A DNA stretch of 24,000 nt from Candidatus Aquidulcis sp. (GTDB lineage: Bacteria > Chloroflexota > Anaerolineae > UBA4142). Below, in pieces: positions 1 through 24,000 of the stretch; within the stretch, counting starts at the first letter, position 1; each line of letters begins with the position of its first letter. The translations under genes were made by a program, and so were the position numbers. The stretch lies in contig DYJA01000022.1 in NCBI GenBank assembly GCA_020723345.1, positions 29,308 through 53,307 of the forward strand. Direction: 5' to 3'. The notes beneath the pieces were generated by a model, which was not told the DNA's origin, did not search any database, and was given only the letters and a program-made list of their open reading frames with translations.

Positions 1-1308
1 CTCGCCCACCTCTCCGCCGCGTGGCACGATTTTCCCTCGCGCAAACTCCGCGTCATCGGCGTCACGGGCACCGATGGCAAGACGACGACGTGCCGCCTCA
101 TCGCGTCCGTTCTCGAAAGCGCGAGGCACAGGGTTGGCGCGATTACGACGGTGAGCGCGACGATTGGCGATCAGGAGATTGACACGGGCTTGCACACGAC
201 GACGCCCGACGCGCCCGACGTGCAACGCTATCTCGCGCAGATGGTTGACGCGGGCGCGGAGTACGCCGTGATCGAAGCGACCTCCGAAGGACTCGCGCAG
301 CGCCGCCTCGACGCGGTGGAATTCGACGTCGCGGTCGTCACGAACATTACGCACGAGCATTTGTATTTTCACAAGACCTGGGAAAATTATCGCGACGCGA
401 AAGCAATGCTCTTTCGCGCGCTCGCCACATCGTACCGCAAACCGCGCACCGCGAAGGTCGCCGTGCTGAACGCGGACGATCACGCGCGGGGGGTGTTTGA
501 TTACTTGCGCGCGATTGAGACAGACGAACAGATCATCTATTCGACCAACGACCAACGACGAATGACCGAAGACAATCAATGCTCAGCGGTCAGCGGTCGG
601 CGGTCAGCGGTCAGCATTTTCGCGCGCGCCATCCAACACTCCTCACATGGACTCCGCTTCACCGCCGTCACACCGCACGGCGAATTGGAAATCGAATCGC
701 CGCTGATTGGGCGGTACAATGTGGCGAACATTCTCGCGGCAATCGGCGCGGGGATGGCGCGGCGTGTGCCGTTCGACGCGTTGCGCGACGGGATCGCGCG
801 CGTGCGCGGCGTGAGCGGGCGGATGGAAGTTTTGCAATCCTTCGACTCCGCTCAGGATGCGCCGTTCACGGCGATTGTCGATTTCGCGCACACGCCGAAC
901 GCACTGCAGAACGCGCTGGAAACCGCGCGCGAACTGGCGCACAATCGCGTCATCGTCGTGTTCGGTTGCGCGGGCTTGCGCGACGTTCAAAAACGCGCGC
1001 TGATGGGCGAAATCGCGGGGAAACTTGCGGACAAGATCGTGGTGACCGCCGAAGACCCGCGCACTGAATCGCTTGACGCGATCAACGCGCAAATCGTGGA
1101 GGGCTTGGAACGCGCGGGGCGGCGCGCGCGCGAGGATTATTTCATCGTCGATGATCGCGCGGAGGCAATCGCATTTGCAATTCAAATGGCGCGCGCGGGC
1201 GACGTCGTCATCGTTTGCGGCAAAGGACACGAGCGGTCGATGTGTTTCGGGACGACGGAAATTCCGTGGAGCGATCAAGACGCGGTGCGTGCTGCGCTCA
1301 ATCGATGA
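1..1308 (+). CDS. murE: MurE-type Mur ligase (UDP-N-acetylmuramoyl-tripeptide synthetase), 5'-truncated by the window edge
   Basis: Frame 1 is open from nt 1. Nt 52-93 translate to VIGVTGTDGKTTTC (Mur ligase P-loop). Later motifs TNITHEHLYFH, IGRYNVANILAA, DFAHTPNAL, VFGCAGLRDVQKR and TAEDPRTE fit the MurE middle and C-terminal domains. Stop TGA 1306-1308. The ORF-track start at 151 (GTG) is internal. Confidence 0.9.
   Translation, partial: LAHLSAAWHDFPSRKLRVIGVTGTDGKTTTCRLIASVLESARHRVGAITTVSATIGDQEIDTGLHTTTPDAPDVQRYLAQMVDAGAEYAVIEATSEGLAQRRLDAVEFDVAVVTNITHEHLYFHKTWENYRDAKAMLFRALATSYRKPRTAKVAVLNADDHARGVFDYLRAIETDEQIIYSTNDQRRMTEDNQCSAVSGRRSAVSIFARAIQHSSHGLRFTAVTPHGELEIESPLIGRYNVANILAAIGAGMARRVPFDALRDGIARVRGVSGRMEVLQSFDSAQDAPFTAIVDFAHTPNALQNALETARELAHNRVIVVFGCAGLRDVQKRALMGEIAGKLADKIVVTAEDPRTESLDAINAQIVEGLERAGRRAREDYFIVDDRAEAIAFAIQMARAGDVVIVCGKGHERSMCFGTTEIPWSDQDAVRAALNR
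542..618. repeat. 7-bp-periodic tandem array inside murE (11 units)
   Basis: Read directly: cgaccaa cgaccaa cgacgaa tgaccga agacaat caatgct cagcggt cagcggt cggcggt cagcggt cagcatt. It translates as STNDQRRMTEDNQCSAVSGRRSAVS, in a region where Mur ligases normally have a short loop. Confidence 0.85.
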
Positions 1309-1942
1309 ACGCGCCACAATATTGCTGCCACAACCCGCGCGACATGAGCGCGCTGGCTTCCGCGCTGATTTGCTGATTCAATGCCATCGCAAAAGCGGCG
1401 TCCGAATTCGCGGCGGCGAATTCGCGTTTGACTTGGAGTTGTTTTTCCAATCCCGATTTCTCTGCTGCGACGCACGATTTGTAATCGGTCTTGGCGGCAA
1501 AACGACCGGAGCGTTGATCGCGAATGTGCGTGACTTCGTGGATGAACGTGCCGATGAACGCGACTTGCTTCGCCTCTGGAGTTTGCCCGGCGTCGTCCGG
1601 CGATTGTCCCAGGTGAAACCCGAACGTGATCACGCCGCGTCCCTGCGCGTCGCAGCATTTCGCCGTCGCCGCGCGTCCGTGCGCGCCTTCGCTCAGGTCA
1701 ATCGCGAACACGATTGTCCCGGCTTGGGCGACGTATTGCTGCCAGGCGGGCAATCGAGTTTGGAGCAATTGGAGGTTGGTGCGGAGATAAGCGACATCTT
1801 CTTGGGTGTATCCACCGGCGAAGGTGATGTTATCGAGCACATCGGCGGATGCCGCCGCATCGGTGCGAGTCACGCTGACCAGAACGATGATGCTCAGTGC
1901 GATGAAGAAGAACTTGCCGAGTTTGCTTGCCGTCGTTTGCAT
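1298..1942 (-). CDS. secreted hypothetical protein with HExxH (zincin-like) motif
   Basis: ATG at 1942 is preceded by GGGGAGG (complement of 1949-1955), 6 nt upstream. The N-terminus MQTTASKLGKFFFIALSIIVLVSVTRTDAAASA looks like a signal peptide. There is an internal FIHEVTHIRD motif and non-repetitive composition. The 3' end overlaps murE by 11 bp (convergent). Confidence 0.65.
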   Translation of the reverse strand: MQTTASKLGKFFFIALSIIVLVSVTRTDAAASADVLDNITFAGGYTQEDVAYLRTNLQLLQTRLPAWQQYVAQAGTIVFAIDLSEGAHGRAATAKCCDAQGRGVITFGFHLGQSPDDAGQTPEAKQVAFIGTFIHEVTHIRDQRSGRFAAKTDYKSCVAAEKSGLEKQLQVKREFAAANSDAAFAMALNQQISAEASALMSRGLWQQYCGAFID

Positions 1943-2048
1943 TTTGCGCCTCCCCTTTGGAATTTCCATCCGCAGGATACGGCGCACGCGACAAGCCATC
2001 GGCAAAAATCAGGGGTTTCTATCGTCAAATCGAGGAATATTTTTTTGA

Positions 2049-2085
2049 CGGAAAGAAAAAAACGACCTGCGGTCTGCAGGTCGTT
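2049..2085 (-). terminator. intrinsic terminator downstream of the SARP/STAND gene
   Basis: Perfect 10-bp stem AACGACCTGC (2061-2070) / GCAGGTCGTT (2076-2085) with a 5-nt loop. On the minus strand it is followed by a T-run (complement of GAAAGAAAAAA, 2051-2061). It lies 53 nt after the stop at 2138. Confidence 0.8.
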
Positions 2086-2137
2086 CGTTTTCTTATTTCA
2101 GAACCCCAGTTCCTTCAAGAAAACGGGGCTTTCAGAT

Positions 2138-5100
2138 TCATTTCACATTCTCCAACGCGTACTCAATCGCTTGCTCGCGCGACATGGTTCGTCCTTCCGC
2201 TTGTGCCGCGCTAAAAGTTGCTTCATCCAATTGCGCGCGCGCGATGGCGAAATAGTATTCGCGCTCGGCGGCATCGGCGGGCGTGTAGACACCCTCCCCG
2301 CGCGTTCCAAGCGCATCCACCGCGCCAAACAATCGCGCGGCGCGCGCGAATTGTTTTTCGGCAGTCGCGATAAACGCGAATCCTTCCAGAGCGCCAATAA
2401 TGATGGGGGCACGCGCGGCTTGGCGCGCGAGCGCGAGACTTTCCGTCAACAATTTGCGCGCGCGCGTCACATCGCCGAGCCGCAACACGGTTACGCCGAG
2501 GTTGCCCAGCACAATTGCATTTCCGAGCAACGTGCCCAAGTCCTGTGCAATCGCGAGCGCTTCCTCGTAATATATTTTTGCGCGCGGATAATCCTGTTCC
2601 ACGCGCGCGATTTCGCCCAGGGTAAGCAACGCATTGCTGGCAAGGAGGCGATCCTTGCGCGCGCGAAAAAACTGCAATGCTTCTTCGTTTTGCCGACGCG
2701 CGGTTGCGTAATCGCCGTCGCGAAAATGGACGCGCGCGATGTCGCGATACAACACCATTGCCCAGCGTTGGTCGCCCAATTTGCTGAACGCGGCGTGGCT
2801 CGCTTCAAACGCGGCGCGCGCGGCTTGGCGATTACCTTCGTTCAAAAAGCGATGCCCCCGATAATGCAGAATCGTCGCGCTCATCCATTCATCGCCCAGC
2901 ACTTGCGCGATTGCCCAACTTTCATCTTCGAGAGCTTGCGAGCGTTCAGGTTGCTCTGTCCGGATGACCAAACTCAATTCTGCCAAACCCATCGCGAGTT
3001 GGCGTTGACCGGGCGCGCCGCACGCGCGCGCGATCTCAATCGTTTCTTCCAGATAGGGACGCGCCGCTTTGCCCGATTCGACATTCTCCGCCAACGCCGC
3101 GAGCGTGAATAACGCGCGCGCGCGCGCCAATGTTTTTTCTGCGGCTTCCGGTCGCGCCAAAAGTTTCTGAATCCGCGCGTACGCCTCGCTCGAATACGCC
3201 CGCAAATCCCAGAACAAGCGCAATGCGCCGACGATCTGCAGTCCTTTTTGCGCGCGACCTGGACTCTGCGACCAATCCAGCGCGGCGCGCAAATTATCGT
3301 GTTCGACATCAAGCCGATCCAACCATTCGAATTGTTCCGCGCCCATCAACCTAGGTTCGACGTTTTCCGCAAACGCGACAAAAAAATCGAGATGCCGATC
3401 GCGAATCGTTTCCACTTCGCCCGATTCCAACAAACGATCCCGCGCGTACTGCCGAATCGTCTCCATCAGCCGATAGCGCGTTTCCGCATCGTGCGGTTCG
3501 ACGATCACGAGCGACTTGTCCACCAATCGCGCAAGCAAGTCAAGCACATCGTCCGCGCAAACGGGATCGCAACCGCACACGGCTTGCGCGGCATCGAGCG
3601 TCCATCCGCCCGCGAACACGGACAGGCGGCGTAACAACACGCGCTCTTCTTCGGTCAACAGACTAAAACTCCAATCAATCAGCGCGCGCAATGTTTGCTG
3701 ACGCGGCAGCGCGGTGCGACTGCCACCCGTGAGCAAACGAAAACGGTCGTCCAACCGCGCCGCGATCTGTTCGACGCTCAGCGTTTTCACGCGCACCGCC
3801 GCGAGTTCGAGCGCGAGCGGAATCCCGTCCAGCCGGTGACAGATTTGCGCGACCGCCGTCGCGTTCGCATTCGTCACCGCGAAATTGGACTGGACCGCGA
3901 GCGCGCGATCAATGAACAGACGCACGGCTTCGTACTGCGATAGACTTGCCAAGTCTTGGAGACTTTGCAAGTCTGCGGGCGGCAACGCGAGCGACGGGAC
4001 GCGATACGCCGTTTCGCCGACGATGCCCAACGCTTCGCGGCTGCTTGCGAGAATTTTCAACTGGGGACACGCGCGCAAAAGCGCGTCGGCAAGTTGCGCG
4101 CACGCGTCAATCAAGTGTTCGCAGTTGTCGAGGATGAGCAACAGGTCTTTCGCGCGAAGATAATTTGTGAGGACGGTCGTGATTGGCGTGTTCGGTTGTT
4201 CTTCCAATTTGAACACAGCGGCGATTGTCTGAGGTACGAGCATGGGATCGCTGAGCGCGGCGAGTTCAACCCACCACACGCCATTCTTGAATTGATTCGC
4301 ATTCGCGAGTTCCGTCGCCAGTTGAATCGCGAGCCGCGTCTTGCCCGCGCCGCCCGCGCCCGTCAACGTGAGCAAGCGCGTCTTCCCAACGAGTTCCTTC
4401 AGTTCCCTCAGTTCCCTTGCTCTTCCGATGAAACTCGTCAGCGGCGCGGGCACATTCGTGAACAGCGCCTCGCGCGCTTTGCCGCCCGTCAACGCGGCTT
4501 CGATCTGATCGCGCAGCGCGAGCGTCTCTTTGGATGGCTCGACGCCCAGTTCGTCGCGCAGTTTCTTTTCGCACGCGTCGTACTGCTTCAGCGCGCCGAT
4601 GCGGTCACCGGTTGCCGCGAGGCAAAAGATGATGTGCTGGTACGCTTTCTCGTTCGCGGGATCGCTCGCCAACGCTTTCCGCGCGAATTCAACCGCGCGC
4701 GCGTACTCGCTTTTCGCGCGATGGTGTTGCGCGAGTCGCAAGAGCGCGTCGAGATACAGCGCGCGCAAGCGTTCGCGTTCGGGGAGAATCCAATCGTCGT
4801 AGAAGTCGGAGAGCAAGTCATCATGATAATCTTCGATTTTCGATTTCAGATTTTCGATTTCCAAATCGACAATCGGCAATCGCAAATCGAAAATCTGGCG
4901 CGCGTCGACCCAAAGGGGAAAATCAGGATTGAGTTGTACGGTCTCGCGATCTGCGATGACCACATCGTCGCCAAGTTCTTTGCGGATGGCGGCAAGCGCG
5001 GTGCGGAGCGAGTGACGCGCCTGCTCGTCGGGGACATCGCCCCAGAGGAGCGCGGCAAGTTTTTCGCGAGGATGCGCTTCGGGGAAAAGCGCGAGGTAAG

Positions 5101-5209
5101 CCAGCAGCGATTCGACTTTGCGCGTGGCAAGACGGATCGAACCGGAATCGCTTTCGATCTGAAATGCGCCGAGCAAGTGAAGACGATAGCGCGGAGATTT
5201 GCGCGCCAT
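2138..5209 (-). CDS. SARP/AfsR-family regulator: wHTH + BTAD + NB-ARC (STAND ATPase) + TPR repeats
   Basis: 1023 aa. N-terminal OmpR-type wHTH (LLGAFQIE...LLAYLAL...LWGD). BTAD helices (ERERLRALYLDALLRLA...GALKQYDACEKKLRDELGVEPS). P-loop LTGAGGAGKTRLA, Walker B LLILDNCEH and GIPLALELAA. The C-terminal ~450 aa are TPR-like. AAGGGG SD lies before ATG 5209, and a consensus-like promoter lies upstream. Confidence 0.9.
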   Translation of the reverse strand: MARKSPRYRLHLLGAFQIESDSGSIRLATRKVESLLAYLALFPEAHPREKLAALLWGDVPDEQARHSLRTALAAIRKELGDDVVIADRETVQLNPDFPLWVDARQIFDLRLPIVDLEIENLKSKIEDYHDDLLSDFYDDWILPERERLRALYLDALLRLAQHHRAKSEYARAVEFARKALASDPANEKAYQHIIFCLAATGDRIGALKQYDACEKKLRDELGVEPSKETLALRDQIEAALTGGKAREALFTNVPAPLTSFIGRARELRELKELVGKTRLLTLTGAGGAGKTRLAIQLATELANANQFKNGVWWVELAALSDPMLVPQTIAAVFKLEEQPNTPITTVLTNYLRAKDLLLILDNCEHLIDACAQLADALLRACPQLKILASSREALGIVGETAYRVPSLALPPADLQSLQDLASLSQYEAVRLFIDRALAVQSNFAVTNANATAVAQICHRLDGIPLALELAAVRVKTLSVEQIAARLDDRFRLLTGGSRTALPRQQTLRALIDWSFSLLTEEERVLLRRLSVFAGGWTLDAAQAVCGCDPVCADDVLDLLARLVDKSLVIVEPHDAETRYRLMETIRQYARDRLLESGEVETIRDRHLDFFVAFAENVEPRLMGAEQFEWLDRLDVEHDNLRAALDWSQSPGRAQKGLQIVGALRLFWDLRAYSSEAYARIQKLLARPEAAEKTLARARALFTLAALAENVESGKAARPYLEETIEIARACGAPGQRQLAMGLAELSLVIRTEQPERSQALEDESWAIAQVLGDEWMSATILHYRGHRFLNEGNRQAARAAFEASHAAFSKLGDQRWAMVLYRDIARVHFRDGDYATARRQNEEALQFFRARKDRLLASNALLTLGEIARVEQDYPRAKIYYEEALAIAQDLGTLLGNAIVLGNLGVTVLRLGDVTRARKLLTESLALARQAARAPIIIGALEGFAFIATAEKQFARAARLFGAVDALGTRGEGVYTPADAAEREYYFAIARAQLDEATFSAAQAEGRTMSREQAIEYALENVK
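4831..4893. repeat. palindromic heptamer array (9 units, 63 bp) inside the SARP gene
   Basis: cttcgat tttcgat ttcagat tttcgat ttccaaa tcgacaa tcggcaa tcgcaaa tcgaaaa. The left units are the reverse complement of the right units, and about 24 of 30 positions pair around the centre at 4861/4862. It encodes FDLRLPIVDLEIENLKSKIE between the wHTH and BTAD domains. Confidence 0.85.
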
Positions 5210-5266
5210 TGGACGCCCCTTGGCGAAAAAGACGTTTTCGTCGAATCCAAACTGCGTGCGGCAAGA

Positions 5267-5295
5267 ATCTTAGCACCGATGCGCCGCGATGTCAA
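5267..5295 (-). promoter_or_regulatory. sigma70-type promoter for the SARP/STAND gene
   Basis: The minus strand reads TTGACA (complement of 5290-5295), 17 nt, TAAGAT (complement of 5267-5272), with TGc just upstream of the -10 (extended -10). Confidence 0.6.
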
Positions 5296-5312
5296 AAGTC
5301 AGGCGCTCCCGA

Positions 5313-5342
5313 TTCGCCATTCGCTCTGACCTGTGCTAAAAT
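5313..5342 (+). promoter_or_regulatory. candidate mutL promoter giving a leaderless or near-leaderless mRNA
   Basis: TTCGCC (5313-5318), 18 nt, TGcTAAAAT (-10 hexamer 5337-5342). The -10 ends 7 nt before the mutL ATG (5350), and there is no SD. Confidence 0.4.
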
Positions 5343-5349
5343 ATTGCCG

Positions 5350-7122
5350 ATGCCAATTCACATTTTGCCCGACGACCTCGCCTCGAAAATCGCGGCGGGC
5401 GAAGTGATCGAACGCCCCGCGTCGGTCGTCAAAGAGTTGCTCGAAAATTCGATTGATGCGGGCGCGCGCGAAATCAAGATCGAAATTCGCGGCGGCGGTC
5501 AGCGCTTGATCCGCGTCGCGGACGACGGCGGCGGCATTCCCACAGCCGAGGTCGCGACCGCGTTCGCGCGTCACGCGACGAGCAAACTCAATTCGGTGGA
5601 CGACTTGTTCAAGCTCCAGACGCTCGGTTTTCGCGGTGAAGCGCTGCCGTCGATTGCGGCGGTCTCGCGCGTCACACTCATCACCCGCGCGCGCGGCGAA
5701 GCATCGGGGACGCAGATGCGCGTCGACGGCGGCAAGATCGTCGAACAGCGCGCGCAAGGCGCGCCACAAGGTACGATTGTCACCGTCGAAGATTTGTTTC
5801 GCCACGTGCCCGCGCGCTTGAAATTCCTCAAGACTCCGGCAACCGAAGCCGGACGCATCGCCGATCTGATCAACGCGTACGCGCTTGCGTATCCCGCGCT
5901 GCGGTTCTCACTCGTGAATGACGATCGCTTGCTGTTTCAATCGCCCGGCACCGGGAAAATGTTCGACGTATTGGTGAAGGTGTTTGGGATCGAAATCGCG
6001 AATCAGATGTTGGAGGTTGGAAATTGGAAATTGGAAAATACGGCGGAAGGCGCGTCCAGTGTTCAACCTCTAACTTTTAACCTCCAACCTCCAACCTCCA
6101 ACATCCAGGTTTCCGGTTTCATTTCTCCGCCCGCCGTCAATCGCTCGTCGCGCAAATACATGCTCTTTTTCGTCAACCATCGCTGGGTGCAAGATCGCAC
6201 GTTGCAGCACGCGGTCATCGAAGCGTACCACACCGCGCTGATGGTCGGACGCGCGCCGATTGTCGCGCTCGACATCGCGCTGCCGCCGGACACGGTGGAC
6301 GTGAACGTGCATCCGACAAAAAGCGAAGTGCGTTTCCGCGACACGAGCGCGGTTTTTCGCGCGGTGCAGCACACCGCCCGCGCCGCGCTCACCGCGCACG
6401 CGCCGATTCCGACGATCAGCGCTTCCGCGCCCCCTTCGACTATCGCTCAGGGCGCGCCGCGCCGCGCCGAAACCCAACTCGCGATTGACTTGCACCGCCC
6501 AATTCCAACTTCCAATCTCCAATCTCCTGATCGCCCGATTGCCCAATTGCCCATGTTGCGCGTCCTCGGTCAAATCCTTTCGACGTACATCATTGCCGAA
6601 GGACCCGACGGCTTGTATTTGATCGATCAACATTCGGCGCACGAGCGCGTGCTGTACGAGCAATTGATGGCGGAGCGCGCCAGCGCGCAAGTCGTCGCGC
6701 AAGAATTGATCGATCCGCTCGCGCTGCAACTCACGCCCGCGCAGCAAGCCGCGCTCGAAACGCATCGCGACGCGCTCGCGTCGGTCGGCTTCAAGTTCGA
6801 GGATTTCGGCGCGCAGACGATTTTGCTGCGCGCGGTACCGGCGGTGATGAAAAAGAGCGATCCGCGCGACGCGCTCGCGCACATTCTCGACGAGTTGGAA
6901 CAAGGCGAAACGCCGCTCGAAAAATCGGCAGAAGCGCGTTTGATTTCGAGCGTATGCAAAAGCATCGCGGTGAAAGGCGGACAAGTGCTATCGCTCGAAG
7001 AAATGCGCGAACTCGTGCGGCGCTTGGAGCAGACGACCGCGCCGCGGACTTGTCCGCACGGCAGACCGACGATGATTCAATTGAACATCGGACAATTGGA
7101 AAGAGAGTTCGGCAGAAAGTAA
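5350..7122 (+). CDS. mutL: DNA mismatch repair protein MutL
   Basis: MPIHILPDDLASKIAAGEVIERPASVVKELLENSIDAGA (GHKL ATPase N-terminus), DDGGGI, GFRGEAL, VNHRWV, VDVNVHPTKSEVRF. The C-terminal dimerisation/endonuclease region has LYLIDQHSAHERVLYE and CPHGRP. The ORF-track start 5164 is an upstream extension without homology. Confidence 0.93.
   Translation: MPIHILPDDLASKIAAGEVIERPASVVKELLENSIDAGAREIKIEIRGGGQRLIRVADDGGGIPTAEVATAFARHATSKLNSVDDLFKLQTLGFRGEALPSIAAVSRVTLITRARGEASGTQMRVDGGKIVEQRAQGAPQGTIVTVEDLFRHVPARLKFLKTPATEAGRIADLINAYALAYPALRFSLVNDDRLLFQSPGTGKMFDVLVKVFGIEIANQMLEVGNWKLENTAEGASSVQPLTFNLQPPTSNIQVSGFISPPAVNRSSRKYMLFFVNHRWVQDRTLQHAVIEAYHTALMVGRAPIVALDIALPPDTVDVNVHPTKSEVRFRDTSAVFRAVQHTARAALTAHAPIPTISASAPPSTIAQGAPRRAETQLAIDLHRPIPTSNLQSPDRPIAQLPMLRVLGQILSTYIIAEGPDGLYLIDQHSAHERVLYEQLMAERASAQVVAQELIDPLALQLTPAQQAALETHRDALASVGFKFEDFGAQTILLRAVPAVMKKSDPRDALAHILDELEQGETPLEKSAEARLISSVCKSIAVKGGQVLSLEEMRELVRRLEQTTAPRTCPHGRPTMIQLNIGQLEREFGRK
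6006..6106. repeat. ~100-bp heptamer-built palindrome inside mutL
   Basis: Left arm gttggag gttggaa attggaa attggaa. Right arm aacctct aactttt aacctcc aacctcc aacctcc aacatcc. There is a perfect 16-bp basal stem, 6006-6021 / 6090-6105, with further imperfect pairing inward. It encodes GNWKLENTAEGASSVQPLTFNLQPPTSNIQ. Confidence 0.9.
6500..6555. repeat. heptamer array (8 units) in the MutL inter-domain linker
   Basis: caattcc aacttcc aatctcc aatctcc tgatcgc ccgattg cccaatt gcccatg. It encodes PIPTSNLQSPDRPIAQLPM. Confidence 0.8.
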
Positions 7123-7123
7123 T

Positions 7124-7151
7124 CCAATTTAGGATTTGCGATTTAGGATTG
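7124..7151. repeat. heptamer array directly after the mutL stop
   Basis: ccaattt aggattt gcgattt aggattg. It starts 2 nt after TAA 7120-7122. Confidence 0.75.
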
Positions 7152-7422
7152 TGGACGCCGGCGTTGGCACGGTACAAATCACCGCGCCAAGTCCGGCAGC
7201 ATGACGATGCGGCTGAACGGCGGCGTCGGCAATCTGCGCGTCACGATCCCGTCAGGCGTCGCCGCGCGAATTCGCGTGAACAAAGGCATCGGCTCGATTC
7301 GCGTGGACGAGACGCGTTTTCCGAAATCGGGAAACGTGTACCAGAGCGCAGAGTTCGCGAGCGCGCCAAACAAGATCGACATTGAGGTGGATGGCGGCGT
7401 GGGAAGCGTAGAAATTCGCTAG
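7133..7422 (+). pseudogene. 5'-truncated, frameshifted remnant of a toast-rack / DUF4097-like (LiaF-C-like) gene
   Basis: Frame 1 ORF 7201-7422 encodes MTMRLNGGVGNLRVTIPSGVAARIRVNKGIGSIRVDE...IDIEVDGGVGSVEIR. Frame 2 just upstream (7133-7201) encodes DLRFRIVDAGVGTVQITAPSPAA*, the same repeat unit in another frame. No N-terminal part is present. Confidence 0.45.
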
Positions 7423-7436
7423 AAAGGAAGTACGCG

Positions 7437-7718
7437 ATGGCAACTCGGTTTATTCTGAGCGACTATGTTGAGCGTGCAATGGCAAACGCGGTGTACGACA
7501 AACTGGAAGATGGCACTTTTGCGGGACGGATTCCGCAATGCAAGGGCGTCGTCGCTTTTGCTCCGAGTTTGCGAAAGTGTGAAGCCGAGTTACGCTCGAC
7601 ATTAGAGGATTGGATTTTTGTCGGGCTCAAATTGGGGCATCGGTTACCCATCTTGGGTGGTATCAATCTGAACAAGGAGCCGAACCATGCGCGGATGGTC
7701 GCCCATCAAGCGGCGTGA
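7437..7718 (+). CDS. hicB: HicB-like antitoxin (UPF0150 fold, no obvious DNA-binding tail)
   Basis: 93 aa. LEDGTFAGRIPQCKGVVAFAPSLRKCEAELRSTLEDWIFVGLKLGHRLP fits the HicB N-domain pattern. SD AAGGAAG lies before ATG 7437. It is paired with a HicA-like ORF. Confidence 0.7.
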   Translation: MATRFILSDYVERAMANAVYDKLEDGTFAGRIPQCKGVVAFAPSLRKCEAELRSTLEDWIFVGLKLGHRLPILGGINLNKEPNHARMVAHQAA

Positions 7719-7917
7719 ATTTATCAGGCGCGTGCGCATGCTCGGCTTTGAAGGTCCAATTTCGGGCACGCGCCACCAGTTTGTGGTATATCGGCAACAG
7801 CGTCTGGCGATTCCTTCCAATGCAGAGTATTCTGTAGCGCAATTACGGATGATGATTCGCGAAGTTGAGGAAATAATCGGGCGCAAGATTTCGGTAGACG
7901 AATGGGTTGAGTTGTGA
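7687..7917 (+). CDS. hicA: HicA-like mRNA interferase toxin
   Basis: 76 aa. IKRREFIRRVRMLGFEGPISGTRHQFVVYRQQRLAIPSN...VAQLRMMIREV matches the YcfA/HicA dsRBD-like pattern, including the His. Strong SD AAGGAG (7673-7678). It overlaps the hicB 3' end by 32 nt. Confidence 0.7.
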   Translation: MRGWSPIKRREFIRRVRMLGFEGPISGTRHQFVVYRQQRLAIPSNAEYSVAQLRMMIREVEEIIGRKISVDEWVEL

Positions 7918-7927
7918 GGTTGGCGCA

Positions 7928-8329
7928 GTGAAAATCAGTCTCGTTCATCCGCATCGCGTCACGCGCGAGGTGTTGGTTCGCACGCTCGCGACTCGGTTGG
8001 ACGCGACCGTGATTGATTTTTCTTGCCTCGAAGACTTGCTGGGTTCTTCGATGGATTATGATGTGTTCGTGCTGTACAACATTTTCGGACGCGAGAAAAT
8101 GGATCGCTGGGAAGGCGTCAAGTGGATCCGCTTTAAGAAACCCGCGGCGCTGATCATCTCGATGGTACACCATCGTTTCTTCGATCACCGATTTTCCGCG
8201 CCGGGCGGAGATGCCGTTCTCTTGCGCGTGAGTAACGAAACCGAGGGTTTGATCAAACTGATCCAACAAGGACACACAGCCAAATCCTTTATTCTGGTCT
8301 CCGGGATGATCGATAAACCGCCCGCTTAA
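7928..8329 (+). CDS. degenerate receiver (REC)-like single-domain protein
   Basis: An alternating beta/alpha pattern resembles CheY (KISLVHPH / ATVIDFS / YDVFVLYNIFG / AALIISMV / AVLLRV), but the acidic pocket and phospho-acceptor Asp positions are substituted. GTG 7928 has a GAGGT SD (7915-7919). The ORF-track TTG start at 7907 is the alternative. Confidence 0.5.
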   Translation: MKISLVHPHRVTREVLVRTLATRLDATVIDFSCLEDLLGSSMDYDVFVLYNIFGREKMDRWEGVKWIRFKKPAALIISMVHHRFFDHRFSAPGGDAVLLRVSNETEGLIKLIQQGHTAKSFILVSGMIDKPPA

Positions 8330-8347
8330 CGATGGCGCAGAAAAATC

Positions 8348-8380
8348 AACCCCGTCAGGCGTAAATGACCTGACGGGGTT
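8348..8380. terminator. bidirectional intrinsic terminator between convergent genes
   Basis: 12-bp stem AACCCCGTCAGG (8348-8359) / CCTGACGGGGTT (8369-8380) with a 9-nt loop. An A-run lies upstream (AGAAAAATC) and T-rich sequence lies downstream, so a U-tract follows the hairpin on either strand. Confidence 0.75.
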
Positions 8381-8390
8381 TCATTCACGG

Positions 8391-10091
8391 TTACTCCGTT
8401 TCCCGCTGGATAATGCGCTGCAAAATCGCCAGCGTCGTCGCGTACGTCGGATCCATGCCAAAGTACGACGGATGCACCGCGCCGAGATTTTTGCCTTTGC
8501 TGTACGGCGTGTCCGACGCATAGTGCAGGAAACCGAAATCGAAATCGCTCTGATACAACCGGACGATCTCGTTCACCGGAAAACGTTTAGGGAAAATCAT
8601 TTCGTAGATTGCCGAAAGGTACGGTCCCGCCTCCATTTCGATGTCGGTATATCCTTCGCGATAAAACAATTCCATGAATTTTTCGTTTTGCAGGAACGTT
8701 CCCTTGACGGTAATCGCTTTTTGATTATCGAGCACCGAGCCGTACGTCAGATACGGCTCGACCGCGCGCGCGGTAAAACAGTTGTTGAACAGGTACGTGT
8801 TCTGCGAATGTTCGTCGTAGACGACGTTCGGAATGATCACATCGCCGACGCGTCCGTTCAGCGTCGCCGATTTGCCCAGCGAATAGAAACCTTTGATCTG
8901 ATCCATGTTGCGCGCGACTTCGGAGAGAATTTGGTACGCGGCGAGCCCGAGCGGATAGTCGATGTTGAAAATGATCGCGCGGCTCGCGCGCAAGCGCGCC
9001 AAGCGTTCGCGCGGCAGGCGCGGATCGAGCCGCTCCGGGATCAGCCGGTCGAGTTCGATGATCTGCGCGTCCACGTCCAAGTAGCGTTCGCTCGAAAAAT
9101 GCGTCAGCCCGACTTCGCGTTCGGCGCGCGCTTTCTCATCCGCCGCGGACGCGTTTTCGGGATCGGCGCAGTATTTTTTCAGGACGTAGTACAAGAAATT
9201 CTCTTTGCGGCTTTTCACCGCTTCGGCTTGAATGGCTTGATACTCGCGCGTCAAATTCTCGTGCCGAATATCGTGAATGTACTGGATCAATTCACGTTCG
9301 TGCGCGTGCGCGTAACCCGAAATCAGGTTCGCCAGACTGTGCGTGTTGCTCGAAATGAAATAGACCGGGCGACCGTCGAGCAAGCGCGCCGCATCTCGCT
9401 CGATATTGTTCCACCAATGCCGCGTCGCCTTGCGATAATCCAGGAGCGATCCGGCGAGCAGGCGCAGCGCGAATTGTTTCGTCGTCGCGCCAATCATTTG
9501 CAGATTGGCGACCAGGTGGCTGCCCCAAATATTTTCCAGCGTTCCCAGATCGGACATGCTGAGGCGCAGGATGCGCGCCAACTCCTCGCGCGCGGCGGAA
9601 TCGAGCGGCACATCGCCGGGAATGTGGGCGATGCCGCCCGCGTGCACGATCAGATCGCGCAGCTTGTTCCATTCAATTTCGTACGCGGTCAGAATCGGGA
9701 TCAAGTCGTCGATGTCGGACGCGCTCGCGATGAACGCAGCCAGCGTCGCGTCGCCGTCGAAAAACATTTTGCGCCGCCGTCCCGCCGCGCTGACGGTTTG
9801 CCAATGCTCGACGTCCGGATAGCTCGCCTTGTCGAACACTTCGTCCGACTGTCCCAACAAAATATGCTGCACCTGCTTGATGCAGTCGGGCAAACGCAGC
9901 GTGGCGTAGACGAACGCGGCGAGGTCGGGATATTCCGCGCGCGCGTTCAAGTGCAGCGACGAATCCATTTGCGTGTGCGTTTCGATCAACGACTTGATTT
10001 GGATTTCGCCGCTCGACCGCAAAAGCGAATAGTACGTCCGCATGTATAATTCAATATCTTCATTCGCCGATGAGGGAATGCCGCGATCCAT
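8391..10091 (-). CDS. 566-aa protein: uncharacterised ~370-aa N-terminal region + C-terminal PNP/UDP-1 (nucleoside phosphorylase / AMP nucleosidase-like) domain
   Basis: Clean ORF with a GGAGGA SD before ATG 10091. The C-terminal motifs IFNIDYPLGLAA, LGKSATLNGRVGDVIIPN, DIEMEAGPYL and HYASDTPY follow the order and spacing of the phosphorylase-superfamily fold (by-eye call). The N-terminal part matches nothing I recognise. Confidence 0.75.
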   Translation of the reverse strand: MDRGIPSSANEDIELYMRTYYSLLRSSGEIQIKSLIETHTQMDSSLHLNARAEYPDLAAFVYATLRLPDCIKQVQHILLGQSDEVFDKASYPDVEHWQTVSAAGRRRKMFFDGDATLAAFIASASDIDDLIPILTAYEIEWNKLRDLIVHAGGIAHIPGDVPLDSAAREELARILRLSMSDLGTLENIWGSHLVANLQMIGATTKQFALRLLAGSLLDYRKATRHWWNNIERDAARLLDGRPVYFISSNTHSLANLISGYAHAHERELIQYIHDIRHENLTREYQAIQAEAVKSRKENFLYYVLKKYCADPENASAADEKARAEREVGLTHFSSERYLDVDAQIIELDRLIPERLDPRLPRERLARLRASRAIIFNIDYPLGLAAYQILSEVARNMDQIKGFYSLGKSATLNGRVGDVIIPNVVYDEHSQNTYLFNNCFTARAVEPYLTYGSVLDNQKAITVKGTFLQNEKFMELFYREGYTDIEMEAGPYLSAIYEMIFPKRFPVNEIVRLYQSDFDFGFLHYASDTPYSKGKNLGAVHPSYFGMDPTYATTLAILQRIIQRETE

Positions 10092-10101
10092 AAATCCTCC
10101 G

Positions 10102-10812
10102 TCAAATCTTCCCTTTCAAAATTCCATACAACCACGTCGGCTCGCCGGTAACGCGCGTGACGTAATACCATACCAGCGCGAACGCTTCACGCGCGGTGTA
10201 CTGCGCGCGCAGATTCGCGCGCGCGTACGTCGGACTGTCGCTCGCGCCGGAGCCATACGCTTCGATTCCCACGTCGCGCGCGATGATTTCGGCGCGATAG
10301 AGGTGAAACGGATCACTGACGATGATCGCGCTGCGCCAGCCGCGCGCGTCCATCAACCTTTTCGCGTTCGTCAGACTCGCTTCCGTCGAATGCGATTGGT
10401 CTTCGAGCACGAGCGCGTCTGCCGGGACGCCTGCGCCAGTAGCAATGCGCCGCATCACTTCGGCTTCGCTCGGCGGATTGCCGCCGACGCCGCCGCACAA
10501 AATCAGATGCGCCGCATAACCCGCTTGGTACAACGCGATCGCGTGCTGCGTCCGCGCCAACAACGACGGCGAGGGACGCTCGTTTGCCCACACCGCCGAA
10601 CCCAGTACGATGATCGCGTCGGCGCGGCGCGCGCGGTCGATTTGCGAACGCGCGTCGACGCGCGCGTACAAGATTGCCAGCACTGCGAGAACAAGCGCAA
10701 ACGCGCCCCACGCGAGCATCACCCATTTCCGCTTACGCCTACCGTTCACTGTTGACTGTTCACCGTTCACTGTTGACCGTTCACCGTTCACGGTTGACTG
10801 TTCACCGTTCAC
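10102..10812 (-). CDS. DUF218 / YdcF-ElyC-SanA family membrane-anchored protein
   Basis: RRKRKW + TM (VMLAWGAFALVLAVLAILY), then ADAIIVLGSAV, LILCGGVG, SHSTEASL and IIVSDPFHLYRA (DUF218 pattern). The first ~25 codons of the ORF-track model (GTG 10812) are the heptamer array, so the true start may be ATG 10719. The stop is 10 nt from the next gene, so the two probably form an operon. Confidence 0.8.
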   Translation of the reverse strand: MNGEQSTVNGERSTVNGEQSTVNGRRKRKWVMLAWGAFALVLAVLAILYARVDARSQIDRARRADAIIVLGSAVWANERPSPSLLARTQHAIALYQAGYAAHLILCGGVGGNPPSEAEVMRRIATGAGVPADALVLEDQSHSTEASLTNAKRLMDARGWRSAIIVSDPFHLYRAEIIARDVGIEAYGSGASDSPTYARANLRAQYTAREAFALVWYYVTRVTGEPTWLYGILKGKI

Positions 10813-10849
10813 CGTTCACGGTTGACTGTTCACCGTTCACGGTTCACTG
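10738..10849. repeat. 16-unit direct heptamer array (TTCACCG / TTGACTG variants)
   Basis: cctaccg ttcactg ttgactg ttcaccg ttcactg ttgaccg ttcaccg ttcacgg ttgactg ttcaccg ttcaccg ttcacgg ttgactg ttcaccg ttcacgg ttcactg. All units have one orientation, with no spacers. On the minus strand it reads MNGEQSTVNGERSTVNGEQSTVNG. Confidence 0.92.
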
Positions 10850-10859
10850 CCTTTGCCCC

Positions 10860-10888
10860 ATCATACACCGGGCTTGACTGGGTGTCAA
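10860..10888 (-). promoter_or_regulatory. near-consensus promoter firing into the heptamer array and the DUF218 operon
   Basis: The minus strand reads TTGACA (complement of 10883-10888), 17 nt (cccagtcaagcccggtg), TATGAT (complement of 10860-10865). Confidence 0.65.
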
Positions 10889-10892
10889 ACGA

Positions 10893-10922
10893 TTTGCGCG
10901 ATTTTGAGGATTGTGCTATACT
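10893..10922 (+). promoter_or_regulatory. candidate nusA operon promoter
   Basis: TTTGCG (10893-10898), 18 nt, TGcTATACT (-10 hexamer 10917-10922). It sits back-to-back with the divergent promoter. Confidence 0.5.
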
Positions 10923-10953
10923 TGCCAGCGTAAACCTCCGCACGACCTTCTTC

Positions 10954-10985
10954 GAAAAGTGGGCATCCCCCACTTTTCTTGTTAT
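10954..10985 (+). terminator. terminator-like hairpin in the nusA leader (possible attenuator)
   Basis: 10-bp stem GAAAAGTGGG (10954-10963) / CCCACTTTTC (10969-10978), 5-nt loop, followed by TTGTTAT. It lies between the candidate promoter and the nusA start. Confidence 0.4.
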
Positions 10986-10996
10986 CAGGCGGAGTG

Positions 10997-11031
10997 AATT
11001 TGAGATTGGAGATTTGAGATTTCCAATCTCC
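10997..11031. repeat. heptamer hairpin element abutting the nusA SD
   Basis: aatttga gattgga gatttga gatttcc aatctcc. GGAGATT (11008-11014) pairs with AATCTCC (11025-11031). The SD AGAAGAGGA follows directly. Confidence 0.8.
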
Positions 11032-11046
11032 AGAAGAGGACCGCAC

Positions 11047-12588
<1,542 letters not shown>

Positions 12589-12782
12589 TCAATTGGGCAA
12601 CCAGGCAATCAGTGATCAGAGACTGATTGACTAGACTTTATCGGCAATAATTTTGGACACTGATAAACACAGATGCACACAGATTGAAAACCTAGAGATC
12701 AGTGTTAATCTGTGTCCAAATTCTAGATTGGGTTTATTTCCGATAATGTCTACTGATTGACCAATTGCCTGGTTGACTGATC
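12589..12782. repeat. composite palindromic element (heptamer-word arms + AT-rich structured core), MITE-like, filling the nusA-ylxR spacer
   Basis: Perfect 12-bp long-range inverted repeat CAACCAGGCAAT (12598-12609) / ATTGCCTGGTTG (12764-12775). Nested stems at 12638-12644/12740-12746, 12653-12660/12712-12719 and 12678-12685/12707-12714. Local hairpin 12606-12613/12622-12629. The core 12635-12750 is much more AT-rich than its surroundings. Confidence 0.8.
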
Positions 12783-12787
12783 GCGAG

Positions 12788-13108
12788 ATGGGCACCAAAC
12801 ATATCCCCCAACGCACCTGCATCGCTTGTCGGACGGTGCGCGGGAAAAGAGAATTGCTCCGCGTGGTGCGAACCGCGGAAAATCGTGTGGAAGCCGATCC
12901 GACCGGCAAACAAGCCGGGCGCGGCGCGTATCTCTGCCGCGCGCGTGAATGTTGGGAGACCGTGGTGAGCGCGCCCGGTCGTTTGGAAAACGCGCTCAAG
13001 TTGGAAATGCCGATCCGTCCGGAAGACCTCGCGCGCTTGCGCGAGTTTGCGGCGACACTGCCGTCGCGCGAACCAATGCTTGCAGTGCCACAAAACGAAA
13101 CACTATGA
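12788..13108 (+). CDS. ylxR: YlxR/DUF448 family RNA-binding protein
   Basis: QRTCIACRTVRGKRELLRVVRT...GRGAYLCRARECWE is the YlxR signature, and the position between nusA and infB is conserved. ATG 12788 is preferred; the in-frame start at 12773 lies in the repeat arm. Confidence 0.85.
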   Translation: MGTKHIPQRTCIACRTVRGKRELLRVVRTAENRVEADPTGKQAGRGAYLCRARECWETVVSAPGRLENALKLEMPIRPEDLARLREFAATLPSREPMLAVPQNETL

Positions 13109-13439
13109 ACGCAGTCGTTAACGGAATCGCGAATCCGCGTGGAACGCTGCGCGGAGATCGAGGAGAGTAAACCGATGAACGCTTGAGCGTGTCCATCGCG
13201 CATGCCCCGCGTTTGTGCCTCCTCTCTGCGCTTGCGATTGACCCATCAACCCGCTGGGTCGCTCGCCCTGTTCGATTCCTTCCGCGCGTTTTCCCGCGAC
13301 GATTGCCTCAACTGAATATTTTATCCAATCGCAACCCATCCTTGCGAAAGTTGACGCGCGGCATCGTCGATCCGCTTTTGAACCTGGCAAGGATGGATCC
13401 GAGCGCGCCTGGAAATGGGATTGGAAAGGAGAGTGTGCT

Positions 13440-15656
13440 ATGCCTGAGACGAAACCCGTGAGCAAGCGGGATGAATCGAAAAAAACAAAACCGAGTGAAA
13501 CCAAAACGACTGCCGCACCGGCGCACAAGCCCACGACGCCAAAGCCCGCGCATCCCGAACGCGCGGCGTCGTCTAAACCGATGCCCAAACCAGTCGCACC
13601 TTCGCCAGTGAAACCCGGCGCGCCAACCAGACCGACTCAACATCCCAGTTCGCACGGCGCGTCCGCACACAGACCGACTTCCCGTCCAGTGGCTCTCAGC
13701 GCGAAACCCGGCGCGCCGATGACACGACCAGCGGCACCGCGTCCCGGTGCACCTAGACACGGTATGCCCGTCGCCAAACCCGGCGCGGTTCCGGTGCGAC
13801 CGGCGACTCGCCCAGGTACGCCGCCGCGTCCCGCCGGGGTAGTTGCGCCCAGACCGGCGCCGGTTGCGCCGCCACCGCCGCCACCCAAGCCGCCCGTCGA
13901 ATTGCCGGACAATTTGACGGTGCGCGATCTCGCCGCCACGCTCAAAGTTGGACCGATCGACATCATCAAAAAATTGATGGCGAGCGGCATCATGGCGAAC
14001 ATCAATCAGCCGATTGATTTCGACACCGCCGCGCTCGTCGCGGGCGAACTCGGTTTTGAAGTGATCGAAAAAAAGCCGGAGATCGTCGAGCCGGAAGTTT
14101 CGACGCTGACGAGCATTCCAAAGAAACACGAGTACACGACAGCCGAACTCGCCAATCTCGTACTGCGTCCGCCGGTCGTCACCGTGATGGGACACGTCGA
14201 TCACGGCAAGACCTCGATCCTCGACGCGATCCGGCACGCCGACGTCGCGGGCGGCGAAGCCGGAGGCATCACGCAACACATCGGCGCGTACCAGATTTTG
14301 CACGATGCGAAACGCATCACCTTTCTCGATACGCCCGGGCACGAAGCGTTCACCGAAATGCGCGCGCGCGGCGCGCAAGCGACCGATATCGCGATCATCG
14401 TCATCGCGGCGGACGACGGCGTGATGCCGCAGACGCGCGAAGCGATTGATCACGCGCGCGCGGCGAAAGTACCGATCATCATCGCGCTGAACAAGATTGA
14501 CAAAGCGAACGCGAACCCCGAACGCGTCAAGCAGCAACTTTCGGACATGGGGCTGGCGGTGTACGGTGGCTCGGATGAAGTGACCGTCGTCCCGATGTCG
14601 GCGAAGCAAAAAATCGGCGTGGACGATCTGCTGGAAAATATTCTGCTCGTCTCGGAACTTGCCGATCTGCGCGCGAATCCGAAAAAGCCGGCGCGCGGCA
14701 TCGTCATCGAATCGAAACTCGACAAACAGCAAGGTCCAATGGCAACGCTGCTCGTGCAAGACGGTATGCTCCACGTCGGCGAGTTTGTTTTGATCGGCGG
14801 CGTGTGGGGCAAAATCCGCGCGATGTTCAACGATCACGGCGTCGCGGTCAAAGACGCGGGTCCCGCAGATCCGGTCGCGGTGACTGGTCTGTCCGACGTG
14901 CCGCCCGCGGGAGAAAAATTCGTCGTGCTGGAAGAGGAACGCGACGCGCGCAATCGCGCGGAAGCGCGCGCGCTGGCGAAACGCCAAGCGGAACAAAAAT
15001 CGACGCGCGCGGTTTCGCTCAACGATTTGTTCGCGCAATTCCAAGCCGGCAACGTCAAAGAACTCAATCTCATCGTCAAAGCCGACGTGCAAGGTTCGTT
15101 GGAACCGATTGTTTCGTCGCTCGAGAAACTGGGCTATGAAAAAATCAAAGTCAAGATCATCCATCAAGGCATCGGCACGATCACGCGGTCGGACGTGATG
15201 CTCGCGATGGCGTCACAAGGTATCGTGATCGGTTTTAGCGTCGGCGTCGAAACGGCGGCGGAATCGCTCGCCGAGAGCGAAGGGATTGACATTCGGCAGT
15301 ATAATATCATTTATAAATTGATCGAGGATATCGACAAGGCGCTCAAAGGGATGCTGGAGCCGGTGTTCGAAGATCGGCTGATCGGGCGCGGTCAAGTGCT
15401 GCAACTCTTCCGCGTGAAAAAGAGCGTCGTGGCGGGCTTGCGGATCACGCAGGGCAAAGCGGTCCGCAGCGGCACCGTGCGCGTGATGCGCGGCGCGAAC
15501 GAAGTGTTCAAGGGCACGATTGCCGCGCTCAAGCGTTTCCAGGACGACGTGCGCGAAGTCGCGGAAGGATACGAATGTGGCTTGTCGCTGGAGAAATTCA
15601 CCGATTTTCACGACGGCGATCAAGTCGAGTTTTATCAGAAAGTGAAAGTGAGTTGA
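13440..15656 (+). CDS. infB: translation initiation factor IF-2
   Basis: SD GGAAAGGAGAG before ATG 13440. Pro/Ala-rich N-terminus. GTPase motifs [22 protein letters not shown] and NKIDK. C-terminal domains follow to the stop at 15656. Confidence 0.97.
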
Positions 15657-15660
15657 GTAA

Positions 15661-16023
15661 ATGGCTGGTTACCGCGCCGCGCGCGCGAGCCAAAGAATCC
15701 AACAAGAGATCAGCACGCTGTTCGAGCGCGAGGTGAGCGACCCGCGCCTAGCGGACGTCAACGTGACGCACGTCGAGGTGAGCGGCGATTTGCGCGTCGC
15801 CAAGATTTTCGTCGCGCCGATCACCGGCGACGACGACGCGACGCGCGCGATGCTGGACGCGCTCGACCGCGCGACCGGTTTCTTCCGGCGTCGCATCGCG
15901 CAGAGTTTGGATTTGCGCATCGCGCCGGAGATCCGTTTTCTGCTGGATCGCTCCATCGAAAAAGGCGAACGCTTTCTCCGCGCGCTGGAGCAAGTGCGCG
16001 CGTCGGAACAGAGAGACGAATAA
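15661..16023 (+). CDS. rbfA: ribosome-binding factor A
   Basis: 120 aa. RIQQEISTLFEREVSDPRL...VTHVEVSGDLRVAKIFV fits RbfA, and the position after infB is conserved. Confidence 0.95.
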   Translation: MAGYRAARASQRIQQEISTLFEREVSDPRLADVNVTHVEVSGDLRVAKIFVAPITGDDDATRAMLDALDRATGFFRRRIAQSLDLRIAPEIRFLLDRSIEKGERFLRALEQVRASEQRDE

Positions 16024-16031
16024 CGTAAAAT

Positions 16032-17006
16032 ATGGGAACGACACTCACATTCGAGCAAGCCGTCGAACTGTTTCGACGCCACAATCAAATTTTCGTCGCG
16101 GCGCACATCATGCCGGACGGTGACTGCATCGGCTCCGCGCTCGGCTTGACGTGGGCGCTGCGAAAAATCGGCAAGACGGTGACGGTGACGTGTCCCGATC
16201 ACGTTTCGAACACGTTCAAGTTTTTGCCGGGCTTTGAAGAGCTCGCGCCCAAGACGCCGACCGGCGAAGAGTTCCTGGTTTTCGTGGACGGCAGCTCGGC
16301 GGATCGCTTTGGCGCGGCGTACGATCCGGCGAAATTCAACGGCAGACCGGTGCTCGTCATCGATCATCACGTCACCAACGATAATTTCGCGCCGCTCAAT
16401 TTCGTGGATCGGCGCGTCGCGTCCACCGCCGAAATCATTTTTCGTTTCGTCAACGCGTTCGGCGTATCGTTCGACCGCAACCTCGCGCAGTGTTTGCTGA
16501 CCGGCATCGTCACCGACACGCTCGGCTTTCGCACCGCGAACACGACGGTCGACACGCTCAAGACCGTGACCGCGTTGATGGAAGCGGGCGGCTCGATTCC
16601 CGAAATCATCGAACATTCCTTCAACCAAGTTCCGCTGGCGAGTTTGCGATTGCGCGGCAAGATTTTCAGCAGCGCGATGCTCGACGGCGTGATTCTGTGG
16701 GCGGAGGTGCCGTTCAAGTTGCAGCGCGAACTGGGGTTGAACGGCAACGGCACCGGCGGCATCATCAATCAATTGCTCAGCGTCGAGGACGCGAAGATCG
16801 CCGCGCTGTTCACCGAAAAAGAAAACGGCAAAATCGACATTGGCTTGCGTTCGCGCGTCGGCTACGATGTCGCGGCAATCGCCGCGCGGCTCGGCGGCGG
16901 CGGACACAAACAGGCGTCGGGCGCGTTGCTGGACGGACCGCTGGCGGCGGCGCGGGAACGCGTGCTTGCCGAGATCAAAAAGGCGATCAGTCAATCGGGC
17001 AACTAG
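16032..17006 (+). CDS. nrnA: DHH/DHHA1 phosphoesterase (NrnA-like oligoribonuclease / pAp phosphatase)
   Basis: HIMPDGDCIGSALGL, LVIDHHVTN, GIVTDTLGF and GGGGHKQASGA motifs. The last 7 codons (ISQSGN*) are supplied by the downstream repeat element. Confidence 0.88.
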   Translation: MGTTLTFEQAVELFRRHNQIFVAAHIMPDGDCIGSALGLTWALRKIGKTVTVTCPDHVSNTFKFLPGFEELAPKTPTGEEFLVFVDGSSADRFGAAYDPAKFNGRPVLVIDHHVTNDNFAPLNFVDRRVASTAEIIFRFVNAFGVSFDRNLAQCLLTGIVTDTLGFRTANTTVDTLKTVTALMEAGGSIPEIIEHSFNQVPLASLRLRGKIFSSAMLDGVILWAEVPFKLQRELGLNGNGTGGIINQLLSVEDAKIAALFTEKENGKIDIGLRSRVGYDVAAIAARLGGGGHKQASGALLDGPLAAARERVLAEIKKAISQSGN

Positions 17007-17066
17007 GCAATCAGTCAATCAGGCGATCAGGCGACCGATTGCCCGATTGACTGATTGACCAATCAC
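16983..17066. repeat. heptamer-word palindromic element spanning the nrnA stop and the truB upstream region
   Basis: Perfect 15-bp inverted repeat CAGTCAATCGGGCAA (16988-17002) / TTGCCCGATTGACTG (17039-17053), extendable by about 4 bp. The text is built of GATTGAC / CAATCAG / GGCGATC words with 7-nt phasing. Confidence 0.88.
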
Positions 17067-17151
17067 CATGTCCCAATGTTCCATCTGCGGCGCGCCGCAC
17101 GCGTGCCCCTTTCAACTTACGCCGCCACTTGCGCCTGCCCCGCCGCGCGGA

Positions 17152-18039
17152 ATGCACGGCATCTTCAACGTGAACAAGCCCGCGGGCTTGACCTCGCACC
17201 AAGTCGTCCACGCGATCCGCAAATCCTCCGGTCTCGCGCGCGTTGGTCACGCCGGCACGCTCGATCCGCTGGCGACCGGCGTGCTGCTCGTTTGCGTCGG
17301 GCAAGCGGTACGCGTGACGGAATATTTGATCGACCACGATAAAAAATATCGCGCGCGCGTCCGACTTGGAATTGAAACGGACACGTACGACGCGGAAGGC
17401 GCAGTCGTCGCGCAGCGCGCGGTGACCGCGACGCGCGAGCAGGTCGAAACCGCGCTCGCGAGTTTCGTCGGCAAGCAATCGCAAATGCCGCCCGCGTACT
17501 CGGCGATCAAAAAAGACGGCGTGCGCCTGTACGATCTCGCGCGGCGCGGCGTTCAAGTCGAACGGACGCCGCGCGCCGTCGAAATTTTCTCGATCAACGC
17601 GCGCGAGATCGCGCTGCCCGACGTCGAGTTCGACGTGCATTGCAGCAAGGGGACGTACATCCGCTCGCTCGCGCACGACCTCGGCGAAAAACTGGGTTGC
17701 GGCGCGACGCTGACCGCGCTGACGCGCACGGCGAGCGGACGATTCGCGCTCGACGACGCGGTTTCGCTCGATCAACTGCGCGCCGCCTTTGACAAAAAGT
17801 GCGCGGCGCATTATTTGAATCCGCTCGACGAAGCGCTGCTGCAATTTCAAGCCGTCGTCGTCAACGCCGAAAGCGCGCGGCGCGTCACGCTCGGCAATAG
17901 TTTGGACTGCGAACGCGAGTACGCCACGCCGCTGCTCCGCGCTTACGCGCCAAGCGGACAGTGTATCGCGCTGCTGGAGCGCGGCAGGCGAGCGGGAGAG
18001 TGGAAACCGCAAAAAGTTTTCGGGATTCAAGATTCGTAG
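17152..18039 (+). CDS. truB: tRNA pseudouridine(55) synthase TruB
   Basis: MHGIFNVNKPAGLTSHQVV is the canonical N-terminus, and GHAGTLDPLATGVLLVCVG is the catalytic Asp motif. The ORF-track start 17068 adds 28 non-homologous residues and remains possible. Confidence 0.92.
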   Translation: MHGIFNVNKPAGLTSHQVVHAIRKSSGLARVGHAGTLDPLATGVLLVCVGQAVRVTEYLIDHDKKYRARVRLGIETDTYDAEGAVVAQRAVTATREQVETALASFVGKQSQMPPAYSAIKKDGVRLYDLARRGVQVERTPRAVEIFSINAREIALPDVEFDVHCSKGTYIRSLAHDLGEKLGCGATLTALTRTASGRFALDDAVSLDQLRAAFDKKCAAHYLNPLDEALLQFQAVVVNAESARRVTLGNSLDCEREYATPLLRAYAPSGQCIALLERGRRAGEWKPQKVFGIQDS

Positions 18040-18047
18040 ATTCGAAC

Positions 18048-19127
18048 ATGAAACAACCATCTTGGAATAATCTGCCCCTCGTGGATTCGCATCTCGACCT
18101 CGCAGAAAATGTGACACTGTTCGGACGTGACCTGACCCTGAGCGCGGCTGAAATCAGAACGATAGAAAAACGCGCCACGCGGCAAGCGACCGTTTCGCTC
18201 CCCGAACTCGAGCGCGGTGGCATCGCCGTGGTATTTGCGACAGTGACCGCAGGTTTTTTGGCGGCGGACGTTGGCGAGAACTTTGAACCGCGCTCGGCAA
18301 TTTACCATACACCTGAGGAAGCCGAAACGCAGGCGCTGACCCAGATTGCGTTGTACGAAGCGTGGGAAAAGCAAGGACGCGTGCGACTGCTCAAATCGGT
18401 CAATGACTTGAATCATCACTTGCAATTGTGGCAGAATGATCGTAAACCGGGTCTGGTTATGCTCATGGAAGGCGCAGACCCAATCGTTCGCGTCCGTGAC
18501 CTATCGCAGTGGTGGCAACGCGGTCTTCGGATGATCGGGCTTTCGTTTGGCGACACGAAATATGGAACTGGAGTGTGCGGAGGTAATTCAACGTTCAAGC
18601 AGGGTGGCTTGACGGCGGAGGGTTTTGCATTGCTTGAGCAGATGGCAGAACTGGGTTTTGTCTGGGATATTTCACATCTGGCTGAAGAGGGAATATGGCA
18701 AGGGCTGGACCGCAAGTTTCCGCGCGTGTGCGCGTCACATGCGAACGCGCAAGCCCTGACTCCAACCGACCGACATTTGAGCGACGACGTCATTCGCGCC
18801 ATCGCGGAACGGAATGGAGTGATGGGTCTCGTCCTGTACAACGGTTTTCTCGAACCGCGTTGGAAACAAGACACATCGATCGCGGTCACGCTGGACGACC
18901 ACCTGCGACGACAAGCGAACTATGTGGCGAATCTCGCTGGTTGGGAGCACGTCGGCATCGGATCTGATTTGGATGGCGGCTTTGGTCTTGAAGAGAGTCC
19001 CGCAGAAATCGATACAGTGGCTGATTTGCGCAAAGTAGGGTCCGTCGTACCGGCTGAGGTTCGCGAGCAAGTGCTGAGCGCGAACTGGCTAAATTTTCTT
19101 CGATCTGCGCTACCGCAAACCGCATAA
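18048..19127 (+). CDS. peptidase M19 family membrane-dipeptidase homologue
   Basis: LVDSHLDLAEN, LMEGADPI, GLRMIGLSFGD, GFVWDISHL, CASHANA and HVGIGSDLDGGFG follow the M19 metal-ligand pattern. ATG 18048 is 9 nt after the truB stop. Confidence 0.85.
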   Translation: MKQPSWNNLPLVDSHLDLAENVTLFGRDLTLSAAEIRTIEKRATRQATVSLPELERGGIAVVFATVTAGFLAADVGENFEPRSAIYHTPEEAETQALTQIALYEAWEKQGRVRLLKSVNDLNHHLQLWQNDRKPGLVMLMEGADPIVRVRDLSQWWQRGLRMIGLSFGDTKYGTGVCGGNSTFKQGGLTAEGFALLEQMAELGFVWDISHLAEEGIWQGLDRKFPRVCASHANAQALTPTDRHLSDDVIRAIAERNGVMGLVLYNGFLEPRWKQDTSIAVTLDDHLRRQANYVANLAGWEHVGIGSDLDGGFGLEESPAEIDTVADLRKVGSVVPAEVREQVLSANWLNFLRSALPQTA

Positions 19128-19135
19128 TAGTTCAA

Positions 19136-20074
19136 ATGGAAATTATCCGCGACATCAACACAGTTCATCTCAATCGCCCCACCGTCCTGACCATCGGCTC
19201 GTTCGATGGAATTCATCGCGGGCATCAATATCTCGTGAGCCGCGTCGTCACGCGCGCGAAAGAGATCGGCGCGGACAGCGCGCTGATCACGCTGCACCCG
19301 CATCCCAAAGTCGTCTTGCGCGCGACTTTACCGCTGCGCTATCTGAGTACGATTGAAGAGCGCTTGGACTGGCTCGTGCCGCTCGGCTTGGATTACGTCG
19401 TCGTGTTCCCGTTCAGTTTGGAAACGTCGCAGATCCGCGCGCGCGATTTTGTGCAGTTGCTTGTGGATCGTCTGCGCCTCGTCGAAATCATTTGCGGCAA
19501 AGATTTCGCGCTCGGCTACAAACGCGAAGGCACTGTCGAATTCTTGCGCGCGCTCGGACAGGAAAAAGGTTTCGCCGTGACGGTCGTCGAGCCGCAAGCG
19601 TTCGAGGGGCAAATCGTTTCGAGCACGCGCGTGCGCGATCTGATCGCGCGAGGCGAAATGGACGAGGCGACGCGTTTGCTCGGACGCTATCCATCAGTGC
19701 GCGGGCGCGTGATCGAAGGCGACAAGCGCGGGCGCACGCTCGGCTTTCCGACCGCGAATCTCGCGATTGCGGAGCGCCGGTTGATCCCCGCCGACGGCAT
19801 TTACGCGGCGCGCGTGAGAATCGGCGATCAGTGGTTCGGCGGCGCGGCGAACATCGGCATCCGTCCGACGTTCGACAAGGGGCAGCGGTTAGTCGAGGTG
19901 TACGTTTTGGATTTCGACGGCGATCTGTACGATCAGGTGATCGAAGTACAATTCGTCGAGCGGCTGCGCGCGGAAATAAAATTTGAGAGTGCGAACGCGC
20001 TCGTCGAGCAGATGCAGCGCGATGTCGCGGAAACGCGGCGCGTGCTCGCGCGAGAGAATCACGATGCCAAGTGA
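19136..20074 (+). CDS. ribF: bifunctional riboflavin kinase / FMN adenylyltransferase
   Basis: LTIGSFDGIHRGHQYL, GFPTANL and the GIRPTF...VEVYVLDFDGDLYDQ motifs. Confidence 0.95.
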   Translation: MEIIRDINTVHLNRPTVLTIGSFDGIHRGHQYLVSRVVTRAKEIGADSALITLHPHPKVVLRATLPLRYLSTIEERLDWLVPLGLDYVVVFPFSLETSQIRARDFVQLLVDRLRLVEIICGKDFALGYKREGTVEFLRALGQEKGFAVTVVEPQAFEGQIVSSTRVRDLIARGEMDEATRLLGRYPSVRGRVIEGDKRGRTLGFPTANLAIAERRLIPADGIYAARVRIGDQWFGGAANIGIRPTFDKGQRLVEVYVLDFDGDLYDQVIEVQFVERLRAEIKFESANALVEQMQRDVAETRRVLARENHDAK

Positions 20075-20561
20075 AATCAATCTGCGCTACAAATTAACCG
20101 AAGACGAATTGCTGAGTATGACTCGCATGTCCGTGATGCGCGCGTGGTATCTGCGCCTCACGTTCATTCTTGCGCTCGTCGTCTTTCTCGGCGGCGGTGT
20201 GGCGGTGCTGTTGGGAATCGAGGGAATCGAACCGTTCATTCTTGCATCGGGCGCAATCGTGCTCTACTTTTCGTTGCTCTATTACAACCCGCTCACGCGT
20301 TGGCGCGTTCATCGCGAGCCAAAATATTTTGTCGAGCACGCGTGGCGTTTTGACGAAGATGGCGTCAGCAGCAAAACCGAATTTGCCGAATCGAAAAACG
20401 TATGGAGCGCGTACCCCAAAGTGAAAGAGAACGCGCGATTCTTTATGCTCTACGTCGACGCGAATCGATTCGCGCCGATTCCCAAACGCGCCTTTACTAA
20501 CCGCGAGCAAGCCGATCATTTTCGGGAATTGCTCAAGCGCAAGATCGCGCGCTGGGAGTAG
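20064..20561 (+). CDS. YcxB-like membrane protein (two TM helices + C-terminal domain)
   Basis: ATG 20064 overlaps the ribF end by 11 nt. Two hydrophobic helices (LRLTFILALVVFLGGGVAVLL; FILASGAIVLYFSLLYY), then a FFMLYVDANRFAPIPKRAF pattern typical of the YcxB family (by eye). Confidence 0.65.
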   Translation: MPSEINLRYKLTEDELLSMTRMSVMRAWYLRLTFILALVVFLGGGVAVLLGIEGIEPFILASGAIVLYFSLLYYNPLTRWRVHREPKYFVEHAWRFDEDGVSSKTEFAESKNVWSAYPKVKENARFFMLYVDANRFAPIPKRAFTNREQADHFRELLKRKIARWE

Positions 20562-20606
20562 GGGCGAAGCACACTTGCCCTGGCGGGACGCAAGTGTGCT
20601 TCGCCC
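20562..20606 (+). terminator. strong hairpin immediately after the YcxB-like gene (terminator candidate, weak U-tract)
   Basis: Perfect 17-bp stem GGGCGAAGCACACTTGC (20562-20578) / GCAAGTGTGCTTCGCCC (20590-20606), 11-nt loop, followed by TTCACTT. Confidence 0.55.
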
Positions 20607-20616
20607 TTCACTTGAG

Positions 20617-20656
20617 TAGACGGACGCCGCGAATTGCCGTATAATATTCGCGGCGT
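20617..20656 (+). promoter_or_regulatory. archease-rtcB promoter with its -10 box inside an 11-bp inverted repeat
   Basis: TAGACG (20617-20622), 17 nt, TATAAT (20640-20645). Inverted repeat ACGCCGCGAAT (20624-20634) / ATTCGCGGCGT (20646-20656) brackets the -10. No SD precedes ATG 20664. Confidence 0.5.
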
Positions 20657-20663
20657 TAAATTT

Positions 20664-21077
20664 ATGGCGATAAAACGCTTTGAGGAAATTCCGCATACCG
20701 CCGATTGGTCGTTCCGCGCGTTCGGCGAAGATTTGCGCGCGTTGTTCGAGAACGCCGCGCACGCGCTCTTTGCGTTGCAAGGGGCGCGCGCGCGCGAACA
20801 CGCGCCTGAAATCGCGCGCGTCGTCGCGGTCAGCGCAATCGATTACGAAGCGCTCCTCGTCAACTGGCTGACCGAATTGTTGTGGCTGCAAGAATCGCAG
20901 CGCGAGACGTACGCGCGCTTTCACATCGAAGCACTCTCGCCGACAGGATTGCGCGCGCAAGTTTTCGGCGCGCCGCTCGCGCATCTCGACAAGATCATCA
21001 AAGCAGTGACGTATCACAATTTGGAAATCAAACAAACGGCGGAGGGATGGCAGGCAACCATTGTTGTAGATGTGTGA
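20664..21077 (+). CDS. archease (RtcB activator/chaperone)
   Basis: 137 aa. FEEIPHTADWSFRAFG at the N-terminus and IKAVTYHNLEI near the C-terminus are archease signatures. It lies directly upstream of rtcB. Confidence 0.9.
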   Translation: MAIKRFEEIPHTADWSFRAFGEDLRALFENAAHALFALQGARAREHAPEIARVVAVSAIDYEALLVNWLTELLWLQESQRETYARFHIEALSPTGLRAQVFGAPLAHLDKIIKAVTYHNLEIKQTAEGWQATIVVDV

Positions 21078-21080
21078 GTC

Positions 21081-21147
21081 GAGTATTCAGTGTTCAGTAT
21101 TCAGTGTTCGGTATCCAGTGTTCAACAACCCGGACACTGAATACTGG
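21081..21147. repeat. heptamer array + inverted arm hairpin between archease and rtcB
   Basis: gagtatt cagtgtt cagtatt cagtgtt cggtatc cagtgtt ... The 13-bp perfect stem CAGTATTCAGTGT (21095-21107) / ACACTGAATACTG (21134-21146) is extendable to about 17 bp. The rtcB SD GGAGG (21146-21150) touches the 3' arm. Confidence 0.88.
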
Positions 21148-21155
21148 AGGTTGCG

Positions 21156-22607
21156 ATGATCACCAAGCAAAACTTTGAACGCATAACGGATTACATCTGG
21201 CAAGTGCCGCAGAATTTTCGCGGCGATATGCGCGCGCCCGCGCGCCTGTACGCAAGCGAAGAACTGTTGGAAGACGCGCTGCAAGATCAATCGGTCGAGC
21301 AGTTGATCAACACCGCGACGCTGCCCGGTGTCGTCAAGTACGCGATCTCAATGCCGGACATTCATCAGGGCTATGGTTTTCCGATTGGCGGCGTCGTCGC
21401 GACGCAAGCGCCGGACGGCGTGATTTCGCCGGGCGGAGTCGGGTACGATATCAATTGCGGCGTTCGTTTGCTCGCGTCGCATCTCCGCGCGGAAGAAATC
21501 GTGCGGCAGATCAAAGACCTCGCGACCGCGCTGTACAAAAACTGTCCGAGCGGCGTCGGTTCGGAAGGAAGCGTCCCGCTCAACGCGAAACAACTCGACG
21601 ATGTGCTAGAGCAAGGCAGCGAGTGGGCAGTGAAAAATGGCTACGCGCGCCGCAAAGATTTGCAGCGCACCGAGGAATTCGGCAAGATGCCCGGCGCGGA
21701 CGCGGGCGCGGTTTCCCAACGCGCGAAAGCGCGCGGGCGCGATCAACTCGGCACGCTCGGCGCGGGGAATCATTTCATCGAAGTGGATCACGTCGCGCAA
21801 GTGTACGACGCGCAAATCGCGGAGCGGCTCGGCTTGTTCTCCGAGCAAATCGTCGTGCAGATTCACTGCGGTTCGCGCGGGTTGGGGCATCAAGTCTGTA
21901 CCGATTACGTGAACGATTTTCAGCGCGCGGTGCGCGAGTACCAGATCGAACTGCCCGACCGCGAACTCGTCTGTGCGCCGCTCAACTCGCCGGAAGGGCA
22001 AACATATTTTCAAGCGATGGCGGCGTCCGCGAATTTCGCGTTTGCGAATCGGCAAGTTCTCGCGTTCCACATCCGGCGGTCGTTTGAAGAAGTACTCGCC
22101 GGCATCGTCAAGGATTTCGATCTGTTCCAGATTTATGACATCGCGCACAACATGGCAAAGGTCGAGGAGCACGACATCGAAGGCAAGCGCGTCAAGGTGT
22201 GCGTGCATCGCAAAGGCGCGACGCGCGCGTTCGGTCCGGGGTCAGACGTGCTGCCGGACGACTTGCGCGACATCGGTCAGCCGGTGCTGATTCCCGGATC
22301 GATGGGCACCGCGTCGTACGTGCTGATCGGCACCGCCGCGTCCATGGCTGAAACGTTTGGCTCGACGTGCCACGGCGCGGGACGCGTGATGAGTCGCGCG
22401 AAAGCGAAAAAGGAAGTGCGCGGCGAAAAACTGCGCGAAGAACTCGCGGCGCGCGGCATCGTCGTGCGCGCCGGATCGATGCCGGGACTCGCGGAGGAAG
22501 CGCCGCAGGCGTACAAGGACGTATCGCGCGTCGTCGAGGTGGTGCATCGCGCGGGCATCGGGCGCAGGGTCGCGCGGTTGGAGCCGGTGGCGGTAATCAA
22601 GGGATGA
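21156..22607 (+). CDS. rtcB: RNA 3'-phosphate/2',3'-cyclic phosphate ligase RtcB
   Basis: 483 aa with [54 protein letters not shown] and CHGAGR motifs. Confidence 0.97.
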
Positions 22608-22644
22608 CGCGGCAATGAGCCAACTCGCTGTTGATTCATGGTAT

Positions 22645-22673
22645 TTGCCTTCGGAGAAATTCGACCGTATAAT
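22645..22673 (+). promoter_or_regulatory. promoter at the start of the AT-rich islet
   Basis: TTGCCT (22645-22650), 17 nt, TATAAT (22668-22673). Confidence 0.55.
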
Positions 22674-22687
22674 CTGCACATAGTCTA

Positions 22688-22751
22688 TTATGCAGAAAAA
22701 ATTCCGCATAACTACCCCAGCGGGGTCTTATGCGGAATCGTTTCCGCATAA
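22688..22751. promoter_or_regulatory. two tandem 8-N8-8 palindromes (TTATGCRG-N8-CCGCATAA), operator- or attenuator-like
   Basis: Half-sites TTATGCAG 22688-22695, CCGCATAA 22704-22711, TTATGCGG 22728-22735 and CCGCATAA 22744-22751. The centres are 40 bp apart. The middle pair extends to an 11-bp inverted repeat (ATTCCGCATAA / TTATGCGGAAT) enclosing a CCCCAGCGGGG mini-hairpin. Confidence 0.6.
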
Positions 22752-22786
22752 AACGTAGTTGGGCAGGTTCTTCCAAAGGAGTAGTC

Positions 22787-23443
22787 ATGATTCATACTCA
22801 ATCAATGAAAACCTTCTGGGCATCTTGGCTCTTATGGATATTTGCCAACACGATAGGTGCGGCAATAGGATTGGCAATAACTCTTGTTGCCATTTACGTT
22901 ATTGGATTTGATAACGACAGCACCATACCGCTTGTATACGTTATTGGATTTAATTACGACAGTAGTACCATATCGCCTGTTTTAGTAGTCGCTACTACCA
23001 TTTGCATTGGGGCTTCCCAATGGTTCATAGTCCGTAAATACGCAACTCGCGCTGTCTTGTGGATAGTGGCGAGCGTATTTGGAGTCTTTCTTGGGGCTAT
23101 CGCCATTGGACTCGTAGCGTGGATTGCTAATATAACCATTGGTGTTGATAGAATGTCAAAAGTAATGCAAGGTGCATTTTCTATGGCTGTGCCACTAACA
23201 CTGTATGGAGCATCAGTTGGCTTCACGCAATGGCTATTCCTTCGCAAACATACTATTCACGCAAATACAAACTGGTGGATCTTAGCCAGCGCCATCGGTG
23301 CCGCGTTGCTTGGGATTTTCATTGGCAATTGGATGGGTAATATTGCTGAACTAATTTTTATTTTGGTTGGAACAATTCCCGCCATAATAACGGGGTTCGT
23401 TTGGGCAATGCTCTTACAACAACCTCTAAGATCAGCACAGTAA
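22787..23443 (+). CDS. polytopic membrane protein with internal W-W-I-x-A-x3-G repeats, unknown function
   Basis: AAAGGAG SD 5 nt before ATG 22787. About 6 hydrophobic helices. A recurrent motif appears three times: SWLLWIFANTIGAAIG, AVLWIVASVFGVFLG and NWWILASAIGAALLG, the latter two preceded by QWFIVRK / QWLFLRK. AT-rich codon usage, unlike the rest of the window. Confidence 0.7.
   Translation: MIHTQSMKTFWASWLLWIFANTIGAAIGLAITLVAIYVIGFDNDSTIPLVYVIGFNYDSSTISPVLVVATTICIGASQWFIVRKYATRAVLWIVASVFGVFLGAIAIGLVAWIANITIGVDRMSKVMQGAFSMAVPLTLYGASVGFTQWLFLRKHTIHANTNWWILASAIGAALLGIFIGNWMGNIAELIFILVGTIPAIITGFVWAMLLQQPLRSAQ
22895..22981 (+). repeat. in-frame tandem duplication (42 + 45 bp) inside the membrane-protein gene
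   Basis: tacgttattggatttgataacgacag... (22895-22936) is repeated as tacgttattggatttaattacgacagtag... (22937-22981). The first 15 nt are identical. The encoded peptides are YVIGFDNDSTIPLV and YVIGFNYDSSTISPV. Confidence 0.8.
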
Positions 23444-23617
23444 AACATAAAACCTGCCCAACATAGCGTGCAGCGGACGGTTTGCCACGTACCGTTAAAG
23501 GGGGTTTATCTGCTCGAAGATATTGTTCCGTTTAGTGGCGTGGTTCTCGTGGCAAACCGCCGCTAACGCTTGCCGTTGGCTGGCTTAAGAGCAACAATCA
23601 ATGCAAATGGTAAATCA

Positions 23618-24000
23618 ATGAAACCGATTTTCACGATACACGCAGGCGAATATCTTGTAGCATCTCACCTTGAAGAAAAATTCAAAGGTCTGCAAATTTG
23701 GTTGCCTTCAAGCGATACAGGTATTGATTTACTCGTTACTAATCCAAAAGCAAGTTCCCAAAATTCAGTTCGTGCGGTTTCTTTGCAAGTAAAGTTTTCA
23801 AAAGACTTTTTGGGCAACAAAGGTGTAAGTTCTAAAATTAAGGCGGGCGGCTGGTGGACATTCAAGTATGACAAGATTGAGAAATCCCAAGCAGATTTAT
23901 GGGTTTTAGTTTTGTATCGTTTCAGCCATCGAGATTATGACTTCGTGATTATTGAGCCAAACAAATTACTTGAGCGATATAAAAGTTTAGGTAAAACTTC
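23618..24000 (+). CDS. PD-(D/E)xK nuclease-fold protein (DUF4365-like), 3'-truncated by the window edge; not in the ORF track
   Basis: My own translation from ATG 23618 is open to the window end: MKPIFTIHAGEYLVASHLEEKFKGLQIWLPSSDTGIDLLVTNPK...RAVSLQVKFSKDF...ADLWVLVLY...DFVIIEP. The pattern E...D-x-GIDLL...LQVK fits restriction-endonuclease-like cores. An in-frame stop lies at 23564-23566 upstream. Confidence 0.6.
   Translation, partial: MKPIFTIHAGEYLVASHLEEKFKGLQIWLPSSDTGIDLLVTNPKASSQNSVRAVSLQVKFSKDFLGNKGVSSKIKAGGWWTFKYDKIEKSQADLWVLVLYRFSHRDYDFVIIEPNKLLERYKSLGKT

Follow-up and report, generated by a model that had tools for sequence, protein, structure and literature searches.

Short tandem arrays at gene junctions and in protein linkers

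The window (the whole stretch analysed here, 24 kb, which is also all that is available of its own genome) comes from an uncultured Anaerolineae-type Chloroflexota, its nearest genomes being Anaerolineae/Chloroflexota MAGs. Short words repeated in tandem occupy the following sites, from murE to the archease-rtcB junction:

542-569 and 583-617, murE, + strand: (CGACCAA) x3.7 and (TCAGCGG) x4.7, in frame (TRF, unit splitting)
4829-4895, BTAD/NB-ARC/TPR gene: hairpin of (TTCGATT) x4.1 and (AAATCGA) x4.7 with a 2-nt gap, in frame (TRF, inverted-repeat search)
6006-6107, mutL linker 1: hairpin of (TTGGAAA/TTGGAGG) x4 ... (CAACCTC) x6.3, in frame (TRF, inverted-repeat search, fold)
6499-6553, mutL linker 2: (CCAATCT) x4.3, then an octamer of CGATTGCC type x2.6-3, direct arrays only, in frame (TRF, unit splitting)
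7124-7151, post-mutL array: (GGATTTA/GGATTTG) x3.4, beginning 2 nt past the mutL stop codon (TRF, unit splitting)
10738-10849, upstream of the DUF218 gene: ACCGTTC-type words, 15.3 direct copies with higher-order periods of 21 and 28 nt (TRF)
10997-11033, + strand, nusA 5' UTR hairpin: (GAGATTN) x3.6 / AATCTCC (TRF; fold z -4.4 for 10994-11036)
12589-12784, + strand, nusA-ylxR hairpin of 8-nt period, arms 12589-12631 and 12753-12784 (inverted-repeat search, unit splitting, orthologs)
16981-17064, + strand, nrnA-truB hairpin of 8-nt period: AGGCAATC-type x6.5 / GACCGATT-type x3.5 (TRF, inverted-repeat search, fold)
18024-18047, + strand, marginal array at the truB stop codon: GATTCAA GATTCGT A GATTCGA (sub-threshold in TRF; unit splitting)
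21081-21147, + strand, archease-rtcB hairpin: (AGTATTC AGTGTTC) x3 ... GGACACTGAATACTG (TRF, inverted-repeat search; z -4.6 for 21079-21150)

Eight of 12 loci lie in spacers or UTRs, and the four in coding sequences lie in linkers or loops. These four in-frame placements, in murE, in the BTAD/NB-ARC gene and twice in mutL, had been correctly recognised in the preliminary description, as had six contacts of arrays with a stop codon, a start codon or an SD. The murE arrays encode STNDQRRMTEDNQCSAVSGRRSAVS, which is inserted with respect to the MurE chains of known structure; their arms are complementary in part only, and the hairpin at 540-620 is weak (DNA-fold z -1.8). In the BTAD/NB-ARC/TPR gene (2138-5209, - strand), the arms are 32 nt long and 84% complementary (z -4.2 for 4828-4897), and the array (residues ~105-126) sits in the linker preceding the BTAD domain, which begins at residue 123. 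The first mutL array, in the loop between the ATPase and transducer domains, encodes GNWKLEN...QPLTFNLQPPTSN and forms a hairpin with a z of -5.0 (6004-6108); MutL alignment columns ~250-330, in this linker region, are hypervariable. The second lies in the disordered NTD-CTD linker, and DNA folding gave no hairpin at 6497-6556 (z 0.3). SARPs are described in the literature as binding heptamer direct repeats, and we considered a link with the adjacent SARP-type (BTAD) regulator; it was judged coincidental because the SARP repeats have a spacing of about 11 bp instead of standing in tandem.

Between genes, the array is the spacer itself, since where an array is missing the spacer has collapsed, to 14 nt after mutL in one relative (L084) and to 10 nt between DUF6909 and DUF218 in the window. 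The DUF218 gene lies on the - strand, with its start set by homology with relative L083 and a promoter-like site, TTGACA-17-TATGAT, at 10888-10860 on the same strand; the 15-copy array is located between the two and is thus probably the 5' UTR of the gene. It forms no hairpin (DNA-fold z about 0 at 10738-10849). The nusA 5' hairpin is preceded by a conserved stem and its T-rich tail (10954-10988), and followed by the SD and the GTG start codon of the gene (11047). Downstream of nusA, the whole spacer before ylxR is filled by a single hairpin (-32.9 kcal/mol and z -6.3 once the insert is removed), interrupted by a 121-bp MITE-like insertion at 12632-12752 that carries a 13-bp TIR and is flanked on both sides by a 9-bp direct repeat. 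The nrnA-like stop codon (17004-17006) falls within the nrnA-truB hairpin, which stops 3 nt short of the truB ATG (17068) and includes 17 nt at 100% complementarity (z -5.6 for 16981-17068). The archease-rtcB spacer is likewise filled by a hairpin, whose 3' arm adjoins the rtcB SD (GGAGG). Finally, the marginal locus at 18024-18047 consists of three GATTC words spaced by 7 and 8 nt across the truB stop codon and runs up to the start codon (ATG, 18048) of a gene for an M19 dipeptidase; as two relatives (L090 and L091) carry full GATTT-word hairpins between truB and ribF, it is probably, judging from the sequences, a remnant of that hairpin.

The MITE-like insert offers another view of the arrays, as footprints of repeated insertion and excision by a transposon with 7-8-bp target duplications, each cycle adding one unit. 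A 7-nt duplication within a period-7 array would indeed be exactly one added unit, and a MITE-like element does reside inside one array. Yet its flanking repeat is 9 bp in an array of 8-nt period, no transposon with a 7-8-bp target duplication was seen, and inverted arms, higher-order periods of 14-28 nt and 15-copy arrays are left unexplained, so that we regard this origin as highly improbable.

Period, words and folding

The preliminary description counted at least eleven loci of tandem heptamers. TRF returned arrays at nearly all of these sites, with period 7 at 542-567, 583-615, 4832-4860, 4863-4895, 6017-6037, 6064-6107, 6499-6527, 7127-7150, 10741-10847, 10998-11022 and 21082-21124; the locus at 18024 is marginal and three arrays are octameric, TRF and unit splitting giving a period of 8 nt at 16981-17064, at 12589-12631 with 12753-12784, and at 6528-6553. 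Strict self-match runs of period 7 number five in the window vs 0.01 expected from 200 third-order Markov simulations, and the same scan found none at periods other than 7, 8 and 14. The long arrays show higher-order periods of 14, 21 and 28 nt (TRF), and GC content is 49% in arrays vs 58.5% in the background.

The excess extends to the clade. Four of its loci (70 kb) were compared with 1.29 Mb of other bacterial infB loci; the IF2 search of genome contigs, which the universal GTPase motif saturated, yielded distant genomes only, and these served as controls. Period-7 arrays reach 55.6 per 100 kb in the clade vs 2.5 (~22x) and period-8 arrays 21.4 vs 2.0 (~10x), while periods 6 and 9 are merely ~2x enriched. 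With 39 arrays of period 7, 15 of period 8, 10 of period 6 and 7 of period 9 in the clade sequence, 7 nt is the dominant unit length. The period-7/8 excess recurs in every syntenic relative and also in a stretch of L082 that is not syntenic.

According to the preliminary description, conservation is limited to the 7-nt period and the architecture. Instead, the period is 7 or 8, varies from genome to genome at the nrnA-truB junction, and a limited vocabulary of words recurs across junctions and genomes. The families GATTTnn, TTGGCTCA, AACTATCC and CAGTRTT recur at non-orthologous junctions: TTGGCTCA in four junction classes, AACTATCC in three, CAGTATT/CAGTGTT in two (the archease-rtcB family is also found at the nusA 3' junction of L084) and GATTTnn in many. 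Against composition-preserving shuffles, non-orthologous pairs within one mismatch amount to 24 vs 1.6 expected for octamers and 95 vs 33 for heptamers. The GATT/AATC core put forward earlier persists as a weak tendency, AATC occurring in eight of 26 junction classes vs 5.5 expected, with CCAAT and GATTT cores enriched about 3x. Sharing of cores such as CAGT or GTTSAC across phyla, striking to the eye, does not exceed chance once the number of compared pairs is taken into account, and was discarded.

The suggestion that word copies followed by reverse-complement copies give long hairpins holds for five loci (z -4.2 to -5.6), weakly for murE, and fails for the direct-only arrays of mutL linker 2 and DUF218. 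The arms co-vary: left arms of L086 fold with their own right arms at -22 and -44 kcal/mol, vs just -7 to -9 and -15 to -20 kcal/mol with right arms from other genomes. A nested hairpin, W1 W2 loop W2' W1', is found in L078, and non-complementary arm pairs are seen at murE in L084 and in the nusA 5' region of L086. The sense strand folds better in nine of 17 hairpins, cases that are not independent; it is slightly better in eight of ten intergenic hairpins, and the antisense strand is better in all six in-CDS hairpins (again with orthologous, non-independent cases). Because of this last result there is no consistent RNA-level signal. In the window, an Rfam search at gathering thresholds matched no family, and predicted intrinsic terminators were no more numerous than in shuffles, no array having a T-tail on the gene strand.

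These data bear on the possibility that the arrays are kept for a function, either as RNA hairpins (3'-end protection, processing, translation coupling) or as sites for a protein with a 7-8-nt footprint, such as a cold-shock-domain protein, slippage being the raw material only. At nusA-ylxR, nrnA-truB and archease-rtcB the hairpins do fall exactly between one gene's stop codon and the SD or start codon of the following gene, hairpin potential is retained despite word change, the slight sense-strand advantage between genes points the same way, and CspB is reported as a binder of heptamer units in work cited in PMC4679880. However, the same arrays also occur in coding linkers, in 5' UTRs and in structureless direct-only form, in some orthologs the hairpin is degraded or missing with no visible consequence, and neither the antisense preference in genes nor the window scans for T-tract terminators and Rfam families fit this explanation, which we consider unlikely.

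Turnover between related genomes

Syntenic junctions were compared in relatives whose MutL proteins are 80-88% identical. The same junctions and protein linkers are occupied by arrays in the relatives and do not correspond to conserved non-repetitive sequence there; copy number differs and words drift, the drift being graded in most orthologous arrays. Unit-number polymorphism amounts to 21 nt (three units) in mutL linker 1, 16 nt (two octamers) after nusA, where the L083 hairpin is uninterrupted and longer, and about 10 units (about 70 nt) upstream of DUF218, where relatives have 5-7 units of related words. Such differences fit the generative, slippage-type process suggested in the preliminary description.

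Within genes, the lengths of the array regions differ between orthologs by multiples of 3 in every case: 137, 140 and 131 nt in murE, 161, 182, 182 and 164 nt in mutL linker 1, and 116, 143, 152 and 146 nt in mutL linker 2. The murE orthologs have different words at the same site, and mutL linker 2 contains (CCGACCG)n, (CTCCAAT)n or (AACTATCC)n. At the nusA 5' site, identical flanks enclose longer hairpins of related words; after mutL, L083 and L086 carry GATTTnn hairpins and L084 has no array. The nrnA-truB junction has GATTTAN, AACTATCC or TTGGCTCA arrays in relatives, that is four word families and both periods among six related genomes, a pattern that looks, from the sequences compared, like replacement rather than drift.

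Over a shorter time scale, contigs L084 and L085 (99.94% identical) differ by 13 SNPs in 21.8 kb and by no array indel across 17 period-7/8 arrays detected by TRF, a small sample; L082 and L083 are identical. Thus the arrays are not hypermutable switches, and slippage would be slow in this clade. Relatives found through the M19 dipeptidase (84% identity) are non-syntenic and contain few arrays; this gene does not track the clade.

Assembly or sequencing artefact could be suspected, as a Logan contig carrying the window sequence stops inside the 15-copy DUF218 array; this is refuted by the presence of arrays at the same sites in independent NCBI, ENA, JGI and Logan assemblies, and the in-gene arrays are in frame.

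A further alternative takes the arrays for mobile hairpin elements of REPIN or MITE type that are not autonomous: several word-defined families would be moved in trans by an enzyme encoded elsewhere, their unit number then changing in place. Identical word families at different junctions of different genomes, presence/absence polymorphism at junctions, and the four families at nrnA-truB would be expected of such elements. On the other hand, the hairpins share no conserved loop or terminus, loops differing even between orthologs; flanks are unrelated, and an all-against-all comparison recovers periodic words only. At the loci compared, the arrays are bordered by neither terminal inverted repeats nor target duplications, no transposase or RAYT was matched among the ORFs scanned in the window, and graded word drift in most orthologous arrays fits descent in place. 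The sole true MITE-like insert looks quite different. We therefore find mobility quite doubtful, and the earlier statement that this is not a fixed-sequence REP or MITE family is upheld.

Probable heptamer and octamer microsatellites typical of the lineage

REP, BIME and REPIN elements are fixed-sequence extragenic palindromes in operon spacers, REPs being tied to RAYT (IS200/IS605-like) transposases, and Rickettsia palindromic elements are in-frame palindromic insertions in proteins forming one family of about 100-150 bp. The arrays have no single conserved 20-40-nt palindrome as in the former, only periodic words; they resemble the latter by their in-frame palindromic insertion in murE, the BTAD gene and mutL linker 1, but the copies do not align as one family. 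They also lack the TIR, target-site duplication and fixed interior of a MITE, which only the unrelated 121-bp insert has, and differ from phase-variable contingency SSRs in the constancy of unit number between L084 and L085, within the limits of that small sample. The STRR1-3 heptamer words are not dominant in the window.

The genome had been said to look like none of the hosts of such repeats; there are in fact precedents in the heptamer satellites of Chloroflexus, in the heptameric SSR excess of many bacteria and in the inverted pairs of Xanthomonas. Bacterial long SSRs, according to the survey of Mrazek, Guo and Shah (2007) as presented in PMC4679880 and PMC4692102, have 5-11-nt units with 7 nt most abundant, and are described there as mostly intergenic, lineage-specific and attributed to polymerase slippage. 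Our arrays are alike in having tandem units above chance, a dominant 7-nt unit, a mostly intergenic location and variable unit number at conserved positions; they depart from what is presented of that survey, in which Anaerolineae were not covered, by octamers as a strong second class and by most loci being inverted pairs. In Xanthomonas, GGGAATC forms 70-75 convergent inverted pairs capable of stem-loops, and sites of this word and of Nostoc GGGGAYT are conserved in related species, with length and sequence varying and the single or inverted type usually kept (PMC4692102). Convergent word/reverse-complement arrays of conserved type are found here too; unlike the one G-rich, quadruplex-capable word of those systems, ours are many A/T-richer words with frequent in-frame copies in coding linkers. 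Cyanobacterial STRRs (Calothrix PCC 7601), as cited in PMC4692102, are similarly genome-dispersed tandem heptamers with a few families common to related strains, in heterocystous cyanobacteria rather than Chloroflexota. Chloroflexus aurantiacus has (GATAGRA)n satellites, heptamer-derived arrays scattered in a Chloroflexi genome, and Burkholderia several microsatellite families each with its own 6-8-nt unit (PMC6749651); the Chloroflexus case involves a single word, with no hairpin pairing or in-CDS copies described, in contrast to the many words, hairpins and CDS copies reported here. TAACTGA direct repeats of marine Beggiatoaceae, cyanobacteria and Bacteroidetes lie just upstream of start codons, with a few in ORFs, and Microcystis mixes several heptamers (PMC4679880); TAACTGA is, unlike our arrays, one word almost never inverted (a single case). 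The arrays are thus real, but belong to a kind of bacterial microsatellite that has been described before and is poorly understood; they are not a new kind of element. As to the preliminary description as a whole, the arrays, their CDS placements and their contacts with stop, start and SD stand; some periods and some hairpins do not, and the 18024 locus and the core are weak.

The explanation we favour, with a probability of roughly 0.6, is that these are lineage-typical, self-perpetuating heptamer/octamer microsatellites that slippage enlarges, that strand switching on a hairpin template mirrors, and that only spacers and linkers tolerate. Each locus would be a long-lived seed, in which replication slippage of one or several units could grow, shrink and homogenise the array. 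Intrastrand strand switching templated by the hairpin, between its arms, would make the inverted partner and keep it complementary, so that many loci would become hairpins with a 7- or 8-nt stem period. Selection would act as a filter only, arrays surviving in short operon spacers, in UTRs and, within genes, in flexible linkers or loops at total lengths that are multiples of 3. That the molecular events are slippage and strand switching is our inference; 7-8-nt loops presumably escape mismatch repair, and the intercistronic hairpins may have a secondary use in the mRNA. Templated extension from a fixed template, also raised earlier, is unlikely given the many words.

This slippage and strand-switching account gives no reason for a period of 7-8 rather than 5 or 10. 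Moreover, word recurrence at non-orthologous junctions requires ectopic copying between arrays, sequence-biased birth or mobility, pure in-situ slippage being insufficient. Tentatively, and with little confidence, one may envisage a sequence-biased copy-and-paste that seeds, replaces and mirrors arrays at junctions, by ectopic hairpin-templated strand switching, an enzyme or a protein reading the 7-8-nt period, and that would be common to this Anaerolineae clade and some Acidobacteriota.

Bacterial heptamer repeats have been on record since 1990. Here, many metagenome relatives with 70-90% protein identity have arrays at these same junctions, a dense and finely graded series in which birth, word replacement, arm co-variation and loss can be traced site by site. 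In practice, the arrays break short-read assemblies at gene junctions and place odd low-complexity peptides (GNWKLE, TSNLQ, PTADYRP) in housekeeping proteins, MutL among them, with a risk of misleading annotation and alignment. If the copy-and-paste process were true, the arrays would be a distinct class of self-propagating 'hairpin microsatellites' and not passive products of slippage.

Arrays in the window and their location

Pfam scans placed the following genes in the window; no transposase was found among the ORFs scanned.

up to 1308, + strand: murE, running off the left end
2138-5209, - strand: BTAD/NB-ARC/TPR regulator
5350-7122, + strand: mutL
7201-8329, + strand: small ORFs
8391-10091, - strand: DUF6909 gene
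10102 to ~10719, - strand: DUF218 gene
11047-12588, + strand: nusA
12788-13108, + strand: ylxR
13440-15656, + strand: infB
15661-16023, + strand: rbfA
16032-17006, + strand: DHH/nrnA-like gene
17068-18039, + strand: truB
18048-19127, + strand: M19 dipeptidase
19136-20074, + strand: ribF
limits not fixed, + strand: YcxB-like ORF (match within ORF 19983-20561)
20634-21077, + strand: archease
21156-22607, + strand: rtcB
22730-23443, + strand: membrane protein

The nearest homologs of the MutL and RibF proteins come from MAGs carrying the labels Anaerolineales, Anaerolineae or Chloroflexota. For IF2, the species representatives that match best belong to Anaerolineae (55-56% identity). A Logan contig is identical (100%) to positions 1109-10805 and breaks off within a 15-copy array.

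TRF detected period-7 arrays at 542, 583, 4832, 4863, 6017, 6064, 6499, 7127, 10741 (15.3 copies), 10998 and 21082, and period-8 arrays at 6533, 16981 and 17033; the hairpin at 12589/12753 likewise has a period of 8 nt. Five strict period-7 self-match runs are present, versus 0.01 expected from third-order Markov simulations. The arrays listed in the preliminary description thus exist, but its single 7-nt period is overstated, the array at 18024 (three GATTC words, at spacings of 7 and 8 nt) falls under the TRF threshold, and those at 10738-10849 and 6497-6556 are purely direct. Strong hairpins are formed at five loci (DNA-fold z -4.2 to -5.6), the murE pair being weak (z -1.8), and the GC content of the arrays is 49% versus 58.5% for the background. 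In 70 kb comprising the window and three syntenic relatives, there are 55.6 period-7 and 21.4 period-8 arrays per 100 kb, versus 2.5 and 2.0 per 100 kb in 1.29 Mb of infB loci from unrelated bacteria; at periods 6 and 9 the enrichment is just ~2-fold.

Four loci hold in-frame arrays within genes. The murE array forms a loop of the MurE central domain and shows up as an insertion relative to solved MurE chains, the BTAD gene array is the linker preceding the BTAD domain, and the two mutL arrays correspond to variable regions of MutL. The non-genic loci are short spacers filled almost completely by an array. At nrnA-truB the hairpin takes in the stop codon of the upstream gene and stops 3 nt short of the ATG; the one at archease-rtcB reaches as far as the SD. 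The 15-copy array stands between a promoter-like site (- strand) and the start of the DUF218 gene. In the nusA leader, the hairpin at 10997 is preceded by a conserved stem with a T-rich tail and followed by the SD. This stem (GAAAAGTGGG...CCCACTTTTC, 10954-10988 with its tail), conserved in all relatives, may be an attenuator involved in nusA autoregulation. The nusA-ylxR spacer is wholly hairpin once a 121-bp MITE-like insertion at the hairpin centre (12632-12752) is subtracted. This insertion, which L083 (the relative at 88% identity) lacks, has terminal inverted repeats TAGACTTTATCGG and CCGATAATGTCTA, an internal 23-nt palindrome and a flanking 9-bp direct repeat CTGATTGAC.

No Rfam match was found in the window and no terminator signature at the arrays, and comparison of folding by strand gave no consistent RNA-level signal. 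The intercistronic hairpins may still contribute to mRNA stability or couple the translation of neighbouring genes. Two palindromes are not periodic, one lying 5' of the archease gene (20562-20606) with a perfect stem of 17 bp (GGGCGAAGCACACTTGC), the other a double TTATGCGGAA/TTCCGCATAA palindrome 3' of rtcB (22688-22763). At 23000-24000 the GC content drops to 0.43, and an ORF running from 23618 off the window end has only a faint DUF4365 match; this region looks like foreign DNA.

The same junctions in relatives

Syntenic contigs were reached through MutL homologs at 88%, 85% and 81% identity (L082/L083, L084/L085 and L086, respectively), and further relatives (L090-L092) through RibF homologs. 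At every junction examined the flanks are conserved and an array is generally there, but its copy number is not the same and its words are either related or different. Length differences often amount to whole units (21 nt for mutL linker 1, 16 nt at the nusA 3' junction, ~70 nt on the 5' side of the DUF218 gene), and those within coding sequences are all multiples of 3. In the protein alignment, the MutL array peptides (GNWKLE-, TSNLQ-, PTADYRP- and SNYPT-type) grow, shrink or disappear across homologs down to ~72% identity. The two arms of a hairpin change together: for mutL linker 1 and the site after nusA alike, the L086 left arm finds a good pairing partner only in the right arm of L086 itself. 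Arm pairs have decayed in places, namely murE of L084 and the nusA 5' region of L086.

Arrays are missing at some sites, where the spacer collapses, for instance to 14 nt after mutL in L084. In the window, a spacer of 10 nt (10091-10102) separates the DUF6909 gene from the DUF218 gene. Four relatives carry at this place a hairpin of the CCAATGAG/TTGGCTCA family, of 80 nt in L082 (12319-12410) and ~45-105 nt in L084, L090 and L091, bordered by the DUF6909 SD on one side and the DUF218 stop codon on the other. Its absence from the window looks like a clean loss.

No array change was found between L084 and L085, which are 13 SNPs apart over 21.8 kb. Nearly every array is altered at ~12% divergence. 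As a rough bracket, per-array turnover would exceed per-site point substitution by one to two orders of magnitude; contingency loci behave very differently. The mismatch-repair gene mutL itself bears two in-frame period-7/8 arrays; since a gain or loss of one unit would frameshift it, a mutator switch is conceivable in principle. No frameshifted mutL allele was found among the homologs inspected.

Extreme cases are two 13-copy heptamer arrays (TAGTGGT and CCTGCCT) between infB and rbfA in L086 (10779-10986), and, in L084, a ~78-nt tandem duplication at the junction of the nrnA-like gene with truB (21385-21560). After mutL, L086 carries a different, dispersed palindrome (GTCATTTCGAG...CTCGAAATGAC, 2460-2540), and other inserted peptides (IASEAKQSP...LAMT, SAAKNL...RSAQGDR) occupy mutL linker 1 in some MutL homologs (P0008, P0010, P0039, P0055). 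These sites are therefore shared with repeats of a second kind.

In the window murE and mutL are ~4 kb apart (1309-5349), with a 214-aa ORF and the BTAD/NB-ARC/TPR gene in between; in L082 they adjoin across a 90-nt spacer (8007-8098), and L084 has a different, larger insert at this position. Only the window has the M19 dipeptidase gene (18048-19127) between truB and ribF, which follow each other directly in L090, L091 and L092. In L090 and L091 a GATTT-word hairpin separates the two genes, and the M19 insertion is therefore at an array-bearing junction. Arrays are scarce in the three organisms to which the M19 gene led; these homologs, at 84% identity in unrelated contexts and array-poor genomes, suggest transfer of the gene.

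Shared words and the origin of the arrays

The preliminary description assigned a different word to each locus. Many words do occur within the window, but across genomes they form recurrent families found at non-orthologous junctions, and are thus not free.

Recurrent word families and their sites
TTGGCTCA/CCAATGAG: DUF6909-DUF218 in L082, L084 and L090; after nusA in L086; nrnA-truB in L092; L082 41-75
AACTATCC: mutL linker 2 of L084; after nusA in L090; nrnA-truB in L084 and L090
CAGTATT/CAGTGTT: archease-rtcB in the window; after nusA in L084
GATTTnn: many sites

Array pairs matching within one mismatch at different junction classes number 95 for heptamers (33 +/- 5 expected) and 24 for octamers (1.6 +/- 1.3 expected), with a null in which letters were shuffled within each word and observed counts inflated by orthologous replicates. 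By our own count from the pair list, there are no fewer than nine independent instances of an identical word at different junctions. Support for the GATT/AATC core suggested earlier is weak, with AATC in 8 of 26 junction classes (5.5 expected); the enriched cores are CCAAT (6 versus 1.8 expected) and GATTT (5 versus 1.6). No shared loop, terminus or target duplication was found among the arrays compared, which agrees with the earlier view that they do not form a MITE or REP family of fixed sequence.

In-place microsatellite dynamics is the best-supported account of array origin, and the generative process suggested earlier is likely, as unit-step differences between relatives fit slippage. With slippage by one or more units per event, not only these differences but also the higher-order periods and the homogenisation of words would be explained. 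Strand switching from arm to arm, templated by the hairpin and akin to the quasi-palindrome correction known among bacterial mutational mechanisms, could account for the mirrored word order and arm co-variation, and selection would restrict arrays to spacers and linkers. E. coli MutS recognises loops of roughly <=4 nt; loops of 7-8 nt exceed this limit, and slippage products would thus escape repair. For the preference of 7-8 nt over 5 or 10, the sole proposal in the literature is that 7 nt matches the DNA segment held by the polymerase (PMC4679880, PMC4692102). The shared vocabulary and the replacement of words at single junctions make pure in-place slippage insufficient, and we keep under consideration that arrays are copied ectopically from one another, that their birth is biased by sequence, or that they are truly mobile.

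Distribution and precedent

Most of the 80 unrelated infB loci contain 0-3 period-7 arrays. Word arrays followed by their reverse complement, likewise of 7/8 nt, occur in another Anaerolineae MAG (L002) and in the Acidobacteriota MAGs L062, L073 and L078, at several sites in L002, L062 and L073; the trait is therefore lineage-specific, yet extends to more than one phylum. L078 (1983-2162) also has a nested two-word hairpin of the form W1 W2 loop W2' W1'.

The lack of precedent had been overstated. In many bacterial genomes, long SSRs with heptanucleotide units are reported to outnumber every other class (Mrazek 2007, as summarised in PMC4679880 and PMC4692102). Xanthomonas has ~185 GGGAATC arrays, 70-75 cases being convergent inverted pairs, with sites conserved between species and variable length (PMC4692102). 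In Calothrix, the STRRs comprise three tandem heptanucleotides (PMC4692102). Chloroflexus aurantiacus has 22 satellites derived from (GATAGRA)n, and Burkholderia several families with 6-8-nt units (PMC6749651). Our literature searches found no report of heptamer or tandem repeats in Anaerolineae or Acidobacteria. The arrays thus belong to the heptamer microsatellites, a class already known from bacteria, and extend it to a further host lineage, in which the evidence for co-variation of the arms, in-frame occupation of protein linkers (two of them in mutL) and a shared word vocabulary is unusually clear.

Follow-up and report, generated by a model that had tools for sequence, protein, structure and literature searches.

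A heptanucleotide-repeat hairpin in frame within a mutL gene of the Anaerolineae

Tandem repeats of seven-nucleotide units have been described in several bacteria: the STRR of Calothrix and Nostoc, GGGAATC in Xanthomonas, GGGGAYT in Nostoc and TAACTGA in the Beggiatoaceae are the closest kin of the arrays considered here (PMC4692102, PMC4679880). Many bacteria have more of these heptanucleotide SSRs than expected, and related genomes differ in their lengths (PMC4692102, PMC4679880); Mrazek et al. 2007, cited by the same two papers, observed a general excess of period 7. By published accounts nearly all such repeats lie between genes, and a genome usually has one dominant unit or a few. With the arrays described below they have in common the tandem 7-nt units, an excess of period 7, variation in unit number and sequence, an occasional inverted arrangement, and no known function. 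Our literature search found no report tying heptamer repeats to Chloroflexota.

The structure that concerns us lies inside a mutL gene, in a window of 24,000 nucleotides, the whole stretch of DNA that was analysed. We consider it reasonably probable that this structure is a slippage-born, self-homogenising heptanucleotide SSR hairpin, tolerated in a permissive loop of the protein and belonging to a lineage-wide set of arrays of 7-nt, sometimes 8-nt, units.

The hairpin and its host gene

The host is an intact mutL gene of the endonuclease type, at 5350-7122 on the + strand, recognised by Pfam domains, database match and motifs; it codes for 590 aa, and its true start is the ATG at 5350, inside the 5164-7122 ORF. 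A promoter-like site upstream ends at 5342. The product is 100% identical to database protein P0001, for which 120 orthologues are listed, and the GHKL ATPase, transducer and C-terminal dimerisation domains are all present (Pfam HATPase_c_3, DNA_mis_repair and MutL_C; PF13589/PF02518, PF01119 and PF08676, all above cut-offs). Solved MutL N-terminal domains match it at E = 6e-77, and its translation contains the two endonuclease motifs, DQHSAHERVLYE, of DQHA(X)2E(X)4E type, and CPHGRP, both invariant in the orthologue alignment A1. The genome from which the gene comes belongs to the Anaerolineae (Chloroflexota).

The heptamer-repeat hairpin occupies 6006-6105 of the + strand, or MutL residues ~220-252, as given by inverted-repeat search, TRF, and RNA and DNA folds. 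Its left arm (6006-6037, +), delimited by reading the sequence, by TRF and by comparison with two related loci, L161 and L163, has four units, (GATG)TTGGAGG and three copies of TTGGAAA. A non-repetitive, GC-rich apical spacer follows at 6038-6063 (+; sequence read, DNA/RNA fold), and the right arm, at 6064-6105 (+; sequence read, TRF), has ~6-7 units of the CAACCTC/TAACTTT type. TRF finds 3.0 copies of TTGGAAA at 6017-6037 with 100% matches, and 6.3 copies of CAACCTC at 6064-6107 with 81% matches: each arm holds at least three head-to-tail 7-nt copies, which is what defines a heptanucleotide SSR, and the longest perfect tract per arm is three units at most.

An earlier note on this DNA had described a perfect 16-bp stem within the mutL frame, built on perfect repeat units, and had called for folding the region around 6000-6110. 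Direct reading bears out the stem, since 6006-6021 (GATGTTGGAGGTTGGA) and 6090-6105 (TCCAACCTCCAACATC) are exact reverse complements of each other, and the perfect units are there, three AACCTCC at 6079-6099 and two ATTGGAA at 6023-6036. The fold is indeed stable: the segment 5996-6116 folds at -49.7 kcal/mol as RNA (z = -6.6) and at -23.1 kcal/mol as DNA (z = -3.9), and 0/200 shuffles fold as well in either case. According to the repeat finder, the stem extends to 23 nt at 91% complementarity, with alternative registers offset by whole units. We calculate an expectation of ~5e-4 per 24 kb for perfect inverted repeats of 16 bp that lie within ~100 nt; the pattern AACCTCCAACCTCC, with at most 3 mismatches, occurs 11 times versus 0.78 expected. 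The GC content of the hairpin is 47%, versus 58% for the window. An internal terminator was rejected, the hairpin having no terminator-like tail, as was a known structured RNA, since no Rfam family reaches its gathering score, and no covariance model matches, anywhere in the window.

The hairpin is read in frame in the 5164-7122 ORF, where it encodes ...EVGNWKLENTAEGASSVQPLTFNLQPPTSNIQVSGFISPP..., and the apical spacer holds stop codons in both alternative frames. At the protein level it adds ~22 residues to the beta-hairpin turn of the MutL transducer domain. This agrees with the earlier note, which expected extra residues at a position that is otherwise taken up by a short strand pair in MutL: the loop has 26 residues, versus 4 in 9n2k_A, the closest solved MutL N-terminal domain. 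It measures 34 codons, whereas the mode across most of the surveyed MutL genes is 12, and the Pfam DNA_mis_repair alignment resumes only at profile position 20, past the insert. The conjecture of a surface loop fits the AlphaFold model, in which residues 228-244 have pLDDT <50 and are flanked by confident strands, 221-223 and 253-258. The insert is thus modelled as an unstructured, low-confidence coil between two confident strands, and it probably leaves the function of MutL undisturbed.

Period-7 arrays in the window and in its relatives

The window contains 11 period-7 arrays at about nine loci, of which four are wholly intragenic, one lies across a stop codon, and four are intergenic. In mutL itself, a second array at 6499-6560 (+; TRF, fold) runs from CCAATCT heptamers into GCCCAATT octamers in the disordered interdomain linker; these are direct repeats that form no significant hairpin (z = -0.8), and the array is also found in L001, L002, L005, L161 and L163. 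The middle domain of a Mur ligase holds an in-frame heptamer hairpin at 540-615 (+; CGACCAA / TCAGCGG; dG -31, z = -3.5), and L161 carries arrays of different sequence at the homologous site. Another in-frame hairpin, at 4832-4895 on the - strand (TTCGATT / AAATCGA; z = -4.8), lies in the BTAD/NB-ARC regulator gene 2138-5209, with a different array at the homologous site of L163. An octamer-unit hairpin at 16981-17060 (dG -40.3, z = -6.5) spans the stop codon of a DHH-family gene and the gap preceding truB. Between genes, TRF reports an ATTTAGG array directly past the mutL stop codon (7127-7150) and 15 ACCGTTC units in the gap between a DUF218 gene and nusA (10741-10847); a GAGATTT/GGAGATT hairpin lies 5' of nusA or at its start (10998-11035, z = -3.4), and an AGTATTC/AGTGTTC hairpin upstream of rtcB (21082-21150, z = -4.6). 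The hairpin is not particular to mutL: the same kind of array lies in frame in the Mur ligase and the regulator, and between genes as well.

The excess extends to close relatives: compared with the 11 arrays of the 24-kb window, close relatives have 27 over 38 kb, whereas 309 kb from other Chloroflexota yield 13 and 572 kb from outgroups yield 7, as judged from these 24 kb and the relatives' loci rather than from whole genomes. The enrichment is confined to period 7. In the close clade, 66 arrays have 35 different units, so that they form no single sequence family.

Among 114 MutL orthologues, the hairpin loop is the most length-variable part, with 0-60 residues, and length varies only there and in the linker. 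All loops are open and in frame in the orthologues from short-read assemblies. The nearest comparisons show changes of whole units: the right arm has 7 units in the window, L161 and L163 alike, and the left arm has 4 in the window versus 7 in the two others. The window allele is thus a clean in-frame loss of 21 nt, or three units, from one arm only, and the deletion leaves a three-unit overhang unpaired; conversely, orthologue P0012 reads like a product of the gain of three units. The repeats of the hairpin arms make the alignment register arbitrary. Further away, hairpins made of different units stand at the same mutL loop in L001, L004, L005, L009, L011 and L013, and loop hairpins are found in lineages down to 49% MutL protein identity. 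In L002 and L003, with flanks at 80-82% identity, the pairing is lost (z ~0) and the loop is kept at 31-32 residues. A loop of 12 codons, without structure, is the form seen in many Anaerolineae and in almost every other MutL gene. A metagenome scan with general peptide patterns (AGEVIERP, DVNVHP[TA]K) returned loci that, among the matches listed, are all at <=52% identity, and these served the survey of the loop rather than that of population variation.

These comparisons divide the earlier proposal of an insertion. The segment is extra and in frame, as proposed; it is not private to this genome, being one of a clade-wide series of variable, repeat-encoded loops. A homologous segment of equal length encoded by non-repetitive DNA was not found across the orthologues, in which the loop is repeat-encoded and variable, and the interpretation as an insert produced by slippage therefore stands.

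One may ask whether the loop matters as a peptide. If the encoded GNWKLE...TSNLQPPTSN had a role in the protein, for instance as a lineage-specific interaction loop on the transducer, the repetitiveness of the DNA would be incidental. The insert is found in most members of the close clade, and in L002 and L003 the loop was still long, undeleted, once the hairpin had decayed. However, neither the length (0-60 residues) nor the sequence of the loop is conserved, as the unrelated SSFKFQ, RDSRLE and GEIGDWR illustrate; AlphaFold gives it low confidence and no secondary structure; and the peptides are a mere three-frame read-out of whichever heptamer is there. We regard such a role as extremely unlikely.

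It is also natural to think of a mobile palindromic element, of MITE, REP or RPE type, that inserted in mutL and was kept since it fell in frame in a loop. The parallel with Rickettsia palindromic elements drawn in the earlier note, an in-frame palindrome in a surface loop (PMC10969869), is apt as an analogy. Moreover, P0008, P0010, P0031 and others have in the same loop a different, non-heptamer palindrome, GTCATTGCGAGCGAAGCGAAGCAATC...GCCTCGCAATGAC, which suggests that the site can receive insertions; the second palindromic element (VIASEAKQSP...LAMT) is absent from the window and, among the loci searched, occurs only in L166. However, the window has no second copy of the mutL hairpin, matches to its units being limited to short arrays at 6507-6527 and 11001-11021; 66 arrays with 35 unrelated units have no family consensus; and apart from the units themselves we saw neither target duplications nor inverted repeats at the termini. 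The mutL relatives differ by graded numbers of units, changed as wholes within the arms, and not by the presence or absence of a defined element or by a clean filled or empty site; comparison with the 12-codon loop of distant MutL genes gave no definable junction. A mobile origin thus appears quite improbable.

Origin of the arrays and the question of a mutator switch

Returning to the slippage-born SSR, the arrays would arise and change length through replication slippage of whole 7-nt units, and 7-nt loops would be poor substrates for MutS/MutL repair, as in S. pombe, where such loops are left unrepaired by MutS-alpha/MutL-alpha (PMC5427490). Template switching is known to act on imperfect inverted repeats (PMC7202029), and intrastrand switching between the arms, by this quasipalindrome mechanism, may keep inverted arrays complementary. 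Selection would act as a filter, the intragenic survivors being those that are stop-free in frame, count multiples of three units, and lie at structurally permissive sites: in MutL, these would be the transducer beta-hairpin turn, for the 6006-6105 hairpin, and the interdomain linker. Once translated, the hairpin would yield a disordered loop of ~22 residues with no demonstrated function of its own. We infer both slippage and template switching as generating mechanisms, and the mutL hairpin is presumably neutral. It is probably not essential, since L002 and L003 have lost the pairing and keep a loop of 31-32 residues.

The Ca. Roseilinea loci L009 and L013 fit this account less well. Their mutL hairpin arms are the sole period-7 arrays in 8-14 kb, with nearly perfect stems of 19-20 bp and, in L009, a fold z-score down to -8.2. 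This is more persistence and perfection than purely neutral birth and death obviously predicts, and it counts against a view based on slippage only, with the proviso that broad orthologue sampling covered mutL only, so that the persistence of the site is open to ascertainment bias. A possible response is that an RNA or DNA structure is selected in mutL and kept by compensatory evolution across the Anaerolineae; it might be a translational pause between ATPase and transducer, an mRNA stability element, or a protein-binding cruciform. Complementary arms made of different units in the same loop, down to 49-56% protein identity, speak for such selection, as do the Roseilinea stems and the very stable folds of both the window and L009. 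Against it, L002 and L003 have an intact gene without the pairing, the 12-codon unstructured loop is found in many Anaerolineae and in nearly all other MutL genes, the window allele has an unpaired three-unit overhang, and hairpins of an equivalent kind are present between genes and within genes unrelated to mutL; neither an Rfam match nor a terminator-like tail was found. In the close clade, furthermore, the fold of the antisense RNA equals or surpasses that of the sense RNA (in L001, -60.6 vs -26.8 kcal/mol), which fits a DNA-level process over selection on the mRNA. Distant lineages show the opposite, and the excess of G-U pairs in the close clade was traced to one unit variant spread through an arm; as a test of the strand under selection, the comparison is not informative. 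On balance, we judge a selected structure unlikely.

A related reading, which we also find rather improbable, is that an active, clade-specific process, either a peculiarity of replication or repair or a dedicated enzyme, seeds inverted 7-nt arrays and maintains the complementarity of their arms, the mutL site being selected across the Anaerolineae as a nucleic-acid structure that may serve, for example, to pause translation or to switch a mutator state slowly and reversibly. It would explain the near-perfect hairpins in the mutL loop of the array-poor Ca. Roseilinea.

The mutator switch deserves separate discussion, since it was the proposal of the earlier note: the hairpin would be a contingency tract, in which the gain or loss of one unit reversibly toggles MutL and gives mutator subpopulations. 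Its premise is correct. The unit length of 7 is not a multiple of 3, so that within the ORF any single-unit change shifts the frame of mutL, and simulated changes of +/-1 heptamer unit all cut MutL at 238-381 aa, short of the endonuclease domain. Changes of repeat length in mutL are, moreover, known to give rise to mutators of E. coli, reportedly described by Shaver and Sniegowski 2003. The tract in that case consists of three 6-bp repeats, whose changes stay in frame, and classic contingency tracts are long, perfect and polymorphic within populations. Heptamer loops also evade mismatch repair in S. pombe, where (ATCGTCC)5 changes ~7e-6 times per generation (PMC5427490).

However, the evidence on the switch itself is negative. 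Each arm has three perfect units only, the arrays of the orthologues are interrupted, and similar arrays occur in many genes where switching is senseless. Two population variants, L163 and L164, differ by 4 SNPs and 0 indels over 11.8 kb that hold 8 arrays. The exact protein of one relative recurs on 11 contigs, and 14 contigs carry the exact protein of a cluster-mate. No change of loop length was seen in the 18 of ~57 cluster members that were read (from 7 of the ten 90%-identity clusters), the remaining members being compared by total length only; this absence of polymorphism is to be read with the fact that protein-based searches are largely blind to frameshifted, or OFF, mutL alleles.

Candidates for such alleles were considered. 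The truncated orthologues of the first search (P0102, P0087 and others) were rejected, their breaks lying in the C-terminal domain or at contig ends, and none at the hairpin. A search with the N-terminal 222 residues of MutL returned many fragments that stop within or just past the loop, and their sources are long-read assemblies rich in errors, or the ends of contigs. In the three long contigs that were examined (L167, L168 and L169), neighbouring genes are likewise split, and mutL either is broken in frame at several points or has an in-frame TGA beyond which the frame resumes; as evidence of switching they were rejected, and they are taken as probable consensus errors. Programmed translational bypass, as in T4 gene 60 or the mitochondrial 'byp' elements, was rejected as well: in the DNA loci from short-read assemblies the loop is open, with a length divisible by three, and the intact orthologue proteins continue through it, none of which a bypassed insert would require. 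All in all, a mutator switch at this hairpin seems to us very unlikely.

Consequences and comparison with known systems

If the account by slippage and tolerance is right, slippage products can establish themselves inside genes for conserved enzymes even when the unit length is no multiple of three, in this Anaerolineae clade inside those of MutL, a Mur ligase and a STAND-type regulator, and the arrays persist over long evolutionary times as hypervariable translated loops. This would be a mechanism of loop innovation separate from the insertion of mobile elements, and a natural experiment on where in a protein arbitrary insertions can be accepted. On the practical side, heptamer hairpins are spots of assembly breaks and of clustered consensus errors in long reads, which can yield false calls of 'truncated mutL', and thus false mutator genotypes, in metagenome-assembled genomes.

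SSR contingency loci and the mutL mutators of E. coli resemble the hairpin in that a short tandem repeat, in mutL in the latter case, changes length and thereby alters or abolishes MutL; here there are three perfect units and no polymorphism was seen, and the E. coli case stays in frame. REP and BIME sequences also form stable hairpins at gene ends and between cistrons, as do those at 16981-17060 and 21082-21150, but REPs have a shared consensus and RAYT transposases, whereas the arrays of the window have no consensus and no transposase in the DNA seen. RPEs are closer in their placement, being palindromic DNA of ~100-150 bp in frame in unrelated housekeeping genes at fold-compatible positions (PMC10969869). 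They are regarded as mobile elements and fall into sequence families, in each of which the consensus and the encoded peptide are conserved; the mutL hairpin, in contrast, has neither dispersed copies nor consensus, and is made of tandem 7-nt units that change as wholes.

Template switching at quasipalindromes, by which imperfect inverted repeats drift to perfect complementarity, would explain arms that co-vary without selection (PMC7202029). The demonstrations of it concern single hotspots, in E. coli and yeast reporters, rather than arrays of tandem units, to which we extend it by inference. The heptanucleotide SSRs thus remain the nearest relatives, from which the present arrays differ in three respects: they use at least 35 units, most of the arrays are paired in inverted orientation and so fold into hairpins, and roughly half of the arrays are in frame in genes, including those of conserved housekeeping enzymes.

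The mutL hairpin and the protein that carries it

The mutL frame of the window contains, in frame, a palindrome at 6006-6105 whose left arm (6006-6037) and right arm (6064-6105) are tandem runs of 7-nt units. Read directly, the intervals 6006-6021 (GATGTTGGAGGTTGGA) and 6090-6105 are exact reverse complements; in a repeat finder the complementarity reaches 23 nt at 91%, with several alternative registers shifted by whole units. TRF reports TTGGAAA x3.0 at 6017-6037, with 100% matches, and CAACCTC x6.3 at 6064-6107; AACCTCC forms three perfect units at 6079-6099. The GC content of the element is 47%, versus 58% for the window. The region 5996-6116 folds at -49.7 kcal/mol as RNA (z = -6.6) and at -23.1 kcal/mol as DNA (z = -3.9), and in both cases none of 200 dinucleotide shuffles is as good. 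The palindrome that an earlier note had read in this gene, with its 16-bp inverted arms and heptamer units, is borne out.

The biologically sensible start of mutL is the ATG at 5350, from which the frame encodes 590 aa, identical to the database protein P0001; the source names of the closest relatives place the organism among Anaerolineae (Chloroflexota) metagenome-assembled genomes. Pfam detects the GHKL ATPase, DNA_mis_repair and MutL_C domains. Since the protein has these domains, and also DQHSAHERVLYE and CPHGRP, endonuclease motifs that do not vary across orthologues, the gene looks functional from its sequence. Divergent promoter-like sites lie at 5267-5342, between the neighbouring regulator gene and mutL; on the plus strand, the -10 box TAAAAT, preceded by a TG, stops 8 nt short of the ATG, which suggests a mutL mRNA that is leaderless or has a very short leader.

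Residues 6-223 and 250-332 of the window protein align with 9n2k_A, the MutL N-terminal domain of closest solved structure, in which a loop of 4 residues stands against 26 in the window protein, and the match to the Pfam transducer model restarts only at profile position 20, beyond the insert. Over 85 MutL loci, 'QM' and the conserved strand are separated by 36 nt (12 codons) in most Chloroflexota as well as in other phyla, and by 102 nt in the window. An AlphaFold2 model built with 88 orthologues has strands at 221-223 and 253-258 with coil in between, and a pLDDT that falls below 50 at residues 228-244, for 85-91 in the flanking transducer blocks. The hairpin segment is an insertion relative to MutL in general, as the earlier note had held. 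In view of the alignment, the Pfam gap, the loop survey and the modelled coil, its roughly 22 extra residues, counted against 9n2k_A and the 12-codon norm, lengthen a beta-hairpin turn as a loop that is probably disordered.

Heptamer arrays in orthologues and across the clade

In an alignment of 120 MutL orthologues (56-100% identity), the loop ranges from 0 to about 60 residues, and translated heptamers are legible in many of them: GNWKLE...TSNLQ, SSFKFQ...LKPET, SGSKFKV...ETLNLEPET, RDSRLE...SPISNLQ. Among the 114 full-length orthologues, length differences are confined to two regions: this loop, where the sd is 11.7 residues, and the linker between the domains. The DNA of orthologous loci has hairpins of 7-nt units at the loop, with unit sequences that differ between lineages: TTCAAAG / CTTGAAC in L001 (82% identity); the window's own units, in a shorter element, in L005 (76%); GACGAAN / TTCGTC in L004 (56%); and GGAGATT / AATCTCC, in near-perfect stems of 19-20 bp, in the Ca. 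Roseilinea loci L009 and L013 and the Brachytrichaceae locus L011 (49-50%). In a further lineage, L169, the arms are octamers. Two loci with 80-82% flank identity, L002 and L003, keep loops of 31-32 residues with one-arm remnants, and show no significant fold there (z about 0); many other Anaerolineae MutL genes have the plain 12-codon loop. The hairpin is not private to the window genome.

At L166 (1075-1190, encoding P0008), the same loop holds a different, non-heptamer palindrome, GTCATTGCGAGCGAAGCGAAGCAATC ... GCCTCGCAATGAC, adjoining the vestiges of a left arm of heptamer/octamer type. It translates as VIASEAKQSP...LAMT, an element recognized by peptide in P0010, P0031, P0033, P0080, P0088, P0096 and P0102, and is absent from the window and the other 168 loci.

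About nine loci of the window carry arrays, 11 of period 7 and some of octamers: four loci are wholly within coding sequence, one lies across a stop codon and four are intergenic. Hairpin folds with z from -3.4 to -6.6 are obtained for six of the nine. Besides the MutL loop, the coding ones are an in-frame heptamer hairpin in the middle domain of a Mur ligase (540-615, units CGACCAA / TCAGCGG, dG -31, z = -3.5); another on the minus strand (4832-4895, TTCGATT / AAATCGA) in a BTAD/NB-ARC/TPR regulator of 1023 aa (gene 2138-5209), between its N-terminal DNA-binding region and its BTAD domain; and an array in the MutL linker (6499-6560, CCAATCT / TTCCAAC). The syntenic relatives L161 and L163 have arrays at the homologous Mur ligase and regulator sites, with sequences that differ from the window: different arrays in the L161 Mur ligase, and a different array in the L163 regulator, which is only 48% identical. 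The linker array persists at the homologous linker in L001, L002, L005, L161 and L163, and a 5-residue length difference between P0255 and P0253, members of one 90% cluster, lies in the linker.

A highly stable hairpin of 8-nt units (16981-17060, dG -40.3, z = -6.5) spans the stop codon of a DHH-family (DHH/DHHA1) gene and occupies the gap up to truB, resembling an intercistronic stem-loop. The intergenic arrays are at 7127-7150, 10998-11035, 21082-21150 and 10741-10847. The last, the longest in the window, has 15 ACCGTTC-type units with a higher-order period of 21/28 nt; it lies between a divergent DUF218 gene, whose start it may overlap, and nusA.

Close relatives have 27 period-7 arrays in 38 kb (16 per 10 kb in L001), against 13 in 309 kb of other Chloroflexota and 7 in 572 kb of outgroups: the clade shows a strong excess of period 7. 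Among 66 arrays in the close clade there are 35 distinct canonical units, AT-rich, the GGARRTT group being the commonest, and no family consensus; the mutL element is not repeated elsewhere in the window. Array hairpins are not specific to mutL, whose element is a single case of something seen across the clade.

Unit changes and the possibility of a mutator switch

In L161 (P0002, 88% identity) and L163 (P0003, 85%), the mutL hairpin is 129 nt long, with seven units per arm. The window allele has four left-arm and seven right-arm units, with flanks and spacer identical to theirs: a clean, in-frame difference of three units (21 nt) in one arm only, as a consequence of which the inner right-arm units are unpaired. 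Two other orthologues, P0012 and P0015, read like the product of a gain of three units. In simulations, gains or losses of three units keep mutL in frame, and those of one unit, in either arm, shift the frame, as the earlier note had anticipated, and truncate the protein at 238-381 aa; a +1 change in one arm is not rescued by a -1 change in the other, since both alternative frames of the spacer contain stops.

The suggestion that such changes make mutL a contingency locus was tested by proxies, namely population variants, protein clusters and truncated orthologues, all of them assembled sequences. The population variants L163 and L164, which encode the same MutL, differ by 4 substitutions and 0 indels over 11,827 nt that include eight arrays, and over 8,380 nt L165 matches L163 exactly. 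A DUF6909 gene, intact in L163, is annotated as two pieces in L164 (7559-9259); since these four substitutions are the only differences, a point (nonsense) change is implied. The exact P0003 protein occurs on 11 contigs from several samples, and its cluster-mate P0241 on 14. From ten 90%-identity clusters (about 57 members), 18 members of seven clusters were read and the others compared by total length only: none of the 18 shows a change of loop length; where they differ, it is in the start codon chosen, in the linker or in the C-terminal domain.

No truncated orthologue of a first search breaks at the hairpin. A search with the 222 N-terminal residues of MutL returns many fragments that end at the loop: in the three examined on long contigs, neighbouring genes are also fragmented and mutL has multiple frame anomalies; other fragments stop at contig ends. 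What the fragments show is that assembly and consensus calling run into difficulty at the hairpin; they do not show biological switching. In the long-read assemblies L167 (about 4700-4740) and L169 (about 4700-4730), an in-frame TGA occurs inside the loop hairpin and the frame is restored downstream; it is likely a consensus error, since neighbouring genes are also fragmented.

In S. pombe, a five-unit heptamer tract undergoes about 7e-6 changes per generation, independently of MutS-alpha/MutL-alpha (PMC5427490). The mutL tract, by our own reasoning, should be slower, with only three perfect units. The initial observation is confirmed and its reading as an insert is right; a device specific to mutL is rejected, and the mutator switch is unsupported, given the constant loop length in the variants and cluster members read and the three perfect units.

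Origin of the arrays and known systems

The anatomy is consistent with two known mutational processes and a subsequent step of selection. Polymerase slippage would add or remove whole 7-nt units; an excess and length variability of heptamer SSRs are known in other bacteria, and were ascribed to polymerase slippage by Mrazek and colleagues (PMC4692102, PMC4679880). Between the inverted arms, intrastrand template switching, a process at work on imperfect palindromes, or quasipalindromes (PMC7202029), would let the two co-vary without selection. Finally, selection would weed out arrays that bring stops into the reading frame or lie where the structure is intolerant, as well as changes other than multiples of three units.

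The weakest point of this model is Ca. Roseilinea, where a near-perfect hairpin sits at exactly the same MutL loop with no other heptamer array within 8-14 kb; for this reason we keep the reading of the hairpin as a selected structure, improbable as we judge it. Such a structure sits badly with L002 and L003, in which pairing has decayed while the loop stays long, and with the unpaired overhang of the window allele. Moreover, in the close clade (window, L161, L163, L001, L005, L002, L003) the antisense RNA folds equally well or better than the sense, because one arm systematically has A where the other has C; for L001, with 12 G-U pairs, the energies are -60.6 kcal/mol antisense versus -26.8 sense. 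In more distant lineages the strands show the opposite. Taken together, the three observations fit a process at the level of DNA better than a selected mRNA structure. The main value of the case lies in its evidence that hairpins of non-triplet SSRs can persist for long inside conserved coding sequences; it is also a caution for the annotation of metagenome-assembled genomes.

The parallel with Rickettsia palindromic elements (PMC10969869), drawn at the outset, holds in that the mutL hairpin is a palindrome lying in frame where the protein is permissive, but not in the defining feature of these elements and of MITEs, dispersed copies that share a consensus. As a contingency locus, it has only the trivial attribute of a unit length not divisible by three. 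Our literature search found no paper linking heptamer repeats to Chloroflexota. The closest class is that of heptanucleotide long SSRs, such as the cyanobacterial STRR and GGGGAYT, GGGAATC of Xanthomonas and TAACTGA of Beggiatoaceae; compared with these, the arrays described here have many unit types, are mostly organized as hairpins, and lie, for about half of them, in frame within genes.

Follow-up and report, generated by a model that had tools for sequence, protein, structure and literature searches.

A hypervariable heptanucleotide array downstream of a conserved predicted promoter at the 5' end of ydcF in an Anaerolineae lineage

The locus analysed here lies within a 24-kb stretch of DNA from an uncultured Anaerolineae lineage (24,000 nt in all, hereafter the window). 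It comprises a ydcF (DUF218) gene, the DUF6909 gene that follows it and, facing the other way, the promoter and leader of nusA, with a tandem array of heptamers at the 5' end of ydcF. The ydcF-DUF6909 gene pair recurs in the related loci L060, L061, L062 and L063, and DUF6909 is thus a conserved operon partner. In window coordinates the features are:

8391–10091, minus strand: DUF6909 gene (PF21850, E = 4.5e-224), 10 nt downstream of ydcF
10102–10749, minus strand: ydcF/DUF218 gene (PF02698, E = 7.5e-29) from the preferred start GTG 10749; alternative starts are GTG 10812, 10791 or 10770, or ATG 10719 (the database call)
10723–10740, minus strand: RRKRKW codons, a basic patch before the membrane anchor
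10741–10847, minus strand: tandem heptamer array, GTSAACN on the mRNA strand (TRF: period 7, 15.3 copies)
10743–10812, minus strand: distal stretch of the array, units 6–15, open in the ydcF frame
10813–10853, minus strand: promoter-proximal stretch, units 1–5 plus 6 nt, with TGA closing the ydcF frame at 10839–10837 and 10818–10816
10860–10888, minus strand: predicted ydcF promoter, -35 TTGACA (10888–10883), 17-nt spacer, -10 TATGAT (10865–10860)
10894–10922, plus strand: divergent predicted nusA promoter, TTGCGC (10894–10899), 17-nt spacer, TGc extension, TATACT (10917–10922)
10954–10978, plus strand: conserved 10-bp hairpin, then TTGTTATC, in the nusA leader (terminator/attenuator-like features)
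10998–11022, plus strand: a further short heptamer array of the nusA leader (GAGATTK x3.6)

The ydcF promoter, TTGACA-17-TATGAT, matches the consensus at 11 of 12 positions. It is the sole match when TTGACA-N17-TATAAT is searched with at most one mismatch on both strands of the 24-kb window, and none of 100 dinucleotide shuffles contained any such match. A G-rich discriminator, GGGGCAA, is located directly 3' of the -10 element. The predicted promoter is very probably real, as had been proposed originally, because neither it nor its discriminator varies across eight related loci whose flanks diverge. With hexamers at 17 +/- 1 nt that are kept at orthologous positions it would be classed among the sigma-70-type promoters, and from the usual 7-nt distance to the -10 element transcription is expected to start at A 10854/10853. 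From there the promoter reads straight into the heptamer array (10847–10741), all units of which share one orientation, in agreement with the original prediction.

The promoter is part of an intergenic core of about 125 bp which holds the divergent ydcF and nusA promoters and is nearly invariant in the eight related Anaerolineae loci. The nusA promoter motif is present where it had been predicted and is kept in 13 loci, and the -35 hexamers of the two promoters are only 5 bp apart. The suggestion that the array might space or insulate these back-to-back promoters fails because the array does not lie between them; it lies downstream of the ydcF promoter. The hairpin in the nusA leader belongs to the invariant core and not to the ydcF heptamer array; covariation in this hairpin was looked for among relatives and none was found, because the hairpin is invariant. 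The GAGATTK array of the nusA leader differs in length among relatives and forms inverted pairs there.

Read in register, the ydcF array consists of 15 full units followed by GT. It had been described as sixteen identical units over 112 nt, of which the array itself stands while the count included one degenerate unit too many and the units are not identical: there are five variants, with differences confined to positions 3 and 7. Units 1–5 are GTGAACC, GTGAACG, GTGAACA, GTCAACC and GTGAACG, units 6–10 are GTGAACG, GTGAACA, GTCAACC, GTGAACG and GTGAACG, and units 11–15 are GTCAACA, GTGAACG, GTGAACA, GTCAACA and GTGAACG. The head-to-tail repetition is well above chance (15.3 copies, 81% matches, score 130), as in the class of heptameric simple-sequence repeats, the copy number being that of a short-read metagenome assembly with one contig for the window. 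TRF also reports higher-order periods of 21 and 28 (89% each); units 1–8 form two 28-nt blocks and units 9–14 two 21-nt blocks. This internal homogeneity and the 21/28-nt blocks suggest that the expansion is recent. An inverted partner of the array was searched for and none was found.

The promoter-proximal stretch (10813–10853) has stops not only in the ydcF frame but, by three-frame translation, in the two other frames as well, and would therefore be an untranslated 5' leader whichever start codon is used. Units 6–15 leave the ydcF frame open, as GTC in every third unit gives TCA where TGA would otherwise stand, and the open frame starts 45 nt past the -10 element. Of the two readings offered originally, a 5' leader or an N-terminus, each accordingly appears to be right in part: the leader for units 1–5, and the N-terminus within units 6–15, where a conserved basic patch favours a GTG of the array as start codon. 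There are four in-frame GTG candidates inside the array (10812, 10791, 10770 and 10749). If translated, the distal array encodes (NGEQSTV)n. GTG 10812 and ATG 10719 are as first described, the former opening a 236-aa ORF that reads MNGEQSTVNGERSTVNGEQSTVNGRRKRKWVM... and the latter being where the database gene call P0001 (205 aa) starts. Only 2 nt separate the end of the array from the codons of the basic patch.

In related loci a hypervariable stretch begins about 6 nt past the ydcF -10 element. At the site of the array there are 5 degenerate units in L060 and L061 (91% protein identity), 4 units in L011, where an ATG lies 7 nt past the -10 element, and about 3 units in L062; L063 has an unrelated palindrome with 13-bp arms, L064 and L066 have a 14-nt tandem duplication, and L065 has 18.8 octamers of GTGRRACA. 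The array is thus variable in close relatives, in unit sequence, in unit length (7 vs 8) and in copy number (0–19), and this at an orthologous site beside an invariant promoter, as in the heptameric repeat class. Short arrays are identical between independent assemblies (L060 = L061; L011 = L067 = L068), and a metagenome scan with the conserved promoter as pattern returned 4 loci only, 2 of which were identical to L011. The leader that follows the invariant promoter in sister lineages ranges from 0 to about 170 nt and is built from different repeats.

Period-7 arrays are enriched throughout this lineage, relative to other periods and to other taxa. The window has 9 arrays at period 7 vs 0–3 at the other periods from 4 to 12, and Anaerolineae loci carry 29.7 of them per 100 kb vs 6.2 in non-Chloroflexi control loci. 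In 240 kb of the clade 141 arrays have a period of 7 or 8, with 86 distinct canonical units among them, and the ydcF array is the longest instance seen. Intergenic DNA, about 14% of bases, holds 45% of the 141 arrays, a split that is approximate because the gene calls, made by longest ORF and codon log-odds, are crude and over-extend N-termini. An inverted partner is likewise present for 45% of the arrays. Arrays inside MutL loops are translated and vary by indels. A REP/REPIN-like or other mobile-element origin was considered and is ruled out by the diversity of units.

We consider it probable (about 0.6) that the ydcF array is a hypermutable heptanucleotide repeat, expanded recently and in this lineage only by slippage, that spans the leader/coding boundary and is without demonstrated dedicated function. 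Heptameric repeats are over-represented in bacteria and variable between close relatives, and polymerase slippage has been proposed as their origin (PMC4692102). The seed may have been 3–5 GTGAAC-like units already located at the extreme 5' end of ydcF, which replication slippage and block duplication would then have expanded in the window lineage alone. The array would be transcribed directly from the conserved sigma-70-type promoter, with units 1–5 as untranslated leader, and translation would begin at an in-frame GTG within the array, so that the ydcF protein keeps RRKRKW before its membrane anchor. In this way an mRNA with no leader or a short one (7–34 nt in six related lineages) would have gained a leader of 41 to 104 nt that is largely unstructured, and an upstream GTG, if used, would add a low-complexity tail to the N-terminus. 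The array is presumably near-neutral, and would be one instance of a clade-wide tendency to make 7-/8-nt tandem arrays.

The start codon of ydcF is probably one of the GTGs of the array rather than the annotated ATG 10719, because homologues across the family conserve the basic patch that precedes the membrane anchor. Among 70 homologues having a called N-terminal tail, 66 have a net charge of at least +2 in the 12 residues before the anchor, whereas the protein from ATG 10719 would have no basic residue there. GTG 10749 appears to be the simplest and preferred start, as relatives share 'GTG AAC'. It is conceivable, although unlikely, that the whole array is instead a 5' untranslated leader, with ATG 10719 as the start and the open frame of units 6–15 as a by-product of 21-nt block duplication. 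The gene caller did pick ATG 10719, and the equivalent Met is the called start in 41 of 111 homologues, but in all three short calls that were checked (window, L060 and L065) a basic patch lies in frame ahead of the called ATG. With GTC in every third unit the open frame would also coincide with that of ydcF by chance in 1 of 3 cases. Against this, relatives hold the frame open: it is open in all seven lineages through the basic patch up to TVN-like codons, and the would-be in-frame TGA of the unit is replaced by TCA (L060) or TGG (L011, L062), which amounts to about two independent events only (TCA in the window/L060 lineage and TGG in the L011/L062 lineage). Just ahead of ATG 10719 there is pairing with the anti-Shine-Dalgarno at -8.2 kcal/mol, but it abuts the ATG and is too near for normal spacing. 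The in-frame GTGs have a weak and not distinctive Shine-Dalgarno, GGUGA, which lies some 10 nt before them and pairs at -7.8 kcal/mol. For comparison, -8 kcal/mol is attained at about 8% of random positions and -6 kcal/mol at about 21%, and reference genes of the window range from none to -17.7, with two of the reference coordinates off by at least 1 base.

It is improbable that the array is a selected cis-regulatory element, acting either as an mRNA platform for a single-strand binder that is multimeric or cooperative (such as S1 or a cold-shock-domain protein, with one protein per heptamer) or as a copy-number 'tuning knob' for ydcF-DUF6909 expression. Its position just past the transcription start and before the start codon would fit such a role, and the leader RNA is predicted to be essentially unstructured, folding into a weak interrupted hairpin (z = -1.42) that 17 of 200 shuffles match or exceed in stability. 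The site has expanded greatly in two independent cases, to 15 x 7 nt in the window and to 18.8 x 8 nt in L065, which could point to selection for a long repeated leader in ydcF and not just to a seed prone to slippage. Like proposals exist for TAACTGA repeats (PMC4679880) and for Nostoc recF/recO heptamers (bioRxiv 10.1101/2022.06.06.494920), which their authors themselves call speculative. Such a role is opposed by the lack of conservation of unit sequence, unit length and copy number in close relatives, and the 86 different units of the clade rule out one sequence-specific binder. The original prediction had likened the array more specifically to a phased platform to which an oligomeric RNA-binding regulator binds, and this is not supported. 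GAG/UAG triplets and GGA are absent from the array as read from 10741 to 10847, the period is 7 in place of 9–11 triplets spaced 2–3 nt apart as for TRAP, and a platform conserved among relatives sharing the operon was not found. No oligomeric RNA-binding protein was seen among the scanned ORFs of the 24-kb window, and an Rfam 15 scan of 10400–11400 at E <= 5 gave two chance-level hits only (E = 1.6 and 4.9), far under gathering scores. Shine-Dalgarno cores (GGAG/GAGG/AGGA) are not significantly enriched in array units either (21 observed vs 15 +/- 3.7 expected). A recent lineage-specific slippage expansion, of a kind common in this Anaerolineae genome, would therefore not be a conserved regulator platform. 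It is tempting, though doubtful, to go further and assume that the lineage has a dedicated process that makes and keeps 7-/8-nt arrays, in which case long solo leader arrays such as those of ydcF and L065 would be copy-number-tunable and perhaps read by a general binder of single strands that covers about 7 nt, of which a cold-shock-domain protein is one candidate. Nearly all intergenic spacers contain arrays, many of them in inverted pairs from which long hairpins would form, and arrays also lie in linkers of housekeeping proteins such as MutL, a Mur ligase and a BTAD/STAND regulator. A phase-variable switch, in which 7 nt gained or lost would move the ydcF body into or out of frame with the start codon, is very improbable. 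The unit length is not divisible by 3, array and open reading frame overlap, and 5'-end simple-sequence repeats drive phase variation in Haemophilus (PMC2651432, PMC12721329). However, changes in the units further upstream leave both GTG 10749, which is in the last unit, and ATG 10719 in frame with the body, so that a full- or near full-length protein is always possible and unit number does not switch it on and off; furthermore ydcF is a housekeeping-type envelope gene and not a surface antigen, and the identity of short arrays across independent assemblies also speaks against switching. That the copy number is an artefact of short-read metagenome assembly is scarcely credible: tandem repeats mis-assemble easily and the window comes from one contig, but the array (107 nt) is shorter than a typical read, its unit variants form a non-periodic internal signature, and the independent assembly L065 has a long array at the same site.

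The array bears on annotation, as the 205-aa ydcF call, and probably many short calls in the family, likely miss a non-ATG start together with the basic tail at the N-terminus. Gene callers can err both ways where repeats lie at the 5' ends of genes; gene call P0010, for example, starts from an ATG that overlaps the -10 element. The ydcF locus is also a clean natural experiment, an invariant promoter followed by varied repeat leaders, which could be used to test whether heptamers affect expression, a question that also concerns the heptamers of cyanobacteria, Xanthomonas and Beggiatoa.

Taken singly the ydcF array is not remarkable and belongs to the known heptameric simple-sequence repeats. 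Intergenic heptameric repeats have been described with the units GGGAATC in Xanthomonas and GGGGAYT in Nostoc (Rehm et al., 2015, PMC4692102, citing Mrazek et al., 2007). Like those of this clade they have 7-nt units in many, mostly intergenic arrays per genome, some of them inverted pairs, and vary in length and sequence at one locus between close relatives, with slippage as the proposed cause. They have one dominant G-rich, quadruplex-capable unit, whereas there are 86 canonical units in 141 arrays and no G-runs here, and the present arrays are from Chloroflexota and often lie within coding regions. The cyanobacterial STRR heptamers of Calothrix and Nostoc have the units CCCCAGT, TTGGTCA and CAACAGT. 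They too are tandem heptanucleotides dispersed genome-wide with no function assigned; the minority unit GTCAACA of the ydcF array is a rotation of CAACAGT, a match that is probably coincidental, while GTGAACG, its majority unit, is none of the STRR units, and the phylum differs. A TRAP platform, as in the Bacillus trp leader, consists of 11 GAG/UAG triplets with 2–3-nt spacers. It shares with the ydcF array phased short motifs in a 5' leader, a resemblance in outline only, as its period is 5 and the ydcF array has period 7, lacks those triplets and is unconserved among relatives. For STRR repeats, a report on Calothrix is mentioned in PMC4692102.

The TAACTGA direct repeats of marine Beggiatoaceae, cyanobacteria and Bacteroidetes (MacGregor, 2015, PMC4679880) are, like the ydcF array, forward heptamers just 5' of or overlapping start codons, and contain stops when read forward; the ydcF array itself contains candidate GTG starts. 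An RNA-binding regulator has been proposed for them, and not shown (PMC4679880). That system has a single unit, usually in 2–6 copies, whereas the unit here is GTSAACN and the clade has many. In a literature search for heptamer repeats in Anaerolineae or Chloroflexota, only the (GATAGRA)n-derived satellites of Chloroflexus aurantiacus were found (Subirana and Messeguer, 2019, PMC6749651). These are also heptamer-derived tandem arrays scattered in a genome of the same phylum, but they represent one unit family in a single species compared with many unit families in an uncultured Anaerolineae lineage. No description of heptamer or octamer arrays in an Anaerolineae lineage, including within essential genes, was found in the searchable literature, and a lineage with such arrays would extend the puzzle of 7 nt as a favoured slippage unit. 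Finally, the tandem repeats of Borg elements create intrinsically disordered protein regions (PMC9879509). As in the present case these repeats are fast-evolving, tolerated in frame and add low-complexity segments (here MutL loops and possibly the ydcF N-terminal tail). They are longer and their unit lengths are biased to multiples of 3, whereas the unit here is 7 nt and therefore only 21-nt blocks stay in frame.

The site TTGACA-17-TATGAT (10888-10860, minus strand), noted earlier as the promoter of ydcF, is confirmed. It matches the consensus at 11 of 12 positions; neither strand of the 24-kb window has another site within one mismatch of that consensus, and none of 100 dinucleotide shuffles contained such a site. 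It lies back to back with the nusA promoter (TTGCGC at 10894-10899, a 17-nt spacer and TGc-TATACT, hexamer at 10917-10922), the two -35 hexamers being 5 bp apart. An intergenic core of about 125 bp, comprising the nusA-leader hairpin, both promoters and a GGGG discriminator, is near-invariant in eight loci (alignment A2), and conservation of this degree is a good indication that both promoters function.

The gene downstream of the array encodes a membrane-anchored DUF218/YdcF protein (PF02698) and is followed after 10 nt by a DUF6909 gene, a pair that is conserved in relatives; the divergent upstream operon is nusA-ylxR-infB-rbfA-DHH-truB. Homologues place the organism among uncultured Anaerolineae/Anaerolineales of the Chloroflexota. 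The nusA leader (10923-11046, plus strand) is itself strongly conserved, with AACCTCCGC after the promoter, a 10-bp hairpin (GAAAAGTGGGCATCCCCCACTTTTC; core 10954-10978) with TTGTTATC, and then GCGGAGTG. Across 11 Anaerolineae loci, in two of which nusA does not adjoin ydcF, the hairpin is invariant and shows no covariation. It matches no Rfam family and is a candidate attenuator for NusA autoregulation. At the far end of the window (22500-24000) GC content falls from about 60% to 40-48%, and no Pfam family matches the 237-aa ORF at 22730-23443; this segment is possibly of foreign origin or atypical in some other way.

The array starts 13 nt past the ydcF -10 hexamer and extends from 10847 to 10741. 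Tandem Repeats Finder (TRF) reports a period of 7 with 15.3 copies and 81% matches, and higher-order periods of 21 and 28, each at 89%. In register there are 15 full GTSAACN units followed by GT, in five variants whose differences are confined to positions 3 and 7. The tandem heptamers of the original prediction are therefore present, although its count of sixteen includes a degenerate unit that should be left out, and they are not all identical. Within the array, units 1-8 fall into two blocks of 28 nt, and units 9-14 into two of 21 nt.

Orthologous loci were collected from species-representative genomes, from contigs with close homologues and from a metagenome scan using the promoter as pattern. 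In these loci of related Anaerolineae (L numbers) hypervariability sets in about 6 nt past the ydcF -10 hexamer.

Sequence following the ydcF -10 element
Window: 15.3 heptamers
L060/L061 (91% protein identity): 5 degenerate units
L011/L067/L068: 4 units; an ATG, its A being the 7th nt past the -10 element, encodes MTVNSERWTVNNRHKRR...
L062: about 3 units
L063: unrelated insertion, its inverted arms 13 bp long; a single unit after it
L064/L066: a tandem 14-nt duplication, TATGATGGGGTAAA x2, doubling the -10 element (about 2725-2760 in L066)
L065 (protein P0016), 553-702: 18.8 octamers GTGRRACA at the exact site of the window array, behind the same invariant promoter

Variability or absence of the array in close relatives, with no effect on operon expression, had been named in advance as evidence against its proposed role; behind the invariant promoter the array does vary, from 5, 4 or about 3 units to 18.8 octamers. 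The L065 octamers differ in unit length and are an independent expansion. The position of the ATG in L011/L067/L068 indicates that their ydcF mRNA is probably leaderless. Six lineages have their first in-frame start codon 7-34 nt past the -10 element; the distance is 48 nt for the window, 80 nt for L063 and 119 nt for L065. In L062 the annotated ATG of the homologue P0010 (at 9834) shares two bases with the end of the conserved -10 hexamer; this start is probably mis-called, and the in-frame GTG AAC 25 nt further on is more plausible.

The array had been read either as a leader or as a translated N-terminus, and each reading fits one part of it. Units 1-5 are leader under any model, with TGA at 10839-10837 and 10818-10816 in the ydcF frame and stops in the other two frames as well. 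Through units 6-15 the ydcF frame stays open, since each third unit is GTC and supplies TCA where GTG would supply TGA, and the ORF from GTG 10812 translates to MNGEQSTVNGERSTVNGEQSTVNGRRKRKWVM... As coincidence with the ydcF frame has a chance of 1 in 3, this openness alone is weak evidence of coding. Comparisons with relatives and homologues agree with it. The unit that would carry an in-frame TGA reads TCA in L060 and TGG in L011 and L062, and the frame is open from the membrane anchor through the basic patch into TVN-like codons in 7 of 7 lineages. An N-terminal tail is called in 70 of 111 homologues, and 66 of the 70 have a net charge of at least +2 in the 12 residues preceding the anchor, typically ...RLxRLVKR. 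In all three short calls checked (window, L060, L065), a basic patch lies in frame ahead of the called ATG. In the window this patch is RRKRKW, and the only in-frame starts upstream of it are GTGs at 10812, 10791, 10770 and 10749, all within the array. Given the conserved patch, the open frame and the confinement of upstream starts to GTGs in the array, we prefer GTG 10749, a 'GTG AAC' common to relatives, which would leave a 104-nt leader of units 1-14. Initiation at the upstream GTGs, adding up to three NGEQSTV repeats, is possible, and the database call (P0001, ATG 10719, 205 aa) is rather unlikely by comparison with GTG 10749. Shine-Dalgarno evidence does not separate these starts.

The window contains nine period-7 arrays and 0-3 of any other period from 4 to 12. 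Period-7 density is 29.7 per 100 kb in the fetched Anaerolineae loci versus 6.2 in non-Chloroflexi loci from the same query, and period-8 density 14.6 versus 5.7. In 240 kb of the closest relatives there are 141 period-7/8 arrays with 86 distinct canonical units; 45% are intergenic, in about 14% of the sequence by a crude gene call, and for 45% an inverted partner lies no more than 80 nt away, with which they would form long hairpins. Arrays fill the nusA-infB-rbfA-truB-ribF spacers in L011 and L062. Between infB and rbfA the window has a spacer of 4 nt (15656-15661), but L011 (5119-5194) and L062 (5118-5190) have one of about 90 nt with an inverted ATGAAGG / TTCATCC heptamer pair, a contrast implying that arrays are gained or lost as whole spacers.

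Arrays at other sites
Window 542-615, plus strand: two adjacent heptamer arrays in a Mur ligase ORF; L060 also has arrays at the corresponding gene (8654-8728)
Window 4832-4895, in ORF 2138-5209, minus strand: inverted TTCGATT / AAATCGA pair in a BTAD/STAND/TPR regulator, between its N-terminal DNA-binding part and BTAD domain
Window 6009-6107 and 6499-6553, plus strand: translated MutL arrays (TTGGAAA, CAACCTC, CCAATCT) in two variable loops, set apart from those of the L060 and L062 orthologues by indels of 7-9 residues
Window 16981-17060: octamer arrays AGGCAATC and GACCGATT filling the DHH/DHHA1-truB spacer
Window 21082-21124: AGTATTC x6 directly upstream of rtcB
L014 17081-17190: (CAGTGAA/CAGTCAA) x7, of the window-array unit family, at an unrelated locus; with an inverted partner it forms a hairpin between co-directional genes, and the upstream ORF extends into it and ends in ...SSEQSTVNS...

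The ydcF array is the longest of the arrays seen and has no inverted partner; it is an ordinary, if extreme, product of this lineage-wide repeat habit. The most economical account is that replication slippage, together with duplication of 3- and 4-unit blocks, would have lengthened a short periodic seed located where ydcF has its 5' end. The expansion would be tolerated because nothing constrains the leader and a basic patch is all that the cytoplasmic N-terminal tail requires. The change in block size fits this account, as 28-nt blocks occupy the promoter-proximal, untranslatable part and 21-nt blocks the distal, in-frame part, where they preserve the frame.

The original prediction likened the phased array to binding platforms of oligomeric RNA-binding regulators. 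A sequence-specific platform is unlikely, as unit, period and copy number differ between sister lineages, arrays of the clade share no common motif, and the array lacks both the GAG/UAG triplets of TRAP and the GGA motifs of CsrA. Its predicted RNA structure is no better than that of shuffled sequence (z = -1.42), and no Rfam family matches it. The best argument for a selected role is the occurrence of two independent long expansions at one site; conceivably a protein that binds non-specifically with a heptamer footprint, for example S1 or a cold-shock-domain protein, might act on such RNA, or leader length might change expression quantitatively. An on/off phase switch is unlikely, since no change upstream takes GTG 10749 or ATG 10719 out of frame. 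The further proposal of a spacer or insulator between the two promoters is excluded by geometry alone, the array lying downstream of the ydcF promoter.

Related heptamer repeats are the STRRs of Calothrix and Nostoc. Intergenic heptameric simple-sequence repeats of Xanthomonas and Nostoc are over-represented, vary between close relatives, are occasionally inverted and have been explained by polymerase slippage (PMC4692102, citing Mrazek 2007). Related cases are the TAACTGA repeats, for which a non-specific binder of the above kind was speculated (PMC4679880), heptamers upstream of Nostoc recF/recO (bioRxiv 10.1101/2022.06.06.494920) and the (GATAGRA)n satellites of Chloroflexus aurantiacus (PMC6749651). 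We found no literature description of heptamer arrays in Anaerolineae. What is worth following is the lineage-wide repeat habit together with the series of variable leaders behind an invariant promoter. As it shares the defining features of the Xanthomonas/Nostoc class, the window array belongs to that known class; it differs in its host lineage, in the great unit diversity and in the frequent location of arrays inside genes.

Follow-up and report, generated by a model that had tools for sequence, protein, structure and literature searches.

Several described systems bear comparison with the locus analysed here. Bacterial MITEs, of which the 113-bp MITEAba12 of Acinetobacter with its 9-bp target duplications is an example, are short non-coding elements bounded by terminal inverted repeats (TIRs) (definitions, bioRxiv 10.1101/2024.01.18.576219; precedents for definitions and effects, PMC10969869 and bioRxiv 10.1101/2024.01.18.576219). 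The Correia/NEMIS elements of Neisseria are TIR-bounded, ∼100–155 nt long, often placed inside operons and co-transcribed, and RNase III cleaves the dsRNA that their paired ends form (PMC10969869). IS1397 and ISKpn1 insert into REP/BIME palindromes, i.e. a mobile element comes to lie within a resident intergenic palindrome, near its loop. Tandem repeats of short words are known as the STRR heptamer repeats of cyanobacteria, and heptamer satellites, (GATAGRA)n, have been recorded for Chloroflexus, a Chloroflexi genome (PMC6749651). Our literature search for MITEs in Chloroflexota or Anaerolineae found none. The search for word or heptamer repeats in Chloroflexi returned the Chloroflexus satellites only, and hairpins that fill stop-to-start junctions were not found described.

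We analysed a stretch of 24,000 nt (hereafter, the window), in which the spacer between nusA and ylxR holds an AT-rich palindromic core. With a probability of roughly 0.7, we read this core as a MITE-like insertion within a hairpin that was already resident at the junction. The core resembles bacterial MITEs in its size (∼115–121 nt), in being non-coding, AT-rich relative to the host, intergenic and hairpin-forming, and also in its 19-nt imperfect TIRs, the 9-bp flanking repeat at the window site and its presence in at least two copies at unrelated loci. Unlike them, its sequence resembles none of the described families that could be searched, and its second copy is without a 9-bp duplication. 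The Correia elements are likewise unrelated in sequence; their target duplication is TA, and they have IHF sites and promoters. IS1397 and ISKpn1 differ in being complete insertion sequences, shown to be specific for REP loops, whereas here one copy of two lies in a palindrome. The arms around the core, as well as many intergenic tracts of the window, consist of tandem 7–8-nt words as in STRR repeats; however, unlike STRR repeats and the Chloroflexus satellites, the window arrays are paired with their own reverse complements and fill stop-to-start junctions, and they also occur in frame in mutL. Coordinates of all these features are collected in Table 1.

Table 1. Features of the nusA–ylxR junction and related sequences, named as they are interpreted in the text. 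Positions are those of the window unless a locus is given.
Feature	Position	Strand	Details
nusA	11047–12588	+	GTG start, 513 aa, TAG stop 12586–12588; Pfam NusA_N, S1, KH_5
Resident word hairpin, 5′ part	12586–12631	+	5′ arm TAGTCAAT TGGGCAAC CAGGCAAT CAGT, loop GATCAGAG, first 10 nt of the 3′ arm
12-bp inverted repeat	12598–12609/12764–12775		CAACCAGGCAAT/ATTGCCTGGTTG, perfect
Left copy of 9-bp direct repeat	12623–12631		CTGATTGAC; end of the resident 5′ part
Putative inserted MITE-like element	12632–12752	.	121 nt, 35% GC; TIRs 89%, inner stem 87% in the repeat search
TIRs of the element	12632–12650/12734–12752		TAGACTTTATCGGCAATAA/TTATTTCCGATAATGTCTA, 19 nt, 17/19 complementary; end sequence TAGACWTTATCGGNAATAA
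Inner stem	12638–12644/12740–12746		TTATCGG/CCGATAA
Nested stem	12652–12674/12698–12720		23 nt; internal CACAGAT-type words
Inner stem	12653–12660/12712–12719		TTGGACAC/GTGTCCAA
Inner stem	12678–12685/12707–12714		CACAGATT/AATCTGTG
Promoter-like hexamers	12684–12689 and 12706–12711	+	TTGAAA, 16 nt, TAATCT
Outward GATAAT of the right TIR	12742–12747		5 nt from the right element end
Right copy of 9-bp direct repeat	12753–12761	+	CTGATTGAC; putative target-site duplication
Rest of resident 3′ arm and pre-start gap	12762–12787	+	arm CAATTGCCTGGTTGACTG, then 8 nt ATCGCGAG, then the ylxR start
ylxR (DUF448)	12788–13108	+	ATG 12788, 106 aa; Pfam YlxR 3e-22
infB	13440–15656		
Second junction hairpin, same word family	16983–17060	+	between nrnA (stop 17004–17006) and truB (ATG 17068); −35.1 kcal/mol, z −8.9
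Word arrays, examples	542–615, 4832–4895, 6006–6105, 6499–6553, 7127–7150, 10741–10847, 16976–17060, 21082–21140		
Second copy	L014:10953–11067 (IMGVR_UViG_3300037224_000114)	window(−) = L014(+)	115 nt, 34% GC in a 52% GC locus

The operon in the window reads nusA, ylxR, infB, rbfA, nrnA, truB, membrane dipeptidase, ribF, archease and rtcB, as assigned by Pfam and by gene calls on identical Logan contigs. The NusA product is identical to that of the gene called on one such contig (L002) and the ylxR gene is identical on another (L001). The homologues of NusA are named Anaerolineales, Anaerolineae or Chloroflexi bacterium, and the N-terminus of YlxR, MGTKHIPQRTC, is kept in the relatives. The gap of 331 nt between ylxR and infB (13109–13439) holds only a 92-aa ORF (13183–13461) without a Pfam match, and its fold is not significant (z −1.7). 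We recognised no L7Ae-type ylxQ in this gap.

The nusA–ylxR spacer is 199 nt long (12589–12787), and all of it folds into one long nested hairpin, of which the TAG stop codon of nusA is the first triplet. The RNA MFE of the region 12585–12792 was −71.2 kcal/mol, compared with −46.5 ± 3.8 kcal/mol for 200 dinucleotide shuffles (z −6.5), none of which folded as well; the structure is far beyond chance. The minus strand of the same region gave an equal value (−69.7 kcal/mol, z −6.8), and a G–U strand-bias test detected no excess of G–U pairs, either in the window or among the relatives. As both strands fold equally and G–U pairs are not in excess, the symmetry of the spacer is of the Watson–Crick, DNA-level kind, which neither supports nor excludes a role as RNA. 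The original prediction had described a nested-hairpin element of ∼195 bp in this spacer, and its components were all found in place. The repeat search recovered the perfect 12-bp inverted repeat, which is part of a 27-nt pair with 74% complementarity (12587–12613/12752–12778). The core is indeed AT-rich, with 35% GC (12632–12751/2) against 58% in the window and 49% in the arms. The three inner stems that had been proposed are present, and two of them are partly mutually exclusive, as had been suggested, since both use 12712–12714.

We compared the junction with that of nine relatives having NusA 77–88% identical to that of the window, eight of which were read as DNA. These junctions came from six JGI metagenome loci (L008–L013), an NCBI Anaerolineales MAG (L015), two JGI contigs (L016, L017) and P0004, the last by gene coordinates only. 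The view that nusA and ylxR are normally almost contiguous did not hold for this lineage: the two genes are 63, 70, 79, 83 or 87 nt apart in the relatives, as against 199 nt in the window, and in all eight relatives with DNA the spacer itself is a hairpin composed of tandem 7–9-nt words and their reverse complements. This hairpin starts at most 5 nt from the first base of the nusA stop codon, and its 3′ end lies 1–16 nt before the ylxR ATG. Five of these spacers were tested by folding and gave z values of −3.2 to −7.5. The words themselves vary, being of the TGAGCCAA, TAGTTGAT or GCCAAACGA type. The length of 87 nt is shared by L008, L009, L011, L012 and L013 (L009 and L011 being near-identical) despite unrelated words; L013 is alike to L008 and L012 at 31 of 93 positions, which is the level of chance. 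Repeated words made the nine spacers impossible to align, and the covariation check (MAFFT and RNAalifold) predicted no pairs, so that we folded each sequence separately and counted antidiagonals (axes) in place of an alignment. Three of the 87-nt spacers (L008, L012 and L013) have a common hairpin axis, i + j = 90, on which the T of the stop codon faces the A of the ATG. Neither the window nor any of the eight relatives read as DNA has, in this spacer, a Shine–Dalgarno sequence at a usable distance from ylxR; nusA (AGAAGAGG) and rtcB (GGAGG) have one.

The AT-rich core was present in none of the nine relatives' spacers. The orthologous site is thus occupied in the window and free of the core in 9/9 relatives, whose words differ, none of them offering an exactly matching empty-site sequence. 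Because relatives without the core carry an equivalent hairpin, the outer arms, including the 12-bp repeat, are not transposon ends. On this comparison of sequences, we take them to be the resident, lineage-conserved spacer hairpin. The MITE-like architecture that had been proposed therefore stands with respect to the presence of an element but not with respect to its ends: the arms with the 12-bp repeat belong to the resident hairpin, while the element is the core, 12632–12752, with TIRs of its own.

Tandem 7–8-nt word arrays are found throughout the window, and are often followed by their own reverse complements. The array of the nrnA–truB junction (16983–17015) contains a 27-mer 93% identical to the 5′ arm at nusA–ylxR, which shows that the arms are made of words used across the genome and do not mark the ends of a single element. 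REP/BIME sequences are short imperfect palindromes, repeated often in intergenic DNA, that have a conserved head and an associated RAYT transposase. In a comparison with them, word hairpins recur at several junctions of the window, with no common unit of fixed sequence, and the words vary between relatives. The nrnA–truB junction (16983–17067) has a 55-nt word hairpin that extends from 2 nt past the start of the nrnA stop codon to 8 nt before the truB ATG, and is composed of CAATCAG/GGCAA words like the nusA–ylxR arms.

Other word arrays and hairpins of the window were recorded alongside. Inside mutL (5164/5350–7122, plus strand) two arrays, at 6006–6105 and 6499–6553, are in frame; one of them holds a 23–30-nt inverted repeat (GATGTTGGAGGTTGGAAATTGGA ... 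TCCAACCTCCAACCTCCAACATC). The mutL arrays encode a variable surface loop (∼aa 283–314) and the linker before MutL_C, and the same positions are variable in L015 and L016. In the archease–rtcB spacer (21078–21155), an (AGTATTC/AGTGTTC)n array has its complement, ACACTGAATACTGGAGG, on the 3′ side, and this complement pairs across the Shine–Dalgarno sequence GGAGG of rtcB (z −4.2). About 15 tandem heptamers of the ACCGTTC/ACTGTTG type, with no inverted partner, lie at 10741–10847, in the divergent region between a DUF218 gene (minus strand) and nusA (plus strand). The ycxB–archease spacer (20559–20666) is not word-based; it has a near-perfect hairpin of ∼22 bp starting from the stop codon (GGGGCGAAGCACACTTGC.../...GCAAGTGTGCTTCGCCCT), next to which is a second hairpin with TATAAT in its loop (z −7.0). 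At 22688–22751, two copies of a 24-nt palindrome (TTATGCrGAA-N4-TTCCGCATAA), 40 nt apart, surround a small GC hairpin; a TATAAT precedes them and the next gene follows, and they have the look of an operator pair.

The core has several of the features by which MITEs are recognised: it is short (within 50–800 bp) and non-coding, its TIRs exceed 10–15 bp, and it is present or absent at orthologous sites. The longest reading frame through its 121 nt is 39–41 codons, and the 40-aa translation had no relative among 5.8 billion proteins. On its own, the core folds with −35 kcal/mol (z −5). The perfect CTGATTGAC repeat abuts both ends of the element without a gap. A 10-nt version of it, ACTGATTGAC, is 100% identical at 12622–12631 and 12752–12761; since the right TIR itself ends with the A at 12752, 9 bp is the conservative count. 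When the element and one copy of the repeat are removed, there remains a 69-nt spacer, in which 12586–12631 joined to 12762–12779 forms a clean 64-nt hairpin that starts from the stop codon (−33.8 kcal/mol, z −5.8), and the junction reads ...GATCAGAGACTGATTGAC/CAATTGCC.... This reconstructed empty site is alike in kind to the spacers of the relatives. The insertion point falls in the first 9 bp of the 3′ arm, immediately past the apical loop GATCAGAG.

Next to this evidence from a single locus stands a second member of the family. We searched 2.9 million IMG/VR contigs with a degenerate pattern of the ends, TAGACWTTATCGGMAATAA, and obtained a single match, L014. Both ends are there, in inverted orientation and 77 nt apart, and because the partner end has the right distance and orientation the match cannot be due to chance. 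Compared with the ends in the window, those of L014 are identical at 19/19 and 18/19 positions, and the A/T difference between the two ends at position 6 is the same in both copies. Overall identity is 87/121, and the interior of L014 is likewise made of CAGATT-type words and their complements. Conserved ends with a drifting interior are the pattern expected of ends bound by a transposase, not of an RNA helix. A 9-bp flanking repeat is missing from the L014 copy, which is flanked by TA only, or by TAATA if the element is delimited as GAC...GTC. From these flanks, TA may be considered as an alternative target duplication.

The L014 copy (region L014:10842–11340) is located between tRNA-Gly(GCC) and tRNA-Cys(GCA) genes, where a phage-like region with replication genes borders on it (DnaB, AAA_24, PD-(D/E)XK, M78 peptidase), and is followed by a (GATTGAC)7 heptamer array at the end of the locus. 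Because of this (GATTGAC)n array, the host of L014 is probably another organism that bears word arrays.

The L014 copy also bears on the possibility that the whole 199-nt spacer grew in place, i.e. that the process which makes and homogenises word arrays and palindromes throughout this genome (slippage together with template switching across the hairpin) expanded the resident apex with no transposition. The genome is indeed full of locally generated word arrays and hairpins, the interior of the core itself consists of CACAGAT-type words and complements, and the flanking 'duplication' is a common word of this genome. The 10-nt version, ACTGATTGAC, occurs again at 17050, and a 9-bp direct repeat is less improbable in word-rich DNA than in random sequence. 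However, growth in place cannot explain why the same 19-nt ends, asymmetry included, enclose an AT-rich palindrome of similar size on an unrelated contig. The core, at 35% GC, is also sharply unlike the arms (49%) and the other arrays, and its excision at the repeat restores a perfect hairpin. We therefore regard growth in place as improbable, and the MITE-like insertion as the better account of the core.

We then know of two family members in total. No further copy was found by blastn-short of the core combined with a fuzzy TIR search (≤3 mismatches) over all fetched loci (∼180 kb), and ∼100 kb of relatives' loci had none. Four more IMG/VR scans, with a central 20-mer of the core, with the outer ends gapped, with the inner ends gapped and for a longer size class, returned L014 again or nothing, and the core had no blastn match in phage and plasmid collections. 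The 20-mer TTATCGGCAATAATTTTGGA of the core gave five matches, in unrelated phyla, in the GTDB representative set, a set in which the source genome is not included. The longest of these agrees exactly with the left end of the element over 25 nt (GACTTTATCGGCAATAATTTTGGAC) and is found at L003:4707–4731, in the Planctomycetaceae MAG CAWBCP010000001.1; it lies in an apparent coding sequence and has no partner end. We judged it to be a chance match, though long for that. Apart from the two MITE copies, these ends were not found in the IMG/VR scans or in the fetched loci, and neither source gave a parent insertion sequence or a transposase bearing them.

In SRR13164373, assembled independently by Logan, NusA and YlxR are identical to those of the window and the same insertion is present, but the assembly is broken inside the spacer. 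The first contig stops at 12659 and the second begins at 12727, which is 28 and 26 nt, respectively, inside the ends of the element. Assembly on a de Bruijn graph with k = 31 runs at most 30 nt into a repeat before the graph branches. The other end of the nusA contig breaks likewise in a heptamer array, starting at 10811 within the 10741–10847 array. Judged from their positions, these breaks are as expected of an element present in several copies; they could also be due to heterogeneity among strains or to low coverage.

We also weighed whether the core could function as a structured RNA. It might be an sRNA gene, a module for processing or stability, or a pause or attenuator that responds to NusA, and its 'TIRs' would then be a conserved closing helix acquired or selected at the junction. 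Its nested fold is very stable, both copies keep the same closing helix including the mismatch at position 6, it is located inside the nusA operon, and its long helices could be substrates of RNase III, as described for Correia elements (PMC10969869). However, Rfam gave no match at the gathering threshold over the whole window, and even at E ≤ 10 the best hits over 12450–12900 were of 15–16 bits to snoRNA and miRNA families, i.e. noise. The two strands fold equally and without G–U bias, as expected of symmetry at the DNA level. As the core is absent from all the relatives, it does not represent a regulatory RNA conserved in this operon, and the other copy sits in an unrelated context between tRNA genes. 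The ends of the helix are conserved in sequence without compensatory changes while the interior drifts, opposite to the pattern of an RNA. The scan of 12300–13100 found neither a promoter nor a plus-strand terminator-like site. We think it unlikely that the core owes its presence to a function as RNA.

The original prediction had further suggested an internal promoter. Some MITEs, e.g. Correia elements, carry promoters (reviewed in PMC10969869), and a promoter in the core, either TTGAAA-16-TAATCT or the outward GATAAT of the right TIR, could drive ylxR–infB independently of nusA. The hexamers exist as described, but the promoter reading gained no support: TAATCT agrees with the −10 consensus TATAAT at 3/6 positions, GATAAT has no acceptable −35 at 16–18 nt, and the scanner detected no sigma-70-like site in 12300–13100. 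The relatives express ylxR–infB without this sequence, and we consider an independent promoter very improbable. A terminator, also proposed, can be set aside, as the scanner found no plus-strand site in 12300–13100, the stems are followed by AAATTCTAG or ATCGCGAG, where an intrinsic terminator would have a U-tract directly behind a GC-rich stem, and the essential infB lies downstream. The scan gave a single terminator-like site, which overlies the nusA stop codon on the minus strand.

The reading of the core as a MITE-like insertion in a resident junction hairpin builds on what was observed at the locus and beyond it, namely the anatomy of the core, its absence from the relatives, the hairpin restored on excision and the second family member in another genome. 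We propose that in this Anaerolineales lineage the nusA–ylxR spacer is always a word hairpin reaching from the stop codon to near the ATG, one case of the word arrays and hairpins found genome-wide at gene junctions. Into the first 9 bp of its 3′ arm, a 121-nt AT-rich non-coding element would have transposed, thereby duplicating CTGATTGAC. The element would be a non-autonomous transposon (MITE), moved by a putative transposase, and is likely to be co-transcribed with nusA–ylxR–infB. Since it is palindromic and apical, the hairpin was lengthened (from −33 to −71 kcal/mol) with the stem base, at which the stop codon lies opposite the start codon, left intact. This apical palindrome is probably the reason why an insertion is tolerated inside an operon with the essential infB.

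As judged from the sequence of the junction, translational coupling of ylxR to nusA would be the simplest functional reading of the resident hairpin, which may also, or instead, serve mRNA processing or stability. A ribosome terminating at the nusA stop codon would melt the base of the stem, and the ylxR start codon, which lies in the facing strand, would thereby become free. An insertion at the apex would leave such a mechanism intact. The effect of the element is most likely neutral or mild, either an additional masking of the ylxR start, which has no Shine–Dalgarno sequence, or a long dsRNA that RNase III could cleave. The composite RNA offers a near-perfect duplex of >19 bp, and by analogy with Correia elements it could be a processing site of RNase III. 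Correia elements are the best functional analogy for a possible effect of the composite hairpin on the nusA–ylxR mRNA.

More tentatively, the junction hairpins may be a device in their own right. In the Anaerolineales clade, the junctions nusA–ylxR, nrnA–truB and archease–rtcB would carry a rapidly evolving word hairpin with the stop codon opposite the start codon, and ylxR is without a Shine–Dalgarno sequence. These hairpins might form a device shared across the lineage and dedicated to obligatory coupling of translation or to masking of the start, kept by co-variation of whole arms, possibly through hairpin-templated repair, and onto its apex a MITE could be grafted harmlessly. This is a speculative extension, which we hold to be doubtful.

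The type of event described here is ordinary; the lineage is poorly studied. If our reading is correct, this would be the first MITE-like family described for Anaerolineales, a group known almost only from metagenomes, and it would show how an element can find a harmless seat amid an essential transcription–translation operon, by extending a hairpin that exists already. It also carries a warning for annotation, as prominent inverted repeats that flank an insertion in such genomes may be the junction hairpins of the host itself. The junction hairpins may be more useful than the insert: their position and length are conserved whereas their sequence is not, they lie upstream of a gene without a Shine–Dalgarno sequence, and they would provide a testable hypothesis on translational coupling in Chloroflexota.
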